From the NCBI GenBank assembly GCA_951406725.2, contig OX597815.1, positions 180,296,001 through 180,360,000 of the forward strand: 64,000 nucleotides of DNA, given 5' to 3'. The translations under genes and the position numbers were made by a program. The DNA is from Octopus vulgaris. Lineage: Eukaryota. The notes beneath the pieces are model-generated. The model was not told the DNA's origin. It saw only the letters and a program-made list of their open reading frames with translations, and made no database searches. Positions 1-64,000 of the stretch are shown here, in pieces (the stretch's first letter is position 1; each line of letters starts with the position of its first letter).

Positions 1-29
1 ATAATCAGCAATTCTGACAGTTCCACCAT

Positions 30-620
30 TATTACTTCGCTACTTGTACTATTTCTGTTTGTATTGCCTTTTGAGTGAACCTCCTATTCATTATATTACT
101 ACTGGCTTCACAAATGATATAATTATGAACATTGTCATTACTAGCATTATTATTAATAAGGGGAAAGATATTTCCAATTGGGATAAACTCTATCGGTACT
201 GAATTGCCATCTGCCAATATTTTCTGAAATAAGTAAAGACTTGTTAAACCATTCATAACACATTCAGCATCGAAGCATTGCACATTTGTGGATTTATTCT
301 GAACAGTTGTTGTCATGACAATATATCTATCAGCTGAGTGTCCCTCCCATCAATTTCATCATAAATATCATCCAGCAACTTACCTCTTGCCAAGGCAGGC
401 AGTTTTCTTGCATCTGGTGGATGTGGCAAATGAGATTATATCACAGGTAAGATTGAATGAAGAATGGCCTGTGTGGATGGTTCTACTCTTAACATGTGCC
501 TAAAGGTCAGAGAACATGTCTGGGAGAAGACACTTGCCTTTGGCAGTGAAGGTAATCCAGGGTGTGTAACATCCCATCTTTGATATTAAGTGGTTGTCTC
601 CCTATTGGGATATTTCATTT
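30..620 (-). pseudogene. Possible very old Ty3/Gypsy pol remnant (RT connection/RNase H)
   Basis: Minus-strand peptide NKSTNVQCFDAECVMNGLTSLYLFQKILADGNSVPIEF resembles the RNase H start (..K.T.V.CDAS..GLGAVL.Q...DG...PI.F). Upstream frames are broken by stops. Confidence 0.35.
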
Positions 621-881
621 CATTACCTTTTATACTGTTGGTGGGTTTCTTTTTTTTCACCCTCTGTTTTACATAAACCACCATCATTTTTGCAATTTAC
701 CTTTTAATGTTCCTTCATCCATTGCTCTTGTTTCAAGTGAACAACTATTATTATTCTGCAGACTCTTTAAAGTTTTCAACAGTATTTCCACCAGTTCATT
801 ATTTTCAGAATTCTAATTCCACCAAGTGAAATTTGCTTTCAGTAAAATATTGCTGTCATCATCATCGTCCCTACCACCACC

Positions 882-915
<34 letters not shown>

Positions 916-1218
916 TCATTGTCATTTAATGTCTGCTTTTCTGCGCTAGCATTGGTCAGATGGTTCAATAGGAGCTAGCAAGCTAGAGACCTGCACCAGG
1001 CACCAATTGTCTGTTTTTGGCCTGGTTTCTACAGCTCAATGCCCTTCTTGATGCCCTTCCTAACACCAAACACTTTACAGAGTGTGCTGAGTGCTTTGTA
1101 TGTGGCACCAGCACCAACAGTGTCACCAGGTATCTTGCAAGATGAAAACCCCTCAACTGGGAGGAAGGAGTAGTATTAGGTAGGAGTGATGACTTAGTGC
1201 CAGTTTATGAGAGATTAA

Positions 1219-1439
1219 CCCTTTAGCATTCAGATTACTCGCTCAAATGTAATCCATATTTATTCACATTGTTTTGAATTAATCATGTATGATCTCAAAG
1301 CTTCACAATTTTGATAATGTAAATGTTTTAGTTTCAGAATGGCATTGTAGGGTAAATGTGAGAGGCTGCATCTGGTCAGTCTGAACAAAAAAGAGGTAGA
1401 ATATTTGGGCCAGATATGGCCAGTTTAAATGCTAAAGGG
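1219..1439. mobile_element. piggyBac-type MITE (family 1)
   Basis: TIRs ccctttagcatt / aatgctaaaggg, flanked by TTAA (1215-1218) and TCAA (1440-1443); non-coding. Confidence 0.75.
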
Positions 1440-2459
1440 TCAAAGGTATAGAGGGACAGAGATATGTGTCTTGCTGTAGAGTAGGTACATGGGTACCTAG
1501 CTGAAAAAAAAAGGGGGAGTGAGTTAGATAAAAACTGGGATAGATAAAATTATTTCTTTCCCTAACATTTTGGTTTTGTATTTAAGTAAGAAATAATTTT
1601 GCTTTATTTTTAACTTAAACTCCCAACAAACTAATTCTACAATTTTAACACCCTCTGTCATAGCTTTTCCCCTTATTCCAATAATATTTTTCAGTTTACT
1701 TGGTGACGCTGTCAGTGCTGACGTCATCTGAAAAGTACCCAGTACACTTTGTAAAGTGGTTGGCATTAGGAAGGGCATCCAGATGTAAAAAAAAAAAAAA
1801 AAAAATTGCCTACCCATACCAGCATAGCAAACGGATGCTAAATAATGATGAATATTATTGCCATTCATTTAATCTTTGTGTTCAAATCTTACTAACGGTG
1901 ATTTTACTTTCATCGTTCTTGGGTGACAAATACCAGTGAAACACCAAGCCAAGTAAGTCGACACTGCCTTCTCCTTCAAGACAATGTCTATCTGCCAATA
2001 TTCGATTTCAATATTATAATAAACGCTATCATATTGCCATAAGGTTACATGTACGCTAATCTTCAGAGGTCATTCAGTAACTCTAACCTCAACTATGTTT
2101 ATGAATATGAGCCATTCTCCATTGCCATCTTATCAGTCATTTTTATTTGTTGTGACATCACAACAATCGATTCGTGGCAGCATCAGGATGTCAGATAAAT
2201 AACTTGTGGTATTTGTCTCATTTCTTTATGTTCTGAGTTCAAATCCCTGCAAGGATCACTTAGCACTTCATCCCACCAAGGGTTGATTAAATCAGTATCT
2301 GTTAAGAACGGGATTCGGTTTACTTAACTCTAAACAATTCGTCCCTGAATTTCTGGCATTGTCTTCATTTATTTTGTCCTTCATTTTTTCAGGGGTCAGC
2401 GAAATAAAATAAAATGCAGGCCTGGTTATTGAGAAGGAAGCATTGATTAACGCTCTCTC

Positions 2460-2609
2460 CACCACCACCACCACCACCACCTCAATATTGCTGGCCTTGT
2501 GTCAAGATGAGGAACCATCACCACCACCACCACCATCAATCACCCCTCCTCCTCCTCCTACTACTACTACTACCACCACACCACCACCACCACCACTACT
2601 ACTACTACA

Positions 2610-2641
<32 letters not shown>

Positions 2642-2666
2642 CACTACTACTACCACCACCACCACT

Positions 2667-2697
<31 letters not shown>

Positions 2698-2762
2698 ATA
2701 CCACTACTACTAATACCACCACCGCCACCACCACTACTACTACTACAACTACTACTACTACT
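2460..2762. repeat. Compound (CCA)n/(CTA)n trinucleotide microsatellite
   Basis: Runs of ccaccacca and ctactacta; source of the poly-P/L/H/Y/S/G/V ORFs. Confidence 0.95.
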
Positions 2763-3323
2763 AGACAGCAAGTGGAGACCAATTCTCAGAGAGCAAATGT
2801 GACCTCTCCATATAAAGTAACCTAAATCGAAGCCAACTTTCCCATTCATGGCTATATCCATAATGCAGTATGACATAGCGAGCAGAGTTCAGCAAAAGAG
2901 AGAGAGAGAGAGAGAGATGGAGAAGGAAAGAGAGAAGAAACAGATGATAGAAGTGAGAGAGAGAGAGAGAGATAGAGAGAGGGAGAAGAATGGATAAAGG
3001 CAGAGAAAGAGAGTGAGTGAAAGACAGAGAGCGAAATTATTGATTTTTAATATGACAGTTTCATCTTGTGGTGTTTGATTTTCCAAGAGACGAATTTGAT
3101 TATTTCTTTTTGCTTTGTGTGCATGTGTGCCTGCATATGCGTATTTAGATTCCTAACTAACAAGGAAAAAAAGAAGGAAATATATATTTCATGAATGAAA
3201 TTGTCATTTTTCTGGCAAAGGTAAATTCAAATGTCGCCATGTGTATATGCAAGTGTGTATACCTCATTTCGATATAAATATATCTGAGTAGAAGCAATTA
3301 TGTGCATGATGTATAAACACACA

Positions 3324-3367
<44 letters not shown>

Positions 3368-3390
3368 TGCATGCACACACAAATAAAATT

Positions 3391-3771
3391 ATATAAAAAT
3401 TAGGGTACATTTAAACACAAAAGAGGTGGGCCGTAACAGGTCGCCTTACATGCCAGAAGGAACAGTCAAAAAGTCCAAACCACAGTTAAGAGCAATTTCG
3501 AAAAGAATGAAAAATAGAAACATTTACCATGTTTTACAGCCAGACCTTAGGTTTCAAACATGGTAAATGGTTTTATTTTTCATTCCCTTCGAAATTACTC
3601 TTAACTGTGGTTTGGACTTTTTGACTGTTCCTTCTAGCATGTAAGGCTACCTGTTAAGGCTCACCTCTTTTATGTTTAAATGTACACAAATTTTTATATG
3701 AAAAATATGTCTATTGACTTTGTATACATGCTTGGCCACTGGTAGAAAAAATTTCTATAATTTTTCCTACC
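3391..3771. mobile_element. Penelope-like pLTR fragment with internal inversion
   Basis: Inverted arms ~3391-3534 and ~3557-3699. Same family as 8357-8963. A hammerhead 3' half (GAAA cctaagg TC) lies on - at ~3542-3556. Confidence 0.6.
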
Positions 3772-3827
3772 CAATATTAATTTTAAGAAATTATATATAT
3801 ATATATATTCTTTTTTCTTTTCTTTTA

Positions 3828-4029
3828 CTATTTTACTTGTTTCAGTCATTTTGACAGGGCCATGCTGGAGCACTGCCTTTTGTTGAGCAAATTGACCCCA
3901 GGACTTATTCTTTGTAAGCCTAGTACTTATTCTATCGGACACTTTTGCTGAACCGCTAAGTTACGGGAGCGTAAACACAACAGCATTGGTGGTCAAACGA
4001 TGTTGGGGGGAACACACACACACACACAC

Positions 4030-4087
<58 letters not shown>

Positions 4088-4342
4088 TGCGCTCGTATGG
4101 TCATATTGTGAGAATGGATGAAGATAACTGTGTGAAAAACTGCCACACCCTAATGGTTGAGGAAACCTGTGGAAGAGGTTGACCCAGGAAGACCTGGGAT
4201 GAAGTGGTGAAGCACGACCTTTGAACATTAGAAACTCTGCCAGATTAGATTGAAGCCTGGTGCAGCCATTTGGTTTGTCAGTCCTCAGTCAACTCGTCCA
4301 ACTGATGCTGCCATGGAAAGAGGATGTTAAATGATGATGATG

Positions 4343-4373
<31 letters not shown>

Positions 4374-4545
4374 TATATACGACGGGCTTCATTCAGTTTC
4401 CATCTACCAAATCCACTCACAAGGCTTTGGTTGGCCCAAGGCTAAAGTAGAAGACACTTGACCAAGATGCCACACAGTGGGACTGAAACAGGAACCATGT
4501 GGTTGGTAAACAAGCTACTTACCACACAGCCACTCCTGCGCCTAT
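3828..4545 (-). mobile_element. tRNA-headed SINE family A, interrupted by an RTE fragment (4087-4345, +)
   Basis: Head aggcgcaggagtggctgtgtggtaag, central (TA)/(TG) spacer and tail gctccagcatggcc..tgactgaaacaagtaaaa. The insert encodes LRSYGHIVRMDEDNCVK and ends in (gat)n. Confidence 0.85.
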
Positions 4546-4674
4546 ATATTTGAACTCAGAACATAAAGACAGATGAAATACTTCTAAGCATTTCGCCCAG
4601 CGTGCTAACATTTCTGTCAGCTCGCCCCCTTTTAACATATTTCTGGCATCTGAAACACATTCTCTCGCAGTGTT

Positions 4675-4930
4675 ATTTTAATGTGGTGTGAAAGAAAGAA
4701 AGTTGTGAATCTAGTTGAGTTAACAGTTCCTCATGAAGATAACATGGACGCTGGTCAGGTTTGAAAGATCAACCATTATATAAACCTCCTCAAGGAATGT
4801 GAAAATGCATACAATTGCTGGCTTCCAGTATGCAGAGCTCTTAACTGGTAACACTTGCATGTGCAAGTTGTTTGCAAAACATCAGTTTAACATGTCTTTG
4901 GCAACTGAAACGCATTCTCTCAGATTGTTG
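4675..4930 (+). pseudogene. RLE (HERO-like) non-LTR endonuclease fragment
   Basis: ILMWCERKKVVNLVELTVPHEDNMDAGQV*KINHYINLLKECENA matches the ELTVPWEE motif of the element at 53915-54295. Confidence 0.7.
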
Positions 4931-4941
4931 TTGCAAACCTA

Positions 4942-5209
4942 TAAATAAATAGATAAATAAATGCGCCCTTTTAAAGCCTAGCCAGGCTCATGGGCCCGGT
5001 TTCCCAGTTTCTATGGCGTATGTGTTCACCAACTGCACGAGATGCTAGTCCATCGCAGCGTTACTCATTTTTGCCAGCTGAGTGGACTGGAGCAACGTGA
5101 AATGAAGTGTTTTGCTCAAGAACACAACGCGTCGCCTGGTCCAGGAATCGAAACCACAATCTTACAATCATGGTGCTGACACCCTAACCACTTAGCCACG
5201 CGCCTTCAC
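4942..5209 (-). mobile_element. tRNA-headed SINE (family C head) with TSD
   Basis: Head gtgaaggcgcgtggctaagtggttag with a B-box-like gtttcgattcc; 14-bp TSD ttgttgcaaaccta at 4928-4941 and 5210-5223. Confidence 0.9.
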
Positions 5210-5471
5210 TTGTTGCAAACCTACACATGTAAAAATCAAAATAGGAATTTTGAAAGAAATTTCTATAAAACTAGCTTTCAAACATCGAATGGCTATGGGG
5301 GTCTACCAGAATAAATTATTAAGGAAAGGGTTTCATAGGTAAAAAAACGGTTAGGAACTACTGCTCTGAGGTAAATCACACTTTTCTGTCTATCAAAACA
5401 GACATGACTCTTGTTTCACAGTTCACCTTGTAACTTCAGGGAAATAATTCTATAAATATGTCCAAACACAG

Positions 5472-5532
<61 letters not shown>

Positions 5533-5654
5533 GCTTGTAGGGAAGATGTATTGTAAGTATTTTCACTCACAAGCATACATACACACACACTCATATAGAC
5601 ACATGCACATACATATACATACATTTACACATGTATACATACACACACATATAT

Positions 5655-5900
5655 ATATTTCTTTACTGCCCAGAAGGGGCAAAACATAGAGGGGACAAAC
5701 AAGGACAGACGAAGGGATTGAGTCGATTATATCGCCCCCCCCCCCCCCCAGTGCGAAACTGGTACTTTATTTATCGACCCCGAAAGGATGAAAGGCAAAG
5801 TTGACCTCGGCGGAATTTGAACTCAGAACGTAACGACAGACGAAATACGGCTAAGCATTTCGCCCGGCGCGCTAACATGTCAGCCAGCTCGCCGCCTTAA
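5655..5900 (-). mobile_element. SINE family B (Meta-domain-like core)
   Basis: aaggcggcgagctgg...gttcaaattccgccgaggtc..ttgcctttcatcctttcggggtcgataaa; same as 12850-13081. Confidence 0.85.
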
Positions 5901-5996
5901 ATACACACACATATATACATACATATGTATGTGCACGTGCACACACACACACACACACACACTGTATAAATTGACATGGCCCTATGTAGGCATCTT

Positions 5997-6390
5997 ATAA
6001 CTTTTACTTATTTCAGTCAGTGTCTGTGACCATACTGGAGCACAGACTTGGAGGATTTTAGTCAATCAAATCAACCCCTGTATTTATATCTTAAAACCTG
6101 GCAATTTATTCAATTGATCTTTTATGCCAAACCGGTGAGTTACAAGAATGTAAACAAACCAACACCAGACGTCAAGTGGTGGAGGTAATGGTGGTGGGGG
6201 AACTAGCACAAACAGACACACACGCACATACAATGAGCTTCTTTCAGTTTCCTTTTACCAAATCCACTCACAAGTCTTTGCTGAGATCAAAGCTATAGCA
6301 GAAGACACCCAACCAAGGTTCCACACAGTGGGACTGAACCTGGAATCATGTGGTTGGAAAGCAAATTCTTACCACACAGCCACGCCTATA
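5997..6390 (-). mobile_element. SINE family A, diverged copy
   Basis: Same head, core and tail as 45618-46012. Confidence 0.8.
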
Positions 6391-6514
6391 TCTATATATG
6401 CATATTATATATTCATTCATTTGATTTATGTCTGTTTTTGCATGTTATCATGGGTTAGATGAATATATTATTGAGAAATTGTTTTTATAGCCAGATGCCC
6501 TTTTTTTTTGTTGC

Positions 6515-6810
6515 TGTTTGCCTGCAAATAAAACAGCAGTTGGAAGTCAGTTATTATTGATAGCTGAGATAAATAGTTTTGACAGACACTTTGAATTTTA
6601 TACTTTCTTCAGCTACTTTAAAAATATATTCAAATTCAATTTGACAAAATATTGATATACACGAGATGAAAACATATATATATATATATGTATGTATATG
6701 TGTGTATGTATGTATGTATGTATGTATGTATGTATATTCATTTAGATATATATATATACATATACATATATATTCATTTATATTATATATGTATATATAT
6801 ATATATATGC

Positions 6811-6850
<40 letters not shown>

Positions 6851-7297
6851 TTATATATATATATATATATATTCATATATATATTTATATATGCATGCAT
6901 ACACACACACACTCACATACATACACACATAGAAACATACATACATACATATATATATATATATGTATGTATATATATGTTCATATGTATGTATATGTAT
7001 ATGTATGTATATATGCATATATATGTATGTATATATATATATGTGTGTGTGTGTGTGTATATATATATGCATATATATATATTCATACACACACGCTCTC
7101 TCACACACACAAATATATGTATACGTATTTAAGTATGTATAAAATATTATGCCTTACCAATATATTGTCATATCAGATTTGCATAATATATTTTAAGTAG
7201 GTGAAGAAACTTCAAAATTCAAACTCAAAGCCAGCATTATTTATCATTGCTATCAATAATAACTGACTCCCAGTGCTATTTTATGTGCAGACATCCA
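6515..7297. mobile_element. MITE/foldback-like element with ~140-bp inverted arms around a TA/TG/CA microsatellite
   Basis: tggaagtcagttattattgatagc (6541-6564) pairs with gctatcaataataactgactccca (7249-7272); further matching blocks at ~6590-6660 vs ~7155-7225. Confidence 0.65.
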
Positions 7298-7968
7298 AAA
7301 TTATAGGTTCCACATCTCATAAAACCACCTGAAAATAATCCGGGTGCAAAGTCAGAATAGACTGTCTTTGAAGAATATTGTTATTCCCAGTTTTGGTAAA
7401 AATTTTTTTTTTTTTTTTGCTTTTTGTGGGGTCTTTATTCTTTTGCTTTAGTTTTTGTTTTGTTTTATGACTTTTTTTTAATTTTAGAGAAATATCATCC
7501 TTAGAAATTGATACAAAACAAAATATCAAGCCATATTGAAGTGTCCAGACATGCATTTATATCTCATCATCATCAAAATCATCATTAAAATCATCATCAT
7601 CTTTCTCCTCCTCTCAGCATCATCATCATCACCATTATCATCTTCATCATCACCATTGTCATTTTATGTCTACTTTTTCCATGCTTGCATGGGTCAAACA
7701 GTATCCAATTTTTTTACTCTTCAACCAGACGCTCTTGCTGTCACTAACCTTCATCTGTTTCCAAGCAACATAATAGTTTACACTAATCCAGACATTACAT
7801 CATGAGAGATTACAAACAGACAGCAGTTAATGTGTAATATCAAGACACACATGCACATACACACACACACCCACATGCACATACACACACAAACTCATTT
7901 ATGTATATATATATAAGTTGTTTAAGGTGTATATATATATATATATATATATAAGTTGTATATATATA

Positions 7969-8341
7969 CTAGCAGTATCGCCCGGCGTTGCTCAGGTTTG
8001 TAAGGGAAATAACTATAAAGCATTTTTAGAGAGTTATAGCCAAAAAATAGAAAAAAAATGATGGTAAATTTTTTTTCAGAGTTAAAAAGGTGGAGTTGCG
8101 TCCCCTAGACGGTCTGTGGTTTGGGTTTCTGATTCTCGACCCCATGTCGAATTTATCGATTTTTTTCAGAACTGGGGGAACTTTTCAAAATTTTCGCTGC
8201 GTTAGTTTTGAATTATGACATTGGGCTATGTGTGTGTCAAGTTTCATCAGAATCGGTTGAAAGCCGTGGTCAGAGTGAGGGTACGAGAAAACAGACACAC
8301 AGAAACACGCACAGACAAACTGCCGTTTATATAGAGAGAGA
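7969..8341 (-). mobile_element. Non-autonomous Helitron
   Basis: On -: 5' TCtctctctatataaacggcag ... gagcaacgccgggcgatactgCTAG 3'; inserted between A and T; no TSD. Confidence 0.85.
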
Positions 8342-8356
8342 TGAAAAATATACAGG

Positions 8357-8963
8357 GTAGGAAAATAAAAGAAATTTTTCTACCAGTGGCTTAGCATGCA
8401 GAAAATAGTCAATAGACTATATATTATTCATATAAAATTAGTGTACATTTAAACACATAAGAGGTGCCCTGACAGGACACCCAACATGCTAGAAGGACTA
8501 GTTAAAATCCAAACCACAGTTAGGGGTAATTTCGAAGGGAATGAAAAATAAAAACATTTACCATATTTTGTTACCAGAGCATGGTTTCAAACTTTAATTA
8601 GCAAATAAAATAATTTGCTAGGTGAAGTTCTCATCAGCGGGTACGCCAACAGTTAAAATATAATTATGTTGGCAGTAAATAAAAATGTTGACATACTTCA
8701 AAATTACTAAAATCATTTTAAAAAAAATATTCAACGTAGGAAAAATTATAGAAATTTTTCTACCAGTGGCCTAGCATGCAGAAAATAGTCAATAGACTAT
8801 ATATTTGAAACCGTGGTCTTGTAACAAAATATGGCAAATGCTTTTATTTTTCATTCCTTTCGAAATTACCCCTAACCGTGGTTTGGATTTTGACTGGTCC
8901 TTCTAGCATGTTAGGTGTCCTGTCAGGGCACCTCTTATGTGTTTAAATGTACACTAATTTTCA
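8357..8963. mobile_element. Penelope-like pLTR arrangement (direct plus inverted repeats)
   Basis: Direct repeat ~8357-8424 / ~8737-8804; inverted arms ~8430-8590 / ~8805-8963; contains a hammerhead motif. Confidence 0.65.
8570..8644 (-). ncRNA. Minimal type-I hammerhead motif, C3-G8 core (decayed helix III)
   Basis: ccg CTGATGA gaactt..tagcaaat/atttgcta..aagttt GAAA ccatgc TC tgg. The sister arm at ~8807 reads GAAA ccgtgg TC, implying an ancestral palindrome CCGCGG. Confidence 0.65.
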
Positions 8964-8964
8964 T

Positions 8965-9560
8965 GATCATCATCATTATCGTTTAACATCCCCTTTCCAT
9001 GCTAGCATGGGTTGGACGATTTGACTGAGGTCTGGTAAACCAGATGGCGGCACCAGACTCCAATCTGATCTGGCAGAGTTTCTACAGCTGGATGCCCTTC
9101 CTAACGCCAACCACCCTGAGAGTGTAGTGGGTGCCTTTACGTGCCACCGGCACAAGGGCCATTCATGCAGTACTGGCAATGGTCACGCTCAAATGGTGCT
9201 TTTTATGTACCACCTGCACAGGAGCCAGTCCAGTGGCACTGGCAAAGACAACGACCTCGCTTGAATGTTTTTTCAACGTGCCACCAGCACAAGTGCTAGT
9301 AAGGCGATGCAGGTAACGATCACGCTCAGATGGTGTTTTTAACATGCCATCGGGGTGGAGGCCAGCTTATTGCTCTGGCATCGATCTCACTCGTATGGTA
9401 CTCTTAGCGCTTCACTAGCATGGATGCCAGTCATCGATTTTGATTTCGATTTCACTTGCCTCAACAGGTCTTCGCAAGCAGCATTTAGTGTCCAATGAAG
9501 GAGAGGCACGCATAAGTGGACTGGTTACACTCCTGGCATAGGCCACAGGTTATGATCCCA
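8965..9560 (-). mobile_element. 5'-truncated RTE LINE 3' UTR
   Basis: Matches 33130-33680, including ~60-bp internal repeats and the (gat)n tail. Similar tails occur at about 14618, 20328, 21145, 23185, 42058, 44655, 45173, 50203, 50717, 53007, 58308 and 59955. Confidence 0.85.
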
Positions 9561-9624
<64 letters not shown>

Positions 9625-9750
9625 ACAGAAAGGGAGGAATTTTGATTATCCCCAGGTGGTGAGTTGTAACATATATAAGAAATTAAAGAAGGAAAATGCA
9701 CACACTTTACGTAGTATTAATATAATTTTTAATATATCTTATATTGTGTT

Positions 9751-9783
9751 TGTCGACCGGTTTTGCTTTTGCTAATCATGACA
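9751..9783 (-). ncRNA. Minimal hammerhead-like motif, A3-U8 core variant
   Basis: tgtc ATGATTA gc aaaa gc AAAA ccgg TC gaca. Helix I is tgtc/gaca with a palindromic CCGG. GAAA>AAAA is explicable by CpG decay. Lies in a (TA)n-flanked fragment 9621-9958. Confidence 0.5.
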
Positions 9784-9969
9784 TTAAAATTTATTTAAAG
9801 ATGTATTTTCTTAAGAAATTTTTTTTGTCCATGTTGTGTGTGGAGTTTATGAATGAATGATTCAACAAGTAGAAAAATCTAAGGGGAGGTAATTGGTTAT
9901 CGTTATTATTGTGGACAGGGGAGATAATTGTTCATCTTTCGGTAGGGGGTGGGAGGAATATATATATAT

Positions 9970-10250
9970 ACCACTGTGATCACCGTGACCGACCAGGCCA
10001 TCAGATGTTGTTACACATCGCTGGTCACAATGCGCTTCGCATTGTTTTAGCCTTCAAATGACACCACCCTGCTGGCTAAGCGAGCAGGCCAACAGAAGAA
10101 AGAGTGAGAGAAAGTTGTGGCGAAAGAGTACAGCAGGGCCCGCCACCACCCCCTGCCGGAGCCTCGTGGAGCTTTAGGTGTTTTCGCTCAATAAACACTC
10201 ACAACGACCGTGAGTCCGCTGCCCTAACCACTAGGGCATTGCGCCCTCAC
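9970..10250 (-). mobile_element. tRNA-headed SINE (family C-related, internally deleted head)
   Basis: Head and core match 23520-23710; the tail differs. Confidence 0.75.
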
Positions 10251-10777
10251 ATATATATATACATACACAAAAATTCAAAAACTAGAGTAGTGGGGAGAAA
10301 TATGTACAGTGATGGGTATGTAATCGTGAATTAAAATATTTTAATAAGAAGTGAACTCATTAAAAATATAAATTAGCAACAGAGGCAGTATTAATGCTGA
10401 GAGTTAATACTGATCCTGACTGAAACATGCATGTTGTATCTTGTACCTTGGGAGGGTCATTTCACCAGTAATAATAAACACACACACTGGTTCAATATCA
10501 CTTCTTTAATACTATAAATTGGTTAAATATCTAACCAATTAACTAACCAATTGTTTGCTTAAAGTTTTGGTTAAACAATTAATCAGTTTCATTTTTGCAG
10601 GATACATACATACAGATGCACACACATACATACATATATACATATGCATACATACACATGCATGCATACATATACACATTCATACGTACATACATGCATA
10701 GGCACACACACTGACCCACACACATGTGCACAAACAAACAAATAGGAACACAGTGTAAATAACGGACAGAGTCAAGA

Positions 10778-10814
10778 CTATTGAAAAGGTTGCAAGACTC
10801 AACGAAAATTTTAG
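10778..10814 (+). ncRNA. Minimal hammerhead-like motif, U3-A8 core variant
   Basis: cta TTGAAAA g gttgc aagac tcaac GAAA at TT tag; same family as 19759-19795. Confidence 0.4.
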
Positions 10815-11894
10815 GAAAATAAAAATAAGAAATAAGTGGAAATTTTACCGGTAAATGTGTTACATAATAAGGCACAAAAAGAAAATGACTCTCCCCAGAC
10901 ACAACAGAATTAATCAGTTTTTTGTTTGTCAAAGTCCTTTCATTGTTATTCACAACCTCACCAATGACATACCCTCACTCTCCAAGGTCTGCCCGAAAAT
11001 TTGTCTTATATTTGTATGTATGTATGTATGCATGTGTGTATGTAGACGTGTAGTTGCTTACAAGAGAAAGGAAGGGTGAGAGGAAATGAAGAGCATATAT
11101 ATGCATGTGTACATGTATGTATGTGGTTGTGTGTGTGTGCACTTGTGTGCCTACCTGTGTGTGTATTTCTGAGCGTGTATGTGTGTGTGTGTGCATTGGC
11201 CATCCACGATCTGTTTAAGGGTTCAGCCAATGTTTTCAAGGTTAGTTCAGATCTGCTGAGATCTGCTTGTCATCCCATAAAGATTTACAGGTGTAGCTCC
11301 TTATGTGGAGAAGGAGAGAACAGGATGTGCATGTGTGTGCGTGTGTGTGTGTGTTCTCACATGTGTGTGCTTGTGTATATCTTTGTGTGTGTGTTTATGC
11401 GTGGGTGTGCACATGGATGTGTGTGTATGGCTGTGTGTTCTTGTGCTTTTGTGTATGTATGTGTTTTTGCATGTGTGTGATTGCATGTGGTTCTGTAATG
11501 GAATTGTTCATAATTACATGCATTAATCTGTATGGATTATCTCGTATCCTGCTGTCCTGAAACAAAATGTAATTATTGGTTTGATGTTCCCGGAAAAGAC
11601 AGAAAGGAGTTGTGTTGTTACATGCTTTAATCTTCTTCAGAAAGTTAGGCAGAAGAAAAAGGGTTAAAAAGAAAGAAAATGAGAGTAGTGGAAAAAAAAC
11701 ATTTTAGCATGTGTCAAATCATTTTGAAAATGGCTTGATGACTGTGAAGGTGCCTGGCTCAGTGGTAAGAGCATTGGGCTCACAATCATGAGGTAGTGAG
11801 TTCGATTCTCGGACCTGGCTGTGTGTTGTGTTCTGGAGCAAGATACTTCATTTCACGTTGCTCCAGTTAACTCAGCTGTAGATGATGATGATGA

Positions 11895-13200
11895 TGTGGA
11901 AAGAGGTGGTAGTTGTAGGGGTCCAAATCAGGAGAGTAAGGTGAGTGGTCTACCAATTTGAAGCCCAAGTCATGTATCTTCCTTAGAGATTCATGTGTTG
12001 TGTGTGCTGATACATTGTCATGCAAAAAGCAGGACACCACAGTCGAGCTTTCCATGGCGACTTTGCTTCAAAGCTTAATGCAGTTTGTCCCACAGAGACG
12101 TGTAGTATTTTGCATTGATGGTGTGACCCTTTGGCATGCTTTTTATGAGGAGTACTCTGTCTTTGTCCTAGAACACTGAAGCCAGAATCTTTCCAACTGA
12201 CTTCTGAGTCTAAAACGTCTTGGGACACAGTGAACTACCGTGGCACCAATCCACTGACTGCTACTTGGTCTGGGGATCATAATGATGAAGCCAAGTCTCA
12301 TCCATGGTGATTAAATGAGCCTTTAAATCAGCCTCTCCCACTGAAAACTGGCCCCAAATTGCCTTTGATGTCATCCCTCTGAAGCACTGCTGATCTGCAT
12401 TCTGGCATTTCAGCAGCCATTTTGAGGAAAGCTTTCTCATGTCCAGAATGTTGTGGATGATATGGCCAACATTTACGCAAGAAATTCCCAGGGTCTCACC
12501 TATGACTCTAGCAGAAATCCACTGGTTCTCGAGAATCATGATGTGCACAGCATCGGCTTTGTCCTCTGTGGTCGTGGAAGTTGGCCATCCTGACCAGGGT
12601 TCATCTGTGACCTCAAAGTGACTAGTATGAAACCTTGACACCCAGTTTTTCACTTTGGAGTAAGATGGGCAACCATTCTTCATGATTTCCTTTATCTTAC
12701 CTTGGATTCCTGCCACTCCTTTACTTTGCAAAAAAGAGGAATTTCATGACCACCCATGCTTCAATTTTACCAAAATCCACTGTCAGAGCTGCTATCATGC
12801 ATTAAATTTGCAAAAAAGAAAAATGTATATTGTATACCATTATGATCTTAAAGGCGGCGAGCTGGCAGAAACGTTAGCGTGCTGGGCGAAATGCTTAGCG
12901 GTATTTCGTCTGTCGTTACGTTCTGAGTTCAAATTCCGCCGAGGTCGACTTTGCCTTTCATCCTTTCGGGGTCGATAAATTAAATACCAGTTTCGCACTG
13001 GGGTCGATGTAATCGACTTAATCCCTTTGTCTGTCCTCGTTTGTCCCCTCTGTGTGTAGCCCCTTGTAGGCAATAAAGAAATATACCATTATGATCTTTT
13101 GCATATCTTCTCCTTAATAGTTCTCCCACCTCCACTGTAAAGGTAACAGCTCTACCCTTTCATGATACCCCGAAAGCCAGGAACTTTTCAGCACCCTCTC
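11895..13200 (-). mobile_element. Mariner transposon fossil (transposase pseudogene ~11895-12770; 5' TIR ~13173-13200)
   Basis: Peptides SYSKVKNWVSRF..DEPWSGWPTS, LITMDETWLHHYDP, FLHDNVSAHT and VDHSPYSPDLDPYNYHLFP are mariner motifs; stops and frameshifts present. TIR gagggtgctgaaaagttcctggcttt. Confidence 0.92.
12850..13081 (+). mobile_element. SINE family B inserted in the mariner 5' region
   Basis: 17-bp TSD tataccattatgatctt at 12833-12849 and 13082-13098. Confidence 0.92.
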
Positions 13201-13382
13201 ATAAATGCTAAAGAGTTAACTCATGTCTTTCCATATTGCTTTATTTCACTTTGTTTGTTCTTGTCTCTCTGCTCATCTTTTTCTCTCTCTTCACATACAA
13301 CACGTATGCATGTATACATGTGTGTGTAGAAATATGAAGCTTGATATATATATGTGTAGGTATATACGCAACACATACACAA

Positions 13383-13482
13383 NNNNNNNNNNNNNNNNNN
13401 NNNNNNNNNNNNNNNNNNNNNNNNNNNNNNNNNNNNNNNNNNNNNNNNNNNNNNNNNNNNNNNNNNNNNNNNNNNNNNNNNN
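13383..13482. other. Assembly gap (100 N)
   Basis: Run of n. Confidence 0.99.
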
Positions 13483-13690
13483 ATACATATATACGTTCAT
13501 ATATATGTGTGTGCATGTGTGTATAATATATATATATGTATATACACACACATACGTTCATATATATGTGTGTGCATGTGTGTATAATATATATATATGT
13601 ATATACACACACATACGTTCATATATATGTGTGTGCATGTGTGTATAATATATATATATGTATATACACACATACACACACACATATACA
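13483..13690. repeat. 61-bp minisatellite made of dinucleotide runs (~3 copies next to the gap)
   Basis: atacgttcatatatatgtgtgtgcatg.. recurs at 13491, 13552 and 13613. Confidence 0.85.
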
Positions 13691-15789
13691 CATGTGTGTG
13701 TGTGTGTTTATTGGTAAGTATTTTGTAAGTATGTATTTGTCCACAAAATTAGATCTAACATAATAAAAAAAAGATTCCAGATAATAGGAAACTATTTTTT
13801 TCTCATTCTTTATTTATTGCTTTATCTCCATTTATTCTGTCTTAAAACATAGCAAACTGCAACTTCCTTCCTCTCAAATTTGATAACTATTAGTTCAGAT
13901 CCATTATACTTTTCATTCAAAGAAATAAGTACATCATACTCTCTATCTGCTTTGCCAAAATAGTTACAACATGTTATATTTATATTGTTGCGATAGCTGT
14001 CTTGTGCCATAAACTTATTCTAAAAATATAGCCAGATTTGTTTCGTTCTGCTAGTTTTATTGTTCCATGGTCATTATAAAAGAGATATTTTCAATATTAT
14101 AAATCTATATTTCTGAAACAGTATTAATATGTTTTATATTTAACCACCAATGTTGGTAAATAAATGAACAGAGACAGCACGGGGTAGAAAGGATTTTTTG
14201 GTATAGCTGGGAACAAGATGATTCTCTGGTGTTGGTGCCAAGTAAAATGCACCTGGTGCACTTTGTAAAGTGTTGGCAAAGGAATTGAAACAATGCAGTG
14301 TGGAAATAACTGTTTAGTTTCACAAGAGAATCGCTTTAGTGTGGTGCCATGATAAACGCTTCCACAATACTGTGTAAAGTTTTTGGTGATATGAAAGGCA
14401 TCTGGTCATAGATATCATGTCTAAAGTGAAACATGAGGGAGATGTGACGTCTGAGCAAAGAGGGAACTTTGAACAAGAACTGTTACATAATTTGGTGTTC
14501 AGTGCCGCTGCACGGCACCTTAGGTGAGTGTCTTTTACTACAGTTCTGTGGTAACCAAAGCCTGTGAGTGGGATTTTGCAGGTAGAAGCTGAAAGAAGCT
14601 TGTCCTATGCATATATGTCATCATCATTATCATCATCATCGTTTAACGTCCACTTTCCATGCTGGCATGGTTTGGATGGTTTGACTGAGGACTGGCAAGC
14701 CAGAAGGCTGTACCAGACTCCAATCTGATCTGGCAATGTTTCTACAGCTGGATGCCCTTCCTAACGCCAACCACTCTGAGAGTGTAGTGGGTGCTTTTTT
14801 ACATGCCACCGGCACGAGGGCCAGTCAGACAGTGCTGGTAACAACCACACTCAAATATTGCTTTTTGCGTGCCACCGGCACGGGAGCCAGTCAGGTGTGA
14901 ACAATTTTGTATTTACTTCATCTGCACATCTTTTGCTTGTTGGTTGTGAATGATGGTTTTTCTGATGGTGTTGTTTGCCTGCTGTCCAATATGAAAGCAT
15001 TGCTGAGTTTCTTGACAAGTCTTAAAACATTAAGTGATCTTTGTGAACGAGAGAGTCACTGTGTGTCATTTATTTCCATTTCAATACATAAGCAAACTGG
15101 GAGATTATTACCACACTTGGAAACAGATGGGGATTCAGTGACAAGAGGGACCTTTAGCTGTAGAACATTCTGACTCTACAGAGTCTTGCCTGACCCAAGC
15201 AAGCCTGGAGAAGGTAAAAAAAAAAAGACATTAAAACAATGATGATGATGATGATGATAATGATGATAACAACGACAATGATGACAATGATGAGGATGAG
15301 AACAAGGAGGAGAAAGAGTACGTGTATGTGTGTATGTGTGTCTTATAGAAATAACTGAAAACAGTAAAAAAAAAATGGCAAACATTCATATTGGTGAAAT
15401 AGAGAAAATGTTTCTCAGGAATAACTCTAATGTGTCTTATCACAGAAGTAATTCTCAATGCTATATTTCTATAATATGCAAATGACATCTGTCTTCCATA
15501 CAATGGCATTGGTTATAGAATCTGAAATATATTTCAACAAAAATACTAGTTGAGTAACATAAATAATAAAGGAGACACTTTGAAAGAAATGACAGGGTTC
15601 ACTTTGAAATTATTGGAGAAAAACTAGAATATATAAAATTTACAGTGATTTAAGATAAGTTATGAATAAGGAAGATATCATCATCATCATCATCATCATC
15701 ATTTAATGTCTGTTTTCCTTGCTGTCATGGGTTGGATTGTCTGACAGGAGCTGGCAAGGCCAAGGCTACTCCAGGTTCCCTGCACTGTC

Positions 15790-16470
15790 AAATTTTGTTG
15801 AGTGTTCTTTGAGCCACTTTTCACTACAGTTTTCACTTCCTCGTCACTGGAATAATGTTTGCCTCTCAAACCCTCTTTGTTCGAGAAGTTCAGTGCAGTG
15901 TAGTCAGCTCTCTCGGTACCCAACGATCACACACTTTTGAAAAGCCAAGTTATTCAACAATGTTGTAAGCACTTCCATGGCTCACTTCAAGGTTTTCCGT
16001 CAACTCATCAAGAGTTATTCGCCTGTCTTCTCTGATCAGAGCGTCTGCTTTTGCTTTATTGGTAGGATTCACAGAAGCAGCCGGCCAGCAAGAACAGGGT
16101 TTATCGGCTACACTCACAGTTCCCACCTTTTCCTCTTTCAGATGATGGACCCACCTGCATAATCTAAAGTATTATTCTATAATCTAAAGTATTGTCCTCA
16201 AAGATATTTTGTAATTGTCAGTGAATGTTCACGGGGGTTTCCCCATCAGCAACAAGAAATTCAATCACTGCTCTTTGTTTTTGAAATAACTCTAAGGGGG
16301 CAGCCATTTTGTATTTTCCTCACCAGTCTTAAAAACCTGAAAAGTAAGGAACAAAATATTTCAGAACGTAAATGATATAATCATTTGTAACTGGGAAAAT
16401 TTTCAGTTATCTTTATCAAAAACTTCACATGAAATAAAGAAAATGGCATTACTTTTTGACTCACCCTTAT
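15790..16470 (-). mobile_element. Second mariner fossil with internal deletion
   Basis: KADALIREDRRITLDELTENLEVSHGSAYNIVE*LGFSKVCDRWVPRELT is joined almost directly to KEGLRGKHYSSDEEVKTVVK. TIR-like taagggtgagtcaaaaagtaatgcc at ~16445-16470. Confidence 0.8.
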
Positions 16471-16719
16471 AGAAGCTTTCACATTCACTTTGAATGAAGA
16501 GTTTTACAATAAAAAACTTTAAAACATGAGTTTAGACCTTTTTCACTCAGTGGATCTGTGGCAAAATGCTGTGATGGAGAAATTAGTTGAAATTATTCAT
16601 AAGAATTTCTTTGAAATTTTCATCAATTAACATCTTAGAGTAACAGGTAGTATCTGAGAAAATGAGCATGAGCTGGTTTTGACCTTCATCTCTACAAATA
16701 AATTTGCAACTATCATCAA

Positions 16720-17102
16720 GGAGTGGCTGTGTGGTAAGTATCTTGCTTATGAACTGCATGGTTCCAAGTTCAGTCCTACTGCATGGCACCTTGGGCAAGT
16801 GTCTTCTACTATATCCTCAGACCAACCAAAGCCTTGTGAGTGGATTTGGTAGACAGAAACTGAAAGAAGCCCGTTGTATGTATATATATATGTGTGTGTG
16901 TTTGTGTGTCTGTGTTTGTCCCCCCAACATTGCTTGACAACCGATGCTGGTGTGTTTACATCCCCGTAACTTAGCAGTTCGGCAAAAGAGATCGATAGAA
17001 TAAGTACTAGGCTTACAAAGAATAAGTCCTGGGGTCAATGTGCTCAACTAAAGGCAGTGCTCTAGCATGGCCACAGTCAAATGACTGAAACAAGTAAAGA
17101 GA
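16720..17102 (+). mobile_element. SINE family A
   Basis: Full head-core-microsatellite-tail. Other copies at about 24055-24490(-), 25805-26205(-), 31980-32365(-), 41255-41672(-), 47322-47697(+), 59572-59945(+), 61985-62330(-) and 62690-63160(+). Confidence 0.9.
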
Positions 17103-18752
17103 GTATCCTCATCAACATCATCATCATCATCATCATCATCACCATCATCATTTAATGTCTGTTTTCCATGCTGGCATGGGTTGGATGGTTTGACAGGAAT
17201 TGAAAAGGCCAGGAGCTGCATTCTATTGCCTGTTTTGGTATGGTTTATACAGCTGGATGCCCTTTCTAACACCAACCACTTTATAGTGTACTGGGTGCTT
17301 TGTACATAGCACTAGCCCCAGTGCTTTTTACGTGACACCATCACTAGTGTTTTTTTATGTGGCACCAACACTGACAGGATCACCAAATACCTCGCAAGAG
17401 AAGAACATCTCAACTTGGTGTGAGGAGTAGTGTTGAGGGTGTGTGGATTTGTGCCATTTGAGAGATTTAAGGTAGAGAGGGGACAGAGAAAAGTACTTTA
17501 CTATAGAGCAGATACATGGGTGCCTCAGTTGGAAAACAAAAACCCTAAATTAAAGCCTCTGAGTAGTTGCTTGCCCTGATAGAAACAGCTGCTAAATCTT
17601 CCTTAAACTCCTATCAATTATGTGCAAGAATGAAAAATTCATTGAACAATATAAATCTTAAATACACTGGTTGCATAAACAAAGACAAGAGGGTCCTGGA
17701 AAAAATAATTGATCAGGGCTCACCTGAAGCTAAACAACAACTTGTGTATCTTTATAGCTAAAAAAAATTATCAATATACGATAATTGTTTTATATTTACT
17801 ATATGACACTCACCATCTTTCTATGTAAATTTAAATACCATACACTGGAGACAAAATAAAAGACTAAAAGGAACGGCTTATAAATTCGTTTATTGATTTA
17901 TGTTGGCGAAAGAGAATAAATAAAATTATTTTATTCAGACAACATTTGGACTTGGACAAATTTTAAACTACGAAAGCCCCAAGACAGAAAATAGATGAAA
18001 CATATAAAAGCCATAAAACAACTAGAAATGTGTGTGTGTGTACATAAATATTTATGTGTCCTTATATATTTATATATGCATAGATGTATACAGATATAAA
18101 TGCCTTATATCTATATATTTATGCATCTATACATTTACATATATATTAATCCATACCAGTGATTCTCACAATATGCTTTCTATGGCAAAGGACTGCATTC
18201 CTCTACCAAAAGGGAAAAAAACCCCAGAAAAGTGACTAATCGTTCATATGACAGGCAGTATCCTTCTACAAAAGTTTCATGTGGCTAATATATGGATCTC
18301 TTTCCGAGTTCTTTAATAGAAATTTCATGGCATAAAGAAAGGTTGAGATGAGTTAGCTCCATGCTTTGGTTTTAGAATTCAATCTTTTGTAATATGCAAA
18401 GATCACATGTTTTAAGCCACACTGCATTGACTTTATGACTTCCCCATGGCCCAGATGAAGACAATGGAGAGACTGTGCTGTAAATTTGTGTAAAAGTGGT
18501 TGGCTGTTCCCTCAACTTTCAGATTGGTTGACCAATACAGCAAAACCACTAAGCTTCACTCACTAATTTCATCAGTTCTGGACGAATTCACAGCTACTAA
18601 AGCAGCTGTTAGTACATTGCTGCTATCTGAGGAAGTGTAAGTCAGGCATACCAATATTTCATTTCATCTAGTTTACACACTCACCGATAAAATTTCCACT
18701 TATTTCTTATTTTTATTTTCCTAAAATTTTCGTTGCCTCTTGCAACCTTTTC

Positions 18753-19198
18753 TGAGCTGTGGCCATGCTGGGGCACCACCATTCGGTGTTGCTACATGAT
18801 TTTACTTCACGAATGTTTTTTAGCAATTGACATTTGGTGCATGAGAGAGTTTGATGCAGCTGCCCTTATCTGCACCTCCTGCCGTGAAGTTGGTTCATCT
18901 GGGACACCTGACAGGAAGAGGTCCAGCTTTATTTTGAAGACATCTGCATTCGGGAGGATATTGAAGAGCTGTGGACCTCTGAAGCCCAGGCTATCGCAGT
19001 ATCTTGTCCTACATCTTGATGGCAAATTTGGAGTCCTTGGCACTATGCAGTGGTGCCCAGTTCTAGTATTTGTGTAATTCTCAATGCCAAAGTTTGGGAC
19101 AAGTCCTTCCAGGATCTTCCAGATGTATATTATGGCATATATCTTTCTCGCCTATGCTCTAAGGAATAGAGTCTTAATCTCTTGAGTCTTGAATATGG
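18753..19198 (-). pseudogene. CR1/L2-group LINE 3' end
   Basis: RLKRLRLYSLEHRRERY..YIWKILEGLVPN..SLGFRGPQLFNILP..FKIKLDLFLSGVPDEP; tail ggtggtgccccagcatggccacagc. Confidence 0.8.
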
Positions 19199-19459
19199 CA
19201 ATAAAGGGAAGAAGCAGGAATTTGAAAATCCATAAAGTTGTAAGAGAAATGGAAAAATACTGCAGCACCAGGGGAATGTTGGGGGTAGTCTACCAAGATG
19301 ACAAGGGCTTGGTAAATATAGCACCAATTGGTAGAGATGTTTTGGAGGGAGCTTTGAAATACTGACCAGAAAAAAATCATCCTTCCTCTTGTGTGCTAAT
19401 GTTGATGTTTGACAACCTCTAATAACCTTTAAAGCTGGAACAAAGAAGAATCATCGTGC

Positions 19460-19600
19460 AAGCAGTGTAAACCACATTTTTGCTGGATGCCCTGAAGCAG
19501 TGGAAGAAGGCAGATACATGTGGAAACACAAGATCCTTATAGAAATTGCAAAATGGACAGATCTGTAGAGAGTTATGGTTAACAAACAGCAGGCAACAAT
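19460..19600 (+). pseudogene. RLE non-LTR zinc-knuckle fragment
   Basis: HIFAGCPEAVEEGRYMWKHKILIEIAKW resembles HIL..C..AL..GRY.WRH..VL..IA. Confidence 0.6.
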
Positions 19601-19718
19601 ACTCAAAAAATCAGATTGCTAAGGAATGATGAAAAGCTTCCTAAGGCAAAGCAGCTCTGAGGAACCTGTTTCCATTTTGCATCAAACATTGCATTTTTTT
19701 AGCAGACATTTGAACATT

Positions 19719-19886
19719 AAATTTTCGTTATGTCTTGCAACCTTTTCAATAGTCAAGACTATTGAAAAGGTTGCAAGACGCAACGAAAATTTTAGGAAAA
19801 TAAAAATAAGAAATAAGTGGAAATTTTACTGGTGAGTGTGTTACATTATAAGGCACAAAAAGAAAATTACTCTCCCCAGACACAAC

Positions 19887-19888
<2 letters not shown>
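19719..19888. mobile_element. Penelope-like fragment with head-to-head inversion carrying the U3-A8 hammerhead-like motif (19759-19795, +)
   Basis: Palindrome centred on 19755-19756; cta TTGAAAA g gttgc aagac gcaac GAAA at TT tag. Family copies at 10770-10905(+) and 18670-18752(-). Confidence 0.6.
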
Positions 19889-19925
<37 letters not shown>

Positions 19926-19926
19926 A

Positions 19927-20290
19927 ACAATCGCAGCAAGGAAGGTGTTTATAAGCCATTTAAGAAACACACAAAATCCGTTAGATTCACTTCAACATTT
20001 AAATTTAATTTGCCAAAATATTTTCGTCACTTTGAGACCATGACCTGTTCACTGACAAAATTCTGTGCTGCACGTTCACTGACAAAATTCCGTGCAGCAC
20101 GGAATTTTGTCAGTGAACAGGTCATGGTCTCAAAGTGACGAAAATATTTTGGCAAATTAAATTTAAATGTTGAAGTGAATCTAACGGATTTTGTGTGTTT
20201 TTAAATGGCTTATAAACACTTTCCTTGCTGCAATTGTTTTCGTTCCAGCACACAATCTCAGATCAGGTCACTTGCTATGCAAGTACATCT
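19927..20290. mobile_element. Penelope-like palindromic fragment with two G3-C8 hammerhead-like motifs (20010-20058 -, 20107-20155 +)
   Basis: Near-perfect ~145-bp inverted arms flanked by (TA)n; ttgtca GTGAACA g gtcat ggtctcaaa gtgac GAAA atat TT tggcaa. Confidence 0.65.
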
Positions 20291-20292
20291 CC

Positions 20293-20333
<41 letters not shown>

Positions 20334-20720
20334 GTGGCACGTAAAAAGCACCATCCGATCATGGTCGATGCCAGCTCCCTCTGTGCCGGTAGCACATAAA
20401 AAAAAGTACCCACTACACTCTCGCTGTGGTTGGCATATAGGAAGGGCATCCAGCTGTAGAAACACTACCAGATCAGACTGGAGCCTGGTGCAGCCATCTG
20501 GCTTCCCAAAGCCCAGTCGAACCATCCGACCCATGCCAGCATGGAAAACAGACATTAAATGATGATAATGATGATGTACCTGCACATCATAAAAGGCAAC
20601 AAAAAGGTTAATAAAAAGAAAGGCATCTGCCAGTAAACTACAACCCCAGGAAACCCATACAACTTATGCCAGCATAGAAGAGTGAACATTAAATGTTCAG
20701 GATTATGATGATGATGATGA

Positions 20721-20756
<36 letters not shown>

Positions 20757-21958
20757 GAGTTCAGCAAAAATTTAGATTCAGATAAATATGGTACTTAAGT
20801 TGAGGTACCAGAATTTAGTATGGTATTATCCATACAATTCCAAAATAAGGTGATTAAAATCAAAATAAGCAACAAGTGTATCCAGAGGTAATACAGTACG
20901 ATCGCTTCATACAACTCCATTTAATTGAACAATGCAATCATTACATCAATTTAAATGCAGAGCAATCCTCAGCTGCATAAAGTCATGGAATTTAATTAAA
21001 TTAAAACAGATGGACACATTAGTATAATTTTACCGAAAATCTCCAAGAAGGTAAGGAGATAGACAAAGAACATGCTGCCTTCACTTCAGCTTAGAAGTTA
21101 AAGTGAAGGCAACATGTTCTTTGTCTATAGGGCAATATGACATGCTAGAGAAGACCTGTTGAGTCAAGTAACATCAAAATTAGTGCCACCTGATTGACTT
21201 CCATACCAGTGGCTTGTAAAATGCACCATCAGAACATGGTTGATGCCAGTGCCCTCTGACTGGCTCCCATGCTGGTGGTATGTAAAAAGCACCCAATATA
21301 CTCTCAGAGTGGTTGACATTAGGAGGGGTATCTAGCTGTAGAAGCCTTGCCAGATCAGATTGGAGCCTGGTGCAGCCTCCCAGCTTGCCAGTTCTCAGTT
21401 AAACTGTCCAACCCACGCCAGCATGGAAAGTGGGTGTTAAACGATGATGATGATGATATATATATATATATAATTCTTATTTTTAGAATTAGTATACCAT
21501 GTGCCTGCACATCATAAGAGGCAACAAATGTGACATGTATATTATATCATACCTTGATACTGTGTGGACTAAGATCCCCATTGACAGGCCACTGGTATTT
21601 ATAGAGTATTAAACACTTTAGGTATGCAAATTAGGGACTCCTTCATAGAGTAACTGCTGCATTTGTTGAGTATATAAACAGTTTGGCTGCTTGCTTCTCT
21701 GGAGACTGTCAGAATGATGTAGATGCTTCTGATGAGAACTCAATAAGGTTTGAAAATCAATTATGGTTGTTCATAATTTTTTTCAGTCTGTGGAGAAATG
21801 ACTAAAATTTGCCCTGTTTATAATTATACCATATGTTACATATGTATATTATTTATATGTATATATATATATTGTTCAAATTTACAGAAAACAAAAGATG
21901 AACACACGTGAGGAACAACAAGCAGGTGTATTTGTTTGATGCTTGGGAAGAATGAAGT

Positions 21959-21994
21959 CTTTGATGTTTTGAGTCTGTGCTCTTTGTCAGAAAG
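21959..21994 (-). ncRNA. Decayed minimal hammerhead motif
   Basis: cttt CTGACAA a gagcacagactc AAAA ca TC aaag. Restoring three CpG>CpA changes gives CTGACGA..GAAA cg TC with helix I cttt/aaag. Lies in a TA-flanked fragment ~21872-22048. Confidence 0.5.
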
Positions 21995-22280
21995 GGATGA
22001 TGGAGAGTGGAAGAAACTAAACAGAGAGAGAAAAAAGTATGTTGGTATTATATATATATATATATATAGATATATATATATATAGATATATATATATAAA
22101 GAGAAAGCGAGAGAGAGAGAGTGAGAGAGAGAAGGCAGAAGAGAGATAGATATTAACATACACACACATGCAGTTACAAGTATTTGCTCAGTTGTATCAA
22201 CACATGATTACCAGAGGTAAAATGTGAAGTTTATAATTTTGATAAATATAAAAAACAACATATGGAAAATATGAACTTAC

Positions 22281-22349
22281 CAAATATGATATTAATATCT
22301 GTTTCTCAGATCTTACTACAAAATCAGAAAAACGAAATGAATATATTTG
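22281..22349 (-). CDS. Candidate 69-nt internal exon of an unidentified host gene
   Basis: Acceptor tattattttcattttttttAG and donor TTG|GTAAGT; open only in phase 0 (QIYSFRFSDFVVRSEKQILISYL); unique sequence. Confidence 0.3.
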
Positions 22350-22761
22350 CTAAAAAAAATGAAAATAATAAATAAAAAAAGATTAGAAATTATATTTTTT
22401 TTCGGTACGATTATTACTATTGATATATTCATGGTTACTAAAAAGCCAATCAGTAAAAGTAGTGGATGATATGAAGAATATGATTTCACAAAGAAAGATT
22501 TTCAAAGAGGTCTTGTATGGAAATGTCCTTCTTAACAGAATAATTTTCCACTAGTTCAATAGAATAGCCAATATGATGTGCATAATTTCCTTTGATAATT
22601 TACTAGTTTTGAATACTTTTATAGGTTGAATAAAATATAATGACAATTCATATTTTTTTCGAGAGATATATTTTTAAAAAATGCTTAAGGAAGACAAAAA
22701 TTAAATAGAAATATAAAAATTATAAATGGAAATAGAAATAATCAACATATATGTGATATTG

Positions 22762-23140
22762 TGGAGGCACAATGGCCCAGTGGTTAGGGCAGCGGACTCG
22801 CAGTTGTAGGATTGCGGTTTTGATTCCCAGACCAGGCATTGTGAATGTCTATTGAGCAAAAACACCTAAAGCTCAATGAGGCTCCAGCAAGGGCTGGTGG
22901 TGAACCCTGCTGTACTCTTTCACCTCAACTTTCTCTCACTCTTTCTTCCTGTTTCTGTTGTACCTGTATTTCAAAGGGGTGGCTTTGTCACACTCTGTGT
23001 CACGCTGAATCTCCCCACCAAGAACTACGTCAAGGGTACACGTGTCTGTGGAGTGCTCAGCCACTTGCACAGTAATTTCATGAGCAGGCTGTTCCTTTAA
23101 TCGGATCAACTGGAACCCTCATCATCATAACCAACAGAAC
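22762..23140 (+). mobile_element. tRNA-headed SINE (family C-related); near-identical family copy at 23520-23895
   Basis: gtggaggcacaatggcccagtggttagggcagcggactcg.. A/B-box-like head; tail shared with 26810-27125. Confidence 0.85.
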
Positions 23141-23142
23141 TC

Positions 23143-23187
<45 letters not shown>

Positions 23188-25082
23188 CCATCCAAACATG
23201 GTTGATGCCAGCGTCCTCTGTGTCCCATGCTGGTGGCACGTAAAAAGTACCATCCAAACGTGGTTGATGCCAGCTCCCTCTGGCCCTTGTGCCGGTGGCA
23301 CATAAAAAGCACCCACTATACTCTCAGAGTGGTTGGCATTAGGAAGGGCATCCAGCTGTAGAAACTTTGCCAGATCAGACTGGATCCTGGTGCAGCTTCC
23401 TAGCTTCCCAGACACCCAGTTGAACCGTCCAACCCATGCCAGCATGGAAAACAGACGTTAAACAATGATGATGATGATGATATATGTATGTGTATGTGTG
23501 TGTTTGTGTATATAAATATGTGGAGGTGCAATGGCCCAGTGGTTGGGGCAGCAGACTTGCAGTCGTAGGATCGCGGTTTCGATTCCCATACCGGGCGTTG
23601 TGAGTGTTTATTGAGCAAAAACACCTAAAGCTCCACCTGGCTCTGACAGGGGGTGGTGGCAACTCCTGCTGTACTCTTTCACCACAACTTTCTCTCACTC
23701 TTTCTTCCTGTTTCTGTTGTACTTGTATTTTCAAAGGGGCCAGCCTTGTCACACTCTGTGACATGCTGAATCTCCCCGAGAACTACGTTAAGGGTACATG
23801 TGTCTGTGGAGTGCTTGGCCACTTGCACGTTAATTTCACAAGCAGGCTGTTCCATTGATTGGATCAACTGGAACCCTAATCCTCAGAACCGACGATGTGA
23901 TATTGTGTGTGTATATTTTCAAATATACTTCAGACTCTGTTTCTTTAGTTTTATAATATTCAAGCTTTGTTTTTGATACTAAATATTTTAAGATGTTTTT
24001 AATAAATTTTCCCATTGATTTTCAAAACTCACTCATTTTTGTCTTTTGTCATTTTCTTGTTTCAATCATTAGACTGTGGCCATGCTGGGGCACCATCTCG
24101 AGGAGCCTTCAGTCAAACAAATCAACCCCAGTACATTTTTTAAAGCCTGGTACTTATTCTACTGGTCTCTTCAACCAGACCACTAAGTAACAGGGACATA
24201 AACAAACCAACATCAGTTGCCCATTGGGTGGTAGTATGTGTGCGTGTGTGTGGGCAACAAATACAGACATAAAAGCACAACATATATAGGTGTGTGTGTG
24301 TGTGTGTGTATGTATAAATATATAACATGCTTCTTTTAGTTTCCACTTACTAAGTCCACTCACAAAGCTTTGGTTAACCTGATGCTATAGTAAAAGACAC
24401 TTGCCCTAGGTGTCATGCATGAAGTTGAACCTGGAACCTGGAACTGTGTGACTAGGAAACAAATTTCCTACTACACACCCATGCCTGCATGTATGATTAA
24501 CATTTTTCAGAATTTTATTTTGTCCTTTTTGAAGATTTATAATTTTAAGTATAAACAATTGCTAGGATTGCTAAATTTAAAAATAATCCAAGTCTGAAAT
24601 AATTTTTAGTGAGCAATAACCAAAGTTGAGATAACCTTCATTGTCTGAGGTACTTTCGCACATGCTGAGCAATATCCTCACCTCAGATAACCCTCATTAT
24701 CTATGGTACCAGCGCTGAAATAATGAAATAAATTTACAATCTTGGTACGACATATGGTGATAATATTGATAAATTATAGGAAAACAATTATGAGATAACT
24801 GTTTGAATCAGAAACTAGAATTGGATTTGATCATCATATAAATAATTCATCAGCCACACGACCTCTGCTTCTAACAGTGGGGTCATAAATGTTGTAGGAG
24901 TCAGAGAATATTGAAATGTTATTAGTGTGCACAAGAATGATCTCAAATATAATGATTATTACAATTAAACAAACCAGTGAGGAAACCTCTAAATGGTTGT
25001 CGAAGGTGTGAGATATAACAGCTAAATCTTCCTCAAATCGTGCCTTCTACTGTAAATAAGGAAAAAAGGAAAACATATTATA

Positions 25083-25379
25083 TAATGTAAAGTATAGAAA
25101 CCATCTTATCATGGCTAACCACATTGGGGAGGGGGTTGTTACTGTAGCTTTTTAGCCCCAAGAGATCTTCGTCTCTAGCTGGCTCTAAACACAATATCTG
25201 TGTCTTTGGAGTGTTTGCAAAGGGAGGCCATCCCTTCCTCGCAAGCCTGAGTGATACGCTCGAACTAGTTTCGGGATGTTTGTCCCTCGTCAACGGGCGG
25301 CAACTGTATAAAGCTACAGTAACAACCCCCTCCCCAATGTGGTTAGCCATGATAAGATGGCTTCTATACTTTACATTAT
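25083..25379. mobile_element. Penelope-like fragment with ~69-bp inverted arms
   Basis: 25083-25151 vs 25311-25379 form a near-perfect inverted repeat; the loop contains a hammerhead motif. Confidence 0.7.
25257..25299 (-). ncRNA. Minimal type-I hammerhead motif, U3.G8 core
   Basis: cgcccg TTGACGA ggga caaaca tccc GAAA ctag TT cgagcg. Helix I pairs at 5 of 6 positions, helix II has 4 bp, and helix III is the palindromic CTAG. Confidence 0.7.
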
Positions 25380-25999
25380 TGAGCGATTACTGTTTCAATC
25401 TCATTCTGAGATTTAATTATGCATATTATATAATGTAATCTTAAATACCTCTACAAAGATGTCATGGATGGATTGTCTTTTATCATTAATCTATTTGAAC
25501 CTGAGTGTTTTCTTAATGCAGGGCTTCAGCAGCATCAGTGCCCATTCGGGAGCAATCATTGGAATCGTCTCCAAGCTGGCCCCACTCTCTTTCCCATCCA
25601 TTTCATAACAAACAACAGAAAAGCATTAATTTTGTATGATGCGTAATTTGTTTTTGACAGCAGTTTCAATGAGGTAAAACATCTTCATTTATGTAAGTAC
25701 AAAATTAACTCACATAATTAATTTAAATACGATGGCTTATCCATCACATCAGAAGAAAAAGATTTTAAATGTGCGCACGCGCACACACGCACATTACATA
25801 TTCTTTTACTCTTTTACTTGTTCCAGCCATGCTGGAGCACAGCCTTTAGTCAAGCAAATCGACCCCGGGACTTATTCTTTGTAAGCCTAGTACTTATTCT
25901 ATCGGTCTGTTTTGCTGAACTGCTAAGTTACGGGGACATAAACACACCAGCTTTGGTTGTCAAGCAATGTTGGGGGGACAAACAGATACACAAACACAT

Positions 26000-26047
<48 letters not shown>

Positions 26048-28015
26048 GGCTTCTTTCAGTTTCCATCTACTAAATGCACTCAATAAGCTTTGGTTGGCCC
26101 AAGGCTATAGTAGAAGACACTTGCCCAAGGTGCCACTCAGTGGGACTGAATCCGGAACTATGTGGTTGGTAAGCAAGCTACTTACCACACAGCCACTCCT
26201 ATGCCCATATATGTATGTATAAACCTGTTTACAAAAAATTTCTTCTAAAAAATTTTTCTTGTTAGGGATATAATATCCGAGCAGGCACCAGTTTTGTGCT
26301 TTTACCAATTGAGGACGCTTGATATCATGCATGTGCTTATGTACTAATAATTGTTGGTTAGTTTGACCATTCTTAGTACTTTTCACTTCCGAAAATTCAG
26401 TTGTCCCTATAGTGACCCCATTCTTTTCGATATAAGAGAAATAATTAATAAGAAAATTACTATTTTTAAATCTCACAGCTAGAGATATTCAGCAACAGTA
26501 CTTTGGAGTAAAGATTGTTTGCCAACATAACATGGCAGTCCTGGTTTAGGATGAATGTTGCTGTAATTTAGCCCCAGGAGGCATCGTCTCTAGCTGGCTA
26601 TACAACGTGATCTGTGCTAGGGACATGTATAAAGCACCATCCGAACATGACCAATGCCAGTGTCACCTGGCTGGCTCCTGTGCTGGTGGAACACAATAAG
26701 CACCATGTGCCTTGTGCCTAGAGTAGAAAGTTGTTGCTGTTGTTTAACCCTGTTCAGTCCTGGTACAGTGGATCTATGATTTAAGAGGTACATAGGGTAG
26801 TGTAACCTAAAGGTACATGGCTTAGTGGTTTAGGTATTTGGCTCATGATTATCAGGTCATTGGTTCAATTCCTGGCAGTGCCTTGAATCCCTGAGCGAGA
26901 CACCTTATTTCATGTTGCTCCAATCCACTCAGCTGGCAGAAACAAGTTGCACCTGTGTTTCAAAAAGGGCCAGCCTTGTCACACTCTTGTGTCACCCTGA
27001 ATCTCCTTGAGAACTATGTTAAGGGTATGCATGTCTGTGGAGCGCTCAGTCACTTGCATGTTAATTTCACGAGCAGGCTGTACCATTGACCAAATCAACT
27101 GGAACTCTGGAACTGAAGGAGTGCCAGTTTTCTTATTTTATATAAGTATTTATGATGTGATTTGAGGGAGATACAGCTGTTATTTCTGGCAGCTGAAAGC
27201 TCTCTCTCTTTCGCTTATATTGCTACTGTTATTTATGGTGTTCTGGAAATTTCAGCTCTGTTGTTTTTCTTTAAACCATATTTTACTGATTCTAACTTAT
27301 TTATAGTCAGTGTTTTTGTTTATTTGTGGGGTTTTTTTTTTTATATTTTGTTTTCTGCTGACATGGTTGCTGTTGTTGCTGTTCTTGTTCCTGTTGTTGT
27401 ATAATACGATCTCTTACATCTTAATCATTCTAAATTAACGAACAAATTTAAAAATATATAAATATTTGGCATTTGATAAACCAAATTAATTGAATTACTT
27501 TGTAAGCAACAAACAATATAAACAAGTAAATAAATAATGCAATAAAAAGTAATAAAAATTATATGCAAAACAAATAAAAAAAATTAAATTAGACGCTGCA
27601 TTTGTTTGCTGGGATTTTTTTGTTTTGCTTATTATTATTTTTTTTTTGTTGCTTATGTTAATGATTTTGTGACTTAAAGCATATTTTTTATTAGATTTAT
27701 CAGAGTTTAGGATTTTAAATACATTTAGGCAACATGTAGTTTAATACATGAAGACCGAAGATTCGTAATACATGGAAAGTCAGGAAACATGGAAAGAAAA
27801 TGAGGAAAAGCTTGTTCTAAAGCACATTCCGGCTATCAAATGGTTTTCTGTTAGGCTTACGACTAATTGTAATGGAATTAATTTTATGAATTAGTAAAAT
27901 TTACTTTTATTAACAAATTGCACATTCTACTTCCTTTTCTACCTCCACCATCGGTACTTCGTTTTCTCCCGTTATAATTGTAACATAATTATAACACTAG
28001 TAATAAATATAATTA

Positions 28016-28398
28016 AGGCAGCAAGCTGGCAGAGTCGTTAGCACGCCGGACGAAAAGCGTAGCCGTATTTCGTCTGCCGTTACGTTCTGAGTTCAAGTTC
28101 TGCCGAGGTCCTTTTGGGGTCGATAAATTAAGTACCAGTTATGCATTGGGGTCGATGTAATCAGCTTAATCCCTTTGTCTGTCCCTGTTTGTCCTCTCTG
28201 TGTTTAGCTCCTTGTGAGTAGTAAAGAAATAGGTATTTCGTCTGCCATTACGTTCTGAGTTCAAATTCCACCGAGGTCCTTTCGGAGTCGATAAATTAAG
28301 TACCAGTTACGCACTGGGGTCGATGTAATCAGCTTAATCCCTTTGTCTGTCCTTGTTTGTCCCCTCTGTGTTTAGCCCCTTGTGGGCAGTAAAGAAAT
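28016..28398 (+). mobile_element. Dimeric SINE family B
   Basis: Body repeated in tandem with junction gtaaagaaataggtatttcgtctgccattacg; same structure at 60390-60783. Confidence 0.85.
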
Positions 28399-28460
28399 AT
28401 ATATTTTCATTTTATACCACCCAGTTTACATTAAAATTGATTCTACTTCTCTTCTGGTAT

Positions 28461-30262
28461 ATAACTTTAGATGGTCGATTATGGAAGACATTCAAGGAAG
28501 CCTGTTTTAAATGGGGACTCATCGATACAGACAATTATTATGACAGTATGCTTGAAAAAGCATCTCTCTGTTGATCTCCGTCGAAGCTTTGTCATCTATT
28601 TGCCATTATGTTGCTTTTCTGCAACTTGGTTAACACACCTTCATTGTGGAATAAATACAGGGATCATATGTGCTACGATATATGGCTTCAATCCTGTCAG
28701 GCTACCGAAAATTCCACCACTTCTTTTACTCCCTCTATGTATAATGCAGGTCTTATTCATTCGGAGGAATTGGCTGTGGCAATTGGAGGCCAAAGTTTGG
28801 AGGCATACTGCCTTCCTTCTCCGGATCGAAACCAAATGCAAACCTTTAATCGACTTATCCTTAAAGAAACATGCTACGATAAAACCAAACTTCAAAAATA
28901 TGTAGCTGTCAACGAGCCTCTCCTTAATCAAGATCAAAAATACGTTTACAAATCCGTTTCATAGCAATAAAGGTGGGGTCATCTTCATAGATGCACCTGG
29001 AGGGACAGGAAAAACTTTTTTGTTTAACCTTATTCTTTCTAATATAAGACAAAATGGTGACATTGCACATGCTGTTGCCTCCTCCGGTATAGCTGCAACT
29101 TGATTAGAAGGTGGGTGGACAGCACACTCGACTTTCAAGATACCACTGAATATTGTTCACCAAGAAAACACTATTTGCAATATTTCACATTCTTCTGACG
29201 AAGCTGTACTGCTGAAAAAATGTAAATTAATTGTTTGGGATGAAGTGGCCATGTCCCATAAAACCACTTTTCAGGCACTAGACGCCACAATGAAAGATCT
29301 CAGGTCAAACGAGAATGTTTTTAGAGGGGCCATTCTTCTTCTCACAGGTGACTTCAGACAGACACTTCCCGTCGTACCAAATGGATCACCTGCTGATGAA
29401 GTGAATGTCTGCGTAAAAAATTCCTCTTTTTGGCCTTCTGTCGAGGTGCATAAACTGACAATTAATATGCGATCTCTGTTACAAACTGGGCTTCCCTCTT
29501 TGCCATTTTCTTCTCAACTCCTCCACATTGGCAATGGTCAACTAGAGTCCGGTGATAGTGGAAACATCGATACTTCTACAATTGGCCACTCTGTTCCACG
29601 TTCCATGATCTCTGCTCTTCTGTGTATCCTAATTTATCGACTGACTTCATGAAAACTGATTGGCTTTGTGAGAGACCTTTTCTTGTGCCCACAAATGCTG
29701 CAGTTAAGCTTATCAATCACGAGTTAGTCATTTGGCCTCCATTCAACTCTGTTACAAGTCAGTTGACACTTTTACTGACTTTAATCAAGCTACCAACTTC
29801 CTGACGGAGTTTCTCAACTCTGAGGATCCCCCCGGATTACTTCCTCATGAGTTGTATTCAAAAACCAGAGCTCCCATCATCATTTTATGTAATTTAAACC
29901 CACCCTTTCATTGTAATGGAATGCAACTGGTGGTCAAACAACTTATGAATCTTGTGACTGAGGTGGAAATCATCACAAGACCTGGGCGAAATGAAACTGT
30001 TTATATTCCCAAAATTTCATCCATTCCTTCTGACTGCCCCTGAAAAGGTTGCAATTCTCTAGGAAGGTGAGTTTTGCCTTGACCATCAACAAATCTCAAG
30101 GTCAATCTCTTAAAGTTGTTGGTTTAGGTCTTTGTACCCACTGTTTTTCACATGGCCAGTTCCAGAGTTGGCTGTTCCAGAGTTGGTGATCCCGATGATC
30201 TTTTTATTTATGCTCCTAACAATAAAACAAAAAACATTGTATATAAATATGCTCTTCAATAA
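28461..30262 (+). pseudogene. Helitron RepHel PIF1-family helicase, 5'-truncated and disrupted
   Basis: TFKEACFKWGLI, FIDAPGGTGKTFL (Walker A), AVASSGIAAT, TAHSTFKIP, LIVWDE (Walker B), GDFRQTLPVV, CNLNPP..CNG, FALTINKSQGQSL, TKNIVY; several stops and frameshifts. Confidence 0.95.
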
Positions 30263-31737
30263 TCCTACACCCACCATCCACCATTTTTGTACTCAACCTG
30301 GGACAAATACAGTGAAATCTCACTTATGTAGTATGGTGAAATGAAAAACTTTGATTAATCCAAACCCAATTTCCAAAACTATTTCTAAGGATGCTTAAAA
30401 TCTTAAAACCACAGACAAAAGAGATTCTGGAGTGAACTACTGCTATCTCTAGGAGAAGAGTATCCACCACTGAGAAAAATTGTACAAATAGCTCAAAACT
30501 GTACGGTCTGGTGGTCCCCTCGCTGGAAGATGGATGGGATTCATTCCCCTGCTTGCAATAGGTATTCTGTTAACCAATCAATTGGAGGAGGTGTCCTCCT
30601 GGGGTCGGAATGGCAGTAATGTCCGTTCTTACAGAACAGTTATATTGATGTAGTGGTAAGCATTACTTCTCATTATAGTTACTACTTTCATCTTTTATAG
30701 AAATTTTCTAACTAGCTAATTTGCATGTTCCAAATAAAATCAATTAAAATGTTTGAGAAATACAGAAAGTACCATATGGAAGCAAATTTGGTTTTTATCC
30801 ACCAACAGTATGAATAATTTCAGTTCATTGTAATTTTCAAACTCACATTATTAAATTTAACTGTCTTCAATGCCACTGCCCATCTCCCTGTTGAGAGGCT
30901 TTTGGTTTGCAAGGAACTTGGTCACCCTGATGGTGATGGTGCCATGTAAAAAGCACTGGTTCTGGTTCCACATAAAAATACTGGTGCTGGTTCCATATAA
31001 AAATCACTGGTAATGGTTCCACATTAAAAGCATTGGTGATGATGCCATGTAAAAAGTGCTGATTCTGGCTCTAAATAAAAAAAAAACACCCAGTGCACTC
31101 TGTAGAGTGGTTGGCATTAGGAAGGGCATCCAACTAACCCTAACAATGCCTAAACAGACAATAGCACCACTGTGTGGCTCCTGGCCTTGCTGCCAGTCAA
31201 GCCATCCAACCCATGCTGACATGGAAAGCAGATGTTAAATGATGATGATGATGATGATGACAAAATCTTTATTACATATGTGAAACTTTCATATTTGTAT
31301 GTAGTACACAGAGCACTCCCTTGAAGTATTTCCTTTCTCTAATATTGTTGATAATAGACCCTGTTCCTCGTTAATATCTTCAAACCACCCCATGCAATAA
31401 CGAGAAGGAGAGAGAAGCTGGCTGTGTATCATTGCTGAGTCACCAGCTTTAAATGTTTGAGAGAAAATCCTTGAGCAACTCAAAGGTGTATAACTTTCAA
31501 TATACACTAGAAGCTATTTCCACCGTTCTTCAGATTAAAATGTCTTTTCAGAAGTAATGAATGCCATGACAGCCAGTAATATATTTCCCCCACATATCTT
31601 TGACTACATGCCAGCAGGGGATGCCTCTTTTGTATACTTTGTCTCATATTCAACGTCATAGCAAGTTACCACCCAAAATAAATATCTGAAACACATGCAC
31701 ACACTGTGTCTATACACGCACACACACACACACAGAG

Positions 31738-31952
31738 ACAGGGTGGTGAAAAGTTCCTGGCATTGAGTAAAAGAAAATAGAAGAGGATCAGTTAATTATG
31801 ATTTTATTCAACATATTCCCCTCTCAGATTCACACACTTATTGCAGTGGTCCTTCAGTTTTTCTAAGCCCTGTAAAAAACTTGGATGGATGGGCCTCCAG
31901 CCCAGGCCTTTCACAATCCCCTTAAAGCCAGGAACTTTTCAGCACCCCTTTG
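31738..31952. mobile_element. Mariner-derived MITE
   Basis: TIRs gggtggtgaaaagttcctggc / gccaggaacttttcagcacccc followed by TA; same TIR as the mariner at 13173-13200. Confidence 0.85.
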
Positions 31953-32659
31953 TATTTGCATGCGTGTGTGTGTGTACTCTTTTACTCTTTACTCTTATAC
32001 TTGTTTCAGTCAGTTGACTGTGGCCATGCTGGAGCACCGTCTTTAGTCAAGCAAATCGACCCCAGGACTTATTCTTTGTAAGCCTAGTACTTATTCTATC
32101 GGTCTCTTTTGCCAAAACCGCTAAGTTATGGGAACGTAAATACACCAGCATCGGTTGTCAAGCGATGTTGGGAGGACAAACATATACACACACACACATA
32201 CATATATACGACAGGCTTCTTTCAGTTTCCATCTACCAAATCCACTCACAAGGCTTTGGTCGGCCCAAGGCTATAGTAGAAGACACTTGCCCAAGATTCC
32301 ACACAGTGGGACTGAACTCGGAACCATGTGGTTTGTAAGCAAGCTACTTACCACACAGCCACTCTGTGTGTATCTTTTATCTTTTACTTGTTTCAGTCAT
32401 TAGACTGCAGCCGTGCCGGGGCAGACTGTGGCCATGCTGGAGCATAGCCTTGCAGAATTTTAAGCCGAATGACTTGATCCCAGTACTTATTCTTCTTTAA
32501 ACCTGGTACATAATTTTATGGGCCTCTTTTGCTGAACATCTAAGTTATGGGGACATAAGCACTCCAACACACCAAGTGGCTTCAATGCCATGGTTCAGTT
32601 GTAGAATTCCTTCTTTTATTGGTTATGGTGTTTTTGCAGGGCAAATAGTCAGATATAGT

Positions 32660-33680
32660 ACTAGCAGCTATTCAGGGCAAAGTTCAGAGAGCTCTGCTGG
32701 TGACAAAGGGCCTCTTGCTCAGAATAAAAGGTAGACTGTATGACACATGTGTACGAACAGCCATGCTACATGGCAGTGAAACATGGGCTGTGACTGCTGA
32801 GGACATGCGTAAGCTCGCAAGGAATGAAGTCAGTATGCTCTGATGGATGTGTAATGTCAGTGTGCATACTCAACAGAGTGTAAGTACCTTGAGAGAAATG
32901 TTGGACCTAAGAAGCATCAGTTGTGGTGTGCAAAAAAGACGACTGCGCTGGTATGGTCATGTGGCGAGAATGGATGAGGATAGCTGTGTGAAAAAGTGAC
33001 ACACCCTAGGACCTGGGATGAAGCGTGAAGCACGACCTTTGAACATTAGACCTCACCGAGGCAATGACTAGTGACTGAGACCTTTGGAAATATGCTGTGC
33101 TTGAGAAGACCCGGCAAGCCAAGTGAAACCATAACCCATGGCCAATGCCAGGGGTGTAACCAGCCCACTTATGCATACCTTTCCTTTATTGGACACTAAA
33201 CTCTGCTTGCGAAGACCTGTTGAGGCAAGTGAAATCAAAATCAAATTCGATGACTGGCATCTGTGCTAGAGTGCTAAGAGCATGATCCGAGCATGATCGT
33301 TGCCAGAGCAGCTGACTGGCTTCTGTGCCGGTGGCATGTAAAAAGCACCATTCGAGCCCCACCTTACTGGCACGTGAAAAAACATTTGAGTGAGGTCATT
33401 GCCAGTGCTGCTGGACTGGCTCCTGTGCAGGTGGCACATATAAAGCACCATTTGAGCATGGCCGTTGCCAGTACCGCCTGACTGGCCCTCATGCTGGTGG
33501 CACATAAAAGCACCCACTACACTCTCGGAGTGGTTGGCGTTAGGAAGGGCATCCAGCTGTAGAAACTCTGCCAGATCAAGATTGGAGCCTGGTGCAGCTA
33601 TCTGGTTCGCCAGCTCTCAGTCAAATCGTCCAATCCATGCTAGCATGGAAAGCGGACGTTAAACGATGATGATGATGATG
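32660..33680 (+). mobile_element. RTE-clade LINE, 5'-truncated (ORF C-terminus, 3' UTR and (GAT)n tail)
   Basis: KGRLYDTCVRTAMLHGSETWAVT...ML*WMCNVS...RRLRWYGHVARMDE; UTR with gcacgtaaaaagcacc repeats. Confidence 0.92.
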
Positions 33681-34063
33681 AGTACTATTATTAATAATGC
33701 TAAAAACATTTTGGTATACAATAAATAAGCTGTTAAGACATTTAATAAAACAAGGGTATAGATGTGGTTAGTTTGGTTAAAACTTTTAATAGCTGTTTAG
33801 GTGGTAGACTTCAAATTTTAAATACATATGGGGTAGTTTCTAGTCTTTCACTTGGCAAATATTTGTGAAGATTTAGAATGTTAATGATTCAAGTTATTTG
33901 CTTGCTACGTCACCAATATTGTTTGAGACAATTAACCAATTAGTTATTGCGTACTACGTCATCTACAGTTCAGATAATCTTTTGAGATCTGAAAGTGATG
34001 AACATGGTTTAGAAAAATATGTAAGTTTGTAGTTTTAGATTCACTTCAACATATACATTTAAT

Positions 34064-34112
34064 TTGTCAAAATATTTTCGTCGCTTTGAGACCGCGACCT
34101 GTTCACTGACAA
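34064..34112 (-). ncRNA. Minimal hammerhead-like motif, G3-C8 core variant (best-preserved copy)
   Basis: ttgtca GTGAACA g gtcgc ggtctcaaa gcgac GAAA atat TT tgacaa. Helix I is a perfect 6 bp, helix II 5 bp, helix III the palindromic ATAT. Confidence 0.65.
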
Positions 34113-34459
34113 TACTTCGTAATTTTGTTATCTTTTAATCAGTTTTAATTTGGCTTTAATCGTCGCAAAGTTTTATAATAACAGTTAATTACAGGTATAC
34201 ATTTATTACAATTATTGTTGTGGTGCACCTGAGCACTATTACAATAATTTCATTATTATTTATTAGTTCCTATTTATAAATTTATTCTTTTTATTAATTA
34301 CTGGTAAGTTTACATTATAGCTTGTAAGGGTGTTATATATTAATGAGTATGTAGTGTTTTTATTATCAACTTTTGAATTATGAAATAATGTATTTCAATC
34401 ATAATTATTATATAATTCATTAAATTCAATCGTGTTTTTGTTTTGGAGAGAATTGAAAC

Positions 34460-37400
34460 CGTGGAGCTGGACGACAGCCCCCCCCCCCCCCCAAACCGAG
34501 CTTTCAGACATTTAAAAATTTATTTCTGGTGATTCTTAGGTTTTCGAAGACGGAGGTTCCGAAGATGCAAAAAATCACGTTTTCAAAATTTTTAATTCCC
34601 CCACCACCACATTTTTTTTAATTTTTAACTTAAAAAAAATTTTTTTTTTTCAATCTACGTGGGAAAATACGTAAATTAACAATATAGCAAACAAAAAATG
34701 AATTAATTTCAAATTCTATATGAAAAACTCTAAATTTAATCGACACACCCCTCGCCTCTTAGCAAAAAAAAAAAGGGTGCGCGCGCTCAACAATCTACAG
34801 CAAACTGAAAATGAACGGCTGAGGAGGGTATGAGTTAGACGTGTGAAATAACAGCCAAATCTCTAGTTTTTCTTCTTTAATTATCTGCTAACAAATTCGA
34901 AAATAACAGTTGGGAAAAATTTTTACTTTACAAAATTCCAAGGTCAAACTAAAGTGCTTGACCCGAGCAAAAAAAAAAAAGTGTACAACGGTACTACTTA
35001 AGAAGAGTACTCACGCATCCGCGCTAGCTAGACATGACTATTCGATCTTTTGTGTTTTTTGTGTTTTATTTACTTTGTTTTTAAAATTTATTTACTTTGT
35101 GTTTTATTTACTTTGTTTAAAAAAATTGGATCTTTTCATTTTGAAGGCCAGATTTTCCTAGTTATCTAAACAATTTGAAACTTCGTATACTGGTAGAATG
35201 TGTCAAAAGAAAACAATTGTAAACCAAAATGAAAACGGAATTGTAATTTCTAAGTTTAACGTTGTTTAATAATTCGAATTTTAACCAATGGTATTCTTTC
35301 TTTCGACTTCATATCATTTACTGCCTCTCAAAATATTGTTACTGTGACGTAAACAGCTATTTTGTGACGTAGTTAACGTAAACATGTAAATAGCTAAAAT
35401 GTAAACATCCGCTTATCGTAAACAGCTAAATTCGCTTGGCATCGTACACAGCTTTTTCAGTTCCCTAGAATTATATTTGAAACAAAATAAAAAGAAAAAG
35501 ATTCATACACATAAATATCCATCCTTAGACATCAGAAAGATTAGAAATGCAACAAAAATTTAAAATACCGGATCTTTACCTTTTGACCTACAGATTTAAA
35601 AAATAAACACTTTCAAACTTCGTGGAGTATATATAAAATTTGTGTAGATCCTAAATAGCTACACACACATGTATACAAACATATGCATATATATATATAC
35701 ACCTATACACACATATTCTAATGCATATGCATATATCTCTCTCTATATAAACGGCAGTTTGTCTGTGCGTTTTCTGTGTGTCTGTTTTCTCGTACCCTCA
35801 CTCTGACCACGGCTTTCAACCGATTCTGATGAAACTTGGTCGAGAATCAGAAACCCAAACCACAGACCGTCTAGGGGACTCCACCTTTTTTAACTCTCAA
35901 AAAAAATTTACCATCATTTTTTTTCCATTTTTTTGCTATTTTTTGGCTATAACTCTCTAAAAATGCTTTATAGTTATTTCCCTTACAAACCTGAGCAACG
36001 CCGGGCGATACTGCTAGTGTGTATATATTTATAATGTGTGTGTATTATAGATGCATACATTATATATTTATAAAAGATGTTTACATACAATATATATATA
36101 TATGTTATATACATCTACATGTATATGTATGTATGAATAAATAAGTACCACAGAATTTGAATCAAACTGTTTTGATCCATACACACACACACACACACAC
36201 ATACATACATACACACATACTAAAATTACATCGTTGGAGCAGTAATTTATTTATGTATTTTTTGTTATACAATTTATTTTTAAGCTGAATCCCTATCCTG
36301 CTATTAACCCCTTTCTTATAAAATAGTTGAAGAATCTGGGGTGTAGGAATTGGGCCAGTATTGGAACTTTTAACTTCTTGCTCTCTATCTTATGATCTCC
36401 GAAATTTAAGAATCTTGTGTTAACTGGGCTCTTATTATTTACTCTGACTCTGCCACCACCTCAATGCAAAGACTATCAATATCAGAATCATCTTCACAAC
36501 CACCACTGAGACATCCTAACATAATCAATGCCACTACTATTATCATCATCCACTGCCGCCGCCACCACCACCACCTCTACAAAAACACCAACACTATAAT
36601 TGCTGCCATCATACACATCCACTGTCACCACTACACCACCACTGCCATGATAACCACATCTACCACAGCTGTTTGCTTACTGCTTACCCACGCTGTTTAA
36701 AATTTTCACAAAATAGCTGTCTACGTCACAGTAACACTATGCAGTTAATAATTTCAAATGAAAACAGACAATACAATTGGTTAAAATTCGCAGATTTAAA
36801 CTACGTTTAAACTTATAAATTACATTTTTCTCAAAAAAACTAGTTGAAATTAATGTTTTCTTTTGACACATTCTACCAGTATACGAAGTTTCAAATTATT
36901 TAGTTAACTAGAAAAATCTGAAAAATCTGGCCTTCAAAATGAAAAGATCCAAAATTATTTACTTTGTGTAAAAAAATTATTCATTTTGTGTTTTATTTAC
37001 TTTGCTAGGTAAGTCGTTGTAGGATCGACTAGTCACGACTATCTAATGCAAGTGCGCGCACTCTTAAATAGTACCAAATCTACAAAAATATCTAATTTGA
37101 GTAGTTCAACATATAGATAAAAAAAACTAAAATTGAATAACAGAACAGAAGACACTTTACAAGGGAAAAACATGCACAATTAAAATGACTTGCAACAAAC
37201 TGGAATTTAGTGAGGATAAAATCTCAGCAAATATGTCTCAGGAAAAGTGTGGAAGTTCTGGAGTCGGTTTTTGGCCGTTATCTTTTGTAAAACTCGCTCT
37301 ACATGCATTCGTCAATACATTAAACTCTGGGATCATCACAATAGATCTCTAAATAACATCTTTCTCCAATGAATGATCTGCCGTTCAAGAATTTGGACCT

Positions 37401-37945
37401 GGAGATCTCCATTTCCAGAGACTTCGAGGGCCACCTCCCAGTGGTGTCGGGCGTCAACGAAGAGCCCTCAACTACAACAAGACGACCAAAGTTTTTTTTT
37501 TTTTCCAAGGTTTGGGGGTCTCCCGCCCCTAAGCCCTAGACCATCACCTAATCGCCCTTACCCGTCTTGTTGCTTAACAACAACAACATGAATGATCTTT
37601 TATTGAAAAGCAACAGAGAGCAGACAAACGGCAATTAAGAATTGAAATTAGAAAGTTTAATGTCTTGATATAAATTCATATGTGTGCGTTCATGCAAATA
37701 TGTATGTGTATGTATATATGTTGACACACATTTCGAAAAAAGTTAATTAAAAAATTGGTGGGTGGAATTTAAAATTTCAAAAAAGTAATTTTTTTTTGCA
37801 TATTCGGAATCTCCGTCGTCGAAAACTTACAAATCCGCTGAGAATCGTTTACCTTTAAAGCGAAAAACAAGACCAACATGTTCGAAAAGCTTGTTTTTTT
37901 AATTTTTTATTTTTGAAAGGGTGAGGTGACTCGTCCAGCTCCATC
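34460..37945. mobile_element. Decayed ~3.5-kb foldback-like structure with nested inverted blocks
   Basis: tggagctggacga (~34462) / tcgtccagctcca (~37931); ~34530-34620 / ~37745-37830; ~34990-35368 / ~36706-37075. Confidence 0.55.
35736..36017 (+). mobile_element. Non-autonomous Helitron (deleted version of 7969-8341)
   Basis: A|TCtctctctatataaacggcag ... cgccgggcgatactgCTAG|T. Confidence 0.85.
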
Positions 37946-38391
37946 ATTACATATAAAGCTTTCACTTTCTGTTATTATAGTAGTAACTATGGAAGACCGG
38001 TGGGATTATTATTTGTATGGACTCTAAGATTGGTTGCTATTTAGTATGTAATTTAGTTATTGTAGGTTTACTATTAATACCGATACAGACGTACATAGAT
38101 TTGTGTTTCTATTTGTAGTTTAATTTTTTAAAGTTAGTGTTTAATCCTACCTATATTTAGATTGATGACTGTTGTACGTAGCATGAAAGTTGTGTGTTTT
38201 GTTTTTGGTTTGTTTGTTCCCAAACAACACTTTTAGTGTTGTTGACACCAAAGGATATAATGGTACTGCCCAGGTGTCGAAACCATAATGATATATGTGG
38301 GGCAGCTGATGATGGAGGTATGTTGGATTGTTGGTATGGCTCTTTTTGTATATGTGGAATAGTGCTATAACACATCCTTTTGAGATATATA

Positions 38392-40054
38392 TCTCTTATT
38401 ATAAAAGGCAGATTTTATCTGCCTCCCTTTGTAACTTATAGAAATCTACAATATAGGATTTCTTCAATTACAATTTACCTAGCATTTTTAAGAGTAGAAT
38501 GCATCGGGTCATGCCAGGTCCAGTTTTTAAAATTTAAACTCCAATTAAGCAAAATTTACAGAAAACTCACATTCTGGTGTGTATGTCAAATGCTTTTCTT
38601 AATGTGGTTTACACCACACGCACACGCACACACACAGTGTGCAACGAATAAAATGAAAGTAAATAGCGACAGAGTGATTTGAGGAAGACTAAACTGAAAG
38701 TATTTAAACCACTACTCAAAAAATAAAAAAACACAGCAAACAGAAACAAATAAATACATAACGATTTACTCCTCACACAATTTCTTCAATTAGAGTTTAC
38801 CTAAGATTTTTCAAAGTACTCCATTCGGTCATGCCATAATATATTTCTTTCAATTTCACCCCCAATTAAGACAAAATTCGAGAAAACTCAATATTTTAAC
38901 ATTTCACTCCGAAAGCATTGATGTACATGTGTGCGTGCGTGAGTGTGTGTGTGTGTGTGTGTGTTTTGATGGGTTGTGCGACACAGAAAGTGTGGTGTGT
39001 AAGTGAAGTGCTTTTGTTAGTGTGTGTAAAGAGACAGACAGAGTGAAAGACAGAAATAACTGAACTTTTTTTATTCACTTTTTGTAGTGAGTGACTGAGA
39101 GAGAAAAAAGAGAGAGAGGTTATGTATGTATATATGTATGTATGGCTTCAGTGACACACACACACAAAAACACATACCTACATACACCTAAAGCACGCAC
39201 ACACACACACACAAGCGGAGCGCGAACTTCAAAATTTTGGTAGTATTAATTTGCGAGCGTACTTCTAAGCGCACGTAATTGAAAGTTTTCACTATGATAT
39301 CATCATGTGCGAAAAAATTCGAAGGGTTTTGAACAATTGAGATACACATGTCACGCCTGTATTGAAACCATTGCTAAGCTGCCGTAATTGCTTAATTAAG
39401 ACTTTGTTTAAATTGAAAGGGGCAAATATGTGACGAGGTTGAAAAAAATACCCCAGAAAAAAAAATGTACTGCTGGTATTTATATAATTCACTACTATTT
39501 TGCTACAATGTCATGAAAAAGAAAAAATTTAGGTATGTAAATCGAATTCGCCACCCCCTTTTCCCCGTTCGCGTTTGTGTAAAAAAAATTATTATTTAAG
39601 TTTTAAAAATTATTTACTTTGTTCAAAAAATATTAATATTAATTAATTTTCAAGAATTATTTAATTTTATTCTGTAAAATAGTAATTAATTCATTTATCT
39701 GTAAATCCGCAAGGTTGTTACTCAGGCACCTAGAATGGTAACCTTCAACTAACACTATCTCCTCCGAGACCCTGCGGCGCAAGTTGACCAAAATTGAGAG
39801 TATGGTAGAAGAAGGGTTGCTCTTCCTTCCGTAGAACATAAAATTCAAATCGGACCATGTTAACACCAAAAATTATTTACATCAAAAAGATGCTTTTTTC
39901 TATGAAAATCCCTATTTTTTACAATTTTTTCACTGCTGTTTCGCCACTTTTCGGTGTATTTCGACCAGAAAAATGTTCACAAAATTTTTACTTTTCAAAA
40001 TTACAATTCCAGCGGGTCGAAACAAACCTGAGCAACGCCGGGCGATACTGCTAG
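38392..40054 (+). mobile_element. 1.66-kb non-autonomous Helitron
   Basis: A|TCtcttattataaaaggcag ... acaaacctgagcaacgccgggcgatactgCTAG|T; 3' end identical to the short copies. Confidence 0.75.
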
Positions 40055-40446
40055 TATATATATATAAATAGGAATATTACATTTCTAAATCTCTCAGATT
40101 TATACAGTAGCAGCACGATAAAGTGATGGTATGTTGTCAACTTAATGTGACAGTCCAATGAAAGGGAAGAATGCTACTGCTATGTAGCCCTAGGAAACAC
40201 CGTTTCCTGTTGGCCATTCATTGATTTCCAACAGGAAACAGTGTTTCCTAGGGCTAAATAAATAAATAAATATATATATATATATATATATGCATAAAAA
40301 TACAATGGGTTTCTTTCAGTTTCTGTTTACCAAGGCTTTGGCTGGCCCAAGGTTATAGTAGAAGACACTTGCCCAAGGTGCCATGAAGTGGGACTGAACC
40401 ATGTGGTTGGGAAGCAAGCTTCTTACTACACAGCCACTCCTGTGCC

Positions 40447-40479
<33 letters not shown>

Positions 40480-41446
40480 TCTGTTTGTTGTTTACACACC
40501 CACCTTCATATTTTATTTTTTTTTTTGTAAATTCTCACTATATATATATATGTAATTGTTTGTGTATGTAATTTCTTTGTGTCTTGTCCAAATTGTTTAT
40601 GGTGCTGCCCTCTATAGGTATCGTGTCAGTTGTTGGCTGAGGCTCATACAGATTCCGTCTATGTAAAGTATGCAGCAATGTTGGCAAGTGTTGTATGGAG
40701 AGACACATTCAAAGACAATATTTAGCTATGATGTGAAAGCATTTTGTTGCATTGCTTACAGAAATTCTATAGAAGAAGGCACTAGAAAGCAACACTAAAT
40801 ATATATATATATACATATATAAATGTTTTGTGTGTGTGCATAACGGTTGACTGTAAGCTTCTGAAAGGTAACGATGGAGTAGGTAACTGGATATAATTTG
40901 AATCTGGCCTAGATATTGTAATTCAATGAGTGTAAGAAAATAATATCCTGTTAAGTGAGGCAAGATTCGAACTCCTTCATTTTAGAATAAGATGTGTACT
41001 TTAGCAGCTATACTCTTTTCCTTCCAAAGAACCTTTCATAATATCTGAGAATGTCACAGATTTAAGAATTATTTTGACAGCAATCTCGGCTTGAGAGCAC
41101 ACATCAACAACATAGAACGGTAGGCACTAAGTGGTAAGAAGATTGCCTCCCAACCACATGGTTCTGGGTTCAGTCACGTGTGGCCCCTTGGGCCAACCAA
41201 AGCCTTGTCGGTGGTTTTGGTAAATGGAAATTGAAAGAAGCGTGTCTTATGTACTCTTTACTCTTTTACTTGTTTCAGTTATTTGACTGCGGCCATGCTG
41301 GAGTACCACTTTAGTCGAGCAAATCGACCCCAGGATTTATTCTTTGTAAGCCTAGTACTTATTCTATTGGTCTATTTTACTGAACCGCTAAGTTACAAAG
41401 ATTTAAACACACCAGCATCAGTTGTCATGCAATGTTGGGGGGACAA

Positions 41447-41503
<57 letters not shown>

Positions 41504-43109
41504 TATATACAACGGGCTTCTTTCAGTTTCTGTCTACCAAATCCACTCACAAGGCTTTGGTCAGCCTGAGGCTATAGTAGAAGTAACTCACCCAAGGTGC
41601 CATGCAGTGGGACTGAACCTGGAACCATGTGGTTGGTAAGCAAGCTACTTACCACACAGCCACTCCTGAGCCTATGTGTGTGTGTATCTATATTTGTCAC
41701 CACCACCACTTGGCAACCGGCGTTGGTGTGTTTATGTCCCCATAACTTAGCAGTTCACCAAAAGTAACCAATAGTATAAGTACCAGGCTTGAACGACAAG
41801 AAGTCCTGCGGTTGATTCATTTAACTAAAAGACTCCCTTAAGATGGTGCCCCAGCATGGCCATAGTCAAACGGCTGAGACAAGTAAAAGGTAAGCACACA
41901 GCTGATATATATCTCAGTATGATCCATGTCATGCTCAGAACTCTCTCAGACGGAGATCAAGGTATTGTCAATGTCATATTCTCTATTTCTGTAATGGTTC
42001 CATCCCATTAGGATGTGAGGATGTGTTGCAGGTTGTGGGAAAGGGAAGAAAACCTCCTCATCATCATCATCGTTTAATGTCCGCTTTCCATGCTAGCATG
42101 GGTTGGATGATTGACTGAGGGCTTGCGAACCAGATGGCTGCACCAGGCTCCAATCTTGATCTGGCATGGTTTCTACAGCTTGATGCCCTTCCTAATGCCA
42201 ACCACTCCGAGAGTGTAGTGGGCGCTTTTTATGTGCCACCGGCACGGGGGCCAGTCAGGCGGTACTGGCAATGACCTCGCTCGAATCTTTTTACACATGC
42301 TACTGATACAGGTGCCAGTAAGGTGACATTGGTAACGATCATGCTTGAATGGTGCCCTTTTATGTGCCACCGGCATGGAAGCCAGTTGGCTGCTCTGGCA
42401 ATGGTCATGCTCGGATGGTGCTCTTGGTACCCTACTAGCACGGGGCACAAGTACCAGTAAGGCGAAACCTGTAGCGATCATACGTATATATATGTGTATA
42501 TACTCACAAATGTATGTATATATAGAGAGAAATAAAATGAGACAGACAGAGAAGGGGAGACATAGATACACTCATTCATGCTCACATGTACGCACACACA
42601 CACACAACTACATAGATGAGGAATCAAAGCCAAGTTTACGTAAATGTGCTTGTGAAAATACACATCAATAAGTCAATTAGATGAGTTATTTTGTGGGAAC
42701 ATTATGGAAAATATACATAGATATTTTTATGCTTTTGTGGTAATGGAATAATTTACATTGTTGAGTTAAATGTGTGTAAGCAGATAAATGGCTGTTAGTA
42801 AACAGAAATGTCAAATAAACGTACGTGTATTTAAAATGGTAGAAATTATTCTATCAAGGCTAGACCAAAGCTAACATCTAACTGGGAGAGAGATAATGCA
42901 TTGAGATATAGAAATAATGGTTTATGTATGATTGATGCCTGATTGAAAACCAGACAAAAGCAGAGAGACAGACTCGTCTGGTGACAAGTAAATGTGCCAA
43001 GTGAACAAAAATAGTTTTTGTTAATATATTCTAAAACAATAGTTCAACTGAATGCTGGTTTCTGATTGGCTAAAAATTGCTTCCCACCCAAATGGTTCTG
43101 GGTACTGTT

Positions 43110-43480
43110 TTCTTTCTCTGACAGTCAGTGGCCGACATCACTTTTCAAATTGTCAATGAATCCATTTTCACCTGATTCGGTTCCCCAGAGTCTGTCTGTG
43201 TTGACGATTCTTGGCAATTATTGCCAAATAGTTGTGGAATCATCATAAAATAAGTTCCAAAAATACATTAGGATCAATTTAATTATTTTCTTTCTTAACA
43301 AAACTTCGTTTTGTACCTACACCTCGGAAATCAATAATTCAAAAGACTTTTTCTTTTGCTCCTTTCACATGTATTTTCTTACAATGGTCTCGCGTTTGAG
43401 ACCATGGGTGGGGAAGAAATCACATTGTCACTCACATTCAGAATTCAACATCAGTCTTTGAAAGGAATAACCATGTTTTA
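43110..43480 (+). pseudogene. Possible Ty3/Gypsy integrase remnant
   Basis: VADITFQIVNESIFT*FGSPESVCVDDSWQL resembles IF.RFG.PE.IVSD...QF; HVFSYNGLAFET resembles HP.SNGLAER. Confidence 0.4.
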
Positions 43481-43871
43481 TAATACACATGGGAACCTCA
43501 AAAGGCTAAATTTAGGCAATTTATTTATAACATTTCTCCTACCAGAATTTAATTATTGGCTTAAATAAAGGCAATCAAAAGTGAAAATAGAGAGTAAATT
43601 GATTTAATTCCTCACAGTTTACCTGTCTTTATTAGTTCGCACAATTGTTGCCAAGTAGTTGGGAAAAATGTCAGTTAGTAAGGTTATCTGCAAGAAAAGC
43701 CAGCAAATAACCTTAGCTCTTAGGATTAGTAGAAATGAAAGCAAAAGAAGGACTAAATTCTCATCAGAACAGACCAATATTTTGTGATAATCAACATGAA
43801 GAAGGAAGATAATAGAGCAACTAAAAGTCCATTCACATCATCAACTGTCAATTAGAGATCAACATGATTAA

Positions 43872-44343
43872 CCCTTTCATTACCAACCTGGCTGAAACCG
43901 GTTCGGGCTCTGAGTACAAATATCTTGTTTTCATAAGTTTTGAATCAAAATCTTCCACCAAACCTTAGTCACAATTTATGTTCCTAACACTAGCTGAATG
44001 ATAACTAAGTTATTTTACTAAATTCTTTATAATATTTAAAGTAATTGAAAGAAACACAGAACATCTCAAAATAAATATGGTAAAAAAGGGTTTAAAATAT
44101 ATAATAGAGAAACAATTCTTAATCCTTTTGATACCAACCGGGCTGAAACTGGCTCTAGCTCTGAATATGGATATCTTGTTTTCATAAGTTTTGAATTAAA
44201 ATCTTCTACCAAACCTTAGTCACAATTTATGTTCCTAACACTAGCTGAATGATAACTAAGTTATTTTACTAAATTCTTTGTTATATTTAAAATCAATTGA
44301 AAGAAACATAGAGCATCTCAAAATAAATACAGCAACGAAAGGG
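43872..44343. mobile_element. Two adjacent piggyBac-type MITEs (43872-44090, 44123-44343; family 2)
   Basis: TTAA-flanked, TIR ccctttcgttac-like, near-identical bodies. Confidence 0.85.
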
Positions 44344-45106
44344 TTAAGGCTCTTCTATCCAAAAGTTTGTTCAATGATGCTAAAGTGCATGAAGCTACCT
44401 GGAAGCTATGTGGTGTATATTAAAGGAGCATCATGTCTAAACATTGAAAAGTACAATGAACATAATATATCCCTTGTCATCTAGTCTGTCTCTCATTATC
44501 ATCATAACATCCACTTTTCCATATTTGCATGGGTCTGATGGAGAAAGGAAGCATAAAAGATGGTTGAATTTAGCCTGAACACCCCATATATTTCTCTTTG
44601 CTTCTGTTGTTTTCTTTTGTGTTCATGGCTTGCTGGGGCATAGCTTGAAGAATATCATCATCATCATCATTATTTAGCGTCCGCTTTCCATGCTAGCGTG
44701 GGTTGGACGGTTCAACTGCAGTCTGGGAAGCCAGAAGGCTGCACCAGGCCCAGTCTGATCTGGCAATGTTTCTACGGCTGGATGTCCTTCCTAATGCCAA
44801 CCACTCCGTGAGTGTAGTGGGTGCTTTTTACGTGCCACCGGCACAGGTGCCAGATGGGGCTGGCAAATGGCCATGGTCGGATGGTGCATTTTATCTGGTT
44901 GAATAAATAGACCCAAGCATTTATTTTGTGTTTTTAAAGCCTGATACTCATTTTATTGAGTCCTTTTGCTGAACCACTGGGTTACAGGGACATAAACACA
45001 CCAACACTGGTGGTCCAGCAGTGGTGCGGGACAAACACACACACATGCATAGATATTGTATCATCCATCTATCTATCCATCCTTCCATTTACTTTTCTAT
45101 CTATCC

Positions 45107-45139
<33 letters not shown>

Positions 45140-45172
45140 CTTTTCTTTCTATCTATCTATCTATTCATATAT

Positions 45173-45605
45173 ATTGGCACGTAAAAGCACCATCTGTTCG
45201 TGTTCGTTGCCAGCCTTGGCTGGCCCCCATGCCAGTGACACGTAAAAGCACCGTCCGTTTGTGGCCGTTTGCCAGCTCTGTCTGGCCCCGTGTCGGTGGC
45301 ACGTAAAAGCACCATCCGTTCATGTCCGTTGCCAGCATCGCCTGGCCCCGTGCCGGTGACACGTAAAAGCACCATCCGTTCGTGGCCGTTGTACCAGCTC
45401 TGTCTGGCACCTGTGCAGGTGGCACGTAAAAAACACCCACTACACTCGCGGAGTGGTTGGCGTTAGGAAGGGCATCCAGCCGTAGAAACACTGCCAAATC
45501 TGACTGGGCCTGATGAAGCCTTCTGGCTTCACAGACCCCAGTTAAACCGTCCAACCCATGCTAGCATGGAAAACGGACGCTAAATGATGATGATGATGAT
45601 GATGA
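45173..45605 (+). mobile_element. RTE 3' UTR with four ~60-bp tandem units
   Basis: cacgtaaaagcaccatccgttcgtggccgttgccagc.. at ~60-bp period; (gat)n tail. Confidence 0.9.
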
Positions 45606-45617
45606 TATATATATATA

Positions 45618-46012
45618 GGCGTAGGAGTGGCTGTGTGGTAAGTAGCTTGTTTACCAACCACATGGTTCTGGGTTCAGTCCCACTGCGTGGCACCTTGGGC
45701 AAGTGTCTTCTACTATAGCCTCGGGCCAACCAAAGCCTTGTGAGTGGATTTGGTAGACGGAAACTGAAAGAAGCTCGTCGTATATATGTATATAAATATA
45801 TGTGTGTATGTTTGTGTATCTTTGTTTGTCCCCCCCAACATCGCTTGACAACTGATGCTGGTGTGTTTACGTCCCCGTAACTTAGTGGTTCGGCAAAAAA
45901 AGACCGATAGAATAAGTACTAGGCTTACAAAGAATAAGTCCTGGGGTCGATTTGCTCGACTAAAGGCGGTGCTCCAGCATGGCCACAGTCACATGACTGA
46001 AACAAGTAAAAA
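45618..46012 (+). mobile_element. SINE family A (well-preserved reference copy)
   Basis: ggcgtaggagtggctgtgtggtaagtagc..gggttcagtcccactgcgtggcaccttgggcaagtg..gctccagcatggccacagtc..gactgaaacaagtaaaa. Confidence 0.92.
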
Positions 46013-46048
46013 CAAAATGCTTTATTTAAAAGCAGCAGAAGTATAACA

Positions 46049-46094
46049 AAAACTGTTACTCGGAGTTTCACGTTCCTGTTCGTCGGACAGTTTT
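46049..46094 (-). ncRNA. Minimal type-I hammerhead motif (C3-G8, C at position 4)
   Basis: aaaactgt CCGACGA aca ggaa cgt GAAA ctccgag TA acagtttt. Helix I is a perfect 8 bp and the cleavage triplet is GUA. An inverted partial copy lies at ~46255-46305 across (TA)n. Confidence 0.65.
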
Positions 46095-46172
46095 GTAATA
46101 AAGCATATTACTCTACCTCTGGTATTTGAGTACTCTTTTTTTCCACCTTGTTTCACATTTATGTGCTTACTC

Positions 46173-46218
<46 letters not shown>

Positions 46219-48860
46219 TGGTGTAAACACACAAATGTGAATGAATGGCAACGGGAAACTCAGAGTAACAGGTTTTGTTGAATTTTCTGCTGCTTTAAAT
46301 AAAGTATATATATATGTATATATATATATATATATATATTCTTTATTCTTTTACTTGTTTAAGTCATTTGAGTGGCCATGCTGGAGCACTGCCTTTAGTT
46401 GAACAAATCAACTCCAGGACTTATTCTTTGTAAACCTAGAACTCATTCTATCGGACTCTTTTGCCAAACCACTAAGTTACGGGGATGTAAACACACCAAT
46501 ATCAATTGTCAAGCGATGGTGGGGGTCAAACACACCAGGTCTTCAAGAAAAAAAAAACATAAATGGACTGCAGTTGATTCATTGAACTAAAAAAATTTTC
46601 GAGGTGGTGCCCCAGCATGGCCACAGTCTAATGACTGAAACAAGTATAAAAGATGATGAAGGATAAAACTTACTACTACTACTAATTCTATTACTATGAC
46701 GACTGACAATGATAGCAACAATGACGATGACAATTACTGCTACTACTACTACTACTGTAATTCCATTTTATTGCCTTATACTAACTGAAGTTAGTTTAGT
46801 GTTATTCCATGTTATTTTCCTTGTTTTGAAAAGGAAGTGTTCTGGGAGACAGCTTCAGCTAATAACATCACATATCTGATTGTCTCCCTTCTGGCGTGTC
46901 TCTCTATCTTTTGTGTATCAGATTATAATTGGCAGACAAATAATCTATCGATATATCTGTAACAACAATCACAACCACTTCTAACCGTCCATTGTGATTA
47001 TTCTTATTTTCCACCCAATAAACAGTCTGTTCTAAAGCTACTCATATTTTTTTACCTCATATAAATGGAGTACAAGCATATTTATTACATCATCTTCATT
47101 GTTAAGCATCCGTTTTCCATGCTGGCATGGGTTGGATGGTTTAACCGGAGCTACCCCAGGATTCAGCTGTCTATTTTGGCATTTTCTAATGCCAACCGCT
47201 TTATAGAGTGCTCTGGCTGCTTTTTATGTGGCATCAGCACAGGTGCTTTTATGTGGCACCAGCACAGGTATGTTTTATGTGACACCAGCACAGGTGTGTT
47301 TTATGTGGTGCTAGTACATATAGGCGTTGGAGTGGCTGTGTGGTAAGTAGCTTGCTTACCAACCACATGGTTCCAGGTTCAGTCCCACTGCATTGCACTT
47401 TGGGCAAGTGTCTTATACTATAGCCTCGGGCCGACCAAAGCCTTGTGAGTGGATTTGTTAGACGGAAACTGAAAGATGCCTGTCGTATATATGTATATAT
47501 ATGTGTCTGCATTTGTCCCCCCAACATGGCTTGACAACCGATGCTGGTGTGTTTATGTCCCTGTAACTTAGCGGTTCGGCAAAAGAGACCAATAGAATAA
47601 GTACTACGTTTACAAAGAATAAGTCCTGGGGTTGATTTGCTCGACTAAAGGCAGTACTCCAGCATGGCCAGTCACATGACTGAAACAAGTAAAAGAGTAT
47701 TTATTTCCTGTACAACTGTTATAGATTAGAGTGTTTGCCCTTTGATTGTAAGATGTCTTCCTTCATTGTATAATCAGCTTCATTCATCTGAGGAGAGAAG
47801 AGGAATTTATATAAAAGAGCAATAATTGAAAATCAAGAAAGATTTGCTATCCAGTTCCTCTTCAGCACTCTTACTCTTCAACATTTCTGTCTGTCATCAA
47901 TGACCAAGTATGAGGGTCCTGGTTGTTTGCCCCACTGGAACAGAATTATTTTAGGAGATAATGTTTTCCAGCATAAGTTGTTTGATAGGATCCAAACTTG
48001 TGCAAGCATGGTGTGGAGGACAGGCTGTTGCCTGTGCAGTATGTCCCTTCTTGCCACGTCACCAGTGGATCCAAAGGAACAACATGGCCATTATAATTTG
48101 GTACCAGTACAACAAGAGCTGCCAGAATGAAGCTGTAGACAACCTCAAATTGCCTTGAGGACCTCCCAATTTTACATCTGGGTTAACTCTCAGATCTTTT
48201 CTCACCACTGGGTATGGTCACAAAACAGCAGAGATTTGGAATGAGGGCTCCCTTAAATGAGTTACTGCGACCCGGCACTCCAAGGACACTAACGAGTCCT
48301 ATCTGCACAGTTGGATCGCTGACTGACTCATAGCTGGAAACCTGACAGATGCGACTACTCCAGGTCAGAGTAGATCTGGGAACAACAATGACTCTTCAAC
48401 TGTTTGAGTTGTTTGAGAAATAATAAATAATAGAAAGAGTTAAGATAAACATGAAAAAAAAAAAAATACCCAATTTAAAAATCTTTTTCAGATGCAAATA
48501 ACAGTGTCTTTCATGGATTTTGTAACCTGACTGCAACTTTCAAAATTTTGGTATTGTGTTTGTTCAACAAGTATTTTGATCTGAGATCATGTTGAAACTG
48601 AAGCAAGTACATCTTAGAAGGGCCATTTCAGTTTCCTAAAAGCACATGAAAGCTGGTAAATTCATTTTTTATATATTTCTTGAGGTCCCCAAATTTTCAT
48701 TGCACAATTCTCACCACCCCAAATATCCCTTGAGAGAGTGTCCCAACACATCTTCACCATCTCTCTCACTCTCTCGCTCAACCTCTTTTCTCTTCCAACT
48801 GAGGAATCTATGTAGCTATTCTGCAACAAGACATCTATTCTTGTCCCATTATACCTTTAA

Positions 48861-49162
48861 CTAGCAGTATCGCCCGGCGTTGCTCGGGTTTGTAAGGGAA
48901 ATAACTATATAAGCATTTTTAGAGAGTTACCTCCCTTATATAAACCGAGCAGAAAATGCATTAAAAATGCAGAAAAATGATGGTAAATTTTTTTTTTAAA
49001 TCGTAGAGTCATCGTAGACGCGTGCTAATACCCAGAAGGGCTCGATATGAATCACGACTATAAGATACCCGCTTTTGGTTAAACTGCACCGCAAAATGTG
49101 GGAGTAGTTAGGAATCTAAATAGGAGTAGACAGACTCTCACACAACTTCAGTTTTATATATA
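48861..49162 (-). mobile_element. Non-autonomous Helitron (different interior)
   Basis: Same 3' end gagcaacgccgggcgatactgCTAG on -; 5' end degenerate. Confidence 0.75.
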
Positions 49163-49515
49163 AAAATTTCTCAACTGACACAAAGCCATCCCCCATTTCA
49201 ATATTACTCCCACCCTAACCCAGCTGAGGAGTTTTCTGTTGCAATTTGCTGCCTGATGACCCTTTCAGTGCTGGTGCCATGTAAAAAAAAGCATCAAGTT
49301 CATATTGTAAAGTGGTTGGTATTAGGAAGGGCATCCAGTTGCCAAAGCAAACAATGGAACCTGGTACAGTTTCCAGCCTGACCAGCTCCTTTCAAGCTGT
49401 CCAACCCATGCCAGCATGGAAAACACATTAAATGACGACGACAGCAACGATGATGAAATGCAACCCGGTCATTGTAGTTTATTGATGATTAACTTTCTAT
49501 AAAAACTCCTATTAA

Positions 49516-49706
49516 CCCTTTCGTTACCAACCCGGCTGAATCCAGCTCTGGCTCTGAGTACAAATCTTCCACCAAACCTTAGTTACAATTTATGTTCCTA
49601 ACACTAGCTTAATGATAACCAAATTTTTTTACTAAATTCTTTGTTATATTTAAAATTAATTGAAAGAAATATAGAGCATCGCAAAATCAATACAGTAACG
49701 AAAGGG
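49516..49706. mobile_element. piggyBac-type MITE (family 2)
   Basis: TTAA ccctttcgttac ... gtaacgaaaggg TTAA; perfect TIR and TSD. Confidence 0.92.
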
Positions 49707-49929
49707 TTAATTTCCATTTGGCCACAAGCAAAAAATGTTACATTTATATAAAGTACTCAAGAGATGATAGTGTGTTAGAAATCCTTTTTCTCAAGACTGT
49801 TTTGTACAGCTGCAAAATATAAATCTAAAATGTAAGCAGAAAGGATTGTTTTGAACTTCCTTTCTGAAGATACTCATTATGGACATAAGTGTAGCAGATT
49901 CCAAACTGAATCACTGGGAAGCCAAGTAG

Positions 49930-50190
49930 ACTTCACGACCAAGCCAAAGTAGTTTCACATGATCGGACTATCAACCAACAAACCAGCATCAAACCATTGT
50001 GTGATTCAGCTTTCCAGAACTTTTTCATTAAGCCATATAAAAAGGTGGCTTTTCGCAATAACCCCAGAATGTTGAGACTACCAAATGATGTCTCCATTCC
50101 CATTGCATCAGCTGCCAATGGCAGGTAGAAGGTACAGATTTTGTCAACATGAATATAGTGCAATTATTTCCCAGTTGTGATGGACCAACC
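49930..50190 (-). pseudogene. Possible Ty3/Gypsy integrase remnant
   Basis: HYIHVDKICTFYLPLAADA resembles RIH.D....YL..VDA; LLRKATFLYGL..SHNG resembles LR..F..YGLP...SDNG. Confidence 0.3.
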
Positions 50191-51917
50191 ATTGATTGCT
50201 TTCATCATCATCATTTAATGTCCGTTTTCCATGCTAGCATGGGTTGGACAGTTCAACCGGGGTCTGGTAAGCCATGGAGGCTGCACCAGGCTCCAGTCTG
50301 ATCTGGCAGTGTTTCTACAGCTGGATGTCCTTCCTAATGCCAACCACACCGTGAGTATAGTGGGTGTTTTTTACGTGCCACCGGCACAGGGGCCAGAGGT
50401 GGCTGGCAGAGGCCACGATCGGTTGGTGCTTTTACTAGTCACCGACACAGACGCCAGTCAGGCGGCACTGGCATCTGCTTTGTATCAACTAAATTGTTGT
50501 AGGCCCCAGTACTATGTCTCACCTGGTGTATAACTGTCACCATTATTTTTCATCCCCAGACCAACACAAAAGACACTTAGGTGCAGTAAAGAAATCTTCT
50601 GTTAATTACTTCTACGTGTGGCCCTAGAAAGACATTGTCATTCACCAACAGCTACCATGACTACCACAACAACAGCAGCACTCATAGCATATTCTAGTGT
50701 TTAAACATATGGAATGTCATCATCATCATCATCGTTAAACGTCTGCTTTCCATGCTAGCATGGGTTGGACGAACGACTGAGGACTGGCGAACCAGATGGC
50801 TGCACCAGACTCCAATCTTGGTCTGGCAGAGTTTCTACAGCTGGATGCCCTTCCTAACGCCAACCACTCCGAGAGTGTAGTGGGTGCTTTTATGTGCCAC
50901 TGGCATGGGGCCAGTCAGGTGGCACTGGCAACGACCTCGCTCGAATCTTTTACACATGTCACTGGCACATGTGCCAGTAAGGCGATGCTGGTAACAATCA
51001 CGCTCAGATGGTGTCTTCTACGTGCCACTGGCACGGAGGCCAGATAGCTGCTCTGGCAACGATCACGCTCGGATGGTGCTCTTAATACCCTACTAGCACG
51101 GGGCTCAAGTGCCAGTAAGGCGACGCTGGTAACGATCACGCTCGAAAGGTGCCTTTTAAATGCCACTGTCACAGAAGCCGGTTAGCTGCTATTTTAAAGA
51201 ATAATGTGTAGCAGACCATGTTACATCTCTGAGTGCAGTAATAATTTGAACTCTGATATTCATAGACACTGAGTCAAGATCTTTGCCATTCAGCTTCAAA
51301 ACAAAGAGGTTTTGGAATATATTATCAAAAAAAAAAAAGCAAAAACAAAACTGAAACCGAAAAAGAAAGAAAGTTATTAGCGATAGTAAAGTTGAGAAAA
51401 TGAAACCCAATTGTTCAGACATCTTAATAGAAAATAAATTATAAGCTGTTTTATACTTGAATGAATTAATTATTGCACTCTTTCCAAGTGATTTCACTTT
51501 TGTGGCTCATGAAGCGATTTTTCCGTTTTCAGTTTTGTGATCTCAATTATATCTTTGAAATATATTCAGTCCTCTCTCTCTCTGCTCTTTTCTTTCTATG
51601 TAAGCATGTATTCATTTGTACACACACACACACACATACAGAAACATGTATGCACAAACATATGTACAAATTTAGGCATTTATGTGTATATGTATGTCTT
51701 TATTCAGTTTTATTTCAAGATTTCTTGCCAATAGAGAAAGAATTGGTTTCTAACCTAGATCCAAGGCTCCTCTATTGGAATTTCAACATCAACAACAAGG
51801 TATTTTGGTACGTATGTATATATGTATCTGCCCATTCATCCATATACATTTGTATATATTGTTTTATGTATGTCTTCTCAAGCATATACTTGCCTATCTA
51901 GACACGCTTACAGATAT

Positions 51918-52095
51918 TTAAATGATAAACTTCTGGAAAGTTTTACAGATTTTTACAGTTCCAGTGATGGATTGGATTTGTAGTTTTCGAATCAGCTTTC
52001 TCCTTTCTGGTTTTGAGAAACCTAATTTCTCAAGATTGGCATTTAGGCACTGTGTTACATATCCTAATGCTCTAATAATTACAGGCGCAGCAATT
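51918..52095 (-). pseudogene. 3' end of an RLE non-LTR retrotransposon ORF
   Basis: PVIIRALGYVTQCLNANLEKLGF..LIRKLQIQSITGTVKICKTF resembles the PVIIGALG..K...L C-terminus. Confidence 0.7.
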
Positions 52096-52390
52096 GTACG
52101 CACGTATGTATGTTTGTATATGTATATATATATATATATGTATGTATGCCTGCATGTATGTATGCCTGCATATATCATATGACTGACCAGACTATGGGAT
52201 GTTGTTATACATTGCTGGTCACAATGTGCTTTGCATTATTTAAGCTTTCAAATAATGCCACCCCACTGGCTAGGTGAACATTCCCCTTGATTGGAAAGCT
52301 AGTTCATTTCAAGGGTACCCATTTACATTTGAATGGACTGGAACAATGGGAAATGAAGGGTTTTCTTCATGAACACAACCATATGTATAT

Positions 52391-52728
52391 AGTGAAGGCG
52401 CATGGCTCAGTGGTTACAGCGTCGAGCTTACAATCGCAAGGTTGTGAGTTAAAATCCCGGACTGGGCTGTGTGTTGTGTTCTTGAGCAAGACACTTTATT
52501 TCATATTGCTCCAATTCACTCAGCTGTAGAAATAAGTTGTGATGTCACAGGTGCCAAGGTGTGTCGGCCTTTGCCTTTCCCTTGGATAACACTGGTGGCG
52601 TGGGGAGGGGAGGCCGGTATGCATGGGTAACTGCTGGCCTTCCATAAACAACCTTGCCTGGACTTGTGCCTGGGAGGGTAACTTTTTAGGTACAATCCCA
52701 TGGTCAGTCATGACCGAAGGAGGTCTCA
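52391..52728 (+). mobile_element. SINE family C
   Basis: gtgaaggcgcatggctcagtggtt tRNA-like head; inverse copy at ~57350-57702; truncated copy at 11744-11895. Confidence 0.88.
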
Positions 52729-53424
52729 GCATATATATATATAGAGAGAGAGAGCTAAGAACTAGATAGATTGATAGATAGTTAGATAGATAACTAATAT
52801 ATATGTATTTATTTTTGATATATCTGAGATCCAAGCTATCAATGTAGCTTGTATTTACCAATACGCACTTAATACAATAGTGTATAAACATTTAGCAGCC
52901 ATCTCCCCTTTCTAACATTACATTTGTCTCTTTCAAATACAGATGCAGTGTTGCAGCTTCATAACATGTGCAAGCATACATGTATGTATATATACATACA
53001 CATATATCATCATCATCATTTAGCGTCCGCTTTCCATGCTAGCATGGGTTGGACGGTTCAACTGGGGTCTGTGAAGCCAGAAAACTGCATCATGCCCAGT
53101 CTGATCTGGCAGTGTTTCTACAGCTGGATGCCCTTCCTAACGCCAACCACTCCGTGAGTGTAGTGTGTGCTTTTTACGTGCCATCCGCACAGGTGCCAGA
53201 CGAGGCTGGCAAATGGCCATGGATGGATGGTGCTTTTTACGTGCCACCGGCGCGGGGGCCAGGCGAGACTGGCAACGGCCACGAACACACATGTATTTTT
53301 ATAAATACATATGTACACACATACACATAGTACCATACCGAAACGCCACACGTACATATGTTTCTATACAAGCTAATACACACACACATATACACATACA
53401 CCTCATATGCATACACACACATGT

Positions 53425-55330
53425 AGGAAGGAATTACAACCGTGTTTCGTGGTCTGCTACCACAACAGCTCCTTTATAGGATCCAGTTAGCTCAAGACAT
53501 CATCAGGAGGAACCACGTCCGGTTTCGGCCCCTACTCCTCTACCGTTTTGACGTGGCAGCCCCCCCCCCCCTTTCGGAGGTGTCTTCAGCTCTAGTATTG
53601 GGTGCATGTCTTCTTTCTTCTTCTTTCTTCTGTTCCCTGGCCTCTTCGATGTATCGTCAGCAAGTGTCAGCCGGTGACTGACTGTCTTGTCAAATTTTTC
53701 CCTTTAAATACCTGCCGCATAGGCTCCAGCAGGCAGCCCCAGCAAGTTGTCACATGACACTGTCTCACCATGACTGACTAGTGAAGGTGCATAGTTTTAG
53801 CCAGCGCTTTTTCTAAACAACCGTCACCTGTCAGTCAGCGAAGCTGATTCAGTCAGCTTGTCTCACCTAGTGATGTTATTTCCCGTCGGCGTGTTTATGA
53901 CTTTCAAGCCATTTTCAGTCTTCCCGCTTCAGCCATATATAGAAGCTGGCTTTTTCGACCGCCTCCTGTACTCTCCTTATTAGTTTACGCAGCTCAGGGC
54001 TAGAAAAAACAAATCTTCTTTTGAAAAGCGTTGTCATTTTCTTTTCAATGAAGCCTCTTGCCCCCACTGCCAGGTGATAATATTCGACATTCCATCCCTG
54101 TTCTCTGCATTCTTCGATTAGCTTTTCATACCTCTTCTCCTTTCGTTCCTCTGCATTGCCGATGTTCTCTTCCCAAGGTACTGTCAGTTCTTGTAAAATT
54201 CCCATTCTCCAATCTCTGTTCCATAGAATTAAATACAGTCTTTTTGTTGTTTTTATTAGTGGAAATATTACTTGTCTTTCCAAGTCTGTGGTCACCTCCC
54301 AGTATCCCTTCCATCTTTCGTCTATCTCGTATACTTTACTTGTCGGCCTGGTTTTATAACCTTCTCCCTCCTTGTGGAAGTATACTTTCCTGCGCTTTTC
54401 TACTTTTGGGTACTCTCCCCTATTGTACCTCTCGATCTTCTCCTTGAGTGCTGCGCTTATGACGCCGAGGACTTGATTATGCCGCCAAGTATATCTTTCA
54501 AGTGCTAGTCTGCAACTTGACAGAACATGTCTAACTGTCGCTTTCTCTCCGCATCTACTCTCGGTTTTGTTTATGTTCCACCGGACTAAGTTCGCCGGTG
54601 AAAGTAGAACGTCGAAGGTAGACTTGATCAGGAAGGATGTTCTTGCTTGTTCCCAAGCCCAAAGTTCCTTCCATCATATTCTGCAGTTGATCACATATTC
54701 CTCCCATCTCAGGCACTGTCCCTGTTGACTGCATTGCACCAAATGTACATTTCGCCTTTCTTCTTCCTCCTTTCTCACTTCGTATACCACTGCCTCTTTC
54801 ATCTCCTTTACACTGCTCTTGCAAAATGGCCTGAAATTTTGCGACCCCAGGCCGGTTCTAGCTTCTTGCGTCGCTCCGACTATATCTGCATGCCTTAGTT
54901 TTCCGATCGCCCTGTTTACTGCCTCTTCCGCCTTCCATTTCCTCCCTGTTCGTACCTTTGGAGGGTTTTCCCGGATGCTCTGATCTTTCGAATACCTTAG
55001 CATCATTACTGTCCTTGCCTTTCCTGCCTTATATTCTTTGGCGATTGATGTTATTGGTAGTTGCAGCACGGGTTTTCCATATAGTGCAGTTGTATTCAGT
55101 GGTTTCGGCAGACCAAGCCATTTCCTGATAAACACCCTGCATCTTTGCTCCATCCTTTCTACTCTACTTCAGGCTATTTCGTACATTTGCAATGGTCACA
55201 TTATTCTTGGGTACAGTCCAAATTGCAGTATCCAACACTTGAATTTTCCCGGCATCGTTGTTCTGTCAATTGCCTTTAATCCTTGTTCTACTAACTCGTG
55301 TGTTTCTTTATCGAAAGAGAGATCCCAGTA
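53425..55330 (-). mobile_element. HERO-like RLE non-LTR retrotransposon, 5'-truncated and disrupted (ORF remnant ~53915-55325, then putative 3' UTR)
   Basis: IRKWLGLP..ALYG..LQLPITSI..EYKAGK..VRTGRKWKAEEAV..DIVG..Q..RTGLG; endonuclease ELTVPWEENI..AEERKEKRY..L..EC..QGW..VGARGF. Confidence 0.9.
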
Positions 55331-55479
55331 CATGATGCAGTTAGACTCACATCGAAGTTAAGAAATTTGCATATATAAGGTGAGATAAGTCCATATACTA
55401 AAAATTATATACAAACCATATGGAATACATGCAGATATACAGACATGTTATACCTACATATATACATACATTACATACA

Positions 55480-55700
55480 TCTCAGGCTCCAGTTTGCTGA
55501 CCTACTTCAGATACCATCTGAAGAGCAAGATGGGGCTGGAGAAGAGGACCCTGCCACCGAGAGTATTTGAGAAACAATGGAAGGATGTGATGAGAAAGGT
55601 GGGTGTTAGTAGCCCAGCTTGATCATTGAGGAAAGGAAAAGTTCGTTGCTGGGCCTTACAGGCTGCCGGGTGCGACCCATAATGTTTTGTTTGTGTCCTT
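55480..55700 (+). pseudogene. Probable Tx1/L1-group LINE 3' end
   Basis: YFRYHLKSKMGLEKRTLPPRVFEKQW resembles the C-terminal ..R..LE......F...W pattern; T-rich tail follows. Confidence 0.5.
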
Positions 55701-56660
55701 CTTTGATTTAGTTTCAGTTTAAATTAAAGTTCTATTTAAAGGAAAATTCAAATGAGATATAAAATACATATTACTTAAGTAAATTTTTAACATTTATATC
55801 ATGCAAACTCATGTAATATCTTTGTCCTTTGTTTGTCCTGCATTGTAACATTCTATGTAAGATCACCATGATCATAATAAAGATACAACATACATACATG
55901 CACACATACATGTATGTGCATATACATGTATATATAGACACACAAACATACACGCATTTATATATGTGCACTCACACACACAAAACTGCTCACCTACATT
56001 CTTCTGTCCATATGTACATGCAGATGTACATTTGTTGACTTAAGTTGGATAATAGAGCTAGTCTTAATAAAATCTAGGAAGTTTTAGGGATATATGAAGA
56101 GACCTGTCAATTGTTGGAAGTAATGCCCTTTGATATATGCAATAAACTAATACGACTTAGAATAATATGCTAATAATAATAATAATAATAATAATAATGA
56201 TAATAACCACAACAATTGTTAATGAATAATATAACATTTAAATAGTTGAAGCAGAAGTCTCTTAGGGATAAGAAGGGCAAGACAAAAAGCAGTTAATATA
56301 GAGACAGAACCAAATATTTTGTAAGATGTTTACTTGCAGATTAAGTTAGATGTCTTAGTTCATTTGAGTTTTCTTTTTCTTCTGTTTTCTTTGTAAAAAT
56401 TCAAAAAAAAAAAACCTTGCAGTTGCAATTGATAATGAATTTGTTTCGTTTATTTGGAAGTTGTTTACCAGAAAGTAAAATTTGCTTTGCCGCATAATCA
56501 GTAAAGCCTTCATTCTTCTGTGCATAGAGCTTCAAATTATTCTATTTTCCACTGAAAGGTGTTTGAGTTGCCATGCACATTCAGCCGATGATGTTGATTG
56601 AGTCAATTTAGGATTTTTGAAAGAGAGCACACGAATATAGATAAAAATGCTTCTTGAAAA

Positions 56661-57243
56661 TGTTGGCCGTAAATCCAGAGCATGTGTATTCCCCTGAACA
56701 TGAATGCGTAATCACACTATACTGTGTTTCTCACAAGGCAATTTCCATTTAATGGGCAGTCATTGATATTTTTACAATTACATATTTTTAGCTTATTACA
56801 ATTCTCAGGGGCTCTATTAAGATTATTATATAATCTATTGTTATTTGAAATATGATCTTAGGTGGTGTTTGAAAGACCATTACCTGCAATAATGTGAGTG
56901 TGTGTGTGTATATATATAAGTTCAGAAAAATTCCCCCCATTAATAAATCTAAATAACAAAGTGAACTCAGTGATAAAAAATCTACAGATGGAGAAGGACC
57001 TTTTACTACCATGTTCTTAATGATGAAATTAACCTCTCTGTCTATATATCTATCCTCTTTGTAATGTTGGCAAATGAAATAAGTATAAAACTGTACATTG
57101 TCCATTTAATTTTAAAAATTCTATATGTGGCTGAAGATTGCTCTACATTTTAAAACTCATGTAATACTTACATTGTTTAATAAAATGAAGTAGCATGAAA
57201 CGATTGTACTACACTACCTTGGATATCCTTGTTGCTTATTTTG

Positions 57244-57306
<63 letters not shown>

Positions 57307-57748
57307 CTTAAACAAGAATATTTTTGGCAGTGACTTCAAAATTTAGCCAATCCGGGCTCGGCTCGGGACCCCCTTCGGTCATGACACTGACCATGGGATT
57401 GCACCTAGAAAGTTACCCTCCTAGTCACAAGTCTGGGCAAGGTTGTTTATGGAAGACCAGCAGTCGCCCATGTATACCGGCCTCCCCTCTCCACGCCACC
57501 AGTGTTATCCAAGGGAAAGGCAGCAGCCAACACAGCTTGGCACCCATGACGTCGCAACTCATTTCTACAGCTGAGTTAGCTGGAGCAACGTGAAATAAAG
57601 TATCTTGCTCAAGAACACAACACGCAGCCCGGTCCAGGATTCGAGCTCACAACCTCACGGTCGTAAGCTCGACGCTCTAACCACTGAGCCATGCGCCTTC
57701 ACTGTTGGCCGTAAATCCAGAGCATGTGTATTCCCCTGAACATGAATG
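56661..57748. repeat. Perfect 46-bp direct repeat (56661-56706 and 57703-57748) enclosing unique DNA, (TA)n and a family C SINE (-)
   Basis: tgttggccgtaaatccagagcatgtgtattcccctgaacatgaatg occurs twice; the SINE 5' end abuts the second copy. Confidence 0.9.
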
Positions 57749-60389
57749 GTTTAACTGGCTGAAACTTCAATGTCACTATTAATTATATTCTTGTTTCAAG
57801 GTAACAAATTTGTAATCTTCAAAAATATAGAGCAAGCCATTAGATTAATGTGACATGACTGCGCATCTGTGTGTATGTTTGTGTACATGTAACTCACACA
57901 CTTATAGAAAAACATCCATACATATGTATACACACACACACACACACACATTCTTTATTCAATTTTAAAATGGTAGTCGTTAGGAAGGGCATCCATCTGT
58001 GGAGATCCTACCAAAACAGACAATGGAACATGGTGTGGATCCTGACCTTGCCAATTCCTGTTGAACTATCCAACCCATGCCAGCATGGGAAACGAATGTT
58101 AAATGATGATGATGATGATGATGATTTACTGTTTCATTTGGTAGGATCAACATAAAAGTTGTCCATCCAGTGAGAAATAAATATCATTTAATGTACTCTG
58201 TATTAAAATATGGACTACTAATAGCTTTTTGCCAGTAAGACATGCAGACAAGCAAATTTTTTTTATTTATAAATATTCTCTATAATCTCTCTCTCTCTCA
58301 AATATATATGCTGGTGGCACGTAAAAAGCACCCACTACACTCTCAGAGTGGTTGGCGTTAGGAAGGGCATCTAGCTGTAAAAACTCTGCCAGATCAAGAT
58401 TGGAGCCTGGTGCAGCCATCTGGCTCGCCAGCCCTCAGTCAAAATCGTCCAACCCATGCTAGCATGGAAGGCGGACGTTAAACGATGATGACGATGATGA
58501 TGATATATATATATAGCTAGTATGCTCCGCTGAATGTGTAATGTCAGTGTGCATACACGACAGAGTGTAGGTGAATTTAAAGAACAGAGGAACTTGCTCA
58601 AGCCAACATTGCAAAGCCTTAAAAACAAAGGAATACTGCTACGGTCAGTTTAGTTTTCTGATTAGCTTTTGCTGACACAGTGCCTCACTAGTTTTCTCAG
58701 ATTCTACCCTTTCAAAGGTGGCAAGCTGGCAAAAACAGTGACAGGCCGGGTGAAATGCTTCGCGGTATTTCATCTGTCTTTACATTCTGAGTTCAAATTC
58801 CACCGAGGTTGACTTTGTCTTTCATCTTTTTGGGGTCGATAAATTAAAAACCAGTTGCATACTGGAGTTGATCTAATCGACTGGCCCCCTCCCTAAAAAA
58901 TTTCAGGCCTTGTGCCTAAAGTAGAAAAGATTCTACCCTTTTACCAAGCAGGTAATTACTTTATTTTCTTATGAGAATTGCCAGTTGTTTTATTTCTCAA
59001 TTAACCCTTTCAATCCTAAATTATTTGTTTTTACAGAAAAATGGTTTCATGATTTAAAACAGTTCTTGACTGGAATTGACAATAAACCTCATAATATAAT
59101 CACATCCAAAAATATACTGGTTATAGTGAATATTTTGAAAAATTACCATTTCAATATTAACCTACGTAAATTTTCCTGTAACTTATCAAGCAGTAAGTGA
59201 TGTGAAATATGACCTCTCATAAATCTTAATTACAGATGGTTCCGTTCACCGTTTCTACGACATTCAGTAAATATATCGTTTTGATCATGAATCATAAAAG
59301 AGGTAATATAACAACTGTATGTTCCTGCCACATGTGTAGGAACACCATGTTATTATCTAGCTGTCTGTTTTGAAACTCATACCAACATCAGATACTCAAA
59401 TGTCCATTCGTTGAATTTATTTCAAAAACTGTATTTCCTCAGATTATCAAACAATTTCAGGTGTACTCAGGTAGGAGGTAACAAACAATATTATTTATAG
59501 TTATTTTAATCAGATTTGATAAATCTTAATCTTTCCAATTCATTAGCTGCTAAAGGAAACCGTACAAAACAAGTGTGGCTGTGTGGTAAGAAGCTTGCTT
59601 CACAACCACATGGTTATGGGTTCAGTCTTATAGTGTGCCACCTTTGGGCAAGTGTCTTCTACATGCTTGGGCCAACCAAAGTCTTTTGAGTGAATTTGGT
59701 AGATGGAAACTGAAAGAAACCTGATGTATATATCTATGTCTGTGTGTCTTTGTGTTTATGTTTGTCCTCCAACCAGTGTTGGTGTGTTTACATCCCTGTA
59801 ACTTAGTGGTTTGGCAAAAGAGAACAATAGAATAAGTACCAGACTTTAAAAAAGTACTGGGGTCGATTCATTCAACTAAAAGAGAAAAAATTCTCCAAGG
59901 TGGTGCCCCAGCATGGCCACAGTCTAATCAGTGAAACAAGAGATAAAGGAAACCATCAAAATCAAATCAAATCAAATGGAAATTATAGTTGTGGCCACAC
60001 AGTGGCATGCAATAAGCACCATTCATGCATGGGTCGTTGCCAGTGCCGCCTGACTGGCTCTCTGTACCAGTGGCACATGAAAAGCACCATCTGAATGTGG
60101 TTGATGCCAGCCCGCCCATCCTGACTGGTTCCTGTGCTGGTAGCATGTAAAAAGCACCATTCGAACATGGCTGATACCAGTGCCCCCTGACTGGCTCCTG
60201 TACCGGTGGCACATAAAAAGCACTCACTACACTCTCAGAGTGGTTGGCATTAGGAAGGGTATCTAGCTGTAGAAACATTGCTAGATCAGATTGGAGCGTG
60301 GTGTGGCCTCCTGGCTTGCCAGTCCTCAGTCAAACTGTCCAACCCATGCCAGCATGGAAAACGGACATTATATGATGATATTATACAAA

Positions 60390-60783
60390 GGTTTTGAGCT
60401 AGCAGAATCGTTAACACGCCGAGCAAAATGCTTTGTGGTATTTCATCTGCCTGAGTTCAAATTCTGCCGAGGTTGACTTTGCCTTTTATCCTTTTGGGGT
60501 CGATTAAATAAGTACCAGTTACGCACTGGGGTCGATATAATCGACTTAATCCGTTTGTCTGTCCTTGTTTGTCCTTTCTGTTTATCCCCTTGTGGGTAGT
60601 AAAGAAATAGGTATTTTGTCTGCCATTATGTTCTGAGTTCAAATTCCGCCGAGGTCGACTTTGCCTTTCATCCTTTCGGGGTCAATTAAATAAGTACCAG
60701 TTACTCACTGGGGTCGATGTTATCGACTTAATCCCTTTGTATGTCCCCTCTATGTTTAGCCCCCTGTAGGCAATAAAGAAATA
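60390..60783 (+). mobile_element. Dimeric SINE family B with TSD
   Basis: 13-bp TSD gatattatacaaa at 60377-60389 and 60784-60796 encloses both units. Confidence 0.88.
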
Positions 60784-60899
60784 GATATTATACAAATTGC
60801 AAATAGAGAAATTTCGAGTAGAATTATTTCTGTTGAAGCAATTTCTGCTTTATTGTCAAAATCAACATCAGCACAACCGATAAAGCTGCCCTCAGGTTT

Positions 60900-63800
60900 G
60901 CTCCTGTTACCCAAATCAATTGATGAATTTTAATTTTCTCAACCCAACATTTGGGGAAACAAATGTTCTTTCCAAACAATTTTGTACACGGCTTTTGATT
61001 TCATTTTCTCTATTTCATTACGACCAAGCTAAGCGTAAATATTGTATTGTTTTGGTTCTATGTTTTTCTTTGTCTTTGGCTCTAAGTATGATGAAAATTC
61101 AGAACTCCAGCTTGCTGCAGGTAAAGAAATTGTGTTTTAATTGAAAAGGAAAAAAAGCTTGGCAGCACTTTGAAGAACACTGGCTCTCTGAATGTCACCA
61201 TGCCACTTATTAAAAGTGCAGATTCCTAAATTACATTGGAGAATTATTTTGGTAAAACTTCAACAAATCATGCAAACAGCTCCTAAATGCACGCTAGAAA
61301 TGATTGTTTGCACATCGTTTGGTTTGCCTATGTGGAATAACCACAAGGTGAGTTTAATGGTATAAAAAAAAAAAAAATTGTCATTAAAAGCCAAAGAATG
61401 GTTAATGAAAATGAAATATATTGACAATCATTTTTTAGCACTTAATTAGAGTGCATATCCAACAGATTAAGATATGAGTATATGTAGCCAAGTGTGTGGG
61501 GGTGTGAAGAATTCTTCTTCTTGTGTGTATATTGATACAAAAATAGGGATGTGTGCCTAGTGGTGGGGATCAACATTGTTGTCTTACTGTGTATGTAAAT
61601 ACAAGAATGTGTTTGTGTATGTATATGAGGGAACATTTCTCATAATGTATGCAAGTAGATTCCTTGCATATTCTGTAGGGAGACAGAGAGAGAGAGATAA
61701 AGAGAAAGCATGGTTGTGTGTTTGTGTGAATGAAGGGGCATGTTATTAATGAGAGAATAAAGAGAAACACCTTTTTTGCATTACAAAGTGATGTGGAACC
61801 ATGTAACAGCTGCGACAGTTTCTCCCAGAAGAGTAAGAAATAAAAAAAATAAAAAAAATTTCTCGTTTTTATAATGGTAAAACATATGGCCGTGCAATTA
61901 TTATTGTTTGGCCAAAAATAAAGTCAAGGTTTCTATGGTAGATGGCTTGGTTGGAAAAATCCCAAGCGATGTGTATTTTTATCTTGCTTCAGTCATTGGG
62001 CTGCAGCCATGCTTGAGAATGGCCTTGAAGAATTTTTAGTCAAATCAATCAACCCCAGTTCATTTTTAAAGCCTAGTACTTATTCTGTCAGACTCTTTTG
62101 CCAAACTGCTAAGTTATAGGCACATAAGCATGCCAGTACTGATTATCAAGTGGTGATGGAAACACACACACATACATGTATACATGATAACCTTTCACTT
62201 TCTGTCTACCAAATTCACTCACAAAGTTTTGGTTAGCCCAAGATTATAGTAGAAGACACTTCCACACAGTGGGACTGAGCTGAGAACCATATGGTTGGGA
62301 AGCAAGCTTCTTACCACACAGCCATGCTTGTGTAGTAAATAATGGGGAATTAATGCAACTGTGGATGGAAAAAAATCCATCCAATATAGAAGTGACATGA
62401 AAACAAATATTTAAACGATATAGGAGGCCACAAAGTTCACTCTCTACTTGACCAAAAAGGTACCAGGAAGGTATTCTTGATTATTCTTGAAAGGTTCAAG
62501 AATAATCTAAACTAATAGGCACAGGTTGCTTTCCAACTACATGGTTACAGGTTCAGTCCCACTGTGTGGCACCTTGGGCAGGTGTCTTCTAATATAGCCT
62601 CAGGCCAACCAAAATCTTCTGAGTGGATTCGGGAGACAGAAACTGAGAGAAGCTTGATGTATATATATGTGTGTGTGTGTGTAGATGTGGCCATGTGGTG
62701 AGAAGTTTGCTTTCCAACCACCCAGTTCTGGGTTCAGTCCCACTGTGTGGTAATTTGGGCAAGTAGCTTCTAATATAGCCTCAGGCCAACCAAAGCCTTG
62801 TGAATGGATTTGGTAGACGGAAACTGAAAGAAGCCTGTCGTATATATATATATATATATATATAAATAAAATTTTATACTTGGTGTTAAATGGATGTACT
62901 ATTAAATTAGTATCCAATTTTCTCCCCCTTATCAGTTAATTATATATATATATATATATGCGTGTGTGTGTCTTTGTTTGTGCTTCACCACTACTGGACA
63001 ACTGGTGTTAATTTTATTTGCATCCCCGTAACTTAGTCATTCAGCAAAAATAAGTACCAGGCTTTAAAATAAAAATACTGGGGTCAATTCAATTAATTAG
63101 AAGCCCTTCAAGATGGTGTCCAAGCATGGCCATAGTCTAATGACTGAAACAAGTAAAAGATAGAAGATCATAGAATTGAAAGAGAAAAGCTAGTTCCAAT
63201 CTCCTTAGATGGCTCAACAAAGTTTGTACAAATAAACAGCTGAGTCACAAAATATACAACACGAGTTCTGTTTTTAAAGGCTGAGAAAATCACTTGGTGA
63301 CCTTGGTACAAATGACTTTTCAGTTACTGCCAAAGAAATGATCAATGTATCAGATTCCATTATGTAATCATTAGATCAACAAATGTTTGGTGACCAATAA
63401 GAAATTTCAGTATTTGTATTATTTACCAGACATAAATCTTCAACAATATTTGCAGTTACCGTAGGGTCTGCTCACAAAACTGCAACAACCGAAGTGTCTG
63501 CTTTGACAGAGCAAGCAATGTGTTTTGTAAAAGAATTTTGATTTGCCAAATGTTTTGAACAACTTCAGCTGAAGATGCTGTCGAGTACAATCGTTAGTGA
63601 AGAAAAACTACAAAATTTATAATGCAGTGTAAGACATTATCTGAAGAGAGGGAGAGAGAGTATTTCATCTCAGAACCTACATGACTGTGGAAGTCTTCTA
63701 GAAGAACTGAATTGAGAATTGAGGAAGGGACATTTCCATTGCCAGTTCAAGACCATTGCAGACATATGTATTTTCAGGCCACAGATAAAATAATCGCTTC

Positions 63801-63900
63801 TCCTGACAAATGATTTTGTTAAGCAGATTCCAAGGTATCTTTAAGGGCTGGAGACATTACTTCTAAAGGTAAGTGACAAAGAGTATTCTTCATCAGAAAT
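60900..63900 (+). pseudogene. Fragmented ZMYM1-like hAT transposase interrupted by SINEs
   Basis: TTF-type Zn-finger-like FNFLNPTFGE..FSLFHYDQAK..C and FN*KGKKAWQHFEEHWLSECH (~60930-61205); later FPLPVQDHCRHMYFQATDKII...LETLLLK (~63730-63870). Confidence 0.6.
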
Positions 63901-64000
63901 CAGTTTCATTAAGGATAGTTGCTTTGGTTACATTGTTTCCTAACTTAATTTCTGGTATTTCAAATTTCAATGAGAAAGATTTGTTTGTTATTTAGTAACA

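Follow-up and report, generated by a model that had tools for sequence, protein, structure and literature searches.

Hammerhead-like motifs in the window

The window, 64,000 nucleotides of Octopus vulgaris contig OX597815.1, carries a set of short hammerhead-like motifs (Table 1). All ten boxes reported by the first-pass annotation were found where it had placed them, and the motif families shared no mutual BLAST similarity in the window self-comparison. One hammerhead layout had been described for about ten motifs; the minimal-hammerhead order was present at the five sites of the strict scan, whereas motifs B, F, and G each showed at least one deviation and site E did not show the order.

Table 1. 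Hammerhead-like motifs and associated repeats in the window
Feature	Position	Strand	Evidence
Family A second locus, inverted pair	3391..3786	.	self-BLAST
Family A array	8344..8961	.	self-BLAST
Family A hammerhead, canonical C3-G8, C3 at 8637	8570..8646	-	box match
Motif B, A3-U8 core, single copy	9751..9783	-	A12-relaxed scan
Family C second full copy, U3 at 10781, U17 at 10811	10778..10814	+	strict scan
Family C partial copy, box start missing	18675..18752	-	self-BLAST
Family C inverted, truncated arm, box at 19749, hairpin with 19762 copy	19719..19760	-	self-BLAST
Family C minimal hammerhead, U3-A8 core	19759..19795	+	strict scan
Family D hammerhead, inverted arm of 20113 insertion, G3 at 20052	20009..20059	-	strict scan, self-BLAST
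Family D element body, ~210 bp	20093..20300	+	read-contig ends
Family D minimal hammerhead, G3-C8 core	20106..20156	+	strict scan; high-depth family
Site E, canonical box, 5-bp helix II, GAAA, without helix I	21729..21765	+	box match
Motif F, U3.G8 core, U3 at 25293	25257..25299	-	mismatch-tolerant scan
Family D independent copy, G3 at 34106, U17 at 34070	34064..34112	-	strict scan, self-BLAST
Motif G, C3-G8 with U4C, C3 at 46086	46049..46094	-	relaxed scan

When no letters were imposed at positions 3 and 8, the strict descriptor (G10.1-C11.1, helix II of at least 4 bp, helix I of at least 3 bp, palindromic helix III, and G12) gave 5 sites in the window versus 0 in 100 block-dinucleotide shuffles, and only two families passed: 10781 (+) and 19762 (+) with U3-A8, and 20052 (-), 20113 (+), and 34106 (-) with G3-C8. 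Allowing A12 gave 4 sites versus a shuffle mean of 0.10 and was the only way to recover 9779 (-; A3-U8). The relaxed descriptor that recovered 46086 (-; C3-G8) gave 4 sites versus a mean of 0.15. The mismatch-tolerant scan, the only one to find 25293 (-), gave 9 sites versus a mean of 1.4 (20 shuffles), four of the nine being chance-like. For the canonical box with helix II and GAAA there were 2 sites versus a mean of 0.34, a count attained by 4 of 100 shuffles.

That these motifs are chance likenesses from palindromic AT-rich repeats (ends of MITEs or SINEs), paired at 3-8 through selection by eye, is very improbable. Such an origin agrees with the 25 box-helix II-GAAA sites found (shuffle mean, 10), with the passage of just two independent families through the strict descriptor, and with the Rfam covariance models, whose 127 matches at E ≤ 1 in the window included no hammerhead. 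The lack of strict matches in the shuffles makes it unlikely for families C and D, and base 9.1, G10.1-C11.1, and the palindrome match published Penelope motifs independently of the 3-8 pairing.

Among the families recovered with the three tighter descriptors, positions 3 and 8 formed a Watson-Crick pair in 4/4, against 32/115 loose-descriptor shuffle matches (P ~0.006); two of these three were loosened after the motifs were known, and the strict descriptor alone gives 2/2 families (P ~0.08). The invariance of G5, A6, and A9 noted earlier was seen, but it is imposed by the motif selection itself, and the extra purine after A9 was clear in two families, not three. G12, A13, A14, A15.1-U16.1, and H17 were present in A, C, D, F, and G, with motif B failing at A12. 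G10.1-C11.1 was found in C, D, and B, F having G-C without base 9.1, and was absent in G and A. The CUGANGA letters were replaced by G3/C8 in D, U3/A8 in C, and A3/U8 in B with the 3-8 pairing retained, and searches based on CUGANGA would miss the U3-A8 and G3-C8 families, as had been proposed.

Family D and family C

In the family D copy at 20106, the box (20113-20119) is followed by an extra G at 20120, a 5-bp helix II, GAAA at 20140-20143, the helix III palindrome AAUAUU, and a 7-bp helix I, with the predicted cut after U17 at 20149. The complete hairpin of this insertion spans 19926-20238. A 5' edge common to many copies lies 20 nt upstream of G3 and the 3' end passes into (TA)n; loose ends before 20093 were seen in 62/85/73 contigs with a flank agreement of 0.43-0.45, and the continuation past 20272 was shared. 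The majority letters at 20124, 20125, and 20136 (84-95%) and at 20152 (64-76%) restore Watson-Crick pairs of helices I and II, which also argues against chance likeness. The independent copy at 34064, ~90% identical, bears the majority letters of both helices. The covariation test on the three family D copies did not exceed shuffles (173/500), and their helix II difference in the window, A-U versus G-C, is not independent covariation because CpG decay on both strands accounts for it.

The family C copy at 19759 has its box at 19762-19768, an extra G, a 5-bp helix II, helix III AAUU, a 3-bp helix I, and U17 at 19792. For the 10781 copy, longer context favors an alternative fold.

Copy depth and variants

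Public read contigs from three DNA runs with three organism labels covered families C and D; their alignment at 80% likeness favors the reference letter. Against a depth of 55/51/3 in the unique flank, the bin holding the D box reached 0.15-1.0 million and the two family C bins 0.27-4.1 million, making these repeats ~10^4-fold deeper than the flank in contigs under the three labels. Among the 40 of 219 variant rows listed, none fell at 19762, 19767, 20113, 20118, 20052, or 20047, no reversion of either family to CUGANGA was seen, and the smallest top share was ~26%, from which we infer a top share below ~26% for the other rows. Run X5 had no G>C change at ≥5% anywhere, ruling out for X5 both G3->C on the right arm and C8->G on the left. 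Unplaced G>C + C>G sites numbered 2+2 in X1, 1+1 in X2, and 1+2 in X22, and a minority C3-G8 subfamily may exist within the high-depth copies. U3-A8 and G3-C8 appear to be family-level states and not single-copy decay.

High copy number makes any founder letter seem conserved, and the motifs could be Penelope-descended but catalytically dead or irrelevant, with the swapped pairs fixed in amplified founders and the reverse transcriptase (RT) needing only downstream RNA. We regard this as unlikely, including its variant in which the dead structure survives as a protein-binding or template-switch element. A dead core needs no 3-8 pairing, yet the pair is Watson-Crick in every family caught, and C-G to G-C requires two transversions. 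Family D retained G12 in 96-98% of DNA depth despite its CpG context, and high-share variants were scarcer in the family C motif (0/37 nt) than in the adjoining 73 nt (9/73) among the 40 of 219 rows listed (Fisher P = 0.02).

Further motifs

Motif B has A in place of G12, a 2-bp helix II, helix III ACCGGU, C17 at 9755, and a 4-bp helix I. It sits in a ~345-bp insertion bounded by (TA)n runs and had no relative elsewhere in the window by self-BLAST. Motif F has a 4-bp helix II, helix III ACUAGU, U17 at 25263, and a helix I with one mismatch after 2 bp; inverted arms lie on either side (25082-25154 and 25307-25379), and one full copy was found in the window. Motif G combines a 2-bp helix II without G10.1-C11.1, an 8-bp helix I, A17 at 46057, and a helix III with one unpaired base in its center, and has an inverted half-copy at 46250-46307 (+).

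The family A motif at 8637 (-) is a decayed copy whose helix II is 42 nt long and whose palindrome is disrupted; GAAA-palindrome-UC is preserved in two partner half-copies. The array around it is a head-to-tail partial repeat with a period of 379 bp, and its inverted copy (8804-8961, +) begins at the GAAA half of the hammerhead. At the second locus, the minus-strand arm retains GAAA-palindrome-UC at 3555-3543. Site E is doubtful, a decayed hammerhead or a chance match.

The earlier claim that the 3-8 pair covaries through all four Watson-Crick forms was not supported at the family level: A3-U8 is a lone copy without the catalytic G12, so the four forms are not established, and U3.G8 is one copy. 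The existence of at least six families, each with a different active 3-8 pair as its consensus, A3-U8 and U3.G8 included, is doubtful. Motif B would suit it with its perfect helix I, G10.1-C11.1, 6-bp palindrome, and favorable dimer fold (below), its G12A being a CpG change present in family D too; U3.G8 occurs in one published row (PMC4209133). Yet loss of hammerhead G12 lowers the rate ~10^5-10^6-fold, B and F are single full copies while the read comparison covers C and D, the U3 of F is one transition away from C3, and site E has no helix I. In addition, the loose descriptor gives 1.15 chance matches per window, an A3-U8-like match at 33064 belonging to that class, and the G-C swap was the sole one to rescue one type III construct (PMC9901934). 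Motif B is predicted to be inactive in its present form and is likely a decayed member of another family.

Penelope-like anatomy

Of 11 loci, 6 had an inverted partner next to them, against a 10% frequency at random positions (P = 0.0004), an arrangement described for Penelope elements (PMC8557442) and a further point against chance likeness. In the window self-BLAST, family A showed a partial tandem, and none of the matches joined two full motifs in tandem on one strand. (TA)n lay within 200 nt at 6/14 sites versus 18% background, a modest link. No RT or GIY-YIG match was found in 81 window frames (66 picked from 161 near-site frames), unlike the elements of PMC4209133 with their RT-EN ORF; this would suit a chance origin. 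The protein search with element peptides returned no protein, and no element copies were found in metagenome, prokaryote, and viral collections. With no RT/GIY-YIG or protein match, the Penelope identity is drawn solely from anatomy. For the ribozyme-bearing retroelement proposed earlier, the Penelope-like fragment anatomy was thus recovered but the RT/GIY-YIG link was not found in the scanned frames. The sequence features support the motifs as putative minimal type I hammerheads in Penelope-like repeat fragments.

Predicted folds

Minimal Penelope hammerheads cleave slowly as dimers via palindromic helix III. The monomer minimum-energy fold of D20113, D34106, and C19762 was the two-helix hammerhead layout. 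The dimer hammerhead was the predicted minimum in 1/7 motifs (B, -15.1 kcal/mol) and lay below two monomer hammerheads in 5/7. It was not the minimum for family D (-25.2 versus -30.2; -18.4 versus -27.0) or family C (-8.6 versus -16.4, worse than two monomers), and these weak dimer folds fit catalytically dead motifs. Base 17 was never Watson-Crick with base 3 (G3/U17, U3/U17, A3/C17, and C3/A17; 7/7 motifs examined) and may co-adapt with it, avoiding such pairing.

Comparison with known hammerheads

The C3-G8 pair was reportedly discovered in the 2006 full-length crystal structure, with swap mutants in support. The motifs resemble the minimal hammerheads of metazoan Penelope-like elements described by Cervera and de la Pena in 2014 (PMC4209133) in having the type I order, a palindromic helix III of minimal size, a short helix I, an additional base separating 9 from 10.1, G10.1-C11.1, and frequent U17, as well as in mostly solo truncated copies, close opposite-strand pairs, and many unrelated families per genome. 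The U3-A8 variant has ~1,300 matches in S. mansoni (PMC4209133). In Fig. S3 of that paper, 53 of 56 rows have C-G, 2 U-A, and 1 U.G, with G3-C8 and A3-U8 in 0/56; family C shares its UUGAAAA box with S. mansoni(4) and its combination of helix III AAUU and U17 with the C. gigas row. Base 9.1 is G in families C and D, whereas the published consensus is H, with G in 1/56 rows.

Perreault et al. (2011; PMC3088659) report natural U3-A8 covariation, the sole variant named at the 3-8 pair in section 8 of that paper, and list U4C as a viroid variant, which motif G matches. Some core variants, namely the accepted variant U3-A8, an extra base inserted after position 9 and before 10.1, and U3.G8, were already known (PMC4209133), but a natural G3-C8 was not found in the searchable literature, where it is in print only as a laboratory mutant. 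Combining C3G with G8C partly rescued cleavage in the PAc Penelope element hammerhead (PMC11167929), Watson-Crick geometry mattering more than base identity, and the G-C swap was active in pairwise mutagenesis, where it brought back part of the cleavage (PMC9901934). Family D has this same pair as a natural swap, very deep under three organism labels.

Non-LTR retrozymes are non-coding 170- to 400-nt units with canonical type I hammerheads, true tandem arrays, and circular RNA, and were proposed as non-autonomous pLTR derivatives (PMC7229834; bioRxiv 10.64898/2026.07.22.740005). The partial tandem period of family A is retrozyme-like, whereas the window copies are solo or inverted with minimal motifs and are known here from DNA alone.

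Interpretation

The motifs probably belong to short, high-copy, non-coding Penelope derivatives with a minimal type I hammerhead. In at least two families, most copies appear to hold a 3-8 core that is swapped yet paired (U3-A8, G3-C8) and is predicted to be cleavage competent. Tandem source copies would be transcribed, two motifs would pair via the palindrome and cut after base 17 (20149/20150 in D and 19792/19793 in C), and a Penelope RT-endonuclease encoded elsewhere would return the fragment into AT-rich DNA. Most window copies are likely dead because they are truncated, have undergone CpG decay, carry G12A, or are sequestered in long hairpins. Swapped pairs fixed in amplified founders without a catalytic role would agree with PAc, where hammerhead mutants had no effect on in vitro insertion and RNA-seq ends were absent at the cut site (PMC11167929), and with Naiads, which amplify without canonical hammerheads (PMC8557442).

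The Penelope-derivative reading describes neither a new ribozyme class nor a new element kind. Natural 3-8 covariation in the searchable literature is limited to U3-A8, and a natural, massively amplified G3-C8 family lends support from evolution to the purine-pyrimidine flip and offers assays a ready substrate. Whole families are overlooked when CUGANGA is the basis of Penelope annotation or of genome-wide counts of hammerheads. More tentatively, short Penelope-derived elements might have radiated in one animal lineage, with active hammerheads in C-G, U-A, G-C, and A-U family states. In that case, each genome would hold tens of thousands of ribozyme copies invisible to CUGANGA/YUGANRA descriptors, and natural evolution would have crossed double-transversion valleys in a catalytic core.

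Minimal hammerhead motifs in the window

All ten boxes that the first-pass annotation had assigned to minimal hammerheads of at least six families were found at their places, and its view of these families as unrelated was borne out by BLAST, which detected no similarity between them within the window. The motif sites and the neighboring repeats and remnants are listed in the table; the surrounding DNA (GC 30 to 44% in 2-kb bins) is dense in microsatellites and short repeats.

Features of the window, with motif sites given as the position of base 3 in hammerhead core numbering
Feature	Position	Strand	Description
Family A motif	8637		C3-G8
Family A half-copies	3555; 8807
Family A splice-like words	8480-8565; 8830-8910	-; +	donor, branch and acceptor words 3' of the hammerheads
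Family B motif	9779		A3-U8
Family C motifs	10781; 19762		U3-A8
Family C, around helix I	10766-10805	+	bases 5' of helix I may pair with loop II or themselves; possible pseudoknot or competing fold in the model
Family C donor-like word	10850-10857; 19830-19838	+	3' of the hammerhead
Family D motifs	20052; 20113		G3-C8; inverted arms of one insertion
Family D motif	34106		G3-C8; separate copy
Hairpin junctions	20073-20118; 19751-19760		centered on micro-palindromes within the element's own 5' end
Site E	21729
Motif F	25293		U3.G8
Motif G	46086		C3-G8 with U4C
Remnant, presumably LINE-like	18640-19151	-	partial family C copy within its 3' tail
Mariner transposase remnant	12264-12743	-	HTH_48, E 2e-4 (Pfam)
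Helitron-type helicase remnant, broken	28471-30043	+	PIF1, E 5e-39, and Pif1 2B domain (Pfam)
Frameshifted coding remnant, which we take to be of a HERO/R2-type non-LTR element	53918-55361	-	C-terminal cysteine/histidine knuckle, restriction-like endonuclease look; no meaningful Pfam match
Insertion of ~380 bp adjoining (TA)n	20755-21140		70-nt hairpin at its end (21059-21128); hammerhead looked for and not found
SINE-like repeats, very abundant	e.g., 4210-4560; 25826-26220; 45394-45830		(GAT)n-ended or with internal (AT)n; much of the window
Run of Ns (assembly gap)	~13380-13485		inside a microsatellite stretch

The sequence was scanned with descriptors that left positions 3 and 8 unconstrained, and block-wise dinucleotide shuffles of the window served as the control. 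The strict descriptor, modeled on the published minimal-hammerhead consensus, recovered five sites, compared to none in 100 shuffles, namely, both family C motifs and all three family D motifs. Motif B was gained only once A12 was permitted (shuffle mean, 0.10), motif G without the G10.1-C11.1 requirement (shuffle mean, 0.15), and motif F required a helix I mismatch in a scan that returned nine sites against a mean of 1.4, four of them chance-like. The loose descriptor gave eight sites compared to a shuffle mean of 1.15, with three extra matches treated as chance. Loose-scan matches at 22337, 22359, 29716, 33064, 34743, 48714, and 55619 were dismissed as chance, and so was a look-alike near 43865. 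The family A motif has a canonical box, a long helix II, and a broken palindrome, which is intact in the two half-copies if G.U pairs are allowed. Site E has no helix I, and its class count was equaled by 4 of the 100 shuffles. At E ≤ 1, the Rfam search over the window gave no hammerhead, its matches being microsatellite-driven or otherwise unrelated.

Positions 3 and 8 formed a Watson-Crick pair in all four families found under the three tighter descriptors, compared to 32 of 115 loose shuffle matches (P ~0.006, a value including two descriptors loosened post hoc; the strict descriptor alone gives two of two, P ~0.08). Base 17 was never a Watson-Crick partner of base 3 (seven of seven motifs), and a G3-C8 variant is described, as data not shown, to perform better with G17 than with C17 (PMC3884650). 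Avoidance of 3-17 pairing is an idea resting on few families and not a result.

Families C and D in public reads

Reads and contigs from 4 of 24 listed runs were aligned at 80% likeness to positions 19640 to 20275, which cover families C and D only. Three were contig runs (organism labels A, B, and C; probably DNA according to the listing for two of them, unspecified for the third), and the fourth was the RNA read run X22 with label E. Across the three contig runs, depth reached 55, 51, and 3 at the unique flank, 0.71, 1.0, and 0.15 million at the D box bin, and 0.27 to 4.1 million at two C bins; the tool warns that depth is no copy number. The ~10^4-fold depth ratio nevertheless marks C and D as very abundant families common to the labels.

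For families C and D, no variant at position 3 or 8 occurred among the 40 rows listed of 219, each of which had a share of at least about 26% in some run, and the remaining rows presumably lie below ~26%. Run X5 tallied zero G>C, which excludes both G3 to C (right arm) and C8 to G (left arm) there at 5%. A small number of G>C and C>G sites without assigned positions is tallied in runs X1, X2, and X22, so that a minority canonical subfamily is possible.

In family D, the majority letters at 20124, 20125, and 20136 (84 to 95%) and at 20152 (64 to 76%) bring helices II and I back to Watson-Crick pairing and are identical to those of the copy at 34106. Because the pairs are restored, the helix II A-U of the copy at 20113 is best taken as CpG decay, and the A-U/G-C change was dropped as a case of covariation, which did not exceed shuffles. 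In family C, none of the listed variant rows fell inside the 37-nt motif, compared to nine variant positions over the 73 nt that follow (P 0.02).

In RNA run X22 (6% sampled), both families were covered by mates of either orientation, and read ends did not accumulate where cleavage is predicted; this coverage and these ends are no evidence either way on cleavage or strand. The G12A share in family D was 2 to 3.5% in the contig runs and 26% in RNA. Survival of uncut molecules was dropped as its explanation, since 20126, 20129, and 20241 were raised as much as G12A and species or subfamily differences suffice.

Folding and predicted activity

Both tested D copies and the C copy at 19762 had the two-helix hammerhead layout as their predicted monomer minimum fold. 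Two motifs would join through a palindromic helix III, which reads AAUAUU in D, AAUU in C, ACCGGU in B, ACUAGU in F, and ACUCCGAGU in G. The dimer hammerhead was the predicted minimum only for B, with D about equal to two monomers and C disfavored. In engineered ribozymes, all four 3-8 pairs were reportedly able to cleave (Przybilski and Hammann, in 2007). Dimers of published minimal hammerheads cleave slowly (PMC4209133). A G-C swap partially rescues a Penelope hammerhead (PMC11167929) and alone among the swaps gave rescue in a type III construct (PMC9901934), which favors activity of D and counts against B. With G12A costing ~10^5- to 10^6-fold (PMC2553840), motif B is predicted to be dead as it stands. 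Each inverted partner is on the opposite strand, and a long hairpin between the two arms would bury the motif; activity would then be relevant to tandem source copies alone.

Element anatomy and probable relation to Penelope

Family D copies share a 5' edge at 20093, beyond which unrelated AT-rich flanks were found in 62 to 85 contigs per run, and end in (TA)n ~210 bp past this edge. The family looks like a short nonautonomous unit and not like random truncations of a long element. An adjoining inverted partner was present at 6 of 11 loci, compared to 10% of random positions, and family A also has a head-to-tail partial repeat with a period of 379. The association of motif sites with (TA)n was modest.

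Introns are known in Penelope repeats; splice-like words were noted in families A and C. The micro-palindromes at the hairpin junctions are as expected for fold-back priming. Family D carries an additional short inverted piece whose end is C8. Loose-end consensi before 19757 in three runs resemble the 3' tail of the remnant at 18640-19151, a hint at repeated insertion there or a composite element.

Partial tandems with inverted 5'-truncated copies are the arrangement described for Penelope (PMC8557442), and opposite-strand pairs 100 to 700 bp apart were reported by Cervera and de la Pena (PMC4209133). For the Penelope element PAc, the RNA required for insertion comprises approximately 172 nt at the start of the ORF, beginning at hammerhead stem II (PMC11167929), a requirement with which the 90- to 180-nt tails in the window would agree. 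Counting against a Penelope relation, Pfam detected neither RT nor GIY-YIG among 81 frames of the window, and peptide queries built from frames spanning D and C turned up no protein relatives, weak evidence given their short length. The family D pattern had no matches in metagenome, prokaryote, and viral contigs, nor had the family C pattern in metagenome contigs.

Comparison with described hammerheads

Minimal hammerheads with U3-A8 (~1,300 in S. mansoni), the 9.1 base, G10.1-C11.1, and the palindrome are described in PMC4209133, so the U3-A8 core and the 9.1 base are already known. The 56-row alignment in that paper holds 53 C-G, 2 U-A, and 1 U.G pairs and no G-C or A-U; the family C box UUGAAAA equals that of one U-A row, and its helix III and U17 are the same as in the C. 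gigas row. Only U3-A8 is named as a natural variant of the 3-8 pair in the text available from PMC3088659. Natural G3-C8 or A3-U8 was found nowhere in the literature searched, including the available portions of PMC8495972, PMC6765202, PMC7229834, PMC6155905, PMC7151607, PMC13481778, PMC13282606, and bioRxiv 10.64898/2026.07.22.740005; further studies and supplementary alignments could still contain them.

The motifs are for the most part real minimal hammerheads in probably Penelope-derived repeats, and variation of the 3-8 pair through all four Watson-Crick forms, as claimed in the first-pass annotation, is possible. To the known variants is added an A3-U8 relic, well formed but without G12. 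The other addition is an abundant natural G3-C8 family common to three organism labels, with no reversion apparent in the reads.
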